Origin: Octopus sinensis
Taxonomy: Eukaryota
Direction: 5' to 3'
NCBI RefSeq assembly: GCF_006345805.1
Contig: NC_043018.1
Span: 7,936,001 to 8,000,000, forward strand
DNA: 64,000 nucleotides
Within the stretch, counting starts at the first letter, position 1. The number at the start of each line of letters is the position of its first letter. The notes beneath the pieces are model-generated. The model did no database searches, had not been told where the DNA came from, and worked only from the letters and a program-made list of their open reading frames with translations. Shown piece after piece: positions 1 through 64,000 of this stretch. A program made the position numbers and the translations under genes.

Positions 1-272
1 AGGCTTGCTCTTCCTTCCATAGAATAAAAAATTCAAATCGGACCATGTTAACACCAAAAATTATTTACTTCAGAAAGGTGCTTTTTTTCTATGAAAATCC
101 CTATTTTTTACGATTTTTTCACTGCTGTGTTGCCATTTTTCGGTGTATTTCAACCCGAAAAATGTTCACTTAAGGAGAATAACAAGCTACATAATGCAAA
201 ATTTTTTCTTTTCAAAAATTCCAATTCTAAAGGGTCAAAACAAACCCAAGCAACGCCGGGCGATACTGCTAG
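1..272 (+). mobile_element. Non-autonomous Helitron, 3' part
   Basis: Ends gcaacgccgggcgatactgCTAG|t; same family as 38202-38597. Confidence 0.7.
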
Positions 273-1085
273 TTCCTAAATATTTTTATTTTATTGGCTT
301 CCACAGTCTATAAGGTGTTTTTGCACAATAGATGTATTCTTGCTTTTATTCTTTTTTTTACGTGTTTCAGTCATTAGACTGCGGCCATGCTGGAGCACTG
401 CCTTAAAGAAATTTAGTCAAGTGAATCAACCCTAGTACTTTTTTTCAAGCCTGGTACTATTGGTCTCTTTAGCCAAACTGCTAAGTTACAGGGACATAAG
501 CAAACCAACACCGGTTGTCAAGCAGTGAGGGGGACAAACACAGACACATGTATATATATATATATATATATATATCACAGTCTTCTTTCAGTTTCTTTCT
601 ACTAAATCCAGTCACAAAGCTTTGGTCGGCCCAAGGCTATAGTAGAAGACACTTGCCCAAGGTACCATGTAGTGAGACTGAACCCGGAATCATGTCGTTG
701 GGAAGAAAGTTCCTTTGCCTGTGTTTTATATGTAATTATTAAATTAGATTTATAATCCCCTTTATTGGGTTTTGTTATGGTGCGTGGTGTGTGGAAAAAT
801 TGGTTTGCATGAAACCGGTTCAGGGTGCAAAAAATTGCGGGAATAATAAGCAGGTTGAACCCTACACTTTTTAAGCTCTGGATTACAGGACCTGTTCAAC
901 ATCAACAACTAAGAGATTAATAAAAAAAGCACCTTGCACAAATATTTGCTTGCCTGACTGTCATTGAAGCTAACAAAACTGTAATTTAATAAAACTAGGT
1001 CAACAGATATAAAACCACTCTTTGATATATCCCAGTTCTTAAACAGTTTTCAAATATTTATGCATTTATGGGTGTATTTAGGAAA

Positions 1086-1480
1086 CTGTGGCTGTGTGGT
1101 AAGTAGCTTGCTGACCAACCACATGGTTCCAGGTTCAGTCCCATTGTGTGGCATCTTGGGCAAGTGTCTTCTGCTATAGCCCCGAGCTGACCAATGCCTT
1201 GTGAGTGGATTTGGTAGACAGAAACTGAAAGAAGCCTGTCGTATATATGTATATATATATATGTATATGTGTGTGTCTGTTTCTGTGTCTGTGTTTGTCC
1301 CCCTAGCATTGCTTAACAACCGATGCTGGTGTGTTTACGTCCCCGTCACTTAGCGGTTTGGCAAAAGAGACCGATAGAATAAGTACTGGGCTTACAAAGA
1401 ATAAGTCCCGGGGTCGATTTGCTCAACTAAAGGCGGTGCTCCAGCATGGCCTTAGTCAAATGACTGAAACAAGTAAAAGA
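1086..1480 (+). mobile_element. Dominant bipartite tRNA-derived SINE (head + (TA)n(TG)n + 3' half); representative copy
   Basis: ggagtggctgtgtggtaagtagcttgc...gggttcagtccc head. Other copies about 345-715(-), 3163-3570(-), 4780-5175(-), 5715-6097(-), 7480-8080(+, tandem), 12593-13030, 13525-13930, 18320-18715, 25354-25758(-), 26432-26837, 35700-35925, 42778-43205, 45395-45795, plus unit-2 copies. Confidence 0.85.
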
Positions 1481-1744
1481 TTATAGAGAAGGTGCACAGG
1501 TGCATAGAGAAGAGGTCCTGCTGGTTCATTTTTTTCTTTTTTTTTTCAATAGAAGTTTTCCATAAAAGATATCAGAGGAAGAAGGGCAGTGCTTGTGACT
1601 GGTTTATCTAGGGCCTCAGGTTAGGTTGGGCTGGAATAAAGGGACTGATAGGAAGCCAGGAAGAATTTACGCTTGAACAAGAGACCTGACCTAAATGCTC
1701 ATGACATTTGAGTAGACTCCATGAAAGGCATTCATAGACCAGGT

Positions 1745-1945
1745 AGTAGTATTAAGCTGAATGATGTGTATATGTATATCTGTGTGTGTATGCGTGTGTG
1801 TGTGTGTGTGTGTGTGTATTGGTATGTGTGTGGGCATATGTGTATGTATGAGTAAACACACCAACACCAAGCAGTGTTGGGAGACAAACACAAAGACAGA
1901 CTTATATCTATCTATTATTCTATCTATCTATATATATGTATATAT

Positions 1946-1983
<38 letters not shown>

Positions 1984-1986
1984 GTG

Positions 1987-2031
<45 letters not shown>

Positions 2032-2071
2032 ATCTGTGTTTGTGTGTTGGTATGTGTGTATGTGTATGAAT

Positions 2072-2106
<35 letters not shown>

Positions 2107-2195
2107 AACCCACCAACACCAAGCGGTGGTGGAAGACAAACACAGACAGAAAGACACACACTTATAGATATCTATCTATCTGTGTGTGTGTGTCA
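1745..2195. repeat. Compound (TG)n/(TA)n/(CA)n microsatellite block
   Basis: Direct reading; source of the spurious YI/CV/HT ORFs. Confidence 0.95.
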
Positions 2196-2406
2196 GGTTT
2201 CTTTCAGTTTCCATCTAACAAATCCACTGAAAAAGCTTTGGTTACTTGCCCAAGGTGCCATGCATTGGGACTGTACCAGGAATCCTGTGGTTGGGAAGCC
2301 AATTTCTTACCACATACATATATATATACAGAAGTGTAACATCCATGGCTTTAAGTGTAAGAAGTTTATAAGCTTCAAGCTGTCTTTGACAGGTATAGAG
2401 ATCAGT

Positions 2407-2631
2407 TTTAAGGCGGTGAGCTGGCAGAATCGTTAGCACGTTGGGCGAAATGCTTAGCGGTATTTCGGCTGCCGTAACATTGTGAGTTCAAATTCCGCCG
2501 AGGTCGACTTTGCCTTTCATCCTTTCAGGGTCGATAAATTAAGCACCAGGTACGCACTGGGATCGATGTAATCGACTTAATACCTATGTTTGTCCCCTCT
2601 ATGTTTAGCCCCTTCTGGGTAATAAAGAAAT
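2407..2631 (+). mobile_element. CORE-type tRNA-derived SINE with 16-bp TSD
   Basis: TSD aggtatagagatcagt (2391-2406, 2632-2647); CORE-like gcctttcatcctttcggggtcgataaattaagtaccag. Other copies about 2884-3110(-), 6600-6760, 10243-10838, 15781-16052(-), 41822-42056, 63233-63470. Confidence 0.85.
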
Positions 2632-4068
2632 AGGTATAGAGATCAGTGTATGACCTGGAACAATATTAATTTATCCGCATGAAAGTCTACACACTTTTTC
2701 CCATAACGAAGTTACAAGAAATTTGATAAAATTAAAATTTCTGTATAGCTCAGGGTTAGCAAGATGTATTGATACAAATGTGAATAAAAATCTGAATTGA
2801 GGAAGTGGAACAGGTCAAATGCAGGCTACACACGTTTCTTAGCTAGCTGGTCCTGAACTTAACTAATCATCAGGCTGAGAATACCTATTTCTTTACTACC
2901 CACAAGGGGCTAAACACAGAGGGGATAAACGAGGACAGACATAGGTATTAAGTCGATTACATCGACTCCAGTGTGAAACTGGTACTTTATTTATCGACCC
3001 CAAAAGGATGAAAGGCAAAGTTGACCTCGGCGGAATTTGAACTCAGAACGTAGCGGCAGATGAAATACCGCTAAGCATTTCGCCGGCACACTAACGGTTC
3101 TGCCATCTTCACGTCTGCGGTGAGTTAACTTGGAAATTCCAAGCAACAATGTAACCTTCATTTTATTACTCTTTTACTTGTTTCAGTCATGTGACAGTGG
3201 CCATGCTGGAGCACCGCCTTTAGTCGAGCAAATCGACCCCAGGACTTATTCTTTGTAAGCCTAGTACTTATTCTATCAGTCTCTTTTGCTGAACTGCTAA
3301 GTTATGGGGACATAAACACACCAGCATCAGTCGACAAGCAATGCTAGGGGGACAAACACAGACACACACACATATACACACATACATACATATATATATA
3401 TTCATATATACGAGGGGCTTCTTTCAGTTTCTGTCTACCAAATCCACTCACAAGGCTTTGGTCGGCCCGAGGCTATAGCAGAAGACACTTGCCCAAGATG
3501 CCATGCAGTGGGACTGAACCCGGAACCATGTGGTTGTTAAGCAAGCTACTTACACAGCCACTCCAATGCCTATCAAGGTATTCTCAACCTGATGATTAGA
3601 AAATAGTCTAATAGTGGGGCATATAAACTTATGATGGAAAAATGATGGGTATTAGTACATGTAGGAATTGAACCCACATCTCTCATTTTCATGTAATAAG
3701 TGTGGGTTTGATCCCCACGTCTACTAATACCCATTTTTTTCTGTCATGCATATAAAGGGTAATGACCCCCTTCGGTTATGAATGACCATGAGATTGCACA
3801 AGTCCAGACAAGGTTGTTTATGGAAGGCCAGCAGCCTCCCTTCGCCACAGCACCGATGTTATTTAAGGGAAAGGCAAAAATCCAATACAACTTGGCACCA
3901 GTGATGTTGCAACTCATTTCTACAGCTGAGTCGACTAGGGCAACATGAAATAAAGTGTCTTGCTCAAGAGCACAACACACAGCCCAGTCCAGGAATTGAA
4001 CACATTACCTCATAGCTGTAAGCCCAATGCTCTAACCACTGAGCCATGCACCTTCACAGAAGTGTGAG

Positions 4069-4182
4069 ATGCTTACAGCACCTAGGTTTCCCAAATGGTC
4101 ACCCATCTAAGTACTCACTAGCTTTTACGTTGCTTAACTTCAGTGATCAGATGAGAACCAGTGTTTTCAATGTGATATGGCC
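4069..4182 (-). pseudogene. 5S rRNA pseudogene (or 5S-derived SINE head)
   Basis: Minus strand ggccatatcacattgaaaacactggttctcatctgatcactgaagttaagcaacg...agtacttagatgggtgacc..gggaa..gtgctgtaagcat matches metazoan 5S; many changes are CpG decay; no T-run terminator. Confidence 0.85.
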
Positions 4183-4214
4183 ACCCCAATATTCGACTAT
4201 TTTCTATGGTCAAA

Positions 4215-4570
4215 TCAAATCAAAATCAAAATCGATCAACATCAATGGAAATTGTAGCTGTGATACCAGTGCCGGTGGTACGTAAGAGAACCATCTGAAT
4301 GTGGCCGCTGCCCTGACTGGTCTCCGTGCAGGTGGCACATAAAAAGCACCATCCGATCGAGGCCGTTTGCCAGCCTCGTCTGGCACGTAAAAAGCACCCA
4401 CTACACTTATGGAGTGGTTGGTGTTAGGAAGGGCATCCAGCCGTAGAAACATTGCCAGATCAGACTGGGCCTGGTGCAGCCTTCTGGCTTCCCAGACCCC
4501 AGTTGAACTGTCCAACCCATGCTATCATGGAAAGCGGATGCTAAACGATGATGACGATGATGATGATGAA
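4215..4570 (+). mobile_element. RTE-type 3' UTR/SINE family with (GAT)n tail
   Basis: gttaggaagggcatccagctgtagaaac...gttaaacgatgatgat. Copies about 5420-5515, 8975-9215, 28180-28400, 29460-29800, 35985-36560 (linked to RTE C-terminal peptide DEVVKYDLRMLSLTEAMTKDRDLWR), 37025-37735, 38020-38162. Confidence 0.7.
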
Positions 4571-5242
4571 TATACAGTTAAAATTTATATTTACAAAATT
4601 TACACTTGTCACCATTTCTTAACTTTCACAAAATAAAAAACACAAACTATAATTCTGGCAACAGTCATGTTTGTCTTGAATTTAAAGTTTTACTTAACTC
4701 TACGTGTGACTCCTTTATGAGCTCAATCTTTTATATTTATCTTTTTTTCTTTTCTTTTTCTTTTTTTTTATTTTATACTCTTTTTGCTCTTTTACTTGTT
4801 TCAGTCATTTGACTGTGGCCATGCTGGAGCACCGCCTTTAATCAAGCAACTCGACCCCAGGACTTATTCTTTTGTAAGCCCAGTACTTATTCTATCAGTC
4901 TCTTTTGCTGAACCGCTAAGTAACGGGGACATAAACACACCAGCATCGGTTGTCAAGCAATGCTAGGGGGACACACACAAATACGCACACGCATATATAT
5001 ATACATATATACGACGGGCTTCTTTCAGTTTCCGTCTACCAAATCCACTCACAAGGCTTTGGTCGGCCCAAGGCTATAGTAGAAGACACTTGCCCAAGGC
5101 GCCACGCAGTGGGACTGAACCTGGAACCATGTGGTTGGTAAACAAGCTACTTACCACACAGCCACTCCTGCGCCTATTGATCTTTTTTTCTTTTCTTTTT
5201 ATTTTATATTGATCCTTTTTTCTTTTCTTTTTATTTAAACAG

Positions 5243-5289
5243 CATATATCAAGACATGTCTTTAGAAAATGGACCGGATGGATCTAGTG
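5243..5289 (+). CDS. Exon A (47 nt): xIYQDMSLENGPDGSS(D)
   Basis: Long T-rich tract, tttaaacag acceptor, gtaagt donor; open in the frame that joins exon B. Confidence 0.75.
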
Positions 5290-6169
5290 GTAAGTATAGT
5301 TTCATAACATTCTGTAAAACACCAAAACTGGAACTGAACATTCAAAAGTTCTTTCAAATTTAAATTTAAAGAAAATATTTTTCTATCAAGCTAATTTATC
5401 AAATAATTATTTTCAATTTGGAGCCTGGTGCAGCCACTGGCTCTCCAGACCTCAGTCAAGCTGTCCAACCCATGCCAACACGGAAAACAGACGTTAAACG
5501 ATGATGATGATGATTCAGTCGTACTGCCAAGGATACTGTTACACTTTCTGTCTTATCTCTTTCTCACGCTCTAGTATACACACACACACAGGCCACAAAC
5601 ACACACATACACACCACGAACACACATACAGAGCATAATTTTTATCTATCAATCTATCTCTCTATCTTTCTCTCTATCTCTATCGTTCTATCTTAGTATA
5701 TATATATCCTTGTATTTTTTACTTGTTTCAGTCATTTGACTGCGGCCATGCTGGAGCACCGACTTGCAGGGTTCTAGTCAAACAAATCGACCCAGGACTT
5801 ACTTTTTTTTAAAACCTGGTACTTACTCTTTTGGTTTCTTTTGCAGAGAAGCTAAGTTATAGGGACGTAAACACACCAACACCAGTTATCTTGCGGTGAT
5901 GGGAGTACAGACACAAAGACACACACACATGCACGCACATATACGACAGGCTTCTTTCAGTTTCCATCACCAAATTCACTCACAAGGCTTTGGTCAACCA
6001 GAGGCTACAGTAGAAAACATTTGCCCAAGGTGCCACAAAGTGGGACTGAACTCAGAACCATGTGGTTGGGAAGCAAGCTTCTTGACGCACAGCCACAGGA
6101 AAGAGAGAGATAAAATATATAGATAATTAAATCACTGTATCATTATATCAACCAGGCTCTCAGATGTTA

Positions 6170-6600
6170 TACACCACTGGTCACATTGCACTTCCAATTC
6201 TTTCTTGATTGCACTACTCTTTTCCATCTTGTCCCAAATCATTTAAGAAAATCATCTTTGCATCATCATGGAGGCCTTCCATGTAGCTGTTACCAGTCTC
6301 ATGAATATCTCTCAGCAATTGCTCAAGTCCACCTATTATGAACCATGTGACATGTCCATCCCAGTGAAACTTATACTTTTGGTATTCTGCGACCATATCT
6401 TTTACTCATTCTGTTCTCAAATTACCTCATATGAGATATACTCTCACAATGATGTTCCTAGCATGGATCTTTCCATGGTCCTTTTTGTTGTAACCAATCA
6501 AAAGTGGTCCACATCTCACTTATATATAAGTGCGCAAGCAGGACGTCTATTGAAGAGACTGGCACACAGGGCCTTGTCCAGCTTTGCTTTGAGCATCATC
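6170..6600 (-). mobile_element. Degraded RTE-clade LINE RT C-terminal fragment
   Basis: MERSMLG...KFHWDGHV, with stops and frameshifts. Confidence 0.65.
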
Positions 6601-6777
6601 TGACAAGAACGCATGGCTGAAATGCTTAGCGGTATTTCGTCTGTTGTTACATTCTGAATTCAAATTCCGCCGAGGTCGACTTTGCCTTTCATCCTTTCGG
6701 GGTCAATAAATAAAGTACCAGTTACGCACTGAGGTAGATGTAATCGACTTAATCCATTAGGTCCAACACTTTAGACA

Positions 6778-7393
6778 CAAGGGGGTAGTGAAAAGTTCTT
6801 GGCTTCAAAGGTATCATGAAAGGCCTGGTTGAAGGCACAACCTTCTGAGTTCTTTTATAGGGATTAAAAAAACTAAAGACCACTACAATAAGTGGGTGAA
6901 TTTGAGAGAGGAATATCTTTATATATAAAAGACAGGTTGTGTGCTGTCTGTCTCCTACGATTTAGATTCCTAACTACTCCCACATTTTGCGGTGCAGTGT
7001 AACCAAAACCGGGTATCTCATAGTCGTGATTCATATCGAGCCCTTCTGAGTATTAGCGCGCGTCTATGATGAGTCTACGATTTTAAAAAAAATTTACCAT
7101 CAATTTTTCCCATTTCTAATGCATTTTTGGCATATATAGGGGAAGTAACTCTCTAAAAATTTATTATTAAATCTCAGAACGTAAAAAGCCACAGTACCGC
7201 CCCCCCCTTTTGTGGTTAGCCATATTGAGATGGCTATTATACTTTACATCTCTAAAAATGCTTATATAGTTATTTCCCTTACAAACCCGAGCAACGCCGG
7301 GCGATACTGCTAGTGTTGTATAAAATCATAATTAACTGATCCTCCTGTATTTGGACAAAAGCCCAAAGCCAGGATCTTTTCGGCATCCCCTCA
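6778..7393. mobile_element. Mariner-type MITE/deletion derivative
   Basis: Imperfect TIRs caagggggtagtgaaaagttcttggct / agccaggatctttttcggcatcccctca; TA on the right; internal remnant resembles a mariner transposase C-terminus. Confidence 0.6.
6916..7313 (+). mobile_element. Non-autonomous Helitron nested in a mariner-derived MITE
   Basis: a|TC...GC-rich hairpin...CTAG|t with no TSD; removing it restores gaata+tgttg. Confidence 0.8.
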
Positions 7394-8697
7394 TAAGACA
7401 GTTTGTTTCAGTTTTCCTTCTTAGAACTTCATCCATCTTCCAGGCTCATTTTATCTTTTCTCTAACTAATAGGCATAGAAGTGGCTGTGTGGTAAGTAGC
7501 TTGCTTACCAACCACATGGTTCTGGGTTCAGTCCCACTGCGTGGCACCTTGGGCAAGTGTCTTCAACTGTAGCCTCGGGCCGACCAAAGCCTTGTGAGTA
7601 GATTTGGTAGACGGAAACTGAAAGAAGCCCATCGTATATATATGTATATATATATAGGTGCAGGAGTGGCTGTGTGGTAAGTAGCTTGCTTACCAACCAC
7701 ATGGTTCCGGGTTCAGTCCCACTGCATGGCACCTTGGGCAAGTGTCTTCAACTATAGCCTCGGGCCGACCAAAGCCTTGTGAGTGGATTTGGTAGACAGA
7801 AACTGAAAGAAGCCCGTCGTATATATGTATATATATATATATATTTGTGTGTGTGTGTTGTGTGTCTGTGTTTGTTCCCCCAACATCGCTTGACAACAGA
7901 TGCTGCTGTGTTTACGTCCCCGTAACTTAGCGGTTCGGCAAAAGAGACCGACAGAATAAGTACTAGGCTTACAAAGAATAAATCCTGGTGTTGATTTGCT
8001 CGACTAAATAGGTGGTGCTCCAGCATGGCCACAGTCAAATGACTGAAACAAGTAAAAGAGTAAAAGAGTAAAGAGTAATACGTCCAAAAGTTAAACAAGG
8101 AAGTAGATAGAGCATTAACAATTCCATGGTGGCAGAAGGTGAATTGGCAGAGTCATTAGAACATCAACCAGAGTCTCTATAAAGTACCAGTTCCGTAATG
8201 GGAATCAATTCTTTGCTCCCTCCTTCCCCCTCTCTCTCTTCCCTTTTCTCCCCCTCTCTACCTCTTCACTCCTCTCACACTTCCCATTGCCCCCCCCCCC
8301 CATCTCCCCCTCTGTCTGGAAGAAATTCAAGTCGAACCCCGAGAGGGATTGGTTCCACCAAGTCTGAATGTTTTGAGACACACACAAACTGCATATCCTG
8401 TTAGAGCCTTTTGGAACCAGGAACTGAACACTCAAGGCAAGACAAGATATCCTCTTTGAGTACAGTCAATTGTAAACAAATAACCCTGGCGTCTCACTCA
8501 AGAAGATTGTTGTACTCTTGGTCTCTTATATGCCACAAAAACCAGGTAACAAGCCCAATGTCTAGTGACTGATGATGATAATAATGATGATGATGATAAT
8601 GATGATGATGATATATTCTTACAATATGTTCCAGATTACTATTACATATTCAAGTTCCATTATAATTTTTTTAAATATTTTTTTTTTTCTTTTTCAG

Positions 8698-8723
8698 ACG
8701 ATGGCTGGTCTGATGACCATTTT
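8698..8723 (+). CDS. Exon B, 26-nt microexon: (D)DGWSDDHF
   Basis: tttttttcttttttcag acceptor, gtaagt donor; phase 1 to 0. Confidence 0.8.
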
Positions 8724-9248
8724 GTAAGTATACTTTTATTTTTGTAATTAATAGCAAGGAATTTAATTATTTCATTAATTATATGTCACTTAACTTATAA
8801 TTAGACAATTATGAATTAACTGCTTGTGGTTGGGAATATATGTGATGTCATACATGGGTACACAAGCAATTTAATTGAGCATTTAATTTTACATTTAACA
8901 GTATTGTTGTTGGAAATTTGTGTTAAAGCAATAATATACATGGTTACATGACAAGAAATCTAATTTTTGTATTAGCGCCGCCTTGACTGGCTTCTGTACC
9001 GGTGGCATGTAAAAAGCACCAACCAATCGTGGCCGTTGCCAGCCTCACCTGGCACGTAAAAAGCACCTACTACACTCACAGAGTGGTTGGCGTTAGGAAG
9101 GGCATCCAGCTGTAGAAACACTGTCAGATCAGACTGGAGCCCGATGCAGCCTTCTGGCTTCCCAGACCCCGGTCGAACCATCCAACCCATGCCAGCATGG
9201 AAAACGGACATTAAACAATGATTAACAATACATTAATGATATATGCAG

Positions 9249-9288
<40 letters not shown>

Positions 9289-9293
<5 letters not shown>

Positions 9294-10050
9294 ATCCAAA
9301 CATGAAAACGCAAAGAGAAAACACAACAACGCGAGGACATGGAACAAATATAGTATTATTGGACGCTCAGGAAGGAAAGGAAGAAGGAGGGTTTAACGTT
9401 TTGAGCGGAGCTCTTTGTCGGAAACATAGGAGAAGGGAAGACAGAGGGAAAAAAATCGCCAACGGTACACACGCGGTCATAGTATGGGGGTTTAGTTCAC
9501 AGGTGATTTAAACAATTAGATATGCTAGGTAAGTGCTGTAACAGATGACTAGGGCTCCAAGATTATAGCCGAGACGGTAGTTGTGGCGCCATTGCAGATT
9601 TTTGATGCAGCAGATATATAATTGTTAAAAAGGACAACAAACATTAAGGCAAGGCAAACGTCTCAAGTCATATACAAGGTTATTCTTGGGAAAAATTCAA
9701 AGTCTTACAGCTGTTTCTGGGATATCCCAAGTATGAGATATTCCATCATCAGAGACGAATAGGGAAAAATAGGGAGAATGTGAATGGTATATATTAATGA
9801 GAGGACAACGGAGAGGAAGGGAATAAAAGAATAAGGAAATGGAGAGAAAGAAGAAAAAAGAAGCATAAAAGTTCATAGTGTCACTTTCCGATGTTGTAGA
9901 AGAAAGAGCACGAGTCCTTCGATGCAATCCTGCATAGATCCATGGATTGCGTCTCAGGACTTATGATCTTATATGTAACATAACTTATAATTATAACATC
10001 CAATGATGAACTACAGAGTAATATAAAAAAGATCTTTCATTGAATGATTT
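9289..10050 (-). mobile_element. Penelope-type 3' end/pLTR fragments with two hammerhead motifs (degenerate one at ~9390-9425)
   Basis: Abuts (TA)n at 9251-9288; pyrimidine-rich 3' UTR-like tract on the minus strand; hammerhead motifs. Confidence 0.55.
9702..9756 (-). ncRNA. Type I hammerhead ribozyme motif with complete core
   Basis: Minus strand GUCU-CUGAUGA-UGGAAUAUCUCA uacu UGGGAUAUCCCA-GAAA-CAGCUG-UA-AGAC: stem I GUCU/AGAC, long stem II, palindromic stem III, GUA site. Confidence 0.8.
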
Positions 10051-10091
10051 GGTTGGACAGGTTCTGTAGTTATGTCTAGATGAGAGTGATA

Positions 10092-10129
<38 letters not shown>

Positions 10130-10242
10130 AAGTGAATGCATGCAAGTGTCATTTGTCGTTGTTTAGTCTTTATGAAGCAGTTTGGTCATTTATGTTGCAG
10201 ATTCTTCATATTTGGTGGGTATGACATCAGCTGATATTCAGC

Positions 10243-10838
10243 ATCATCTGACAAGAACACGTGGCTGAAATGCTTAGCGGTATTTTGTCTGCCACTACGT
10301 TCTAAGTTCAAATTCCACCAAGGCTGACTTTGCCTTTCATCCTTTTGGGGTCGATAAATTAAGTACCAGTTACGCACTGGGGTAGATGTAATCAACTTAA
10401 TCCGTTTGTCTGTCCTTGTTTGTCCTCTCTGTGTTTAGCCCCTTGTGGGTAGTAAAGAAATAAGTATTTCGTCTGTCATTACGTTCTGAGTTCAAATTCC
10501 GCCGAGGTCGACTTTACCTTTCATCCTTTCGGGGTCGATAAATAAAGTACCAGTTTCGCACTGGGGTTGATATAATCAACTAATCAAGTTAATCCCATTG
10601 TCTTTCCTTGTTTGTCCTCTCTGTGTTTAGCCCCTTGTGGGTAGTAAAGAAATAGGTATTTCGTCTGTCATTACGTTCTGAGTTCAAATTCTGCCGAGGT
10701 CGACTTCGCCTTTCATCCTTTTGGGGTCGATAAATAAAGTACCAGTTTCGCACTGGGGTCGATGTAATCGACTTAATCCGTTTGTCTGTCCTTGTTTGTC
10801 CCCACTATATTTAGCCCCTTGCGGGCAATAAAGAAATA
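10243..10838 (+). repeat. Head-to-tail trimer of CORE-type SINE (~190-bp unit)
   Basis: Junctions aaagaaata(a/g)gtatttcgtctg at ~10460 and ~10650. Confidence 0.85.
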
Positions 10839-11889
10839 TATATTTTGTTCTCTGTTTTTACTATCTACTCTGCTTTCAGACATTTTCTATTTCTATCAGT
10901 TTGCTTTTTTAAAACTTGACTGATTTGTAATCAGTAACTTCAATCTGCTAGTTTATTGGTAGCTCCACATTCAGTTTGAAACGATCTGCTTTTTCATTGT
11001 CCTCGTTATCATCAGACAGAATTCGTTGAAGTGGATTTTCTGCAGCCCCATATCCTTTCTATTGCCAGCCCTCACCTGTTTCCAAATAAGGTAATATTTC
11101 TCCATGACCAGGCATGTTTTCATGGCAGATTGGAAATGAAGGACACTGCTTGCATGATGGTGACACTTGTTTACAGCTACCACGTGAAGTCAAGACAAGG
11201 AGACAGTAATATGCACACACATACATACATACATACATATATATACATATATATATATATATATAAATAATATATGAATATATGCATATATACATACATA
11301 TATGTACATACCTACATATATATGTATATATACTTGCATAAAAAACGCGTTAAACACAATGAGAAATGAAAACATAAAAACAAAAACATAGAAACAAACT
11401 TTTTTTCGAACAACGAAAAAAACAAACAGGTACACATGACATACAACATAAAGAATATTCCTCTTCTTCAGTTGTCCCTGTTTCATCTACTCTGCGTTTC
11501 AAAGGCAAGGACAAGACACAACTTCGTTGAAACAGTCCTTCCCGCAAAGCAAATTAAATAAAATTTGGGATTTTTTGTGGAGGGTGAAAGTGGTAACAAA
11601 AACAGGACAGTGAGAACAAAACAGTAAAAACAAACGGTGAGGGCTGTTAAGCCAAGACGTTAGAAAAATTATTCTGAACGCTTAGGAAGACGAGCTTCTC
11701 AAAGAGACAGTATAAGCACGTTTAGTCTTTACGAAGGTTGTGGGTAGAAAGGTAGATTCTCTTTTGTCGTCACGTGTCAGTGACGAGAGTCGAGGAGGAG
11801 GAGTGAGAGAGAGGGAACAATGAAGGGGAGAGGAGAAGAATAGGGAAAGGTGGGACAGAAAACCAGAAAGGATGACAAACAAGAGGGGA

Positions 11890-11941
<52 letters not shown>

Positions 11942-12052
11942 TTACTATCTCTTCTCTGTCTATCTCTCTTTTACAAAATAAACAAAAGACGAAGACAGGT
12001 GGTGTACAAAACAAACAGATGTATTAGTATAACGCTCAGGAATAGAAAAAGT

Positions 12053-12088
12053 CTTTTACGTTTCGAGCCTATGCTCTTCTACAGAAAG
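12053..12088 (-). ncRNA. Minimal hammerhead-like motif with variant core (CUGUAGA)
   Basis: CUUU-CUGUAGA-AGAGC auag GCUC-GAAA-CG-UA-AAAG; stems I and II pair, A6 position is U. Confidence 0.5.
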
Positions 12089-12209
12089 GGACACAGTAAA
12101 AACAAGTAGAGAAAAAAATGTGTGTAGTGGCTAACAATCTATCATAGCAACAGCCAGACAGAAGGGTCACACACGAGAGCATGTGTATATATATATACAC
12201 GTGTATATA

Positions 12210-12272
<63 letters not shown>

Positions 12273-12417
12273 GTATATACATACATACATACATACATAT
12301 ATTAATCTTCGTTTTGTATGTTCAGTTATGATAAAACCATTTTACATTAATCTGATGAAATTCTCTATAGTTTTCTTGAGTACAAGTTTATTATTCTTAA
12401 ACCAGAATGTTGTTGAT

Positions 12418-12458
12418 AGTGACTTCAAAGTTTCAGCCAGATAAACCATCATCAGACT
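12418..12458 (-). ncRNA. Hammerhead ribozyme motif, partly decayed
   Basis: AGU-CUGAUGA-UGGUUUAUCUGGCU-GAAA-CUUUGAAG-UC-ACU; core intact, stem II weak. Confidence 0.55.
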
Positions 12459-12760
12459 GCAATGCATTGCAGTTAGTTTTGCCTCTATGTAGTCTCCCTT
12501 GAGTTTAAAATCATCTTTTAGGTGGGTGGGCTTGAGTGGAATGGTAATTAGGTTTTTATGCAAATGTGTTTTGTAAATATTTTTATTGATAGGCGTAGGA
12601 GTGGCTTTGTGGTAAGTAGCTTGCTTACCAACCACATGGTTCTGGGTTCAGTCCCATTGCATGGCACCTTGGGCAAGTGTCTTCTACTATAGGCTCGAGC
12701 CAACCAAAGCCTTGTGAGTGGATTTGATAGATGGAAACTGAAAGAAGCCCATCGTATATA

Positions 12761-12794
<34 letters not shown>

Positions 12795-14055
12795 GATGTG
12801 TGTGCGTGTGTGTATATGTTTGTGTGTCTGTGTTTGTCCCCAGAACATCACTTGACAACCGATGCTGGTGTGTTTACATCCCTGTAACTTAGCGGTTCGG
12901 CAAAAGAGACCGATAGAATAAGTACTAGGCTTACAAAGAATAAGCCCTGGGGTCGATTCGCTCGACTAAAAAGGTGGTGCTCCAGCATGGCCACAGTCAA
13001 ATGACTGAAACAAGTAAAAGAGTAAAGAGAGATTAAATTTGGGGTTATGCTATTGCTTAGAATTTATTCATGCATGTAGAACTTTATAAAAAAGTCTTCA
13101 GGGTATTTTTCTTTTCACTGGGTGGATACAAGGGGTGGCAGTATTTTTGTTGCTTTTGGTATTATTGGATTCAATCTTTTTGCTTTGATAACATAAATGT
13201 CAAAGGTACAAAGTCCAATATCTAAGCCCTTAGTAATAGGGTGTGTCGACTTTGTTTCACAAAAAATGTAGCTAGTTGGTAAGTTTAGACTGATCCTGTC
13301 TTGTTATTTGCAATATTTCCTGTTTTCATTTGTAAGGTTGGGGTTATTAATCAGGCGTGTCATGGCTTTATCAGTATAGAAAGTTGTTTTCCTAGTACTT
13401 TTGATATTCATAAAAGCATACCTGTAAGGTTGTATGTTTATATGTTTCTCTTCAGGTGTTCATTGTTCATAATTGAATTACATTTTTTTCCCCATTTTTA
13501 TACATGAAAATATACATACCTAAGCGTAGGAGTGGCTGTGTGGTAAGTAGCTTGCTTATGAACCACATCGTTCAAGGTTCAGTCCCACTGCGTGGCACCT
13601 TGGACAAGTGTCTTCTACTATAGGCTCAAACCAACCAAAGCCTTGTGAGCGGATTTGGTAGACGGAAACTGAAAGAAGCCCATCGTATATATGTATATAT
13701 ATATATATGTGTGTGTGTGTATATGTTTGTGTGTCTGTATTTGTCCCCCCAACATCGCTTGACAACCGATGCTGGTGTGTTTACATCCCCGTAACTTAGC
13801 GGTTCGGCAAAAGAAACGGATCGAATAAGTATTAGGCTTACAAAGAATAAGTCCTGGGGTCGATTTGCTCGACTAAAGGCGGTGCTCCTGCATGGCCACA
13901 GTCAAATGACTGAAACAAGTAAAAGAGTATACCTATAGAATATATATCTAGAACAGGATTTGAAGAAATTTTATAAATAAACACCAATCAAATTCTGCCT
14001 CCACAGATCAAGAAGTTTAAAATTTCTATATACTAATCAAATTGTTTATAGGTTT

Positions 14056-14436
14056 CTAGCACTATGACCCGGCGTTGCCGGGTCATAGTGCTAGTGCATG
14101 TATATACAGCTGCGTGCGTGTGCACATACACGCGAGTACGATCCAAATCTCCGACCAATCGCATACAGCTAGCTGACATTCAATTGGCGTATCAAGTTTC
14201 GGGCATTTTGATTGGGTTTTGGGTAGAAAATTCACAAAAAAGTCACTTCCATTGATTTTTTTAATGGCTTTGAAGGGTGACTGGGGAAATGTAAAGATGT
14301 GCACGACCACCCTTGGACGGTTTTAAATGACCATAGAAAGTGCGAGCCCTCTAACTGAAAAATTGTGGATTTGCATAAAGGACATGCACGCACACACACA
14401 CACAGACAAACATTTTGCCGTTTATATATAGAGAGA
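14056..14436 (-). mobile_element. Non-autonomous Helitron-like element with perfect 18-bp terminal hairpin
   Basis: Minus strand starts a|TCTCTCTATATATAAA; ends ctagcactatgacccggc-aac-gccgggtcatagtgCTAG. Confidence 0.7.
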
Positions 14437-16477
14437 TAACATAACTCGAAATTTAATCAATAGAAAAACCTAATTACCTCCCCATTCAAATCCACACACC
14501 CAAAGATGATTTTAACTCAGCAGAGACTATATATACATACATACATATATCTATTTGTGTGTGAGTATAATATGTATGTGTACATACACACACACACACA
14601 CGCATATATAATGTATGTATGTGTACATATATATGTGTGTGTTTGTGTAAGTGTGTGTTTATTTAGTAAGAAAATGGAGTGATTTAATGCATATAAATTA
14701 ATTTATTAATTAATTAACATTACCTACAATTGTTTCAATTTTTACACCCAATACATGTCTAATAAAATAGTTTTGCAATTTGAAGATTTTGTGTGAAATG
14801 TCTTCAGGACAATGGACATTACAGAATTTATATGTTGATCTGTCACTTTTTTCTGTATTTAAGGTAGTAAATTAGCCAAATTCTACTTAAATAAGTATAG
14901 CGTTATTTGTAAACTATAATAAAATAATTTTTAGTATTCAAATTTTAATTTTAGCTGCAATATTTTAAGTAAAAAGTTTCTTATTCTTTACTTTACTAGA
15001 ACTAATAGCTTGTCCTATACTTTTCCAGGTGTAATAACTTGTCCTGTACTTTTCCAGGTTTATAATTTTAGGAATATTACTAAGTGATGATAATATTTCA
15101 ATTTTTTTCATTGTTTAATTTAAATATATGTTGTGATTGAATTATTTGATATTCCCCATCCACACCAAATTAATGGCAGGGATTTTTACCATCTTGTTGG
15201 TTGCACAGTGGCTCACCAAAAGTTACAAACAAAAAGACCCTAAAACCATCAGTTACCAGGCTCACCCTAAGTAACCTAGATTTTGAGTCGGTGATAACAG
15301 CACTGACTGCTGCTAATTTAGATCTATCAATAATTATTCAATACAACAGTAATTATAAAAGCATATTAGATATACACAAGTTAAAATTACCCACATCCCA
15401 TTAATATAAATTTGATTTATGAAAAATCCCTTTTAATTAATTTTGAAATTTAAAAAGTAAATTTAGAATATAAGCACTTTTAACCAGTGCCTCTTCTGGA
15501 CAGCCTTACTACACGCCTTCAGGTCTGCCCATAGAGACACAGCCAAAAATGATTATATTCCTGCCCCAATAAATTTATATGCACATATCTGAAGCATATA
15601 ACACATTAATGAACTAGCCTGATTATATAATTAACTAAAAAGGAAAAGCAAATAAAGCAGAAAGCAAGTTAATTAAAGCTGAAAGAGAAAATTAATAATA
15701 AAAGTTAAACTTACCCTAATTCAACAACATATTAAAAATAACTTTATTAAATACTTAATTTAAAAAATAAAATATACAAAAGGTAAAGTCGACCTTGGTG
15801 GAATTTGAACTTGGAATGAAAAGACAAACAAAATACCTATTTCTTTACTACCCACAAGAGGCTAAACAAGGACAGACAAACGGATTAAGTCGATTATATC
15901 AACCCCAGTGCATAAATGGTACTTATTTAATCAACCTCGAAAGGATGAAAGGCAAAGTTGACCTTGGTGGAATTTGAACTCAGAACGTAGCGGCAGATGA
16001 AATACCACTAAGCATTTCACTCGGCACGCTAACATTTCTGCCAACTCACCGCATTAGAGCATAAGCATTCATTTTAGTAATATATTCTTATCTTACCGTT
16101 ATTGCTTGGGATGTTATTTCATGACATTTCACCTCATAACTTTTTTCTACTAACTTTTGTTCAATGCGACTAACGATTCTGAATTCCTCATGCATTATTC
16201 TCTCATTTAAGCCTAAGAAAAGTAGACTTTTATTTTAAAATTAAAAAATTCATGTTAACTGAAGATGAATAGGTGCCTTACTGCCTCCCTTCAGACTGCA
16301 TATATTTTGATGTAACTTTTTTTTTCTACTGAACCAAATCTCAAACTATTTATGCCAAAGTGTAGCTGAGGAGGTGTCCTCTTTGAAACTGTTAATAGTT
16401 TGCAATTTAGTTGAGAACTGAATTAGTGGTGAAGCTTGGAAGCTGCTGTGATTGACAAAATGGCAGACTTAAGAATA

Positions 16478-17035
16478 TCACCGGTCTGGAACCCCTATCT
16501 TGCCCAGGATATCAATCGTCTTGAAGCCGTTCAGCGACGTGCAACAAAGAGTATACCCTCCATCAAGCATTTGCCTTATTCTGAACGCCTTACTTCCCTG
16601 GGAATGGACACATTGAAACTCCGATGTCTGGCAGCTGACTTGGCAGACACCCATAAATTATTAACCATCTTACAAACAATAACTCTGAGCACCTTTTCAA
16701 ACTCCACCCGTCTAACGCCCGTGGACATATTTACAAAGTCAGAAAACAGCACAGCTCCCATGACTTCAGGAAACATTTTTTCACACTGAGAGTTGCTGAA
16801 GCATGGAACAAACTGCCGGCATCAGTTGTTAGTTGTCGGAGCACTGCATCCTTCAAAACTTCCATGCTTCCTGAGATTCACCAACACTACACCTGATTTT
16901 CTCCCCTCCATACACACACAAGCATGTATCTGACTCATACATTGTTCACTTCCCAGACATGTGTACATTACTGCATATACTTTATGTGCACTTTTTGACA
17001 AGTTGTGGTGCACCTGAGCACTGTATACAATAATT

Positions 17036-17075
<40 letters not shown>
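16478..17075 (+). mobile_element. CR1/L2-group LINE 3' fragment with (ATT)n tail
   Basis: SPVWNPYLAQDINRLEAVQRRATKSIPSIKHLPYSERLTSLGMDTLKLR; further copies 32651-33212, 54070-54631 (+) and ~46305-46737 (-). Confidence 0.85.
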
Positions 17076-17077
<2 letters not shown>

Positions 17078-17193
17078 TCAACCACTACCATGGTTGAATG
17101 ATAACATCTTCAAAAACTTATCGCTAATCAATACACTGCATGTGTTATGTAAATAATATTATTGATTTCATTATTACTTTATTTTTGTTTTAG

Positions 17194-17278
17194 TCTGAGG
17201 TTGATTCTTCAGGCAATGAACTGGACTATGATTATCCCACACAAAGATACCTTGAGTTAAATGAACTCAAATATCCAG
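17194..17278 (+). CDS. Exon C (85 nt): SEVDSSGNELDYDYPTQRYLELNELKYP
   Basis: ttttgttttag acceptor, cag|gtgagt donor; phase 0 to 1; no stop. Confidence 0.85.
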
Positions 17279-17344
17279 GTGAGTCTTTTTTTTTCTTTTT
17301 ACTGTATTAACATTTTATTTTTTTCATGAAACATTTTTATTTTT

Positions 17345-17800
17345 TCATGAGCAAACGAGATAGGTATGCAGTAATATATGTCTGGAAGATCCTGGTAGGA
17401 ATTGTGCCAAATTTTGGCATTGAAAGCTACACCAATGCCAGAAAGGGACGACACTGCATAGGGCCAAAGATCCCAGCAATGCCATCACACTTCAGGACCA
17501 GTTACTGCAACAGCCTGGATTTCAAGGGCCCACAGCTTTTTAATATTCTCCCAAAGAGTCTGAGGAACTTGCACAAAGTAGATGTAGCGGTTTTTAAATC
17601 AAAGCTGGACATCTTCCTGTCGAGAGTCCCAGATGAACCTACCTCACGGCAAGAGGTGCAAATGAGGGTAGCTATATCAAACTCCATTCTTCACCAAGTG
17701 CCACATATTGGAGGAGGCTCTTAGTAATAACAGTGTAGCCCAAAACGGCCGTGCATCAGCATGGTCACAGCTCTGAGCTGAAACTAGAAAGAAAAAAAAA
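17345..17800 (+). mobile_element. Second CR1-like LINE family, 3' end
   Basis: RDRYAVIYVWKILVGIVPN...KGPQLFNILPKSLRN...FKSKLDIFLSRVPDEP, followed by an A-rich tail. Confidence 0.8.
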
Positions 17801-17933
17801 AACAATTTAGAAATAATATGACTAATTACAGAGGGTGCAGCAGAAGGAATGCCCTTTTTTATTTGTATTTTTTCATAGTTTTCTACTTTATTTATTATTT
17901 TTTTTTTTTGCTTTGTATGATATAAATTTTGAG

Positions 17934-18197
17934 GAGAGGTTGATAGGACGACGCAGAGGAATTGAGTGGCCATCACGATCACCAGACTTAACACCACCTG
18001 ACTTTTTCTTGTGAGGTGTATTGAAAGATTTTGTTTGCTCCCTCAAACCAAAAACTTTTCTTGAATTAAAACAAACAATTTCTGGTAAATTTTCTGCAAT
18101 TAAAGTGGAAATGTGTCAAAAGTTTTGTAGAATTGCTGCTGGTAGTATTCAGCATTGTGCTAAAAATGAAGGGGAGCATTTTGAACATGTTGATTAA
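17934..18197 (+). pseudogene. Tc1/mariner transposase C-terminal remnant
   Basis: ERLIGRRRGIEWPSRSPDLTPPDFFL*GVLKD...EGEHFEHVD*; WPSRSPDL motif with an in-frame stop where W is expected. Confidence 0.85.
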
Positions 18198-19554
18198 ATT
18201 TTTTATCATAATTAATTATATTGTTTTGATTAATTGATTTTTTTCGTTTCTTTAACCACTATAATAAATTTTTGTACAATAAAAAATGACTAAATAAAAA
18301 AAAAAAATTCTACTATAAGCATAGGAGTGGCTGTGTTGTAAGTAGCTTGCTTACCAACCACATGGTTCCAGGTTCAGTCCCACTGCGTGGAACTTTGGGC
18401 AAGTGTCTTCTACTATAGCCTCGGGCCAACCAAAGCCTTGTGAGTAGATTTGGTAGACAGAAACTGAAAGAAGCCCATCTTGTATATGTATAGATATGTG
18501 TGTGTGTATATGTTTGTGTGCCTGTGTTTGTCTCCCCAACATTGCTTGACAACCGATGCTAGTATGTTTACGTCCCCGTTACTTAGCGGTTCGGCAGAAG
18601 AGACCGATAGAATAAGTACTAGGCTTACAAAGAATAAGTCCTGGGGTTGATTTGCTCGACTAAAGGCGGTGCTCCAGCATGGCCACAGTCACATGACTGA
18701 AACAAGTAAAACAGTATAAAAATTACTAAATAAAAAAAGGGTGTGACTTCTGCCGCATGCTGTATATTGCATTTATTGCACAGGCTGGACCTCCCTTAAA
18801 TCTAGCAACCTTGGAGCTTGGAAATTGTTGGATTTCAGGGAAAATACCAACAATTAGAAATTAGCTCCTGAAGTGAGCCTCTGTCTAATTCCTCACGCAT
18901 ACACACATTCAAACACTCACACATACGTAAAAGGGGTTGTTAAATCCAGGCGAATACTTTGTAAGCACTCTGTAGAATTAGACTTAACTTTCTGCTGCCT
19001 CTCCAATTTGTAAGTTCAAAATTCAAACACCAAATAAATTCACTATCAGATCACAGATTGTAATAGAAGAACACAAAACGGATGTAGAATTATGCATTCT
19101 TTAATCAGCTTATGTGTGTTTCGGATAAATTGGTAAATTGCAAAATTCTGCAATGCTGTAATCATATTAATCGATCCTATATTTGACAGATAGAGAATTA
19201 AGGGCTATCCTATCCTTATCAAAGTTATACTGCTTGGATTGGAGAACATTTTAAGGGAGATGGACTGTTGTAAAACTAACAATGTTTGACCAGTATAAAG
19301 GGTAATGGAGTTTTTTCAGCAAATCTACTTAGGAATTGTATTTTTCACATCATGATGGTATTGTACAATGATACTTAATTTCTTCAGTCTCACACGTCAG
19401 CTTGAAGAATGTTTATGGCAAAATTCCTGCCCTGTTTAAATTTTTACTGACAATTTAAATATTCGGAGAAGATATGTAGATCTAGGGTAGTCAGTAGATA
19501 ATCATTTAGATCATGATGAAAATGTCATTTGATCAGTATTAATTCTAAGTATAA

Positions 19555-19898
19555 GCTATGCATGGCTTAGTGGTTAGAGTGTAGAGCTTACGATTGTGAG
19601 GATGTGAGCTCGAATCCCGGACCGAACTGCGTGCTGTGTTCTTGAGCAAGACACTTTATTTCATGTTGCTCCAGTTCACTCAGCTGTAGAAATGAGTTGC
19701 GACATCACAGGTGCCAAGCTGTATCAGCCCCTTTGATTTTCCCTTGGATAACATCAGTGGCGTGGAGAGGAGAAGCTGGTATGCATGGGTGACTGCTGGT
19801 CTTCTATAAACAATCTTGCTCTGACTTGTGCCTCGGAGGGTAACCTTCTAGGTGCAATCCCATGGTCATTCATGACCGAAGGGGATCTTTGCCCTTTG
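19555..19898 (+). mobile_element. Third tRNA-derived SINE family (gtgttcttgagcaagacactttatttcatgttgctccag body)
   Basis: A/B-box-like head; copies about 3745-4057(-), 19965-20172, 33540-33855(-), 44670-45171. Confidence 0.8.
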
Positions 19899-21681
19899 TG
19901 ACACTAATCTGACTTCAGTACACTTGATGCATACCAACTGTTTCCTTCTACCTATGCCTCATCATCAGTTAACTCAGCTGTAGAAATGAGTTGCGACTTC
20001 ACTGGTGCCAAGCTGTATCGGCCTTTACTTTTACCTTGGATAACATCAGTGGCATGGAGAGAGGAGGCCGGTATGCTTGGGCTTCAAACAATCTTGCTCT
20101 GACTTGTGCCTCGGAGGGTAACCTTCTAGGTGCAATCCCATGGTCATTCATGACCGAAGGGGGTCTCCTCCAAGCTATGCAGGGAAGATAGTTATTGCTC
20201 TGGTGATGGTTGTCATTATTTACCTGTTTCCTTACATCTACATCTTTATATGTGAAAGCATGTGGCTTAATGGTTAGGGGTATTCAGCTCACAATCATAA
20301 GAACATGAGTTCAATTCCAATTGATGCAGTGTGTCCTTAAGCAAGATACTTTATTTCATGTTACTCCAATCCACTCGCCTTTACTGCTACACTGGAAATC
20401 AAAAATTGTACAAAATAATGAGCTAACCCAAGTAGTTGACTATTCAAAGTGAACGCTATTATAAAAAGCAAGGATATGTTTTTTTCTAGAAGAAATTTTC
20501 CACTCACTTTTCTCAATTGCTGTGTTGCATAAATGTTCGTACTTGACATATTTCTCATTCCTAAGAGCTCCTTGTTCCAATAAGAAGCCCTTGTTCCAAT
20601 AAGAAGCTCTTGTAGAGTTAGGTGGAAGAGAAACAATAGGTTGTTTGTGGGTCATAGGAGTGTGGGGTCAAAACTTACAACTACAACCAGGGGTTTGGGC
20701 CCCAGGATACAGATTCAAGTGGAGAGGTTAGAAGTAAACAGGTTAAGTCATCTAACTGAAACAAATAAAAACTAACCACTCCTACAATATGTAAATGTCA
20801 ATATTTGTAAAACTATCTTACCCACACTTGGTATTGAAAAATGGATGTAACAAATTTTTTTTACAAAAACACATGGTTCAAATTCATTTGACAAGACCAT
20901 TATCAGTAAACTGTTTTCATTCAAAGACAAGCAGCAGTTTTTGTGGCATACATTTTTTTTTTTTTTTGTAATTCTCAAGATTCTGACCTTCTTAATAAAT
21001 GGTTTCTGCTTGTTGGAACTCATTGGTCTATTGCCACTCGTACCCAGGTTGATTTAATGCCCTTGTGTCTCCTCTGCTGGTCACTTATAATGTAATCCTT
21101 GCCTCTTGACCCAGCACCAATCAATTTATTTATTCCTTCCTTCTCGAAACATTATCCATCTGGAATTTTCGCCTTGTCCTTGTTTCTTTCCACAGCCATC
21201 AATTTTCCAGTTTTTTTTTCTTGCATTAATCTTACCAGTTTCAGAGAAATACCTTCCACTTGACAAAACTATTACAATCACCATATTTTCTGGCATGCAA
21301 GTCGAATTTTTCTGACCACAATTCATAGTAAAGGTGTAGGTTGACTTATACACAAAAAGGATTTTTGAAGGACGAAAATTTTCATATGAGATGCAGCAGG
21401 ATTTGAAGAGAAATGGACAATATTTGAATGTTTACACTATATACCATGTCAACTTGTATGCTTGGACATACAGTATATGTTTGTGTGTCTGTGTTTGTCC
21501 CCCTAGCATTGCTTGACAACCGATGCTGGTGTGTTTACGTCCCCGTCACTTAGCGGTTCAGCAAAAGAGACCGATAGAATAAGTACTGGGCTTACAAAAG
21601 AATAAGTCCCGGGGTCGAGTTGTTCGATTAAAGGTGGTGCTCCAGCATGACCGCAGTCAAATGACTGAAACAAGTAAAAGA

Positions 21682-21721
<40 letters not shown>

Positions 21722-22406
21722 GTTTAAATATTTGTTGTGCAAGATTTTTTATGTGAAGTCGTGTGTTGAAACAGATATTGTTATATTTCGGAATGGTCAT
21801 ATTGCCAGTTTAGCCAATAAAAACACACGCACTATATATTTGGTGTTATTTTGCTTCAGTGATATTTATTTTTTACATTAATCTTAATCTTATTTCGGCC
21901 AAAGTTCTTTCGTCACACTCCTGTGACCGCATCAGTGGTCCTTTGTTTTCTTCTCACTTACTTGTGTCTCTCCTTACTAACCGTCAGCCATTTTGTATTT
22001 CTATTGTATGTCTTCATTTGCGCATGCTTATATCTCTATGTGCGTCTATGTTTATTTAGTGTGTTGTGGGTGGGGGGGATGCCTGTAATATTTGTATCTT
22101 CTGGTTATACATTCTTGTAATTTGTATTTTGTTTTTGTTGTTGTTGCTTTTGTTCTAAGTTTGTTCATGTGTTTACATCCACCCATTATTATCATTACAT
22201 ATGCTTGTATGTATGTATAACAACAATATTAGTAATAATAATAATAAATCTAATCGAAAAAAAAAAAATATATACATATACATATATATATATATACATA
22301 CATATACATATACATACATATATACACACATACATACACATATAGATATTCATTTCTATTTCTTTAATTACCTGTGTATTTATTATGTTTGCAGGATCCA
22401 CTATTG

Positions 22407-23870
22407 TCATATGTTGTGGTGTGCGCTATTGCTCCATTCTAGTTTTCTATTCAGGCTAGGTTTATTTTCTATTATATGTGTAGCTTCTGTAATTTGTCTA
22501 ATTGTTGCATCTGTTCTATGTGTGGACAATATCTTAATCTCTATGTTATTGATTGATCCCCCGTGTTCTTGTTCGGCGTGTTGGTACAGAATCGATGAGC
22601 TTTTACCTTCCTTGAGTTGTCTCCAATGTTCATTCACCCACTCACCAATGCTTCTTGCAGTTTCCCCTACGTATGTTACTGTCTTGTTACTGCATCGTCC
22701 CTCTATACATCTTATACTATAGACCACATTTCTGGCTTTACAGTTCGTTTGTGGGCTAAATCTACATACAGTGCAATAGTTATCCGTACAGAGAGTTCTA
22801 CTAAAAGGATAGCTTCTACCAATTATAGATCTGATAGGGTTGCCTGGCTTTTCAACAACCTTAATTCTTAGTTTAAGTTTATCTAGGGTCCTTCTAAAGC
22901 GGTACGCTAGTTCACCTCCAGGGGTGGTGTCAACGAACATGACACTCTGGTATTTATGGCTATCATACCAAGAGTTGGCCTTCCCTATTTTCTTTTTTGT
23001 CCTTTCTATAGTGTTCCATGACTTGTTCCTATAGAGTGGGCAAATCCCATTCCTATCATTACATAATATATTATCAAATTTCTTCATGGCTCCTTTGTAT
23101 ACTCTGATCCTTTCTTTATGGCTGTAACCTGAGAACTGCATGCGGTGAATGAAATACTGTATGTGTCTCTTTAATTCTGTAGGCTCGCACATGCGTGACA
23201 CATTTCTCATTATTCTGACGAGGTCTGCCATCAAAATATTGAATTTGGCATTGCCTGCAATGGCTGAGTTCCGGTGGATCAGGTATTTTGAGGCCATAGG
23301 TTTTGCATAGTATGAATGAAGGATTTGGGTTTTATTTTTCACAATTTCTAGCCAGAGTTCAGTGTCTAGTACTGGTAGTCTATGGTTGGGGTGTTTAGTG
23401 GGGTAGTCTATTGTGACCTTAATACTCTGGTGGATGGAGTTAGCTATTTGCTGGATGCTCTCCATAGTATTAGTTTCTATTACTATATCAACAGTACTCT
23501 CTTGTGGGGGTGCCTTTACTACTATATTGATATCATCAACATAGCGAGAGTACATGTTTACGAGTATGGATTTCTGCAGTAGGCATTCTTTAAGCCTTCT
23601 GTCCCACCATACCATGAAGAGGTTGGCCACATCACCAGCGATACTAACACCAATGGCTGCCCCCTCGTCCTGGGCATATATTTTATTATTAAATTTAAAT
23701 GTGTGGCCTTTTAGGGTAACTCTTATACTAGCTCCTAGTGCATGTGCGATCATTTTCTTTACCTGATGGACATTTGCGGGGCTCCGTATGGCTCTGGTCC
23801 ATCCGCGCCATCTTTCTATATGTGTCTTCCTAGCCATAGAAGTAATTGTAGGCGGTCTACCTCTTAACAT
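22407..23870 (-). pseudogene. PLE ORF, C-terminal part (RT core/thumb + GIY-YIG endonuclease)
   Basis: 487-aa open frame; joined to the upstream frame by a 1-nt shift near 23870. Confidence 0.88.
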
Positions 23871-24779
23871 CTACTGGGGCAGAAACTACTAAGATTATGT
23901 TTATCTAAGTATTCACTATTATATGTCAGTCTAAGTAGGAGGCCCAGTTCTTCTGTGTCGACATTACAGAACTCCACCTGGCTCTCGTTGATCATCTCCA
24001 CGCACTTCCCCACTGCAAAATCTACGTCAATCGATGGGTATAGGGATACCACATCCATGCTACCTACTATACATCCTGTCAAGTCACAAGTTTTGTTACA
24101 GTCACTGATCCTGCTTAGGAGATCTTCTGTGCTGTCACACACATCAGGTGACATCCTGATTATAGGGCGTATGATCATTGAGAGGAAGTAGGAGATTCTG
24201 TAATTGCTAGCGATATTCGCTCCACAGACTGGTCTTGTTGGTGGTCCTGCTATAGGGTCAGTAAAACCTTTATGGTCCTTGCAAAGTCCATACAGTGCCG
24301 GGATATCATTGTTCCAGGCTTGGAAATTCTTTGCAGTACGTTTCTGAGGTCCCAGAACAATTGTCCACATCATCATGTGGGCATTGAGGACCTTTTCTCT
24401 CTCCTCATGCGCCTGTACAGTTGTTACTTTTGTATTGGCGATATGAGGTTGCATTGCCTGGATGTAGTTCGGTAAGCTGTCTATTGACATCCTGCCGGAC
24501 TTATCCGTGGGAAGGCATATCACCTCTCCGTTCCTCGTGCGCTGAATGAGCTTCTGTAGGCCACATGCAGGTTTAATCCCTAGTTGTTGGGCATCTGTCT
24601 TATTCTGTCTCTGTCTCTTAATGTATAATCCTAAAATCTGTCTAAGTTTGGTCCTAGCTATAGTGAACTGTGCTTCCATGTGGTCATTAGTACGTCTTGG
24701 GATGTATACTCTTTTGTTGAAGGGTAATGTTGTTGGATAAATTCGGTTCATGCAGTAAGTTTTGTCGCATACGTTGAAG
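23864..24779 (-). pseudogene. PLE ORF, N-terminal part (RT fingers/palm start)
   Basis: DKSG, LYGLCKDHK..PPTRPVCGA, STEDLL, SMDVVSLYPSI. The first ~110 aa of track ORF 23864..25111 are antisense pLTR, not true coding. Confidence 0.85.
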
Positions 24780-25311
24780 ATTAGATTTATTATTATTATT
24801 ACTAATATTGTTGTTATACATACATACAAGCATATGTAATGATAATAATGGGTGGATGTAAAACACATGAACAAACTTAGAACAAAAGCAACAACAACAA
24901 AAACAAAATACAAATTACAAGAATGTATATAACCAGAAGATACAAATATTACAGGCATCCCCCCCACACACACACTAAATAAACATAGACGCACATAGAG
25001 ATATAAGCATGCGCAAATGAAGACATACAATAGAAATACAAAATGGCTGACGGTTAGTAAGGAGAGACACAAGTAAGTGAGAAGAAAACAAAGGACCACT
25101 GATGCGGTCACAGGAGTGTGACGAAAGAACTTTGGCCGAAATAAGATTAAGATTAATGTAAAAAATAAATATCACTGAAGCAAAATAACACCAAATATAT
25201 AGTGCGTGTGTTTTTATGGCTAAACTGGCAATATGACCATTCCGAAATATAACAATATCTGTTTCAACACACGACTTCACATAAAAAATCTTGCACAACA
25301 AATATTTAAAC

Positions 25312-25355
<44 letters not shown>

Positions 25356-26032
25356 TCTTTTACTCTTTTACTTGTTTCAGTCATTTGACTGCAGTCATGC
25401 TGGAGCACCACCTTTAATCGAACAACTCGACCCTGGGACTTATTCTTTTGTAAGCCCAGTACTTATTCTATCGGTCTCTTTTGCTGAACCGCTAAGTGAC
25501 GGGGACGTAAACACACCAGCATCGGTTGTCAAGCAATGCTAGGGGGACAAACACAGACACACAAACACACACACGCATATATATACATATATACGATGGG
25601 CTTCTTTCAGTTTCCGTCTACCAAATCCACTCACAAGGCTTTGGTCGGCCTGAGGCTATAGTAGAAGACACTTGCCCATGATGCCACGCAGTGGGACTGA
25701 ACCTGGAACCATGTGGTTGGTTAGCAAGCTACTTACCACACAGCCACTCCTGCGCCTATATATATGCATAAATGTAATTCTTTTCGTAAATAAATTGCAC
25801 TTCATATTCAAGGCTCTGATGAAGCTATAAGTTGTTACTCCATCACTCAACCACGAGTCCCCTGCATCTTATAGCAGAAACAGTTGTAAGCTAATGGACT
25901 TCATAAGATGATCATTTACTGCTTTGCCTTTTTATTTTCTTATGACTTGTAAAATATATAATTTCATTAATTCTTATCAAATTTTGTTAATTACTTCTTT
26001 ACTTTGTTTTATTCTTTTGTTTCTGTTTTCAG

Positions 26033-26065
26033 AGAAACTGTCCACATCTCCAGCCTTGTCCCCAC
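26033..26065 (+). CDS. Exon D1, 33-nt microexon: (E)KLSTSPALSP
   Basis: ttctgttttcag acceptor, gtacgt donor; symmetric phase 1-1 (an alternative gtatgt 4 nt downstream would break frame). Confidence 0.7.
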
Positions 26066-26602
26066 GTACGTATGTCCCTACTTCAATCAGTTATTGTTCT
26101 AATCTTTGATGAACAAAGGTGCTATCATGTGATACCATTAATACCTAGATAACAGGAGATATGTATGATATCAGAGATGTAGTTTTTTCTATAACATTTA
26201 AAAAACATTTTGCTACTATTTAAATGTTTACACTATATACCATGTCGACTTGTATGCTTGGTCATACAGTATATGTATACCCCAAGCCTTAAGTTAATTT
26301 GTGCTATAATAAAGAATCTTAATAAGTCAAAAGAAGGAAATGAAATGGAAGGGATGAGTTACAAAATAATTACCCTTATCTAAATCTGGATATACCAATC
26401 TGTATACATACTTTAGATTAATTTTATTCTAGGTGTAGGAGTGGCTGTCTGGTAAGTAGCTTGCTTACGAACCACATGGTTCTGGGTTCAGTCCCACTGC
26501 ATGGCATCTTGGGCAAGTGTCTTCTACTATAATCTCAGGCCGACTAAAACCTTGTGAGTGGATTTGGTAGACAGAAACTGAAAGAAGCCCGTCGTATATA
26601 TG

Positions 26603-26635
<33 letters not shown>

Positions 26636-27151
26636 GTTTGTGTCTGTGTTTGTCCCCCAACATCGCTTGACAACTGATGCTGGTGTGTTTACGTCCCCGT
26701 CACTTATTGGTTCGGCAAAAGAGACCGATAGAATAAGTACTAGGCTTACAAAGAATAAGTTCTGGGGTCGATTTGCTTGACTAAAGGTGGTGCTCCAGCA
26801 TGGCTACAGTCAAATGACTGAAACAAGTAAAAGAGTATTTATGGAAGGAGTCCTTTCTTTCATCCCTGACATAGGTGTTGGCTTTCTCATTGGTAATGCT
26901 TTTCCTAAATAAATTGCACTTCATATTCAAGGCTCTGATGAAGCTATAAGTTGTTACTCCATCACTCAACCACGAGTCCCCTGCATCTTATAGCAGAAAC
27001 AGTTGTAAGCTAATGGACTTCATAAGATGATCATTTACTGCTTTGCCTTTTTATTTTCTTATGACTTGTAAAATATATAATTTCATTAATTCTTATCAAA
27101 TTTTGTTAATTACTTCTTTACTTTGTTTTATTCTTTTGTTTCTGTTTTCAG

Positions 27152-27184
27152 AGAAACTGTCCACATCTCCAGCCCTGCCCCCAC
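27152..27184 (+). CDS. Exon D2, 33-nt microexon: (Q)KLSTSPALPP; tandem paralog of D1
   Basis: Same splice sites as D1, two substitutions in the exon. Confidence 0.7.
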
Positions 27185-27692
27185 GTACGTATGTCCCTAC
27201 TTCAATCAGTTATTGTTCTAATCTTTGATGAACAATGGTACTATCATGTGAGACCATTAATACTTAGATAACAGGAGATATGTATGATATCAGAGATGTA
27301 GTTTTTTCTATAACATTTATAAAAAATTTTGCTAATATTTGAATGTTTACACTATATACCATGTCGACTTGTATGCTTGAACATACAATATATGTATACC
27401 CCAAGCCTTAAGTTTATTTGTGCTATAATAAAAACTCTTAATAAGTCAAAAGAAGGAAGTGAAATGGAAGAGATAAGTTACAAAATGATTAGCCTTATCT
27501 AAATCTTTACACATACTTTAAAATAAATCTTATTCTGTTTATGGAAGGAGACCTTGACTTTCATCTCTGACTCACTTGTATTCACAATGGTTGTAGATTA
27601 AATGTTCAGTGAGTTACAACAAATGAGGATATAATGCTGTGAAGATAGAAACAAGTGATATTTCTCAATGTGATAAAAAGCAAAATGATTAA

Positions 27693-28501
27693 ACCTTTAG
27701 CATTCAGATCATTCTGTCAAATGTTAAGCTTATTTATTTACTTCATTTGGAATTAATCATGCATTTTCTTGTGTCTCCAAAATTTTGATGATGTCATTAC
27801 CATCATCATCATTTAGTGTCTGCTCTTCATGATGTTATGGGTTAGACCAGGGGTCCTCGACCAATTTTTATCTATGGACCCCTTTGATTGTTATTTTATT
27901 CTGATGTTCTCCCATAGACATTCAATGCTTAAAATCTAGTTTTATAGAAACTTCTTTCGAAATTCCTATTTCGTTTTTCACACATTAACTCGTGTAAGTC
28001 GAACTATGGAAAACATTAGAGAAAGAAACCTATCTCTTTCTTGCAATACCCACCAACACAAACATCTAAATCAAAATTTTTTCATGAGGCCTCAAAATAG
28101 TATTGTGGATCCCCAATTTATTATTTTGTTGTGTAGACCCCATAAAATCTTATATGGACTCTCAGGGGCCATACAGACCTCAGTCAAGAACCATTGGGTT
28201 AGCTGGTTTGACTGAAACTGATAAGCTGGAGAACTGTACCATGTTCCAATCTGATTTGGCTTGGTTTCTATGGCTGAATGTCCTTCCTAATGCCAATCAC
28301 TCCAAGAGTTTAGTGGGTGCCTTTTACGTATCACTAGCACCAGCCACAACTGCAATTTCACTTGGCTTGATGAGTTTTCTCAAGCACAGCAAATCACCAA
28401 AGGTCCTGATCACTTGTCATCGCCTCCGTAAGACCGAAATTTTTAGAATGACATTAGATAGAATATTTTGGGCAAATATGGTCGGTTTAAATGCTAAAAG
28501 G
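27693..28501. mobile_element. TTAA-flanked piggyBac-like MITE with nested hAT MITE and RTE-UTR fragment
   Basis: ttaa|acctttagcatt ... aatgctaaaagg|ttaa. Confidence 0.6.
27848..28196. mobile_element. hAT-type MITE
   Basis: caggggtcctcgac / gtcaagaaccattg ends; 8-bp flanks ggttagac / ggttagct. Confidence 0.65.
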
Positions 28502-28559
28502 TTAAGGTATTGTTGTAAGGAAATTTGAGTGTGTGCCAATATGAATATGTTGGCATGAG

Positions 28560-29445
28560 AATGTTTTATGCCATATTGTATTTCATTCCCCCACCCTGAA
28601 CTGATATTTCCCATCGTACTTCACCTTCATCTCTTATTACATTCACCTTTACCTCCATTTCTAACCATCTCTTATTCTCCGCTCATGCTCATATAGCCCA
28701 CCCACCCACTCTCCTTTTCCCCCTCCCCTGTCTATATCTTGCCTTGCACACTGAGGGGTTGCTATGATACTCCATCACTACCAACCCATTTTCTTCCCAG
28801 CTATTCCTACCCACCCATTATATAATGCAGGGTAGCCATCTATCATCTTTGTAATAAAGCATCTGTAGTTGTTTATAATTTTAACCTTTAAAGGTATTTT
28901 TTAATATGCTGGCCATTGCTAAAAAATTTTTTCGAAAAAATTTTATCCTACATTAAATATAAATTTAATAGTGTTCACTTCCGGACTCTTTCACTCTGTG
29001 AGATCCTCAGTTCGAATCGCACGTATCTTGAATGGGCTGGAGTATTTCTGTTTTGGATTTATTTGGGGTACTTAATTGTGCTCATGACTTAGTGTTTTGC
29101 TTCTTCCATGGGTATGAGTAAGTATCTCATTTATTTCTTTTGCCACATTTATCACTGACGAAGGGAGGGTTCTTATGAACTAACCCTGAAATCGGTCCGA
29201 TATGGTAATAATGGAATTTTTTGGAAATTTCTGTCAGCCTTTTTTTCGAGTAGCGTGCATATTGTAAAAAATTATATGGTTATGGACAATATGTCCAATT
29301 TTCGGCATATGTGGCATTAGAAATTTTTTCGTTTGCCCTTATTTATAAGTTGTTTATAATTTTAACCTTTAAAGGTATTTTTTAATATGCTGGCCATTGA
29401 TAAAATTTTCTTTCAGAAAAATTTTAACCTACATTAAATATATAT
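28560..29445 (+). mobile_element. Penelope-type 3' end/partial tandem pLTR with hammerhead (copy ~49980-50870)
   Basis: ~95-nt direct repeat at 28867 and 29348 (period 481) brackets the hammerhead; ends in (TA)n. Confidence 0.6.
29150..29202 (+). ncRNA. Type I hammerhead ribozyme motif in Penelope-type 3' fragment
   Basis: UAUCA-CUGACGA-AGGG..GUUC uuau GAAC..CCCU-GAAA-UCGG-UC-CGAUA; stem I has one core-proximal A:C mismatch. Confidence 0.7.
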
Positions 29446-29809
29446 ATATATATATTATCATTATCATCATTGTTTAATGTCTGCTTACAATACTGGCATG
29501 GGTTGGACAGTTTTACAAGAGCCAACCAGGTAGAAGACTACCCCAGGCTACTGTGTCTATTTTGGCATGGTTTTTACAGCTGGATGCCCTTCCAACTGTC
29601 AACCACTTCACAATGTGGACTGGATGCATTTTAAGTGGCACCAGCACCAGAAAGGTCACCAACTAACTTGCAAGGCAAGAGGGGAAGGGGCATTGGAAGA
29701 GGTGATCTTGTGTCAGATGATGAAAGGTGAGAGTGTGATGGAGAGACAGAAACAGGTGTCTTGCTAAAGAGGAGGAGGTGATCATGTATCAGATTATGAA
29801 AGGTTAGAG

Positions 29810-30009
29810 CAGTGGTTTTCAACCAGGGTTCTGCCAGTACAGTCCAGGGGTTCCGCAAGAAGTTACAAAACTGCTAAAATCGGCAGTAATTTTAAATTCT
29901 CCTCTGCAGGTATGTGTGCATAAAACTATTAAATTATTGCACAGGGGTTCCCCGAGCCAGGGAATGCTTCCTTGGGGTTCCGCTCCAGCAAAAAGTTTGA
30001 AAAGCACTG
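29810..30009. mobile_element. hAT-type MITE, 200 bp (copy 51230-51428)
   Basis: TIR cagtggttttcaacc / gtttgaaaagcactg; perfect 8-bp TSD ggttagag. Confidence 0.85.
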
Positions 30010-30119
30010 GGTTAGAGTGTGACAGAAAGTGTATATTTATATATCTATTAGTGTATATCAGGGTAAATCTTTCTGCAGTGATAAGAATTTTTTTCTTTTG
30101 TCTGATCTCCATTTATCTC

Positions 30120-30388
30120 ATGGTTGTAGGAAATTTCACCGTAAGCAGTTTTACTGTAGGAAAAATTCACTGTAAAAAAAAAATAAATAAATTGCAAAAG
30201 AAAAAATTACAATGGTAACTTCATCAACAAACCTACTAACTGGAAAAAAGTCATTTCTTTATAATGAGTTTTCTTATTTTTAGTGTGACTCTTTTATGAC
30301 AAAACTTCTTACGGCAAATTTTCCCATGGCAAATTTTTTACAGTGGATTCCCACAGAAAATTGCTTACGGAGAATTTTCCAGACACGT
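30120..30388. mobile_element. Foldback/MULE-like MITE with ~15-bp subrepeats in its inverted arms
   Basis: ggaaatttcaccgtaagcagttttactgtaggaaaattcactgtaaaaaa resembles the reverse complement of the right arm (ggaaaattctccgtaagcaattttctgtgggaatccactgtaaaaaa). Confidence 0.55.
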
Positions 30389-31554
30389 TCACCTACTAAG
30401 TCAGACACAAACTGATAACTTAGTGTTTTGTCAATAACCTACTTGGTATGAATGTACTTGACTTTATATACCTCATCACCGTAGTTACAAATTAAGTTAC
30501 ATCCTTTTGAGTTAACAAATTTGTTTGTTTTGTTTTTTTTATGGCTTTTTAGCAATTATTTTTTCTGTTATTTTTCTAAGCAAGATACTATAGCAACTTG
30601 CACACACACACACACACACACACACATTTTAAACTGTTGAACCAAATTCCAAAGAAACGACCAACTTTCTGATGGGCAAACCTTGACTCCTCATCACACC
30701 TAAAACCACTGGCCCCTATCTCCAATTCTTCTATTTGTATTGCAATGATTCCTGATGCTCTGAAATAACATGCTTCCCCTACTAAGACTAACCAAGACTA
30801 ACCATTATACTCTATGTTAAAAAAATTATTGATTCTTTATCTTGCATTTTGTGAACTAATAGCACTATTGATTACAGGTTTTCAATGGATCAATCACTGA
30901 TCCAATACATTTGTGACAGCAAGACACTAACAAGGGTGGAGTTGGTAGTTTACTTCTGTTTGGTGCCTGATGCCAAAAATCAAAGAAGTTACATGGGAGA
31001 TGGGATTGAAAAGACTAAACACAAAGACTTAACGTTTTCATTAAACCCTTTGATTTTTTTTTGCACTTCCTCTTGAAAAGGAAGTAAAGGTGGGGTGGGG
31101 GCTGGAAAATGGCAATGATATAATAATGAATTTATTTATGCAGTGCTCAGGTGCTGTACTACAACTCATCAGAAAAAGTAACCAAAACTGCATGAACGGT
31201 ACGTAGAATATGCACAGGAAGTAAACAATGAATGAGTCGTTTAGAAAACAAAAAAGGACAAAAAAAAAAAAAGAACAGGTGTACTGTTGGTGATGATGGT
31301 GATGATGATGATGATGATGATGACAAAGACAGCAGCACCAACAAAAGCAACTTCAGTGATTGATTCTCAGAAAGGCAAGAGGCCAGAAATAAGTGGCAGG
31401 GAGAGTAACAGTCAATTAGATCACCCTCAGTATGTGACTGGTACATTATTTATTTACTCTGAAAGAATGAAGGGCAAAGTTGATCTTGGTAGGCTGTAAT
31501 TTTAAATATGCTAAATATTTTGTTGGACATTGTAAAGATTTGACCAATCTAATA

Positions 31555-31935
31555 CAGTGGTGGTGGTGGTGGTGGTGGCAGTAGTAGTGGTAGTAGTAAC
31601 GGCAGCAGCATAGTTGTAGTAGTAGTAGTAGTAGTAGTAACAGCAGCAGCATAGTAGTAGTAGTAGTAACAGCAGCAGCAGCAGCCGTTCAAGGATTTTG
31701 ACCTGGAGATTTCCATTTCCAGCAACTTCGAGGGGCCACCTCCCAGTGGTGTTGGGCGTCAACAAAGAGCCCTCGACTACAACAAGACGACCAAAGTTTT
31801 TTTTTTCTTCCAAGGTCTGGTGTCTCCCGCCCCTAAGCCCTAGACCATCACCTAATCACCCTTACCCGCCTTGTTGCTTAACAACAACAGCAGCAGCAGT
31901 AGCAGTAGTAGTTGTAGTAATAGTAGTAGTGCTCT
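31555..31935. repeat. Mixed (TGG)n/(TAG)n/(CAG)n trinucleotide repeats (copy ~52975-53355)
   Basis: Direct reading. Confidence 0.9.
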
Positions 31936-32650
31936 CTCCAAGCAAATTCGTTACAAAGTAGATGAGAATGGTGAAAATAGAAAGGAGACCAGTTGAGAAA
32001 AAGACAGAGAGAATTTGCCGTCCTTGATGAGGATAATATTGAACTTGTGAGATTCCTTCATTGACACTAGGTGGAAGTTCTTCATCAGAAACCCTGTATC
32101 ATCATTTATTCGTAATATTGTGCAATACGTTTTTACCTCGTTTGATTTTTGTCGCTTGATATTTGTGTAACCCTCCACACTTGGTGCGTTTGTGGCGAAT
32201 AAAAGAAACCATCATCACCACCACCACCTACCTCCACTATTACTGTGGCCACCACTACCATAAAGCACTGCCTCCTAACCTCACCACCCATCACCACCAC
32301 CATCACCATTGTCCTCCTACGTCTCCCCAAGTTGCTCAGGTCATCAACATCAGTTTACACTTATTTCTTTCATAATTTTCTCCACCAAAATTTAGACATT
32401 TTTGGAGAGAGAACAGAGGATTAAAAACATTTGGATGTTTCTCTTAATGAGGGGAGGCACAGTTATTTTTTTCCTATTGTCTATATCTAAAGGCTAAATG
32501 TTGTTTTAAAAAAACATCAACAAATTTGTTTTTTGATTCAGGAAGACTGGAAGATTGTTAGGAAGCAGCTATGATAGCCATGAATGCAGTTAATAAGGAA
32601 CTAAAGTAGTTATAAGTAACACATATACATAGAACCTATTTAAATTTCCA

Positions 32651-33212
32651 TCACCAGTCTGGAACCCCTATCTTGCCCAGGATATTAATCATCTGGAAAC
32701 CGTTCAGTGACGTGCAACAAAGAGTATACCCTCCATCAGGCATTTGCCTTATTCTGAATGCCTTACTTCCCTGGGCATGGACACATTGAAACTCCAATGT
32801 CTGGCAGCTGACTTGGCAGACACCCATAAAATTATTAACCATCTTACAAACAATAACTCTGAGCACCTTTTCAAACTCCACCCGTCGGCATATTTACAAA
32901 GTCAGAAAACAGCACAGCTCCCATGACTTTCGGAAACATTTTTTCACGCTAAGAGTTTCTGAAGCATGGAACAAACTGCCAGCATCAGTTGTTTGTTGTC
33001 GGAGCACTGCATCCTTCAAAACTTCCATGCTTCCTGAGATTCGCCAAAACTACACCTGATTTTCTCCCCTCCATACACACACAAGCATGTATCTGACTCA
33101 TACACTGTTCACTTCCCAGACATTTGTACATTACTGCATATGCTTTATACGCACTTTCTGACAAGTTGTGGTGCACCTGAGCACTGTATACAATAATTTC
33201 ATTATTATTATT
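32651..33212 (+). mobile_element. CR1/L2-group LINE 3' fragment (copy 54070-54631)
   Basis: Same family as 16478-17075. Confidence 0.85.
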
Positions 33213-33939
33213 AAAATTTTGGCCCTGTTACTATGGAAGAGATTCATCATCATCATTGTTGTTGTTGTCGTCATCACTGCCGCCATCATCATCATCATCA
33301 TTTAACGTTCTTGCTTCCATGCTGGCATGAGTCAGATGGAATTTTTGTGGGCATGAATTTCTACAGCTGGGTGCCTTTCCTGACACCAACCCTCACTTGT
33401 CTCCAAGCGATGTAATATTTCCTCATGTTTCTCAGGGCAAACTGGAAAAGAACTACATCGCTTGTATAAAGGTGACATCTCATAATGTCAGCCATCTAAC
33501 ATTATGTCAAGATCAGAGTCAAAAAAGGTAAAAAAGGTAAAGACCCCTTTTGGTCAGGAATGATCATGGGACTACACCTAAAAAGTTCCCGTCTGAGGCA
33601 CAAGTCTGGGCAAGGTTGTTTATGGAAGACCAGCAGCTGCCCACACATATCAACCACTCCATGCCACTGATGTTATCCAAGGGAAAGGCAAAGGCCAATA
33701 CAACTTGGCATCAGTGACATTGCAACTCATTTCTACAGCTAACATGAATTAAAGTGTCTTGCTCAAGAACACAACACTCGGCTCAGTCTGAGAATCAAAC
33801 TCACCACCACATGATTGTGAGCCTGACACTTTAACCACTGAGCTATGTGCCTTCACATAAAAGCACTGCCTATCAAGACAAGAGTATACACCAATATGCG
33901 ATGGGCTTCTTTCAGTTACCATCTATCATATCCACTTAA

Positions 33940-34165
33940 GTGGAGGCACGTGGCTTAGAGTGCTGGTCTCATGATTGCAGGATTGTGGTTTCTGTTCCTG
34001 GACAAGGCAATGCGTTGTGTTCTTGAGCAAAACACTTCATTTCATGTTGCTCCAGTCCACTCAGCTGGCAAAAATGAGTAATCCTGCTATGGACCAGCAC
34101 CCCATATGGAAACTTGGAAACCAGGCTTTATGAGTTGGTATGACTCGAGAAGGTAACTTTACCTT
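33940..34165 (+). mobile_element. SINE with 15-bp TSD
   Basis: tcatatccacttaag on both sides; the paralogous site at ~43233 (tcatatccgcttaag) is empty. Confidence 0.75.
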
Positions 34166-34375
34166 TTCATATCCACTTAAGATACTGTAGACAACTTGAA
34201 GCTACAACAGAAGATGCTTATCCAATGTGTTACACAGTGAGACTGAACCTGAGACCACCTGTTTGGGAAGTAAACTTCTTAACCACACAGCCATGCCTGC
34301 ATCAATGTAAGAAATTATGAATTTTAAATTAATTATGTAATAATTAAAATTATCATTTTCAATTTATGTTCACAG

Positions 34376-34470
34376 GTAACAACATAATACCACCTCCAAT
34401 TCCTCCAATACGTAAAAAAGATAGCCAGCACATAACGAGGGAACAGAATAAATTTAGTTCAGAGGCAAAT
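34376..34470 (+). CDS. Exon E1 (95 nt): (R)NNIIPPPIPPIRKKDSQHITREQNKFSSEAN
   Basis: tttatgttcacag acceptor, aat|gtaagt donor; phase 1 to 0; PxxPxR motif. Confidence 0.85.
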
Positions 34471-34624
34471 GTAAGTTTATTTATGGTTGTTGTAGTTTTT
34501 GTTCAGCCCTGGTCAGCTCTGATAGAGAAGATTAAGGACCAAAGATATTCCAGCCATGACTGCTTCACCTTTTTCTGTACCCAGGATTTGAGTATTTAAT
34601 ACATCCTTCCTTTTTCACGACAAT

Positions 34625-34975
34625 CGGTTGTGATTTTGGACAATAGGGTGTGATTTTGTTTCTTATTTCTAGCACATCAAACAACCACATTATACTGTCC
34701 TCATCCAAATGCAGCACATGTTTTCACCGGTGCAGTCTTCTTTCTTGCGCACTACGCTTGATTCCTTTTATGCTCAGGTTTTCTTTCAGCATATTTATGC
34801 TACGTTGTTCATGTACGTTAACATTGCACATCAAACAAATCAAGCTCACTTTATTTCTTTCCAGTCTTCTCATGCCCTCTGCATTCAAGGCCCATGTCTC
34901 ACTACCATGCAGCACTGCAGTTCTAAACACAAGCCTCATACAATCTGCCGTTAACTTTTAGAGAAATCCTTTGTT
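34625..34975 (-). mobile_element. RTE-clade LINE fragment (copy ~56040-56395)
   Basis: VLHGSETWALNAEGMRRLERNKVSLICLMCNV...ERRLHR. Confidence 0.8.
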
Positions 34976-35616
34976 GCCAACAGGCTCCAGTCTTGATCTG
35001 GCAGAGTTTCTACAGCTGGATGCACTTCCTAACACCAACCACTCCAAGAGTGCAGTGGGTGGTTTTATGTTCCACTAGCACGAGGGCCAATCAGGCGGTA
35101 CTTGCCTTGACATGAAATTTCCCGGTTTCCATAGGATAGATATTGCCCACCGGTATGAGGTGTCGGTCCATAGCAGGATTACTCAGTTTTGCCAGCTGAG
35201 TGGGCTGGAGCAACATGAAATTTGTTCGGCCCTTTTCTTACTCTGGTTACAATTCTTTCAGAGGAACTACCTCCCTTGTTAATTACATTTCCAAGGTAAC
35301 AAAAGCTTCCAACTACTTCTAGTGAGCCATCTGAGCGACTCAGAGAGTCTATTTCCTGAGTCTGCTTCCTGTATGCTCATAGTGTATCTACTGCTCCAGT
35401 ACATCTATCACATACAAAGTTTATGTTCTCTGCGAGTCTGTCTGTGACTCCATCATGTCACTCCTTCTGGAATCTTTGTTAGCAGCTATATGTAATCAAT
35501 AAGAATCAAAATGTATGAGTGGCTGTTCTCCCACTTTGTGGGCACACACGCACACACATAAATTGTTTATAATGAATGTGACACATGGTGTTGGTTAAAA
35601 AACCAACAGATATAGG

Positions 35617-35697
<81 letters not shown>

Positions 35698-37142
35698 GTA
35701 AGTGTGTGTGTATATGTTTGTGTGTGTCTGTGTTTGTCCTCCCAACATCGCTTGACAACCAGTGCTGGTGTGTTTACGTCCCCATAACTTATCGGTTCGG
35801 CAAAAGAGACCGATAGAATAAGTACTAGGCTTACAAAGAATAAGTCCTGGGGTCGATTTGCTCGACTAGAGGCAGTGCTCCAGCATGGCCACAGTCAAAT
35901 GACTGAAACAAGTAAAGAAAAAGAAAAGAATATGTACTATAGCAATGAAACAAAAAATCTGTTGCCACACCAGTTTTATATATCATCAACATCATCATAT
36001 AATGTCCGTTTTCCACGCTAGCATGGGTTGGACAGTTCAACCGGGGTCTGAGAAGCCAGGAGGCTGCACCAGGCTCCAGTCTGATCTGGCAGTGTTTCTA
36101 CAGCTGGATGCCCTTCCTAACGCCAACCACTCCGTGAGTGTAGTGGGTGCTTTTTACGTGCCACTGGCACAGGGGCCAGATGAGGCTGGCAAACGGCCAC
36201 GATCGGATGGTGCTTTTACATGTCACCGACACGGATACCAGTCAGGCGGCGCTGGCAACTAACACGTTTGGATGGTGCTTTTAACCTGTCACTGGCATGG
36301 GTATCTTAACTACAATTTCCATTTGATTTTCATTTTGATGTTGGTGTTAACGTACCTGACTCAACAGGTCTCCTCAAGAACAGCGGGTCACTCTATGATC
36401 CAAGGTTAGCACAGCAGGCCATCCTACGAGCCATGGACTCCCTTCATTTGTCGGGTCTTCAAAGTCACAGCATATCTCCAGAGGTCTCGGTCTTTCGTCA
36501 TAGCCTCTGTGAGGCTCAACATACGAAGGTCATACTTGACCACCTCATCCTCGTATTTTTTTACATACACGCACACATGCACATACATATTCACGCACAC
36601 ACACAGACACATAATTATGAGAGGAAAACACTAAGCATGAATTCAGTATTGCTTTTATTTCATCTGTTACACATGTTTCTGCAATTAATGTTTGATGATG
36701 GCAAATGATAAATGCAATTCATAAAGAACATTTGATCACACAGAGGCAAGGTGCCGCCAGTTTGATAATTTTGTCATGCACCTAACACAAGCATCTGTTT
36801 CCACTTTGTGTGTGTATATATGTATGTGTGTATATGCATGTCCTTTCTGTTTTAATCTTTTCATGTTTATACATACTGGAACATAAAAGTCAATGTGGAA
36901 CTCTTAAGAAAACAGTAGCAGTCATACATCTGTTTCTACACACATATACTATCTATATACATAATTCAAAGTCAGAGGGTAAGAAAGTAAAACCTTTGTC
37001 TATATATGTATATATATATATATATGCCGGTGGCACATAAAAAGCACCATTTGAGCGTGATCATTACCAGCATCGCTTTACTGGCACTTGTGCCAGTGGC
37101 ACATGAAGACAACATTCAAGCGAGGTCGTTGTCAGTGCCACT

Positions 37143-37450
37143 GTTGTTTGTTCCTTCTCAAGCCATGCCTGGCTCATAAGGGCCGGTTTCCTTGGCGTAT
37201 AGGTTCCCCACCTGGACGGGACGCCGGTCTGTCGCAGGTGAGCTCAAGATACAGGAGGAAAGAGAAAGAGAAAGTTGTGGCGAAAGAATCAGCAGACATT
37301 TCACCATTACCTTCTGCCGGAGCTGCATGGAGCTTAGGTGTTTCGCTCATAAACACACACATCGCCCGGCCTGAGATTCGAACCCGCGATCCCTCGACGA
37401 TCCTCTGGACGGGAGTCCGCTGCTCTAAACACTAGGCCATGTGCCTCCAC
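37143..37450 (-). mobile_element. CpG-rich (young) tRNA-derived SINE inserted in an RTE-UTR repeat (copy ~58555-58852)
   Basis: Head gtggaggcacatggcctagtg...gggttcgaatc; TSD tcagtgcc(a/g)ct. Confidence 0.75.
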
Positions 37451-38201
37451 TCAGTGCCGCTAGACTGGTTCCAGTGCAGGTGGCATGTAAAAAACCATTT
37501 GAGCATGGCCGTTGCCAGTACCGCCTGACTGGCCCTCATGCCGGTGGCGCGTAAAGCACCTGCTACACTCTCGGAGTGGTTGGTGTTAGGAAGGGCATCC
37601 GGCTGTAGAAACTCTGCCAAATCAAGATTGGAGCCTGGTGCAGCCATCTGGTTCACCAGACCTCAGTCAAATCGTCCAACCCATGCCAGCATGGAAAGCG
37701 GACATTAAACAATGATGATGATGATGATGATGATATATATATTATAAAATAATGAAGGTAACTAAACGCAATATAAACTAAAAAGGAAAAAATTCAATTG
37801 TCACTAATGGTGCAGGGTAGCACCTACATTGCTAGAAATAAAAGCTTTAAACCCTTAAAGCTGCAAGGAAACACTTTCCATAGATTGACAGGGGAGACAA
37901 TAGCGAGATCACTATACAAGTCTAGTTTTGTTTAAGATTAAAGCTCATCAGTGGTGACTATTCCATCGCTGGATGGTTTGGCTAAATCCTGACTGTCAGT
38001 GGTATATATATATATATATCATCATCATCATCATCATCGTTTAACGTCCGTTCTCCATGCTAGCATGGGTTGGACGGTTCGACCGGGGTTCTGGGAAGCC
38101 AGAAGGCTGCACCAGGCTCCAGTCTAATCTGGCAATGTTTCTACAGCTGGATGCCCTTCCTAACATATATATATATATGTATATATTGTCATCATCATAA
38201 A

Positions 38202-38597
38202 TCTCTCTATATAAAGCTGAAGTTGTCTGTGTATGGCGAGGTTTGGTAGCCTTCAACTAACACTATCTCCTCCGAGACCCTGCGGCACAAGTTGACCAAA
38301 ATTGAGAGTATGATAGAAGAAGGTGTGCTCTTCCTTCAGTAGAAGAAAAAATTCAAATTGGACCATGTTAACACCAAAATTTATTTACATCAAAAAGGTG
38401 TTTTTTTTCTATGAAAATCCCTATTTTTTACGATTTTTTGACTGCTGTGTCGTCATTTTTCGGTGTATTTTCAACCAGAAAAATGTTCACTTAAGAGAGT
38501 AACAAGCTACATAATGCAAAATGTTTACTTTTCAAAATTCCAATTCTAAAGAGTCGAAAAGAAAACAAGCCCAAGCAACGCTGGGCTATACTGCTAG
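38202..38597 (+). mobile_element. Non-autonomous Helitron (copy 59616-60011)
   Basis: a|TCTCTCTATATAAAGC ... gcaacgctgggctatactgCTAG|t. Confidence 0.8.
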
Positions 38598-38992
38598 TAT
38601 GTATAGATAAATATTATATGTATGTATGCACGGAGAAGGATCAAAATAGAAAGGACACACTAATTTGTAGATGCAGAAAAAGACAGGCAGGTCATGACTG
38701 GAAAGCTGGAATTCCTTTAATTATAGGTTGTTGACTCAATCAGAGTGACCTAGGGCTAAACTACAATAACAATATTATAAATCAAATTAACTGAAAAGCA
38801 TTGGAGTATCAAACTAAACTTATTTAGTTTCCATTCTTCAAGTGCCCGGTTCAAATTTTCCCTGGCTTCACTTGATTTTCCAGTGTAAAGGTTGATCAGA
38901 ATCAATTTAATTTGCAATTTATCTCCAAATTTGGGAAACTCATGGAAAGGGACAAAATCATTATCGTATATATTATTTTCATTTCTTCTCAG

Positions 38993-39077
38993 AGCAGACA
39001 ATTTTCCAAAGATCCTAATAAAGCCCCTGAAAGTTTATCACAAGCATTCTCAAAACTGAGACCAGTTGCAACTAGTT
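38993..39077 (+). CDS. Exon F1 (85 nt): SRQFSKDPNKAPESLSQAFSKLRPVATS
   Basis: ttcttctcag acceptor, gtaagg donor; phase 0 to 1. Confidence 0.75.
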
Positions 39078-39349
39078 GTAAGGAAGATGATGAAGGTTGG
39101 TAAATATTTCTTTCCAATTCCTATAAAAGTGCTATCAACTTTATATTATCCATGGATAATTTTTTCTCAGCTTAACGATCAAGCTTGTTACCTTGCCCCA
39201 GTTTTTTTTTTTTTTTTATGGAGGTTTCAACAAAACCAAAGGCCCCTGAGATCTTAACTGAACTGAAAACCTCATTAATATATGCACCTGTTACCATTTT
39301 ATATTCTTTAATCTGGTACCGAACTCCTTGGTTTTCAGATGACCGATAG

Positions 39350-40900
39350 CATAACTGACATCATTCCAATACGCAGACACTGCTTTCGTCTTAGTTAAGT
39401 GCCTTTCTTAAGATATCTTTGACAACAACGGCTCCGATGTGAAAGAAAGGGGTGTGACAAAATAAGCAGAGCAGATGATGAAACATCTTGGAGTATTCTG
39501 GTCCATCTCTTTATGTTGAGACTTCAAATAAATTTAAATATAATGAGATATTGAATTAGATATAATTGGTAGTTCCTTCTACTCAAAATTTTCTGGTCTT
39601 GGCATTGAACAAGTACATACACAACAGTTTCATTGCTCTGCACACATTTGGGACAAGTACATTCAATGGAACTCCTATGTCTGTAGAGTTTGTCTCAAAC
39701 TGATGGCATCCTTTGGTAGCACTGGTTGTCCAAGAAGTTTTGGAAATTATCCATAGTAATCCCCAATTGGAAAGTCCTCTGAAACAGACTCACCAGTTTG
39801 CTTTTGGTGTTACCCAGAATCTCCTTTAGAACTTTGTCACTAATCCCTTAGATTCTCATGTTAAAATGCACAGGCCTTAACTCTGACAATGCAACTTTCA
39901 TGTTTCACCTTGAAAAAATGGTCAAAGGCATGCTTGCCATTAGCATGTTGGTTGTGATGCCTTTACTAATTGCCTCTTCTAGATCGCTAGCTCATTCTCC
40001 CTCTGAACTATTTCTGTTGCTAGCTTTTTGCTAAACATATCAATTCTGCTTTAATCACACTCTTCAGGATGCTCCATCACCAGCTTCATTAATTACAGCT
40101 TAACGAGTACATAGATCTGATTCCTGTAGCTTTTGCATGCTGGTAGGAATGCACTCAACTTCCAATGAACAATTCCCTGTCTAGAGTCTTATCTAAATCA
40201 ACTGAGTAAATCACAAATTTGTGGTCTGTGTAGCCAACCAGCTTGAACTGTGGACATTCGATGCCATCCCTGCCCCCTGCCACAACAAATACTTTATCTA
40301 GATATGATCTGGATGACCCACTGTGGTTGATCCATATCCATACTGTCACATCAAGGAAATCTAGCTGGTACCTATCAAAACGTTGGAAACAGTGCAAGTT
40401 TTTGAGACTTCTGCACCTCTTTCTCCTATGTGTTAACTCTTCCACAGTCATTATATACATCTAGAGACAATTCCACTCACCACTTATACTAAAGGGCAAG
40501 ATGTTCCAAGGAAACTTTCTAGATGCCTGAAGAAATTAGGCCGATTTGTTCTGGTCTGAGCATAGATGGCCACCAGTCTGAAGGGTCCACTTTCCCTGCC
40601 ATTCATGTCCAGGATCACCAAATTACCATTCAGGTTCAGGAAGATTCTTCGTATTTCAAGGTTCAAGGATTTCCAGAACAGCACTGCTACCCCACCACTC
40701 AAACTCAACAAACGCAGGATAGGAAAATTTTGTAAGCATTGGAAATGGGTGTCAGGTTGTGTGGTGCTCCAGAAATCTTTGTCTCACTAATGGCTGACAC
40801 ATCTATATCCAGCGACTTGAATTCATTGAGCAAGCGACCCTGCTTCCAAACTAAATCCAGGCCCTGAATGTTTACACAACATATTCTAAGTGTAGCCTTT
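39350..40900 (-). mobile_element. L1/Tx1-type LINE, AP-endonuclease region, frameshifted (copy ~60770-62315)
   Basis: LRICCVNIQGL...ISETK...GGVAVL...GNLVILD...FRLVAIYA...RSYLDKVFV...TDHK. Confidence 0.8.
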
Positions 40901-41042
40901 TAGGCAAGAGACACCGACCCCCTTATTCCTTATTCCTGCCAACATTACCACCACACCGTACTCCCACAACTGTTCCCACCACTGTACTCTCATCACCACA
41001 TCCACCGGCTTTATTCTCCTCCACTCCCAGCTGTCATCAACA

Positions 41043-41480
41043 TCATTGTTCGACCGTGGTCAAGACAATGGAATTTACCATGCTACGCCAGACTTCACGG
41101 TCCATCATGGCATTATGGAGGTCCTGTTGCTGGATGCCTGTATCCCTGGAGATTACATCAGGGTAGGAGAGTGCGCGCCCTCTGGTATTGCGAGTAGATG
41201 GCTTCCAGAGGAGAAGAGGAGAAATTACCTCGTTTTCAGCTCTACCACAATGTCCAGCAAACTGGACTCTCCTACCTTCACAAGAGATGACACAGGTGCT
41301 AGTTTCCCATATATTTGTACTTTGGTTGGATGACGCTTCCACGAGAGATTTTGAGCTCTCATAAGGAGGCGAGTGTAGGTTCCATCCAACGCCTCTCAGC
41401 TTCTTTGATAACGTCCAGGTTTCTGCGTCATATAGTAGAATTGGTTCGACTGTGGCTGTTCTCATCATTAACATCAGTGA
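41043..41480 (-). mobile_element. RTE-clade LINE 3' end (copy 62461-62895)
   Basis: EPILLYDAETWTLSKKLERRLDGTYTRLL...RRVQFAGHC...MMDREVWR. Confidence 0.85.
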
Positions 41481-41733
41481 TCCATAAATTTACACCATTT
41501 TTAATAAATTTTCTCCACTAAAGTTACCTAGACATTTTTTGGAGAGAAAAAAAGGATTAGAACCTTTGAATGTCTCTCCTAATCAGGCTGGGCACAGTTA
41601 TCTTTCCCTATCGTCTATATTTAAAGGAGAAATGTTATTAAAAATGTCAACAAACTTGTTTGAGGCAGGAAGATTGTTATGGAGCAGCTGTGATAGCCAT
41701 GAATGCAGTTAATAAGGAACTAAAGTAGATATA

Positions 41734-41812
<79 letters not shown>

Positions 41813-42923
41813 AATATAAATAATGGCGGCGAGCTGGCAAAACGTTAGCACGCCGGGCGAAATGCGTAGCCGTATTTCGTCTGTCATTACGTTGTGAGTT
41901 CAAATTCCGCCGAGGCCGACTTTGCCTTTCATCCTTTCGGGGGGTTGATAAATAAAGTACCAGTTATGCACTGGAGTCGATGTAAACGACTTAATCCCTT
42001 TGTCTGTCCTTGTTTGTCCCCTCTATGTTTAGCCCCTTGTGGGCAATAAAGAAATATATATATATATATATATAGAACTCATTTAAAATTTTGGCCTTGT
42101 CAGTATGGAAGAAAGTCATCATCATTGTTGTTGTTGTTGTTGTTGTTGCATCATTGTCATTTCATCACCATCATCATCATCGTCATTTAACATTCACATT
42201 CCTATGCTGGTACAAGTCTAGTGGAATTTTTTTGAGGCATGCTTTTCTGTTGTTGGGTACCCTTCTTGTCACTAACCCTCACCTGTTTTCCATGCAGCGT
42301 AAGATTTTCCCATGATTCTCAGCAAACTGGAAAAGGACGACGTTGGTTGTATGATGGTTACGCTCATTTACAACCATCGCATGAAGTCAAGACAAAGATA
42401 CATACAAATACACACACATACACGTATGCACATATATATATGCATGCACACACACACAAACATATACATGAATATAACTGCCTTTCGGATGTACAAATTT
42501 AATATACACCAGTAATGACATTCTCACTGCTATTGCCTTCTCTGTATATTGCATAAATGTAAATTTTTTCCCCAAATAAATTCCACTTCATATTCGAGGT
42601 TCTCATGAAGCTATAGGATTGTTATTCAGGCACTCAACAACAAGTCCACAAAACCTTATAGCAGAAACAGCTACAAGCTAATGAACTTCATAACATAACC
42701 ATCGTTTTCCTGTGTCATATCTTTTTCTTAACATAAATATATGATTTGTATATATTTATAATATATATACAAATATATGTGGTAAGTAGCTTGCTTACCA
42801 ACCACACGGTTCCGGGTTCAGTCCCACTGCGTGGCACCTCGGGAAAGTGTCTTCTACTATAGCCTTGGGCCGACCAAAGCCTTGTGAGTGGATTTGGTAG
42901 ACAGAAACTGAAAGAAGCCTGTC

Positions 42924-42972
<49 letters not shown>

Positions 42973-43437
42973 ATATATATGTATATATATGTGTGTGTGT
43001 GTGTGTGTGTCTGTGTTGTCCCCCCAACATTGCTTGACAACCGATGCTAGTATGTTTACGTCCCCGTTACTTAGCGGTTCGGCAGAAGAGACCGATAGAA
43101 TAAGTACTAGGCTTACAAAGAATAAGTCCTGGGGTCGATTTGCTCGACTAAAAGGCGGTGCTCCAGCATGGCCGCAGTCAAATGACTGAAACAAGTAAAA
43201 GAGTATATGGGCATCTTTCAGTTTAATGTCTATCATATCCGCTTAAGAGGTTTTGGACGACCTGGGGCTATAACAGAAGACACTTATTCAAAGCATTGCA
43301 CAGTAGAGACCTGAGACCACCTGGTTGTGAAGCAAACTTCTTAACCACCCAGCCATACCTGCATCTATGTTAGAAATTAGGAATACCAAATTAATTACGT
43401 AGTAATTATAAGTATCATTTTCAATTTATGTTCACAG

Positions 43438-43532
43438 GTAACTACATAGTGCCACCTCCAATTCCTCCATCACGTAGCAAAAAGAGTGCGCACAAACCAA
43501 GGGAGCAGAAAAAATTCACTTCAGAAGCAAAT
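43438..43532 (+). CDS. Exon E2 (95 nt): (C)NYIVPPPIPPSRSKKSAHKPREQKKFTSEAN; diverged paralog of E1
   Basis: Same length, phases and splice sites as E1; PPPIPP core and EAN end conserved. Confidence 0.85.
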
Positions 43533-43691
43533 GTAAGTTTGTTTATGATTGTTGTTGTTGTTGTTGTAGTTATGCCTTTTGTCCTTTTAGGGACCATAAA
43601 ATAAGTACAGCAGAGCACTGGGGTCTGACATAATCAATAAACCCCTCTTTACATATTATCGTATAACAATGAAACAAAACACTGTGTGTGT

Positions 43692-43748
<57 letters not shown>

Positions 43749-43763
43749 ATTCAAAATAAGCAA

Positions 43764-44048
43764 CAAGAATGACTCCGGTAATTTGGTACGATCGTTTCGT
43801 ACTACATCATTTTATTAAATGTTGTAAGTATTACAACAGTTTTAAAATGCTGAGCACTCATCAGCCAATTATAGAGGTTCTCCATTAATACAAAAATTTT
43901 CACTTGATATATGAAATTTTTGTATTGATGGAAAACCTCTATAATTGGCTGATGAGTGCTCAGCATTTAAAACCGTTGTAATACTTAAAACATTTAATAA
44001 AATGATGTAGTACGAAATGATTGTACCAAATTACCGGAGTCATTCTTG
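43764..44048. repeat. ~285 bp near-perfect palindrome (arms ~138 bp, ~9-nt loop at 43903-43911)
   Basis: caagaatgactccggtaatttggtac... at the start is the reverse complement of ...gtaccaaattaccggagtcattcttg at the end; pairing continues to the centre. Confidence 0.92.
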
Positions 44049-44189
44049 ACGGTAACTCGAACTTTCCAGTGTATGTAAAGGGTTGATCAGAATCAATTTA
44101 ATATGCAATTTATCTCCAAATTGGAAACACACTCACGGAAAATGACAAACAAAATCATTATTGTTTATATTATTTTCATTTCTTCTCAG

Positions 44190-44270
44190 AGCAGAAAATT
44201 TTCCAAAGATCCTAATAAAGGCCCTGAAATTTATCACAAGCAATGTCTAAACTGAGACCAGTTACACCTG
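44190..44270 (+). CDS. Exon F2 (81 nt as written), paralog of F1 with apparent 1-nt deletion; corrected SRKFSKDPNKGPE(x)LSQAMSKLRPVTP
   Basis: ttcttctcag acceptor, ctg|gtaaga donor. gaaatttatca here vs gaaagtttatca in F1 gives TGA at codon 22 unless one base is restored. Confidence 0.6.
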
Positions 44271-45830
44271 GTAAGAAAGATGAAGGTTGGTATATATTTC
44301 TTTCAATTTCCTATAAAAGTGCTATCGAGTTTATATTATCTACAGATATTTTCTCTCAGCTTAACCATCAAGCTTGTCACCTTGCCCCAGGTTTTTCTGG
44401 TGGTCCCTGAGATCTTAACCGCAAACCTCATTAAAATACACACCTGTTACCGTTTTTTATTCTTTTAGTCTGGTACCAAACTCCTTGGTTTTCAGACATC
44501 TCATTGCATAACTGTGACATCATCCTAATATCCAGACACTGTTTTTCTTGGAACTAAATAGCTCTTAACCCTTTTGATACCAAAATGCCCGAGACTGCTG
44601 TGGTCCGTGATACAAACACCTTGTTTTAAAGAGGTCTAAATTAAAACCTTCCATCAAAGTACCAGCTTAGTGAAGGTGCATGGCTCAGTGGTTAGATCGT
44701 TCAAGCTTACAATCATGAGGTTGTGTTTGAATCCCAGACCGGGCTGCGTGTTGTGTTCTTGAGCAAGACACTTTACTTCACGTTGCTCCAGTTCACTCAG
44801 CTGTAGAAATGAGTTGCGACATCACTGGTGCCAAGCTGTATCAGCCCCTTTGCCTTTCCCTTGGATAACACTGGTGGTGTGGAGAGGGGAGGATGGTATT
44901 ATGCATGGCTACTGCTGTCTTCCATAAACAACCTTGCGCAGACTTGTACCTGGGAGGGTTACTTTCTAGGTGCAATCCTACAGTCAGGCATGACCGAAGC
45001 AGGTCCAACCTATATATATATATAGGGAAAGGCAACAGCTGATACAGCTTGGCACCTGTGATGTTGCAACTCATTTCTACAGCCGAGTTAACAGGAGCAA
45101 CATGAAATAAAGTGTCTTGCTCAAGAACACAACACGCAGCCCGGTCCAGGATTCGAACTTACAACCTCATATACCAGCTTAATGATGACAAAGTTATTTT
45201 TTGTGCCAAACTCTTCATTATTTTCAAATGTAACACTGGAGTAAGGCTGCTGTGCATTTTATCCAATTCTGCCTGTTTGCTGTCTTAATCTTGTAAATAA
45301 TGATAAACAGCGATATTTAAATGTATTAATATTTCCTTTCAAAACAAAAAAAATTAATTTGAATATATAACCCTTTAGCATTGTAACTTACCATAGGCGC
45401 AGGAGTGGCTGTGTGGTAAGTAGCTTGCTAACCAACCACATGGTTCCGGGTTCAGTCCTACTGCGTGGCATCTTGGCAAAGTGTCTTCTGCTATAGCTCC
45501 GGGCCGACCAATGCTTTGTGAGTGGATTTGGTAGACCGGAAACTGAAAGAAGCCTGTCGTATATATGTATATATATGTGTCTGTTTGTGTGTCTGTGTTT
45601 GTCCCCCTAGCATGCTTGACAAACCGGTGCTGGGTTGTGTTTATGTCCCCGTCACTTAGCGGCGGTTCAGCAAAAGAGACCAACTAGAATAAGTACTGGG
45701 CTTACAAAGAATAAGTTCTCGGGTCAATTTGCTCGACTAAGGGAGGTGCTCAATGCATGGCCCAAGTCAAATGACTGAAACAAGTAAAAGAGTATATCTG
45801 GCCAAAATAATCTACATGTTTTATCTTTAA

Positions 45831-46054
45831 CCCTTTACCCTTGTTACCAAACCGTGCTGTGAAACCAGCTCTGGCTCTGAGTACAATGTCTGTTTTCATG
45901 AGTTTTGAATTGAAATCTTTCACCAAACTTGGTTGTCACAATTTATGTTCCTAAAACTAGCTTAATGATAACCAAATTATTTTACTAAATTCTTTGTTAT
46001 ATTTGAAGTAATTGAAAGAAACACAGAGCATTTCAAAATACAGTAACGAAAGGG
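45831..46054. mobile_element. piggyBac-like MITE
   Basis: ttaa|ccctt...gttac ... gtaacgaaaggg|ttaa. Confidence 0.7.
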
Positions 46055-46304
46055 TTAAATTGGCTAGATCCAACCTTTCACACGTCTAACCTCTAAGTAT
46101 ATTGTTCCTTTAAAAGAACACCATCTTATTATTGAAACTGCAAAGCTACAAGCTAAGGCATGACTATGTGATAAATAAACCATTACATTTGATTAAGAAA
46201 TCTTAATGCTAAAGGTTTTAACCATTTAGCATTTAAACCAGCTATATCCAGACCAAATGTTCTACCCTATTTTTTATGAAAACTGGACGGATTCGGCCTC
46301 TCAC

Positions 46305-46734
46305 TCATAATAATAAAATAATAAGTGAAATTATTGTATACAGTGCTCAGGTGCACACAACTTGTCAAAAATGCATATAAGTATATGCAGTAATGTACAA
46401 ATGTCTGGGAAGTGAAACAGTGTATGAGTCAGATACATGCTTGAGTGGGTATGGAGGGGAGGAAAAATCAGGTGTAGTGTTGACAAATCTCAGGAAGCAT
46501 GGAATAGTCTTGAAGGATGCAGTGCTCCGACAACTAACAACTGATGCCGGCAGTTTGTTCATGCTTCAGCAACTTTCAGCATGAAAAAATGTTTCTGAAA
46601 GTCATGGGAGCTGTGCTGCTCTTTCTCTGACTTTGTAAACATGTCATGAGTGTAGACAGGTGGAGTTGAAAAGGTTGATCGAGTTATTGTTTGTAAGATG
46701 CGTAATAATTTTATGGGTTGTCTGACTAAGTCAG

Positions 46735-46737
<3 letters not shown>
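46305..46737 (-). mobile_element. CR1/L2-group LINE 3' fragment ending at the duplication junction (TA)n
   Basis: Reverse complement of the same family, with many small indels. Confidence 0.8.
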
Positions 46738-46780
<43 letters not shown>

Positions 46781-47456
46781 TCTTTTACTCTTTTACTTGT
46801 TTCAGTCATTTGACTGCGGTCATGCTGGAGCACCACCTTTAATCGAACAACTCGACCCCGGGACTTATTCTTTTGTAAGCCCAGTACTTATTCTATCGGT
46901 CTCTTTTGCTGAACCGCTAAGTGACGGGGACGTAAACACACCAGCATCGGTTGTCAAGCAATGCTAGGGGGACAAACACAGACACACAAACACACACACG
47001 CATATATATACATATATACGATGGGCTTCTTTCAGTTTCCGTCTACCAAATCCACTCACAAGGCTTTGGTCGGCCTGAGGCTATAGTAGAAGACACTTGC
47101 CCATGATGCCACGCAGTGGGACTGAACCTGGAACCATGTTTTGGTTAGCAAGCTACTTACCACACAGCCACTCCTGCGCCTATATATATGCATAAATGTA
47201 ATTCTTTTCGTAAATAAATTGCACTTCATATTCAAGGCTCTGATGAAGCTATAAGTTGTTACTCCATCACTCAACCACGAGTCCCCTGAATCTTATAGCA
47301 GAAACAGTTGTAAGCTAATGGACTTCATAAGATGATCATTTACTGCTTTGCCTTTTTATTTTCTTATGACTTGTAAAATATATAATTTCATTAATTCTTA
47401 TCAAATTTTGTTAATTACTTCTTTACTTTGTTTTATTCTTTTGTTTCTGTTTTCAG

Positions 47457-47489
47457 AGAAACTGTCCACATCTCCAGCCTTGTCCCCAC
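47457..47489 (+). CDS. Exon D1' (copy of D1 in second 21.4-kb unit)
   Basis: Identical to 26033-26065. Confidence 0.6.
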
Positions 47490-48026
47490 GTACGTATGTC
47501 CCTACTTCAATCAGTTATTGTTCTAATCTTTGATGAACAAAGGTGCTATCATGTGATACCATTAATACCTAGATAACAGGAGATATGTATGATATCAGAG
47601 ATGTAGTTTTTTCTATAACATTTAAAAAACATTTTGCTACTATTTAAATGTTTACACTATATACCATGTCGACTTGTATGCTTGGTCATACAGTATATGT
47701 ATACCCCAAGCCTTAAGTTAATTTGTGCTATAATAAAGAATCTTAATAAGTCAAAAGAAGGAAATGAAATGGAAGAGATGAGTTACAAAATAATTACCCT
47801 TATCTAAATCTGGATATACCAATCTGTATACATACTTTAGATTAATTTTATTCTAGGTGTAGGAGTGGCTGTCTGGTAAGTAGCTTGCTTACGAACCACA
47901 TGGTTCTGGGTTCAGTCCCACTGCATGGCATCTTGGGCAAGTGTCTTCTACTATAATCTCAGGCCGACTAAAACCTTGTGAGTGGATTTGGTAGACAGAA
48001 ACTGAAAGAAGCCCGTCGTATATATG

Positions 48027-48059
<33 letters not shown>

Positions 48060-48575
48060 GTTTGTGTCTGTGTCTGTCCCCCAACATCGCTTGACAACTG
48101 ATGCTGGTGTGTTTACGTCCCCGTCACTTATTGGTTCGGCAAAAGAGACCGATAGAATAAGTACTAGGCTTACAAAGAATAAGTTCTGGGGTCGATTTGC
48201 TTGACTAAAGGTGGTGCTCCAGCATGGCTACAGTCAAATGACTGAAACAAGTAAAAGAGTATTTATGGAAGGAGTCCTTTCTTTCATCCCTGACATAGGT
48301 GTTGGCTTTCTCATTGGTAATGCTTTTCCTAAATAAATTGCACTTCATATTCAAGGCTCTGATGAAGCTATAAGTTGTTACTCCATCACTCAACCACGAG
48401 TCTCCTGAATCTTATAGCAGAAACAGTTGTAAGCTAATGGACTTCATAAGATGATCATTTACTGCTTTGCCTTTTTATTTTCTTATGACTTGTAAAATAT
48501 ATAATTTCATTAATTCTTATCAAATTTTGTTAATTACTTCTTTACTTTGTTTTATTCTTTTGTTTCTGTTTTCAG

Positions 48576-48608
48576 AGAAACTGTCCACATCTCCAGCCCT
48601 GCCCCCAC
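48576..48608 (+). CDS. Exon D2' (copy of D2)
   Basis: Identical to 27152-27184. Confidence 0.6.
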
Positions 48609-50571
48609 GTACGTATGTCCCTACTTCAATCAGTTATTGTTCTAATCTTTGATGAACAATGGTACTATCATGTGAGACCATTAATACTTAGATAACAGGA
48701 GATATGTATGATATCAGAGATGTAGTTTTTTCTATAACATTTATAAAAATTTTGCTAATATTTGAATGTTTACACTATATACCATGTCGACTTGTATGCT
48801 TGAACATACAATATATGTATACCCCAAACCTTAAGTTTATTTGTGCTATAATAAAAACTCTTAATAAGTCAAAAGAAGGAAGTGAAATGGAAGAGATAAG
48901 TTACAAAATGATTAGCCTTATCTAAATCTTTACACATACTTTAAAATTAATCTTATTCTGTTTATGGAAGGAGACCTTGACTTTCATCTCTGACTCACTT
49001 GTATTCACAATGGTTGTAGATTAAATGTTCAGTGAGTTACAACAAATGAGGATATAATGCTGTGAAGATAGAAACAAGTGATATTTCTCAATGTGATAAA
49101 AAGCAAAATGATTAAACCTTTAGCATTCAGATCATTCTGTCAAATGTTAAGCTTATTTATTTACTTCATTTGGAATTAATCATGCATTTTCTTGTGTCTC
49201 CAAAATTTTGATGATGTCATTACCATCATCATCATTTAGTGTCTGCTCTTCATGATGTTATGGGTTAGACCAGGGGTCCTCGACCAATTTTTATCTATGG
49301 ACCCCTTTGATTGTTATTTTATTCTGATGTTCTCCCATAGACATTCAATGCTTAAAATCTAGTTTTATAGAAACTTCTTTCGAAATTCCTATTTCGTTTT
49401 TCACACATTAACTCGTGTAAGTCGAACTATGGAAAACATTAGAGAAAGAAACCTATCTCTTTCTTGCAATACCCACCAACACAAACATCTAAATCAAAAT
49501 TTTTCATGAGGCCTCAAAATAGTATTGTGGATCCCCAATTTATTATTTTGTTGTGTAGACCCCATAAAATCTTATATGGACTCTCAGGGGCCATACAGAC
49601 CTCAGTCAAGAACCATTGGGTTAGCTGGTTTGACTGAAACTGATAAGCTGGAGAACTGTACCATGTTCCAATCTGATTTGGCTTGGTTTCTATGGCTGAA
49701 TGTCCTTCCTAATGCCAATCACTCCAAGAGTTTAGTGGGTGCCTTTTACGTATCACTAGCACCAGCCACAACTGCAATTTCACTTGGCTTGATGAGTTTT
49801 CTCAAGCACAGCAAATCACCAAAGGTCCTGATCACTTGTCATCGCCTCCGTAAGACCGAAATTTTTAGAATGACATTAGATAGAATATTTTGGGCAAATA
49901 TGGTCGGTTTAAATGCTAAAAGGTTGAGGTATTGTTGTAAGGAAATTTGAGTGTGTGCCAATATGAATATGTTGGCATGAGAATGTTTTATGCCATATTG
50001 TATTTCATTCCCCCACCCTGAACTGATATTTCCCATCGTACTTCACCTTCATCTCTTATTACATTCACCTTTACCTCCATTTCTAACCATCTCTTATTCT
50101 CCGCTCATGCTCATATAGCCCACCCACCCACTCTCCTTTTCCCCCTCCCCTGTCTATATCTTGCCTTGCACACTGAGGGGTTGCTATGATACTCCATCAC
50201 TACCAACCCATTTTCTTCCCAGCTATTCCTACCCACCCATTATATAATGCAGGGTAGCCATCTATCATCTTTGTAATAAAGCATCTGTAGTTGTTTATAA
50301 TTTTAACCTTTAAAGGTATTTTTTAATATGCTGGCCATTGCTAAAATTTTTTTTCGAAAAAATTTTATCCTACATTAAATATAAATTTAATAGTGTTCAC
50401 TTCCGGACTCTTTCACTCTGTGAGATCCTCAGTTCGAATCGCACGTGTCTTGAATGGGCTGGAGTATTTCTGTTTTGGATTTATTTGGGGTACTTAATTG
50501 TGCTCATGACTTAGTGTTTTGCTTCTTCCATGGGTATGAGTAAGTATCTCATTTATTTCTTTTGCCACATT

Positions 50572-50624
50572 TATCACTGACGAAGGGAGGGTTCTTATGA
50601 ACTAACCCTGAAATCGGTCCGATA
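50572..50624 (+). ncRNA. Copy of the 29150 hammerhead motif in unit 2
   Basis: Identical sequence. Confidence 0.7.
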
Positions 50625-53600
50625 TGGTAATAATGGAATTTTTTGGAAATTTCTGTCAGCCTTTTTTTCGAGTAGCGTGCGTATTGTAAAAAATTATATG
50701 GTTATGGACAATATGTCCAATTTTCGGCATATGTGGCATTAGAAATTTTTTCGTTTGCCCTTATTTATAAGTTGTTTATAATTTTAACCTTTAAAGGTAT
50801 TTTTTAATATGCTGGCCATTGATAAAATTTTCTTTCAGAAAAATTTTAACCTACATTAAATATATATATATATATATATCATTATCATCATTGTTTAATG
50901 TCTGCTTACAATACTGGCATGGGTTGGACAGTTTTACAAGAGCCAACCAGGTAGAAGACTACCCCAGGCTACTGTGTCTATTTTGGCATGGTTTTTACAG
51001 CTGGATGCCCTTCCAACTGTCAACCACTTCACAATGTGGACTGGATGCATTTTAAGTGGCACCAGCACCAGAAAGGTCACCAACTAACTTGCAAGGCAAG
51101 AGGGGAAGGGGCATTGGAAGAGGTGATCTTGTGTCAGATGATGAAAGGTGAGAGTGTGATGGAGAGACAGAAACAGTGTCTTGCTAAAGAGGAGGAGGTG
51201 ATCATGTATCAGATTATGAAAGGTTAGAGCAGTGGTTTTCAACCAGGGTTCTGCCAGTACAGTCCAGGGGTTCCGCAAGAAGTTACAAAACTGCTAAAAT
51301 CGGCAGTAATTTTAAATTCTCCTCTGCAGGTATGTGTGCATAAAACTATTAAATTATTGCACAGGGGTTCCCCGAGCCAGGGAATGCTTCCTTGGGGTTC
51401 CGCTCCAGCAAAAAGTTTGAAAAGCACTGGGTTAGAGTGTGACAGAAAGTGTATATTTATATGTCTATTAGTGTATATCAGGGTAAATCTTTCTGCAGTG
51501 ATAAGAATTTTTTTCTTTTGTCTGATCTCCATTTATCTCATGGTTGTAGGAAATTTCACCGTAAGCAGTTTTACTGTAGGAAAAATTCACTGTAAAAAAA
51601 AAATAAATAAATTGCAAAAGAAAAAATTACAATGGTAACTTCATCAACAAACCTACTAACTGGAAAAAAGTCATTTCTTTATAATGAGTTTTCTTATTTT
51701 TAGTGTGACTCTTTTATGACAAAACTTCTTACGGCAAATTTTCCCATGGCAAATTTTTTACAGTGGATTCCCACAGAAAATTGCTTACGGAGAATTTTCC
51801 AGACACGTTCACCTACTAAGTCAGACACAAACTGATAACTTAGTGTTTTGTCAATAACCTACTTGGTATGAATGTACTTGACTTTATATACCTCATCACC
51901 GTAGTTACAAATTAAGTTACATCCTTTTGAGTTAACAAATTTGTTTGTTTTGTTTTTTTTATGGCTTTTTAGCAATTATTTTTTTCTGTTATTTTTCTAA
52001 GCAAGATACTATAGCAACTTGCACACACACACACACACACACACACATTTTAAACTGTTGAACCAAATTCCAAAGAAACGACCAACTTTCTGATGGGCAA
52101 ACCTTGACTCCTCATCACACCTAAAACCACTGGCCCCTATCTCCAATTCTTCTATTTGTATTGCAATGATTCCTGATGCTCTGAAATAACATGCTTCCCC
52201 TACTAAGACTAACCAAGACTAACCATTATACTCTATGTTAAAAAATTATTGATTCTTTATCTTGCATTTTGTGAACTAATAGCACTATTGATTACAGGTT
52301 TTCAATGGATCAATCACTGATCCAATACATTTGTGACAGCAAGACACTAACAAGGGTGGAGTTGGTAGTTTACTTCTGTTTGGTGCCTGATGCCAAAAAT
52401 CAAAGAAGTTACATGGGAGATGGGATTGAAAAGACTAAACACAAAGACTTAACGTTTTCATTAAACCCTTTGATTTTTTTTTGCACTTCCTCTTGAAAAG
52501 GAAGTAAAGGTGGGGTGGGGGCTGGAAAATGGCAATGATATAATAATGAATTTATTTATGCAGTGCTCAGGTGCTGTACTACAACTCATCAGAAAAAGTA
52601 ACCAAAACTGCATGAACGGTACGTAGAATATGCACAGGAAGTAAACAATGAATGAGTCGTTTAGAAAACAAAAAAGGACAAAAAAAAAAAAGAACAGGTG
52701 TACTGTTGGTGATGATGGTGATGATGATGATGATGATGATGACAAAGACAGCAGCACCAACAAAAGCAACTTCAGTGATTGATTCTCAGAAAGGCAAGAG
52801 GCCAGAAATAAGTGGCAGGGAGAGTAACAGTCAATTAGATCACCCTCAGTATGTGACTGGTACATTATTTATTTACTCTGAAAGAATGAAGGGCAAAGTT
52901 GATCTTGGTAGGCTGTAATTTTAAATATGCTAAATATTTTGTTGGACATTGTAAAGATTTGACCAATCTAATACAGTGGTGGTGGTGGTGGTGGTGGCAG
53001 TAGTAGTGGTAGTAGTAACGGCAGCAGCATAGTTGTAGTAGTAGTAGTAGTAGTAGTAACAGCAGCAGCATAGTAGTAGTAGTAGTAACAGCAGCAGCAG
53101 CAGCCGTTCAAGGATTTTGACCTGGAGATTTCCATTTCCAGCAACTTCGAGGGGCCACCTCCCAGTGGTGTTGGGCGTCAACAAAGAGCCCTCGACTACA
53201 ACAAGACGACCAAAGTTTTTTTTTTCTTCCAAGGTCTGGTGTCTCCCGCCCCTAAGCCCTAGACCATCACCTAATCACCCTTACCCGCCTTGTTGCTTAA
53301 CAACAACAGCAGCAGCAGTAGCAGTAGTAGTTGTAGTAATAGTAGTAGTGCTCTCTCCAAGCAAATTCGTTACAAAGTAGATGAGAATGGTGAAAATAGA
53401 AAGGAGACCAGTTGAGAAAAAGACAGAGAGAATTTGCCGTCCTTGATGAGGATAATATTGAACTTGTGAGATTCCTTCATTGACACTAGGTGGAAGTTCT
53501 TCATCAGAAACCCTGTATCATCATTTATTCGTAATATTGTGCAATACGTTTTTACCTCGTTTGATTTTTGTCGCTTGATATTTGTGTAACCCTCCACACT

Positions 53601-55794
53601 TGGTGCGTTTGTGGCGAATAAAAGAAACCATCATCACCACCACCACCTACCTCCACTATTACTGTGGCCACCACTACCATAAAGCACTGCCTCCTAACCT
53701 CACCACCCATCACCACCACCATCACCATTGTCCTCCTACGTCTCCCCAAGTTGCTCAGGTCATCAACATCAGTTTACACTTATTTCTTTCATAATTTTCT
53801 CCACCAAAATTTAGACATTTTTGGAGAGAGAACAGAGGATTAAAAACATTTGGATGTTTCTCTTAATGAGGGGAGGCACAGTTATTTTTTTCCTATTGTC
53901 TATATCTAAAGGCTAAATGTTGTTTTAAAAAAACATCAACAAATTTGTTTTTTGATTCAGGAAGACTGGAAGATTGTTAGGAAGCAGCTATGATAGCCAT
54001 GAATGCAGTTAATAAGGAACTAAAGTAGTTATAAGTAACACATATACATAGAACCTATTTAAATTTCCATCACCAGTCTGGAACCCCTATCTTGCCCAGG
54101 ATATTAATCATCTGGAAACCGTTCAGTGACGTGCAACAAAGAGTATACCCTCCATCAGGCATTTGCCTTATTCTGAATGCCTTACTTCCCTGGGCATGGA
54201 CACATTGAAACTCCAATGTCTGGCAGCTGACTTGGCAGACACCCATAAAATTATTAACCATCTTACAAACAATAACTCTGAGCACCTTTTCAAACTCCAC
54301 CCGTCGGCATATTTACAAAGTCAGAAAACAGCACAGCTCCCATGACTTTCGGAAACATTTTTTCACGCTAAGAGTTTCTGAAGCATGGAACAAACTGCCA
54401 GCATCAGTTGTTTGTTGTCGGAGCACTGCATCCTTCAAAACTTCCATGCTTCCTGAGATTCGCCAAAACTACACCTGATTTTCTCCCCTCCATACACACA
54501 CAAGCATGTATCTGACTCATACACTGTTCACTTCCCAGACATTTGTACATTACTGCATATGCTTTATACGCACTTTCTGACAAGTTGTGGTGCACCTGAG
54601 CACTGTATACAATAATTTCATTATTATTATTAAAATTTTGGCCCTGTTACTATGGAAGAGATTCATCATCATCATTGTTGTTGTTGTCGTCATCACTGCC
54701 GCCATCATCATCATCATCATTTAACGTTCTTGCTTCCATGCTGGCATGAGTCAGATGGAATTTTTGTGGGCATGAATTTCTACAGCTGGGTGCCTTTCCT
54801 GACACCAACCCTCACTTGTCTCCAAGCGATGTAATATTTCCTCATGTTTCTCAGGGCAAACTGGAAAAGAACTACATCGCTTGTATAAAGGTGACATCTC
54901 ATAATGTCAGCCATCTAACATTATGTCAAGATCAGAGTCAAAAAAGGTAAAAAAGGTAAAGACCCCTTTTGGTCAGGAATGATCATGGGACTACACCTAA
55001 AAAGTTCCCGTCTGAGGCACAAGTCTGGGCAAGGTTGTTTATGGAAGACCAGCAGCTGCCCACACATATCAACCACTCCATGCCACTGATGTTATCCAAG
55101 GGAAAGGCAAAGGCCAATACAACTTGGCATCAGTGACATTGCAACTCATTTCTACAGCTAACATGAATTAAAGTGTCTTGCTCAAGAACACAACACTCGG
55201 CTCAGTCTGAGAATCAAACTCACCACCACATGATTGTGAGCCTGACACTTTAACCACTGAGCTATGTGCCTTCACATAAAAGCACTGCCTATCAAGACAA
55301 GAGTATACACCAATATGCGATGGGCTTCTTTCAGTTACCATCTATCATATCCACTTAAGTGGAGGCACGTGGCTTAGAGTGCTGGTCTCATGATTGCAGG
55401 ATTGTGGTTTCTGTTCCTGGACAAGGCAATGCGTTGTGTTCTTGAGCAAAACACTTCATTTCATGTTGCTCCAGTCCACTCAGCTGGCAAAAATGAGTAA
55501 TCCTGCTATGGACCAGCACCCCATATGGAAACTTGGAAACCAGGCTTTATGAGTTGGTATGACTCGAGAAGGTAACTTTACCTTTTCATATCCACTTAAG
55601 ATACTGTAGACAACTTGAAGCTACAACAGAAGATGCTTATCCAATGTGTTACACAGTGAGACTGAACCTGAGACCACCTGTTTGGGAAGTAAACTTCTTA
55701 ACCACACAGCCATGCCTGCATCAATGTAAGAAATTATGAATTTTAAATTAATTATGTAATAATTAAAATTATCATTTTCAATTTATGTTCACAG

Positions 55795-55889
55795 GTAACA
55801 ACATAATACCACCTCCAATTCCTCCAATACGTAAAAAAGATAGCCAGCACATAACGAGGGAACAGAATAAATTTAGTTCAGAGGCAAAT
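55795..55889 (+). CDS. Exon E1' (copy of E1)
   Basis: Identical to 34376-34470. Confidence 0.65.
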
Positions 55890-57034
55890 GTAAGTTTATT
55901 TATGGTTGTTGTAGTTTTTGTTCAGCCCTGGTCAGCTCTGATAGAGAAGATTAAGGACCAAAGATATTCCAGCCATGACTGCTTCACCTTTTTCTGTACC
56001 CAGGATTTGAGTATTTAATACATCCTTCCTTTTTCACGACAATCGGTTGTGATTTTGGACAATAGGGTGTGATTTTGTTTCTTATTTCTAGCACATCAAA
56101 CAACCACATTATACTGTCCTCATCCAAATGCAGCACATGTTTTCACCGGTGCAGTCTTCTTTCTTGCGCACTACGCTTGATTCCTTTTATGCTCAGGTTT
56201 TCTTTCAGCATATTTATGCTACGTTGTTCATGTACGTTAACATTGCACATCAAACAAATCAAGCTCACTTTATTTCTTTCCAGTCTTCTCATGCCCTCTG
56301 CATTCAAGGCCCATGTCTCACTACCATGCAGCACTGCAGTTCTAACACAAGCCTCATACAATCTGCCGTTAACTTTTAGAGAAATCCTTTGTTGCCAACA
56401 GGCTCCAGTCTTGATCTGGCAGAGTTTCTACAGCTGGATGCACTTCCTAACACCAACCACTCCAAGAGTGCAGTGGGTGGTTTTATGTTCCACTAGCACG
56501 AGGGCCAATCAGGCGGTACTTGCCTTGACATGAAATTTCCCGGTTTCCATAGGATAGATATTGCCCACCGGTATGAGGTGTCGGTCCATAGCAGGATTAC
56601 TCAGTTTTGCCAGCTGAGTGGGCTGGAGCAACATGAAATTTGTTCGGCCCTTTTCTTACTCTGGTTACAATTCTTTCAGAGGAACTACCTCCCTTGTTAA
56701 TTACATTTCCAAGGTAACAAAAGCTTCCAACTACTTCTAGTGAGCCATCTGAGCGACTCAGAGAGTCTATTTCCTGAGTCTGCTTCCTGTATGCTCATAG
56801 TGTATCTACTGCTCCAGTACATCTATCACATACAAAGTTTATGTTCTCTGCGAGTCTGTCTGTGACTCCATCATGTCACTCCTTCTGGAATCTTTGTTAG
56901 CAGCTATATGTAATCAATAAGAATCAAAATGTATGAGTGGCTGTTCTCCCACTTTGTGGGCACACACGCACACACATAAATTGTTTATAATGAATGTGAC
57001 ACATGGTGTTGGTTAAAAAACCAACAGATATAGG

Positions 57035-57111
<77 letters not shown>

Positions 57112-60100
57112 GTAAGTGTGTGTGTATATGTTTGTGTGTCTGTGTTTGTCCTCCCAACATCGCTTGACAACCAGTGCTGGTGTGTTTACGTCCCCATAAC
57201 TTATCGGTTCGGCAAAAGAGACCGATAGAATAAGTACTAGGCTTACAAAGAATAAGTCCTGGGGTCGATTTGCTCGACTAGAGGCAGTGCTCCAGCATGG
57301 CCACAGTCAAATGACTGAAACAAGTAAAGAAAAAGAAAAGAATATGTACTATAGCAATGAAACAAAAAATCTGTTGCCACACCAGTTTTATATATCATCA
57401 ACATCATCATATAATGTCCGTTTTCCACGCTAGCATGGGTTGGACAGTTCAACCGGGGTCTGAGAAGCCAGGAGGCTGCACCAGGCTCCAGTCTGATCTG
57501 GCAGTGTTTCTACAGCTGGATGCCCTTCCTAACGCCAACCACTCCGTGAGTGTAGTGGGTGCTTTTTACGTGCCACTGGCACAGGGGCCAGATGAGGCTG
57601 GCAAACGGCCACGATCGGATGGTGCTTTTACATGTCACCGACACGGATACCAGTCAGGCGGCGCTGGCAACTAACACGTTTGGATGGTGCTTTTAACCTG
57701 TCACTGGCATGGGTATCTTAACTACAATTTCCATTTGATTTTCATTTTGATGTTGGTGTTAACGTACCTGACTCAACAGGTCTCCTCAAGAACAGCGGGT
57801 CACTCTATGATCCAAGGTTAGCACAGCAGGCCATCCTACGAGCCATGGACTCCCTTCATTTGTCGGGTCTTCAAAGTCACAGCATATCTCCAGAGGTCTC
57901 GGTCTTTCGTCATAGCCTCTGTGAGGCTCAACATACGAAGGTCATACTTGACCACCTCATCCTCGTATTTTTTTTACATACACGCACACATGCACATACA
58001 TATTCACGCACACACACAGACACATAATTATGAGAGGAAAACACTAAGCATGAATTCAGTATTGCTTTTATTTCATCTGTTACACATGTTTCTGCAATTA
58101 ATGTTTGATGATGGCAAATGATAAATGCAATTCATAAAGAACATTTGATCACACAGAGGCAAGGTGCCGCCAGTTTGATAATTTTGTCATGCACCTAACA
58201 CAAGCATCTGTTTCCACTTTGTGTGTGTATATATGTATGTGTGTATATGCATGTCCTTTCTGTTTTAATCTTTTCATGTTTATACATACTGGAACATAAA
58301 AGTCAATGTGGAACTCTTAAGAAAACAGTAGCAGTCATACATCTGTTTCTACACACATATACTATCTATATACATAATTCAAAGTCAGAGGGTAAGAAAG
58401 TAAAACCTTTGTCTATATATGTATATATATATATATATGCCGGTGGCACATAAAAAGCACCATTTGAGCGTGATCATTACCAGCATCGCTTTACTGGCAC
58501 TTGTGCCAGTGGCACATGAAAGACAACATTCAAGCGAGGTCGTTGTCAGTGCCACTGTTGTTTGTTCCTTCTCAAGCCATGCCTGGCTCATAAGGGCCGG
58601 TTTCCTTGGCGTATAGGTTCCCCACCTGGACGGGACGCCGGTCTGTCGCAGGTGAGCTCAAGATACAGGAGGAAAGAGAAAGAGAAAGTTGTGGCGAAAG
58701 AATCAGCAGACATTTCACCATTACCTTCTGCCGGAGCTGCATGGAGCTTAGGTGTTTCGCTCATAAACACACACATCGCCCGGCCTGAGATTCGAACCCG
58801 CGATCCCTCGACCGGGAGTCCGCTGCTCTAAACACTAGGCCATGTGCCTCCACTCAGTGCCGCTAGACTGGTTCCAGTGCAGGTGGCATGTAAAAAACAC
58901 CATTTGAGCATGGCCGTTGCTAGTACCGCCTGACTGGCCCTCATGCCGGTGGCGCGTAAAGCACCTGCTACACTCTCGGAGTGGTTGGTGTTAGGAAGGG
59001 CATCCGGCTGTAGAAACTCTGCCAAATCAAGATTGGAGCCTGGTGCAGCCATCTGGTTCACCAGACCTCAGTCAAATCGTCCAACCCATGCCAGCATGGA
59101 AAGCGGACATTAAACAATGATGATGATGATGATGATGATGATATATATATTATAAAATAATGAAGGTAACTAAACGCAATATAAAACTAAAAAGGAAAAA
59201 ATTCAATTGTCACTAATGGTGCAGGGTAGCACCTACATTGCTAGAAATAAAAGCTTTAAAACCCTTAAAGCTGCAAGGAAACACTTTCCATAGATTGACA
59301 GGGGAGACAATAGCGAGATCACTATACAAGTCTAGTTTTGTTTAAGATTAAAGCTCATCAGTGGTGACTATTCCATCGCTGGATGGTTTGGCTAAATCCT
59401 GACTGTCAGTGGTATATATATATATATATATCATCATCATCATCATCATCGTTTAACGTCCGTTCTCCATGCTAGCATGGGTTGGACGGTTCGACCGGGG
59501 TTCTGGGAAGCCAGAAGGCTGCACCAGGCTCCAGTCTAATCTGGCAATGTTTCTACAGCTGGATGCCCTTCCTAACATATATATATATATATGTATATAT
59601 TGTCATCATCATAAATCTCTCTATATAAAGCTGAAGTTGTCTGTGTATGGCAGGTTTGGTAGCCTTCAACTAACACTATCTCCTCCGAGACCCTGCGGCA
59701 CAAGTTGACCAAAATTGAGAGTATGATAGAAGAAGGTGTGCTCTTCCTTCAGTAGAAGAAAAAATTCAAATTGGACCATGTTAACACCAAAATTTATTTA
59801 CATCAAAAAGGTGTTTTTTTTCTATGAAAATCCCTATTTTTTACGATTTTTTGACTGCTGTGTCGTCATTTTTCGGTGTATTTCAACCAGAAAAATGTTC
59901 ACTTAAAGAGAGTAACAAGCTACATAATGCAAAATGTTTACTTTTCAAAAATTCCAATTCTAAAGAGTCGAAAAGAAAACAAGCCCAAGCAACGCTGGGC
60001 TATACTGCTAGTATGTATAGATAAATATTATATGTATGTATGCACGTGAAAGGATCAAAATAGAAAGGACACACTAATTTGTAGATGCAGAAAAAGACAG

Positions 60101-60407
60101 GCAGGTCATGACTGGAAAGCTGGAATTCCTTTAATTATAGGTTGTTGACTCAATCAGAGTGACCTAGGGCTAAACTACAATAACAATATTATAAATCAAA
60201 TTAACTGAAAAGCATTGGAGTATCAAACTAAACTTATTTAGTTTCCATTCTTCAAGTGCCCGGTTCAAATTTTCCCTGGCTTCACTTGATTTTCCAGTGT
60301 AAAGGGTTGATCAGAATCAATTTAATTTGCAATTTATCTCCAAATTTGGGAAACTCATGGAAAGGGACAAAATCATTATCGTATATATTATTTTCATTTC
60401 TTCTCAG

Positions 60408-60492
60408 AGCAGACAATTTTCCAAAGATCCTAATAAAGCCCCTGAAAGTTTATCACAAGCATTCTCAAAACTGAGACCAGTTGCAACTAGTT
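60408..60492 (+). CDS. Exon F1' (copy of F1)
   Basis: Identical to 38993-39077. Confidence 0.65.
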
Positions 60493-63154
60493 GTAAGGAA
60501 GATGATGAAGGTTGGTAAATATTTCTTTCCAATTCCTATAAAAGTGCTATCAACTTTATATTATCCATGGATAATTTTTTCTCAGCTTAACGATCAAGCT
60601 TGTTACCTTGCCCCAGTTTTTTTTTTTTTTTTATGGAGGTTTCAACAAAACCAAAGGCCCCTGAGATCTTAACTGAAAACCTCAATTAATATATGCACCT
60701 GTTACCATTTTATATTTCTTTAATCTGGTACCGAACTCCTTGGTTTTCAGATGACCGATAGCATAACTGACATCATTCCAATACGCAGACACTGCTTTCG
60801 TCTTAGTTAAGTGCCTTTCTTAAGATATCTTTGACAACAACGGCTCCGATGTGAAAGAAAGGGGTGTGACAAAATAAGCAGAGCAGATGATGAAACATCT
60901 TGGAGTATTCTGGTCCATCTCTTTATGTTGAGACTTCAAATAAATTTAAATATTAATGAGATATTGAATTAGATATAATTGGTAGTTCCTTCTACTCAAA
61001 ATTTTCTGGTCTTGGCATTGAACAAGTACATACACAACAGTTTCATTGCTCTGCACACATTTGGGACAAGTACATTCAATGGAACTCCTATGTCTGTAGA
61101 GTTTGTCTCAAACTGATGGCATCCTTTGGTAGCACTGGTTGTCCAAGAAGTTTTGGAAATTATCCATAGTAATCCCCAATTGGAAAGTCCTCTGAAACAG
61201 ACTCACCAGTTTGCTTTTGGTGTTACCCAGAATCTCCTTTAGAACTTTGTCACTAATCCCTTATAGATTCTCATGTTAAAATGCACAGGCCTTAACTCTG
61301 ACAATGCAACTTTCATGTTTCACCTTGAAAAAATGGTCAAAGGCATGCTTGCCATTAGCATGTTGGTTGTGATGCCTTTACTAATTGCCTCTTCTAGATC
61401 GCTAGCTCATTCTCCCTCTGAACTATTTCTGTTGCTAGCTTTTTGCTAAACATATCAATTCTGCTTTAATCACACTCTTCAGGATGCTCCATCACCAGCT
61501 TCATTAATTACAGCTTAACGAGTACATAGATCTGATTCCTGTAGCTTTTGCATGCTGGTAGGAATGCACTCAACTTCCAATGAACAATTCCCTGTCTAGA
61601 GTCTTATCTAAATCAACTGAGTAAATCACAAATTTGTGGTCTGTGTAGCCAACCAGCTTGAACTGTGGACATTCGATGCCATCCCTGCCCCCTGCCACAA
61701 CAAATACTTTATCTAGATATGATCTGGATGACCCACTGTGGTTGATCCATATCCATACTGTCACATCAAGGAAATCTAGCTGGTACCTATCAAAACGTTG
61801 GAAACAGTGCAAGTTTTTGAGACTTCTGCACCTCTTTCTCCTATGTGTTAACTCTTCCACAGTCATTATATACATCTAGAAGACAATTCCACTCACCCAC
61901 TTATACTAAAGGGCAAGATGTTCCAAGGAAACTTTCTAGATGCCTGAAGAAATTAGGCCGATTTGTTCTGGTCTGAGCATAGATGGCCACCAGTCTGAAG
62001 GGTCCACTTTCCCTGCCATTCATGTCCAGGATCACCAAATTACCATTCAGGTTCAGGAAGATTCTTCGTATTTCAAGGTTCAAGGATTTCCAGAACAGCA
62101 CTGCTACCCCACCACTCAAACTCAACAAACCGCAGGATAGGAAAATTTTGTAAGCATTGGAAATGGGTGTCAGGTTGTGTGGTGCTCCAGAAATCTTTGT
62201 CTCACTAATGGCTGACACATCTATATCCAGCGACTTGAATTCATTGAGCAAGCGACCCTGCTTCCAAACTAAATCCAGGCCCTGAATGTTTACACAACAT
62301 ATTCTAAGTGTAGCCTTTTAGGCAAGAGACACCGACCCCCTTATTCCTTATTCCTGCCAACATTACCACCACACCGTACTCCCACAACTGTTCCCACCAC
62401 TGTACTCTCATCACCACATCCACCGGCTTTATTCTCCTCCACTCCCAGCTGTCATCAACATCATTGTTCGACCGTGGTCAAGACAATGGAATTTACCATG
62501 CTACGCCAGACTTCACGGTCCATCATGGCATTATGGAGGTCCTGTTGCTGGATGCCTGTATCCCTGGAGATTACATCAGGGTAGGAGAGTGCGCGCCCTC
62601 TGGTATTGCGAGTAGATGGCTTCCAGAGGAGAAGAGGAGAAATTACCTCGTTTTCAGCTCTACCACAATGTCCAGCAAACTGGACTCTCCTACCTTTCAC
62701 AAGAGATGACACAGGTGCTAGTTTCCCATATATTTGTACTTTGGTTGGATGACGCTTCCACGAGAGATTTTGAGCTCTCATAAGGAGGCGAGTGTAGGTT
62801 CCATCCAACCGCCTCTCAAGCTTCTTTGATAACGTCCAGGTTTCTGCGTCATATAGTAGAATTGGTTCGACTGTGGCTGTTCTCATCATTAACATCAGTG
62901 ATCCATAAATTTACACCATTTTTTAATAAATTTTCTCCACTAAAGTTACCTAGACATTTTTGGAGAGAAAAAAAGGATTAGAACCTTTGAATGTCTCTCC
63001 TAATCAGGCTGGGCACAGTTATCTTTCCCTATCGTCTATATTTAAAGGAGAAATGTTATTAAAAATGTCAACAAACTTGTTTGAGGCAGGAAGATTGTTA
63101 TGGAGCAGCTGTGATAGCCATGAATGCAGTTAATAAGGAACTAAAGTAGATATA

Positions 63155-63223
<69 letters not shown>

Positions 63224-64000
63224 AATATAAATAATGGCGGCGAGCTGGCAGAAACGTTAGCACGCCGGGCGAAATGCGTAGCCGTATTTCGTCTGTCATT
63301 ACGTTGTGAGTTCAAATTCCGCCGAGGCCGACTTTGCCTTTCATCCTTTCGGGGGGTTGATAAATAAAGTACCAGTTATGCACTGGAGTCGATGTAAACG
63401 ACTTAATCCCTTTGTCTGTCCTTGTTTGTCCCCTCTATGTTTAGCCCCTTGTGGGCAATAAAGAAATATATATATATATATATATAGAACTCATTTAAAA
63501 TTTTGGCCTTGTCAGTATGGAAGAAAGTCATCATCATTGTTGTTGTTGTTGTTGTTGCATCATTGTCATTTCATCACCATCATCATCATCGTCATTTAAC
63601 ATTCACATTCCTATGCTGGTACAAGTCTAGTGGAATTTTTTTGAGGCATGCTTTTCTGTTGTTGGGTACCCTTCTTGTCACTAACCCTCACCTGTTTTCC
63701 ATGCAGCGTAAGATTTTCCCATGATTCTCAGCAAACTGGAAAAGGACGACGTTGGTTGTATGATGGTTACGCTCATTTACAACCATCGCATGAAGTCAAG
63801 ACAAAGATACATACAAATACACACACATACACGTATGCACATATATATATGCATGCACACACACACAAACATATACATGAATATAACTGCCTTTCGGATG
63901 TACAAATTTTAATATACACCAGTAATGACATTCTCACTGCTATTGCCTTCTCTGTATATTGCATAAATGTAAATTTTTTTCCCCAAATAAATTCCACTTC

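Follow-up and report, generated by a model that had tools for sequence, protein, structure and literature searches.

The Octopus sinensis window (the whole 64,000-nt stretch analysed) probably carries the N-terminal-to-middle, disordered scaffold part of the ortholog of Octopus bimaculoides LOC106881179, an adaptor of SLP-76/BLNK build in which an acidic tyrosine-bearing stretch leads into proline-rich modules and then to one C-terminal SH2 domain, with the SH2 exons downstream of the window. A sequence-only reading had proposed an adaptor gene here, and its reality is supported by a phase-compatible exon chain, conserved splice sites and an annotated O. bimaculoides ortholog. The gene is not unannotated, as had been supposed: in O. 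bimaculoides the exons from X3 on belong to RefSeq models XP_052831819-22, merely named 'uncharacterized protein LOC106881179'. What is new is the octopus member; the kind of gene, an SH2 adaptor with docking motifs, is already known.

The exons chain in phase as proposed, with sizes of 26-103 nt and AG/GT boundaries on the + strand (Table 1). Every quoted motif is in place on that strand and sits in a short open segment, preceded by a pyrimidine tract and AG and followed by a GT donor. X2 (26 nt; 20 nt in O. bimaculoides) and E1 (33 nt) count as microexons at a limit of about 30 nt or less; most window exons, at 85-103 nt, are small rather than 'micro'. The pyrimidine tract of X1 derives from a 32-bp tandem repeat adjoining a SINE, and X1 is uncorroborated because an N gap, which interrupts the O. 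bimaculoides upstream region, covers its expected ortholog position. The gene segment had been ended at 60492, which is indeed an in-phase donor, but only the proximal of two: the O. bimaculoides models splice E3 at a donor lying 18 nt downstream (39095 / 60510), giving a 103-nt exon that adds CKEDDE, and the O. bimaculoides RefSeq protein contains the matching CKEDDEG. M2-E3 as assembled is one A short in an A4 run (A4->A3) and reads into TGA; past the missing base its frame still matches the O. bimaculoides protein.

Table 1. Candidate exons, repeat units and motifs, with orthologous positions in the O. bimaculoides locus (L001)
Feature	Position	Strand	Length	Peptide and remarks	L001 position
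X1	5243..5289	+	47 nt	candidate exon, (x)IYQDMSLENGPDGSS; weakest member; CAG acceptor, GTAAGT donor, in phase with X2	
X2	8698..8723	+	26 nt	microexon, D-DGWSDDHF; CAG|...|GTAAGT kept in ortholog	6670-6689
X3	17194..17278	+	85 nt	SEVDSSGNELDYDYPTQRYLELNELKYP	9974-10058
E1a	26033..26065	+	33 nt	cassette exon, (E)KLSTSPALSP; one of 2 copies from 1.1-kb local duplication	
E1b	27152..27184	+	33 nt	cassette exon, (E/Q)KLSTSPALPP(R)	
M1-E2	34376..34470	+	95 nt	NNIIPPPIPPIRKKDSQHITREQNKFSSEAN; 28/31 residues identical to ortholog	17416-17510
M1-E3	38993..39095	+	103 nt	SRQFSKDPNKAPESLSQAFSKLRPVATSCKEDDE; alternative in-phase donor 39077 (85 nt)	19165-19267
M2-E2	43438..43532	+	95 nt	(G)NYIVPPPIPPSRSKKSAHKPREQKKFTSEAN	24228-24322
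M2-E3	44190..44285	+	96 nt as assembled	SRKFSKDPNKGPE/NLSQAMSKLRPVTPGKKDE; frame broken; 97 nt in O. bimaculoides	
E1a'	47457..47489	+		second copy, identical to E1a	
E1b'	48576..48608	+		second copy, identical to E1b	
M1-E2'	55795..55889	+		second copy, identical to M1-E2	
M1-E3'	60408..60510	+		second copy, identical to M1-E3; proximal donor 60492	
Tandem repeat copy 1	25312..46736	.	21,425 bp	both ends intronic, phase-symmetric (E1a...M2-E3)	
Tandem repeat copy 2	46737..64000	.		ends at window edge	
IYQDM	5244	+		in X1	
GWSDDHF	8703	+		in X2	
DYDYP	17224	+		in X3	
RYLEL	17245	+		in X3	
SPALPPR	27166 and 48590	+		E1b and E1b', Arg completed across E1/E2 junction	
PPPIPPIR	34390 and 55809	+		in M1-E2 and M1-E2'	
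PPPIPPSR	43452	+		in M2-E2	

The syntenic O. bimaculoides locus is 85-92% identical to the window in nucleotide sequence. Seven exons have orthologs there (X2, X3, E1, E2, E3, M2-E2 and M2-E3) and AG/GT is kept at 14/14 of their boundaries, which makes the exon set more than a chance assembly. The one exon indel reported among them, 6 nt long, leaves the frame of X2 intact; the shorter ortholog of X2 encodes WSDSHF and lies outside the RefSeq CDS. That CDS begins at a Met inside X3, and the frame is open back to the acceptor in both species; the RefSeq model is probably 5'-truncated, and the 5' end of the gene probably lies outside the window. O. bimaculoides shares exons X2 to M2-E3, their splice sites and synteny, and differs in having one E1 exon, one copy of a 21-kb block, DDGYS for DYDYP and an intact M2-E3. 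Homologs were found as P0001 and P0002, the latter being XP_052831820.1, and the UniRef entry for the ortholog is A0A0L8FU37, 'SH2 domain-containing protein'. Fifteen coding exons were mapped in the ortholog, several of 21-33 nt; past the equivalent of the window come two 26-nt microexons of the DYVLPVN and DYVVPVN types (Y-V-x-P) and then the C-terminal SH2. What sets isoforms X1-X4 of the same cluster apart is precisely two cassettes: E1, which O. bimaculoides can include or leave out (X1/X3 versus X2/X4), and E2+E3.

Between the two species residue identity is about 72% over 175 codons, with 47 non-synonymous and 8 synonymous changes (pN/pS 1.58), and exon identity is about that of introns, the exons evolving about as fast. 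Thus only short motifs look constrained. TSPALPPR, PPPIPPIR and EDDEGNYIVPPPIPPSR are fully conserved in both octopus species while the linkers diverge; PPPIPPSR, at the motif level, and the EDDEG-NYIVP site are conserved as well, and NDK-VDYVLP and EEDG-DYVVP sites are present in the O. bimaculoides ortholog. The proposed SH3 ligands stand as putative ones, that is, as proline-rich motifs conserved across two octopus species. SPALPPR does form across an exon junction, its Arg codon being C + GT at E1/E2. Of the tyrosine docking motifs the acidic Y-I-V-P site is conserved, whereas DYDYP is not. In six-frame translation the bare PxxxPR is not rare, with about 10 more matches outside the proposed exons; PPxPPxR is confined to the exons. 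The basic module pairs two exons: an E2-type exon opening with x-[YN]-[IV]-[VIL]-P, which in M1 and M2 also carries PPPIPPxR, and after it an E3-type exon with an acidic patch at its end. Because E2 starts Y-[IV]-x-P and E3 ends acidic, each E3/E2 junction writes acidic-Y-[IV]-x-P.

The repeated modules of the sequence-only reading proved genuine, and the amplification has three layers. The M1/M2 module duplication is old and common to both octopus species (M2-E2 and M1-E2 share 79% nt identity). A 1.1-kb local duplication of the 33-nt exon (25774-26387 versus 26893-27506, 96% identical) is lineage-specific, O. bimaculoides having a single E1 at L001 12959-12991. The third layer is a 21.4-kb tandem repeat, absent from O. 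bimaculoides, where one copy stands; 25312-42589 and 46737-64000 are 99.43% identical over 17.3 kb and differ by 24 substitutions and 43 indels, the latter mostly in homopolymers. As the copies differ mainly by homopolymer indels, this repeat, unless it is an assembly artefact, must be very young.

The chances that it is an artefact, with two haplotypes or one locus placed twice in tandem, fall only a little short of even. The gene would then have a single E1-E2-E3-M2E2-M2E3 block, like that of O. bimaculoides, and only the M1/M2 and small E1 duplications would be real. Besides the near-identity of the copies, the excess of indels over substitutions and the single copy in O. bimaculoides, this explanation accounts for a 7.5-kb stretch with no substitutions between the copies and for 1-bp indels that are nearly all run-length changes, a profile typical of errors in long-read consensus and not of divergence; the A4->A3 error that breaks M2-E3 shows that homopolymer errors do occur in the assembly. 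It sits less well with the absence of an N gap at the junction at 46737 and with some 16 true substitutions between the copies; the far junction lies beyond the window, as the right end of copy 2 falls outside. A real duplication would be tolerated, since the unit ends are intronic and the unit is phase-symmetric, and the 1.1-kb E1 duplication indicates that the locus does duplicate. The idea that valency is tuned by exon duplication is weaker than proposed: the modules are repeated, but the largest repeat (21.4 kb, 99.4%), missing from O. bimaculoides, may be an artefact, and the RefSeq isoforms instead display skipping of these cassettes.

The SH2 domain predicted downstream is present in the O. 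bimaculoides ortholog, single and C-terminal, at residues 246-329 of 352 (Pfam, E=1.2e-10); within the window no SH2, SAM or PH exon was found. The guess of an SLP-76/BLNK-like protein was largely right, because the ortholog ends in an SH2 whose best solved-structure match is that of BLNK, but outside the SH2 the similarity is not significant. The best single-domain PDB sequence match is BLNK 2eo6, with 39 bits, PLC-gamma reaching 32 or fewer. 2eo6 is likewise the top Foldseek match (E=2e-6, rmsd 1.4 Å), a ranking biased by a query model built on a BLNK/CLNK alignment. The octopus SH2 has in common with BLNK/CLNK the signature YN[IF]P[IV]R...[YF]ALG.EK..E, is 23-33% identical to them in multiple alignment, and with an octopus+BLNK profile retrieved CLNK-like SH2 fragments. 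In pairwise comparison with human BLNK, in a version not taken from a sequence database, the SH2 scores E=1e-12, and a colinear match at the DYVVPV site (GSDEEDGDYVVPV / GLLEDEADYVVPV, ortholog versus BLNK) E=0.06. The best match of the window peptide to the same human sequence is DDGWSDD/EEQWSDD at E=1.4, so that the W-S-D-D resemblance that had been drawn to BLNK is not significant; nor did this comparison give significant similarity elsewhere in the disordered region, which has zero Pfam family matches. In an AF2 model of the ortholog residues 1-240 are of low confidence and the SH2 alone is predicted to fold.

Like BLNK / SLP-65 of vertebrates, the octopus protein has an acidic tyrosine region, proline-rich motifs and a C-terminal SH2 in that order. 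At the motif level the putative Y-x-x-P sites, the acidic DYVVPV among them, lie N-terminal to the SH2, and the central candidate SH3 ligands are of the PxxPxR type and of the PxxxPR type seen in BLNK. It differs in carrying its motifs in tandemly repeated exon modules; a basic or leucine-zipper N-terminus of the BLNK type was not seen in octopus, and a role in antigen-receptor signalling is not to be taken for granted in a mollusc. SLP-76 / LCP2 and CLNK, of the same family, carry acidic YxxP sites and a proline-rich centre. With respect to these, no SAM was detected in octopus, and the Gads-type P-x-x-x-R-x-x-K of SLP-76 is not conserved: the P-x-x-x-R spacing is absent from E2, and R-x-x-K is seen only in M2 of the window (RSKK), where O. 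bimaculoides has RKKQ. Inspection by eye of stop-free + strand segments of >=40 aa in 1-5300, which short exons could escape, gave no SAM-like segment, and a PH-like segment, needed for SH3BP2, was found neither in the window nor in the RefSeq ortholog with its probably truncated 5' end. Patiria miniata XP_038070561, a RefSeq 'B-cell linker protein-like' protein with SAM, proline-rich region and SH2, has been confirmed by RT-PCR (PMC11593052); compared by description only, this invertebrate protein shares the proline-rich middle and C-terminal SH2 and differs in its N-terminal SAM.

It is possible, if rather doubtful, that the gene encodes an SH2 adaptor outside the SLP-76/BLNK family, either lineage-specific (lophotrochozoan) or a SHB/SHD/SHE/SHF- or SH3BP2-type relative, and that the motif grammar is convergent. 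Short linear motifs do converge and the linkers here turn over at a neutral-like rate; the low SH2 identity, a disordered region without significant BLNK similarity and the failure to find a SAM domain or BLNK-type N-terminus fit such an origin, and PLC-gamma SH2 domains come within about 7 bits of BLNK, matching the C-terminal tail too. Yet BLNK ranks first in both the sequence and the fold comparison, the octopus SH2 has the family-specific YNxPxR...ALGxEKxxE block, the WSDD, DYVVPV and SH2 matches are colinear with BLNK, and SHB-family and SH3BP2 chains are absent among 46 PDB matches at E<=0.01. That the locus is instead decaying in the window species, as a pseudogene or non-coding remnant of an adaptor gene, is very improbable: the M2-E3 frameshift with its TGA, pN/pS of at least 1, exons no more alike than introns and many transposable-element insertions in the introns would suit it, but the lone frameshift is a homopolymer miscount of a class abundant between the two near-identical copies, every other exon is open with all splice sites kept over ~10% divergence, conservation of the SH3- and SH2-ligand motifs is complete apart from DYDYP, and RefSeq models the ortholog as intact, in four isoforms.

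As an SLP-76/BLNK-built adaptor, the protein would, by the rules for such motifs, constitutively hold Grb2/Drk-type and CIN85/CD2AP-type SH3 adaptors on its PxxPxR / PxxxPR motifs. Once phosphorylated by a Syk/Src-type kinase, the acidic Y-[IV]-x-P sites would dock SH2 domains of PLC-gamma-, Vav- and Nck-type effectors, and the protein's own SH2 would tether the complex to a phosphorylated receptor or partner. The PxxxPR motifs of BLNK bind CIN85/CD2AP (PMC3181483), and SLP65-CIN85 condensation is governed by valency (PMC10923291). How many docking sites a molecule carries may be varied by skipping symmetric cassettes (E1, 33 nt; E2+E3, 198 nt), and may be raised by DNA duplication in the window lineage, through the second E1 and possibly a second six-exon block. 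The cassettes left out in the RefSeq isoforms are these symmetric ones, which makes splicing a probable further control of valency.

If, as a tentative reading has it, the 21.4-kb repeat is real and very young, a six-exon cassette would have been duplicated in frame in a protostome scaffold of the BLNK/SLP-76-like kind, with linkers evolving at pN/pS >1. The block would then supply twice as many SH3 ligands, four exon-encoded motifs being added (PPPIPPIR, PPPIPPSR and one from each E1 copy), together with one further acidic Y-I-V-P site. Such a change of valency would bear on the threshold for a condensate or signalosome and, together with cassette skipping, would constitute a natural, possibly polymorphic, scaffold-valency experiment in cephalopod cells.

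The chain of motif-bearing short exons proposed by the sequence-only reading is present in the window. All eight quoted motifs lie on the plus strand where they had been placed, each within a short open segment preceded by a pyrimidine tract and AG and followed by a GT donor. The exons join in phase, with one break at M2-E3 as assembled, and the Arg of SPALPPR arises, as had been claimed, across the E1/E2 junction. Comparison with Octopus bimaculoides corroborates most of this chain. The window is syntenic with a 44-kb stretch of that genome (L001; GCA_001194135.2 CM046622.1:12725212-12769509), successive blocks aligning at 85-92% nucleotide identity; its source is accordingly an octopod near to O. 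bimaculoides yet separate from it. Seven exons (X2, X3, E1, E2, E3, M2-E2 and M2-E3, where M1 and M2 are paralogous E2+E3 modules) have orthologs there, with AG and GT kept at 14 of 14 boundaries, and the sole exon indel, 6 nt in X2, is in frame.

Coordinates of exons, splice sites and repeats in the window and, where marked L001, in the syntenic O. bimaculoides stretch; primed names are second copies
Feature	Coordinates	Strand	Remarks
X1	5243-5289	+	47 nt; contains IYQDM
X2	8698-8723	+	26 nt
X3	17194-17278	+	85 nt
E1a	26033-26065	+	33 nt
E1b	27152-27184	+	33 nt
M1-E2	34376-34470	+	95 nt
M1-E3	38993-39095	+	103 nt; 85 nt with the donor at 39077 of the sequence-only reading
M2-E2	43438-43532	+	95 nt
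M2-E3	44190-44285	+	96 nt as assembled
E1a'	47457		base-identical second copy
E1b'	48576		base-identical second copy
E2'	55795		base-identical second copy
E3'	60408		base-identical second copy
E3 donor pairs	39074-39101, 44268-44291		L001 19246-19273, 24797-24818
Conserved intron downstream of X2	8724-8843		94% identity
Conserved intron upstream of X3	17074-17193		97% identity
Conserved intron upstream of E2	34256-34375		97% identity
Ortholog exon VDYVLPVNS	L001 25621-25646
Ortholog third E3-like exon	L001 27070-27159
Ortholog exon DYVVPVNK	L001 27799-27822
N gap	L001 5503-6021		519 N, on CM046622.1
Aligned 21.4-kb copies	25312-42589, 46737-64000		99.43% identity over 17.3 kb
LINE-derived ORF in 21.4-kb copies	41043-41474, 62461-62895	-
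SINE copies 1-5	328-715, 1088-1485, 3166-3573, 4787-5177, 5717-6096
SINE copies 6-10	7655-8062, 12589-13024, 13521-13931, 18315-18718, 25361-25758
SINE copies 11-15	26430-26837, 42778-43205, 45393-45797, 46786-47182, 47854-48261
Composite insertion	21478-25757		missing at L001 12476-12703
Inverted repeats of insertion	21478-22255, 24779-25567		~790 bp, 97% identical
Retroelement ORFs of insertion	22407-23870, 23864-25111	-	22407-23870: weak RVT_1 match
LINE-tail-like fragments beside X3	16478-17073, 17337-17799
ORFs beside X3	16436-16789, 17326-17724	+

A word-index search with the spliced peptide found as its sole database relative a 133-aa fragment (P0001, UPI00071D1655), and a full HMMER scan with that fragment as query led to XP_052831820.1 (P0002), 'uncharacterized protein LOC106881179 isoform X2 [Octopus bimaculoides]'. 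On L001, the 363-aa isoform P0005, the longest, maps to 15 coding exons spread over 24 kb, a number of them 21-33 nt in length. The RefSeq CDS begins at a Met inside X3. Two observations make it probable that this model is truncated at its 5' end, at an assembly gap: the frame is open up to the X3 acceptor in both species, and a conserved X2 lies 3.3 kb further upstream. A run of N lies precisely at the expected site of the X1 ortholog and probably accounts for the start at the internal Met. Failed searches for an X1 ortholog are therefore uninformative rather than negative, leaving this exon, the source of IYQDM, without support yet not refuted.

The sequence-only reading had interpreted the gene as an adaptor with N-terminal docking motifs, serial amplification and an SH2 domain to be sought downstream, and this is partly supported: the docking motifs and the largest amplification are doubtful, whereas the adaptor with a downstream SH2 stands. 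The ortholog ends in an SH2 domain (Pfam E=1.2e-10), whose best single-domain sequence match among solved structures is mouse BLNK SH2 (2eo6, 39 bits, E=4.5e-9), followed by PLC-gamma SH2 domains at 32 bits or fewer. In the AlphaFold model of the ortholog, residues 1-240 are of low confidence and the SH2 domain is confident (pLDDT 82-89). Foldseek places BLNK SH2 first (E=2e-6, rmsd 1.4 A), tenfold over Syk, SHP2 and ZAP-70, a ranking that is biased because the alignment behind the model is made of BLNK/CLNK sequences. The family block YN[IF]P[IV]R...[YF]ALG.EK..E is visible in the SH2 alignment. Against human BLNK, in a comparison that serves as a lead and not as a test, the ortholog SH2 aligns with 30% identity (E=1e-12); elsewhere in the ortholog a colinear match, GSDEEDGDYVVPV / GLLEDEADYVVPV, has E=0.06, and the disordered peptide of the window gave nothing significant against human BLNK (WSDD match, E=1.4). 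The architecture thus follows the SLP-76/BLNK family layout, and the SH2 leans toward that family, short of proof of membership.

The window itself holds only the upstream part of such a protein. SH2, SAM and PH exons were looked for there and none was found, and tblastn with the C-terminal 237 residues of the ortholog against the window gave no DYVLP, DYVVP or SH2 exon. Pfam assigned no family to the spliced peptide or to P0001. Searches with the C-terminal half and with a profile of the octopus and BLNK SH2 domains recovered nothing beyond the ortholog and BLNK/CLNK fragments from vertebrates, and no other invertebrate. In the ortholog the module series runs on beyond the window, through a 26-nt microexon (VDYVLPVNS), a third E3-like exon (SRKHCKEN...SDEEDG; 37% identity with M1-E3) and a further microexon (DYVVPVNK). 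The sequence downstream of window position 44670, the expected home of the VDYVLPVNS exon, is not orthologous to L001 25211-25870, which suggests a rearrangement breakpoint near 44670.

The protein is built from modules in series: an E2-type exon opens with x-[YN]-[IV]-[VIL]-P, followed in M1 and M2 by PPPIPPxR, and an E3-type exon reads SRxFSKD...LSQAxSKL... and ends in an acidic patch, so that every E3/E2 junction spells acidic-Y-[IV]-x-P (KEDDEG/NYIVP and, next in the ortholog, GKNDK/VDYVLP and SDEEDG/DYVVP). The 33-nt E1 and the 198-nt E2+E3 have phase 1 at either end, and the differences among the four RefSeq isoforms are exactly the omission of these cassettes. With small exons of such symmetric phase, the count of docking motifs can vary through splicing as well as through DNA duplication. 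E3-type exons carry two in-phase donors each, GTAAG and then GTTGGT or GTTAGT, with a spacing of 18 nt in M1 and 15 nt in M2, and the pair is kept in the two paralogs as well as in the two species. Of these donors the RefSeq models take the distal, weaker one; use of the proximal donor would remove the acidic patch (KEDDE / KKDE) right before the tyrosine of the next exon. Introns immediately beside small exons are better conserved between the species than the exons are, and these stretches may act in controlling how such short exons are spliced.

Purifying selection was sought as proof of coding over 175 aligned codons, and none was found overall. The species differ by 47 non-synonymous and 8 synonymous changes (pN 0.114, pS 0.072, ratio 1.58), 47 of 55 being not significantly above the 79% neutral expectation, and exon identity (89.5%) is about equal to that of flanking introns. 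Coding status rests, therefore, on the conservation of splice sites, frame and motifs and on the RefSeq models. TSPALPPR, PPPIPPIRKK and EDDEGNYIVPPPIPPSR are conserved in both species and RYL[EQ]LNE nearly so; DYDYP, proposed as a docking motif, is lost in O. bimaculoides, where it reads DDGYS. This pattern fits a disordered scaffold working through linear motifs, and is by itself no proof of coding.

Serial amplification holds for the modules (M1/M2, E1a/E1b), and is doubtful at the scale of 21.4 kb. The M1/M2 layer is old, both modules occurring in both species at ~80% nucleotide identity; between these paralogs exons are conserved no better than introns. A 1.1-kb tandem duplication, its copies 96% identical and separated by a SINE, gave rise to the E1a/E1b pair and is confined to this lineage. 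The third layer, with a period of 21,425 bp, is single-copy in O. bimaculoides. Since the unit has intronic ends and is phase-symmetric (the M2-E3/E1a' junction gives G+AG, Glu), a real duplication would read through. The copies differ by 24 substitutions versus 43 indel events, and 1-bp indels are nearly all run-length changes. This profile is the signature of long-read consensus error, and the two copies may therefore be a single sequence assembled twice; artefact and real duplication stand about level. Between the two copies, 1-bp homopolymer indels alone alter the reading of a LINE-derived ORF, a plain demonstration that such indels corrupt frames in this assembly. In M2-E3 an A4 run at 44226-44229 is one A short relative to O. 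bimaculoides and the frame runs into TGA. That it is a pseudo-exon was rejected, the defect being a run-length change (A4 to A3) 3' of which the frame still agrees with the ortholog's protein; the same homopolymer error class as between the 21-kb copies explains the frameshift, and the exon is not regarded as dead. Homopolymer errors are present in the assembly of this window, and a false 21-kb duplication is possible.

The window is AT-rich (34-42% GC) and dense in microsatellites, SINEs, LINE fragments and one retroelement. A ~400-bp SINE is present in ~15 copies in both orientations, with 72-92% identity among the pairwise alignments listed, and one copy supplies the sequence just 5' of candidate exon X1. 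LINE-tail-like fragments lie on either side of X3; derivation of X3 from a transposable element was rejected, both fragments being missing from O. bimaculoides and the intervening exon block orthologous. A composite insertion, also missing from that species, is edged by inverted repeats whose outer ~200 bp is SINE. From a GIY-YIG-like stretch seen by eye, its ORF at 22407-23870 possibly belongs to a Penelope-like element. The 21.4-kb repeat begins within the right end of this insertion, at a (TA)21 tract (25313).

In the mechanism judged most likely, the acidic Y-[IV]-x-P sites would be putative substrates of a Syk-type kinase and then ligands for PLC-gamma, Vav and Nck-type SH2 domains, roles suggested by the motifs that kinases and SH2 domains prefer. 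The complex would be anchored by the C-terminal SH2, PxxPxR / PxxxPR motifs would hold SH3 adaptors, and the number of sites would depend on which cassettes are spliced in, with duplication perhaps contributing in this lineage. Three PxxxPR motifs of BLNK bind CIN85/CD2AP selectively, Grb2 binding being weaker (PMC3181483), and SLP65-CIN85 condensation depends above all on valency (PMC10923291).

RefSeq already applies the name 'B-cell linker protein-like' to invertebrate proteins that combine a Pro-rich central part with an SH2 domain at the C-terminus, and RT-PCR has confirmed one such transcript in a sea star (PMC11593052); the octopus adaptor shares both features. Because proteins of this kind are already named, the octopus gene is a new adaptor, unnamed in O. 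bimaculoides, of an already known type and not a new kind of system. In the searchable library no paper was found on BLNK/SLP-76-type adaptors in octopus or molluscs, and nothing usable on the phyletic spread of the family beyond the sea-star study. An 'uncharacterized' RefSeq cephalopod gene gains a name and a testable function, that of an SH2 adaptor with BLNK/SLP-76 layout. If the assignment is true, octopus cells own a scaffold of the type through which vertebrate Syk-family kinases are connected to PLC-gamma, Vav and Grb2, and the gene would be a useful way into cephalopod hemocyte or receptor-tyrosine signalling.

What the first reader, a model, noticed from the sequence alone, without database searches (positions are those of the whole stretch)
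25313..64000. 21.4-kb intragenic tandem duplication at a (TA)n junction that would double six exons in phase
Seen: 25313-~42590 recurs from 46738. Both units begin at a (TA)n run, but the sequence left of it differs (Penelope pLTR in unit 1, a truncated CR1 fragment before unit 2). The last exon of unit 1 (F2, corrected) ends in phase 1 and D1' starts in phase 1. Spot checks gave about a dozen substitutions in the first ~5 kb (e.g. gcagt/gcggt, ccctgg/ccccgg, aggtta/aggttg), then mostly 1-nt indels. Inference: unequal exchange between two intronic (TA)n tracts doubled the Pro-rich module block, possibly as a copy-number polymorphism. A false haplotype duplication in the assembly is the alternative.
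Basis: partly seen in the sequence, partly recalled or inferred. Interest (0 to 1): 0.75.

Follow-up and report, generated by a model that had tools for sequence, protein, structure and literature searches.

The report
Young 21-kb tandem repeat, reality unproven
The window does contain a near-identical 21.4-kb head-to-tail repeat joined at the edge of a (TA)21 tract, but it lies in transposon-rich DNA with no demonstrable exons, and the sequence alone cannot tell a recent duplication from an assembly error.

Summary
Bases 25312-42589 recur at 46737-64000 (period 21,425 bp) with 17 substitutions and 48 indel events. A perfect (TA)21 starts both units. A Penelope-like element lies left of unit 1 and a CR1-like fragment lies left of unit 2.

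The junction looks like one non-homologous join. The CR1-like copy is homologous to its relatives right up to G46737, which overlaps by 1 nt the outer edge of an unchanged (TA)21. A second, distal (TA)n is not visible.

Differences between the units are mosaic:
- 16 of 17 substitutions lie in the first 4.7 kb, with derived states on both units, so they are biological.
- The indels at 36.5-42.6 kb are mostly single bases missing from unit 1 in short runs, and they break LINE reading frames that unit 2 keeps. These are consensus errors.

I found no support for "six exons". The splice-like mini-exons sit inside older repeats and diverge neutrally. My protein searches for them were uninformative.

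Verdict: real recent tandem duplication about 0.5, false assembly duplication about 0.4. Read depth, junction-spanning reads and the next 5 kb of sequence would decide. Interest is low.

The parts
25312..46736 (.). Unit 1 of the direct repeat, 21,425 bp. Its last 4.1 kb (42590-46736) has no visible partner because unit 2 runs off the window.
   Evidence: Self-BLAST; base-by-base comparison.
46737..64000 (.). Unit 2, cut by the window end after 17,264 bp.
25313..25354 (.). Perfect (TA)21 at the start of unit 1. As a single DNA strand it folds into a 20-bp hairpin (-12.1 kcal/mol, z = -5.6).
   Evidence: TRF; fold; sequence.
46738..46779 (.). Perfect (TA)21 at the start of unit 2, the same length as in unit 1.
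   Evidence: TRF; sequence.
46732..46738 (.). The only novel junction. The CR1-like sequence ...CAGCTG meets (TA)21. G46737 can be assigned to either side, giving 1 nt of microhomology.
   Evidence: Alignment to the 16.6-kb copy, which continues as CCAGACATCGG...; three-way alignment.
46307..46737 (-). CR1-like LINE 3' fragment with an (ATT)n tail at its left end. It stops at the junction, while related copies (16477-17057, 32650-33213) extend at least 155 bp further.
21478..25567 (-). Young Penelope-like element. ORFs lie at 23867-25171 and 22410-23870 (RT with YVDD, then GIY-YIG), split by one 1-nt loss in a T run. The inverted arms are 21478-22255 and 24779-25567. The right arm runs across the duplication breakpoint into the first 256 bp of unit 1.
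   Evidence: ORFs; arms; 5115 relatives; GIY-YIG weak Pfam hit; frameshift.
25355..25759 (.). First element of the unit: one copy of a ~405-bp SINE-like repeat with at least 12 copies in the window, in both orientations. Its unit-2 copy is at 46780-47183.
25393..30043 (.). Substitution-rich segment holding 16 of the 17 substitutions (0.34%; roughly 11 transitions to 6 transversions; 3 at CpG). Derived states occur on both units.
36556..42564 (.). Indel-rich segment of unit 1. Of 36 indel events, 26 are bases missing from unit 1, and 17 of those fall in runs of 1-4 nt.
40158..41489 (-). LINE fragment (endonuclease and RT C-terminal parts), frameshifted in unit 1. The unit-2 copy at 61573-62910 keeps ORFs of 138 and 149 aa.
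   Evidence: ORF lists; indel positions.
26033..26128 (+). Candidate mini-exon D1, with a strong acceptor and a GT donor, inside the 614-bp repeat R1 (25774-26387). D2 at 27152-27247 lies in R2 (26893-27506). Both are unverified.
   Evidence: R1/R2 are 96% identical.
34376..34470 (+). Candidate mini-exon F1 (Pro-rich, 31 codons). Its paralogue F2 is at 43438-43532. Both lie at the 3' end of an 82%-identical ~330-bp block that starts with a degenerate SINE end. Both are unverified.

Best explanation
This is a very young direct tandem duplication of a 21,425-bp stretch of transposon-rich, apparently non-coding DNA, probably from an octopus.

Shown: the single novel junction joins a point at or inside a CR1-like LINE fragment (46737) to the outer edge of a perfect, hairpin-forming (TA)21 tract (25312/25313). 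That tract abuts a young Penelope-like element. The two sides share one base.

Inferred mechanism: a replication fork stall or a break occurred at the (TA)n hairpin or cruciform. It was repaired by template switching or end joining 21.4 kb away, on the sister chromatid or the homologue, giving A-B-B-C. If the partner was the homologue, the two copies started out as two alleles. That would explain why substitutions are confined to one 4.7-kb segment.

Most of the 48 indel differences are not biological. They are residual long-read consensus errors, so the true identity is about 99.9%. The duplication is not shown to affect any gene.
For: - Head-to-tail repeat with one junction and no N between the copies.
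- Identity begins exactly at the edge of the tract, and the junction tract equals the unit-1 tract (21 repeats).
- Only about 24 of the unit's 21,425 positions lie within 1 nt of an edge of a long TA tract (4 tracts). A chance coincidence is therefore about 0.1% (my calculation), so the tract is causally involved.
- (TA)21 folds into a 20-bp hairpin as single-stranded DNA.
- The CR1-like copy is homologous to its relatives up to the shared G, and the relatives continue beyond it.
- Substitutions are transition-biased, three are at CpG, and derived states lie on both units. Unit 1 is derived at 25393 and 25434. Unit 2 is derived at 26650 and 25716. They are therefore real variants, not errors of one poor copy.
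- In a gapless contig the junction should be carried by reads (inference).
- Overall divergence of 0.1% is too low to explain why a long-read assembler would keep two haplotypes apart (inference, using the description of heterotype duplications in PMC9516828).
Against: - No read depth, spanning reads or second assembly could be examined.
- The stretch with deletion-type differences is contiguous in the assembly, at about 36.5-57.1 kb. It is roughly one unit long and centred on the junction, as expected if the extra copy has thin read support.
- The mosaic of 0.34% versus 0.008% substitution divergence is what two alleles of one locus would show.
- (TA)21, the most mutable tract, is identical in both copies while nine shorter microsatellites differ.
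- The Penelope-like element with inverted arms next door is a structure reported to upset assemblies (PMC8557442).
- The end of unit 2 lies outside the window.
Confidence: 0.5

Rival explanations
1. False duplication made by the assembly. One genomic copy of the unit was written twice, from two haplotypes or from under-collapsed error-rich reads. Two overlapping contig ends, or a gap closure, were joined at the (TA)n tract.
For: - There is a contiguous error-rich stretch of about one unit length centred on the junction. In 36.5-42.6 kb, 26 of 36 indels are bases missing from unit 1, 17 of them in runs of 1-4 nt. In the first 10 kb, 11 of 12 indels are bases missing from unit 2.
- The unit-2 state keeps LINE ORFs open and agrees with paralogues at 7 of 10 informative sites.
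- The two ends of that stretch fall at the compound TA tract at 35617-35737 and its unit-2 copy. The join falls at another TA tract, as contig ends often do.
- The allele-like mosaic of substitutions.
- Identical (TA)21 in both copies.
- The general residual indel error level: the young Penelope-like ORF is broken by a single 1-nt loss.
Against: - No gap (N) lies between the copies, whereas gaps between same-scaffold duplicates are one of the four hallmarks in PMC9516828.
- 0.1% divergence gives an error-prone-read assembler little reason to split haplotypes.
- A chimeric read joining two points 21 kb apart in direct orientation is improbable.
- A contig starting exactly at the first base of the tract and carrying the whole tract is also a coincidence.
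Confidence: 0.4
2. Unequal homologous exchange between two intronic (TA)n tracts duplicated six Pro-rich exons in phase, possibly as a copy-number polymorphism of a gene.
For: - A (TA)21 sits at the start of both units.
- The unit holds other long TA tracts.
- Splice-like mini-exons with very good acceptors and open frames exist on the + strand (D1, D2, F1, F2).
- The + strand has about twice as many such candidates as the - strand and three times as many as shuffles. That strand is also T-rich, which inflates acceptor scores.
Against: - The junction tract is exactly the unit-1 tract, and identity starts at its edge.
- The CR1-like copy appears cut at the junction. Its 3' flank shows no TA tract or matching target duplication.
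- No distal tract is visible.
- The candidate exons lie in older repeats. They are not better conserved than their flanks, and they show pN/pS 0.68 and codon-position differences of 6/5/9.
- They have no Pfam match above cut-off.
- My D and F candidates have phases (0,0) and (1,0), which do not chain directly.
- One candidate is antisense to a LINE ORF.
Confidence: 0.05
3. The visible pair is part of a larger array (three or more units) or of a longer segmental duplication whose unit is not 21.4 kb.
For: Unit 2 runs off the window, so neither copy number nor the true right boundary is known.
Against: Nothing upstream of 25312 matches the end of the unit apart from transposon-level similarity of 93% or less. 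The array therefore starts at 25312.
Confidence: 0.05

Closest known systems
Tandem duplication copy-number variants with blunt or microhomology junctions (end joining, or fork stalling with template switching / microhomology-mediated break-induced replication). This comparison rests on my own knowledge of the structural-variation literature.
   Same: Direct head-to-tail orientation, a single novel junction, 0-1 nt of microhomology, a breakpoint at a secondary-structure-forming AT-rich repeat, and kilobase-scale size.
   Different: Existence in the organism is unproven, the second boundary was not seen, and no population or read data are available.
False duplications in genome assemblies, heterotype and homotype (Ko et al. 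2022, PMC9516828).
   Same: Near-identical copies side by side on one sequence, SNP-like differences confined to part of the copy, and an error-rich consensus in part of each copy.
   Different: There is no gap between the copies. Divergence is far lower than the 'more divergent haplotype' situation described there. Depth, k-mer and linked-read criteria could not be tested.
Unequal crossing-over (non-allelic homologous recombination) between flanking repeats.
   Same: It yields a direct tandem duplication with a repeat at the junction.
   Different: It needs a homologous tract at both ends. Here only the proximal (TA)21 is seen, and the junction tract is unchanged in length. A 42-bp dinucleotide tract is a poor recombination substrate (my knowledge).
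Penelope-like retroelements with inverted pseudo-LTRs and a (TA)n insertion bias (Craig et al. 2021, PMC8557442).
   Same: The element left of unit 1 has an RT followed by a C-terminal GIY-YIG, inverted terminal repeats, and a (TA)n on both sides.
   Different: It is a neighbour of the duplication, not part of it. Its arms also include 213 bp of a host SINE. No hammerhead ribozyme was found.

Membership tests
Real tandem duplication (copy-number variant) | Two copies in direct orientation, head to tail, with one novel junction | tested here: met
   offset 21,425 bp, same strand, junction at 46736/46737.
Real tandem duplication (copy-number variant) | Reads spanning the junction, and twofold copy number in reads | not testable with these tools
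   No reads and no second assembly are available. Exact look-ups of window ORFs found nothing.
Real tandem duplication (copy-number variant) | Junction signature of non-homologous or microhomology-mediated repair | tested here: inconclusive
   There is a 1-nt (G) overlap. The distal side was inferred from a related CR1-like copy, not from the ancestral allele.
Unequal exchange between two (TA)n tracts | A (TA)n tract at both ends of the ancestral unit, with a third tract after unit 2 | not testable with these tools
   The expected position, about 68,162, lies outside the window.
Unequal exchange between two (TA)n tracts | Hybrid junction tract; distal flank is a natural neighbour of a TA tract | tested here: not met
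   The junction tract is identical in length to the unit-1 tract. The CR1-like copy stops mid-family at the junction, and its 3' flank has no TA tract. This is indirect evidence.
False duplication (criteria of PMC9516828) | [quoted passage not shown] | tested here: not met
   There is no N anywhere in the window. Criteria are quoted.
False duplication (criteria of PMC9516828) | Half (heterotype) or very low (homotype) read depth; single-copy k-mers; discordant linked reads | not testable with these tools
   No read data are available.
False duplication (criteria of PMC9516828) | Error-laden, under-collapsed consensus in one copy | tested here: met
   Unit 1 at 36.5-42.6 kb lacks single bases in short runs and breaks LINE ORFs that unit 2 keeps. 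The same can happen when polishing a real duplicate.
Penelope-like element (left flank of unit 1) | Reverse transcriptase followed by a C-terminal GIY-YIG endonuclease | tested here: met
   The ORF at 22410-23870 carries YVDD and a GIY-YIG-like motif. It has 5115 relatives, the best reaching 47-54% identity, one of them an Octopus bimaculoides protein. Pfam RVT_1 and GIY-YIG hits are in the right order but below cut-off.
Penelope-like element (left flank of unit 1) | Pseudo-LTRs, direct or inverted | tested here: met
   793-bp inverted arms differ by 2 substitutions and about 6 indels. The feature is described in PMC8557442.
Penelope-like element (left flank of unit 1) | Hammerhead ribozyme in the pseudo-LTR | tested here: not met
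   The Rfam search at E <= 1 over 21300-25800 found only microsatellite-driven miRNA look-alikes. Some clades lack canonical hammerheads.
Protein-coding exons inside the unit | Similarity to a known or predicted protein | tested here: inconclusive
   Three concatenated-ORF searches found nothing, but neither did the built-in Penelope and LINE controls in the third. There are no Pfam hits above cut-off.
Protein-coding exons inside the unit | Purifying selection: the exon better conserved than its flanks, with an excess of third-position changes | tested here: not met
   F1/F2: exon identity 0.77-0.85 against 0.90-0.92 just upstream; pN/pS 0.68; differences by codon position 6/5/9. D1/D2: 4 differences in 96 bp against 23 in 614 bp overall. 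Counts are small.
Protein-coding exons inside the unit | Canonical splice sites around an open frame | tested here: met
   D1, D2, F1 and F2 have acceptors above the 99th percentile and GT donors. This is necessary, not sufficient.

The most novel reading that the evidence does not exclude
The same (TA)n tract is both the insertion site of a young Penelope-like element and the breakpoint of the 21.4-kb duplication. Breaks at (TA)n microsatellites, from cruciform cleavage or from nicking by the element's GIY-YIG endonuclease, might therefore be a recurrent source of large tandem duplications in octopus genomes. A second, less likely reading is that the duplicated block carries real Pro-rich mini-exons and the duplication is a protein-length polymorphism.
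Probability: 0.06. Interest if true: 0.5.

Novelty: new member of a known kind. Interest (0 to 1): 0.2.

Why it matters
If real, it is one more young tandem duplication with a breakpoint at a hairpin-forming AT dinucleotide tract. It would be useful as a copy-number marker and as a datum on how (TA)n tracts and Penelope-like elements destabilise a cephalopod genome, but it has no shown effect on a gene. If false, it flags about 21 kb of duplicated, poorly polished sequence that would inflate repeat and gene counts and mislead read mapping at this locus. In either case the claim of in-phase exon doubling should not be passed on without RNA evidence.

Tried and rejected
1. Three searches of the 5.8-billion-protein index used concatenated stop-free segments:
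- unique ORFs of the unit;
- ORFs inside the older repeats plus the Pro-rich ones;
- upstream ORFs plus Penelope and LINE ORFs as positive controls.
All returned nothing. The controls also failed, although the Penelope ORF alone has 5115 relatives in the exhaustive library. The concatenation approach does not work with that tool, so these negatives carry no weight.

3. Exact look-ups of window ORFs, meant to fetch DNA beyond the window end or independent contigs, found nothing on record.

4. Pfam on transposon and candidate ORFs gave only sub-threshold RVT_1 and GIY-YIG hits.

5. tRNA scan: none. Rfam at gathering threshold found only a 5S-like hit far upstream.

6. I considered a heterozygous Penelope insertion as the trigger of a haplotype bubble. 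I rejected it because unit 2 is preceded by the end of unit 1, not by the element's left flank.

7. I considered strand composition skews as a sign of transcription. T>A together with C>G on the + strand fits neither orientation.

8. My F candidates end in phase 0.


Full report
OBSERVATION

A self-comparison of the window gives one dominant alignment, 25312-42589 against 46737-64000, on the same strand with an offset of 21,425 bp. It has 99.44% identity over 17,311 columns, 17 mismatches and 48 gap openings. The alignment ends only because the window ends. Unit 1 is therefore 25312-46736, and unit 2 is seen for 17.3 of its 21.4 kb. The window contains no N. Both units begin with a perfect (TA)21, at 25313-25354 and 46738-46779 (sequences).

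SURROUNDINGS

About 47% of the window matches other parts of the window, even with the large repeat left out. The repeats include:
- a ~405-bp SINE-like element in at least 12 copies and both orientations;
- three copies of a LINE 3' end with an (ATT)n tail;
- LINE endonuclease and RT fragments;
- a mariner-like remnant and a 5S-like sequence.

Left of unit 1 lies a young retroelement on the minus strand.
- Its ORFs are at 23867-25171 and 22410-23870. [quoted passage not shown]
- The ORFs are separated by what looks like a single 1-nt loss in a T run, judged against full-length relatives.
- The second ORF has 5115 relatives in the exhaustive protein library. The best named one is an Octopus bimaculoides protein at 54% identity.
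- This protein hit, and my recollection of the SINE sequence, are the only pointers to the organism. The mix of transposon families fits published octopus repeat surveys (PMC13282606).
- The element has 793-bp inverted arms, 21478-22255 and 24779-25567. This matches the inverted pseudo-LTRs described for Penelope-like elements, which also favour (TA)n targets (PMC8557442).
- No hammerhead ribozyme was found.

The right arm runs through the (TA)21 into the first 213 bp of the SINE, so the duplication breakpoint lies inside it. I cannot explain why host SINE sequence is part of the arms.

THE JUNCTION

Left of unit 2 is a CR1-like fragment, 46307-46737 on the minus strand. Aligned to the copy at 16632-17057, it is homologous right up to G46737. 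The other copy then continues as CCAGACATCGG... for at least 155 bp. In unit 1 the tract is preceded by AAACG.

The junction is therefore ...CAGCT-G-(TA)21, with one base that either side could have contributed. The junction tract has exactly the length of the unit-1 tract. The 3' flank of the CR1-like fragment has no TA tract and no sequence matching the junction side.

All this fits a single non-homologous join between a point in, or at the 5' end of, the CR1-like copy and the outer edge of the tract. It fits recombination within two TA tracts less well. That model needs a distal tract that is not visible, and a hybrid tract that happens to keep the same length.

The unit holds four long TA tracts. 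Only about 24 of its 21,425 positions lie within 1 nt of a tract edge, so the coincidence is unlikely to be chance (about 0.1%, my calculation). The tract played a part, either biologically or technically. Biologically, it folds into a 20-bp hairpin as single-stranded DNA. Technically, contigs and alignments tend to end at such tracts.

DIFFERENCES BETWEEN THE UNITS

Substitutions:
- 16 of 17 lie in the first 4.7 kb, at 0.34% against 0.008% in the remaining 12.5 kb (binomial p = 1e-8).
- Transitions outnumber transversions by about 11 to 6, and three sit at CpG.
- I compared each site with other copies of the same repeat families. Unit 1 is derived at 25393 and 25434. There unit 2 agrees with 11-13 other SINE copies and with the inverted arm of the Penelope-like element.
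- Unit 2 is derived at 26650 and 25716.
- These are therefore real variants on two lineages, either alleles or paralogues. They are not errors of one bad copy.

Indels:
- In 36.5-42.6 kb, 26 of 36 events are bases missing from unit 1. Of those, 17 fall in runs of only 1-4 nt.
- The unit-2 version keeps LINE ORFs of 138 and 149 aa that are frameshifted in unit 1.
- The unit-2 version agrees with older paralogues at 7 of 10 informative sites.
- This is not a natural mutation spectrum. It is residual deletion-type consensus error, the same kind that seems to break the Penelope-like ORF.
- In the first 10 kb the polarity is reversed: 11 of 12 indels are bases missing from unit 2 (Fisher p = 1.4e-4). 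Many of these lie in long homopolymers or microsatellites and could be real.

Put together, the poorer sequence is one contiguous stretch of the assembly. It spans about 36.5-57.1 kb, is about one unit long, and is centred on the junction. Its ends lie near the compound TA tract at 35617-35737 and that tract's copy in unit 2.

REAL OR ARTEFACT

For a real duplication:
- the sequence is gapless, so the junction should be carried by reads;
- there is no N between the copies, whereas gaps are one of four hallmarks of same-scaffold false duplications (PMC9516828);
- divergence is far too low (0.1%) to make an error-prone-read assembler keep haplotypes apart;
- the breakpoint sits exactly at a structure-forming repeat.

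For an artefact:
- the error-rich stretch around the junction is about one unit long, as expected when the extra copy has thin support;
- the mosaic of substitutions looks allele-like;
- the (TA)21 is identical in both copies while nine shorter microsatellites differ;
- a Penelope-like element with inverted arms sits next door, a structure said to trouble assemblies.

Two of these points cut both ways. A real duplication formed by exchange between homologues would also start with allele-like mosaic differences. A real near-identical duplicate would also polish badly.

I put a real duplication at about 0.5, a false one at about 0.4, and other arrangements at about 0.1. Read depth, spanning reads and the next 5 kb of sequence would settle it.

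THE EXON CLAIM

No stop-free segment of the unit has a Pfam match above cut-off. A scan for acceptor-ORF-donor triplets finds a few strong candidates, all on the + strand:
- D1 at 26033-26128 and D2 at 27152-27247. Both lie in the two 96%-identical 614-bp repeats next to SINE copies.
- F1 at 34376-34470 and F2 at 43438-43532. Both are Pro-rich and lie at the end of an 82%-identical block that begins with a degenerate SINE end.
- 41031-41162, which is antisense to a LINE ORF.

The + strand has about twice as many candidates as the - strand, but it is also T-rich, which inflates acceptor scores.

The candidates show no sign of constraint.
- F1/F2 are less conserved than the 60 bp upstream of them.
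- They have pN/pS 0.68, with differences spread 6/5/9 over the codon positions.
- D1/D2 differ as much as the rest of their repeat.
- My D and F candidates have phases (0,0) and (1,0), so they do not chain directly. I could not reproduce a six-exon in-phase model.

Homology tests failed for technical reasons, so absence of a match is not evidence. The claim of in-phase exon doubling is unsupported rather than disproved. I give it about 0.05.

COMPARISON AND VERDICT

The closest known kinds are two. One is an ordinary tandem duplication copy-number variant with a blunt or microhomology junction at an AT-rich structure-forming repeat. The other is a false duplication of the sort catalogued by Ko et al. 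Nothing here lies outside known kinds. Interest is low (0.2).

The most novel reading not excluded is that (TA)n tracts targeted by Penelope-like elements are recurrent breakpoints for large duplications in octopus genomes (probability about 0.06).

Noticed in passing
window 21478-22255 and 24779-25567: The inverted arms of the Penelope-like element each contain about 533 bp of element sequence, a (TA)18 or (TA)21 tract, and the first 213 bp of the neighbouring SINE. They differ by only 2 CpG substitutions and about 6 indels. Host flank inside a pseudo-LTR is unexpected. It could be flank copying at integration, a separate inverted duplication, or an assembly problem.
   Followed up: partly
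window 23860-23875 (minus strand): The otherwise open ~860-codon ORF of the Penelope-like element is split by what looks like one missing T in a T run, judged against full-length relatives. This is probably a consensus error and a hint at the general indel error level of the assembly.
   Followed up: partly
window 4070-4188 (minus strand): Full-length 5S rRNA match (74 bits, E = 7e-14) sitting between interspersed repeats. It is probably a 5S-derived SINE head or a 5S pseudogene.
   Followed up: no
window 25865/26984 and 47289/48408: Both copies of the internal 614-bp repeat carry C in unit 1 and A in unit 2 at the homologous position. This parallel difference needs gene conversion between the two internal repeats, or a polishing effect.
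   Followed up: no
window 32348-34503 vs 41483-43565; 38884-39386 vs 44074-44545; 38326-38598 vs 6-273: Older same-strand duplications (75-90% identity) lie inside and around the unit, with offsets of about 9.0 kb and 5.2 kb. The locus seems to have duplicated before.
   Followed up: partly
window 43764-44048: A 285-bp sequence that is its own reverse complement at 92% identity (a palindrome).
   Followed up: no
window 17311-18011 (+ strand): A LINE ORF2 C-terminal-like ORF (17311-17721) is followed by a mariner/Tc1-like transposase remnant carrying the motif WPSRSPDLTPPDFF. I identified both by eye only.
   Followed up: no
window 35617-35737 and 57035-57150: A compound (TA)~40/(TG)n tract where the polarity of the indel differences between the two units switches. 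All three microsatellites here are one unit shorter in unit 2.
   Followed up: partly
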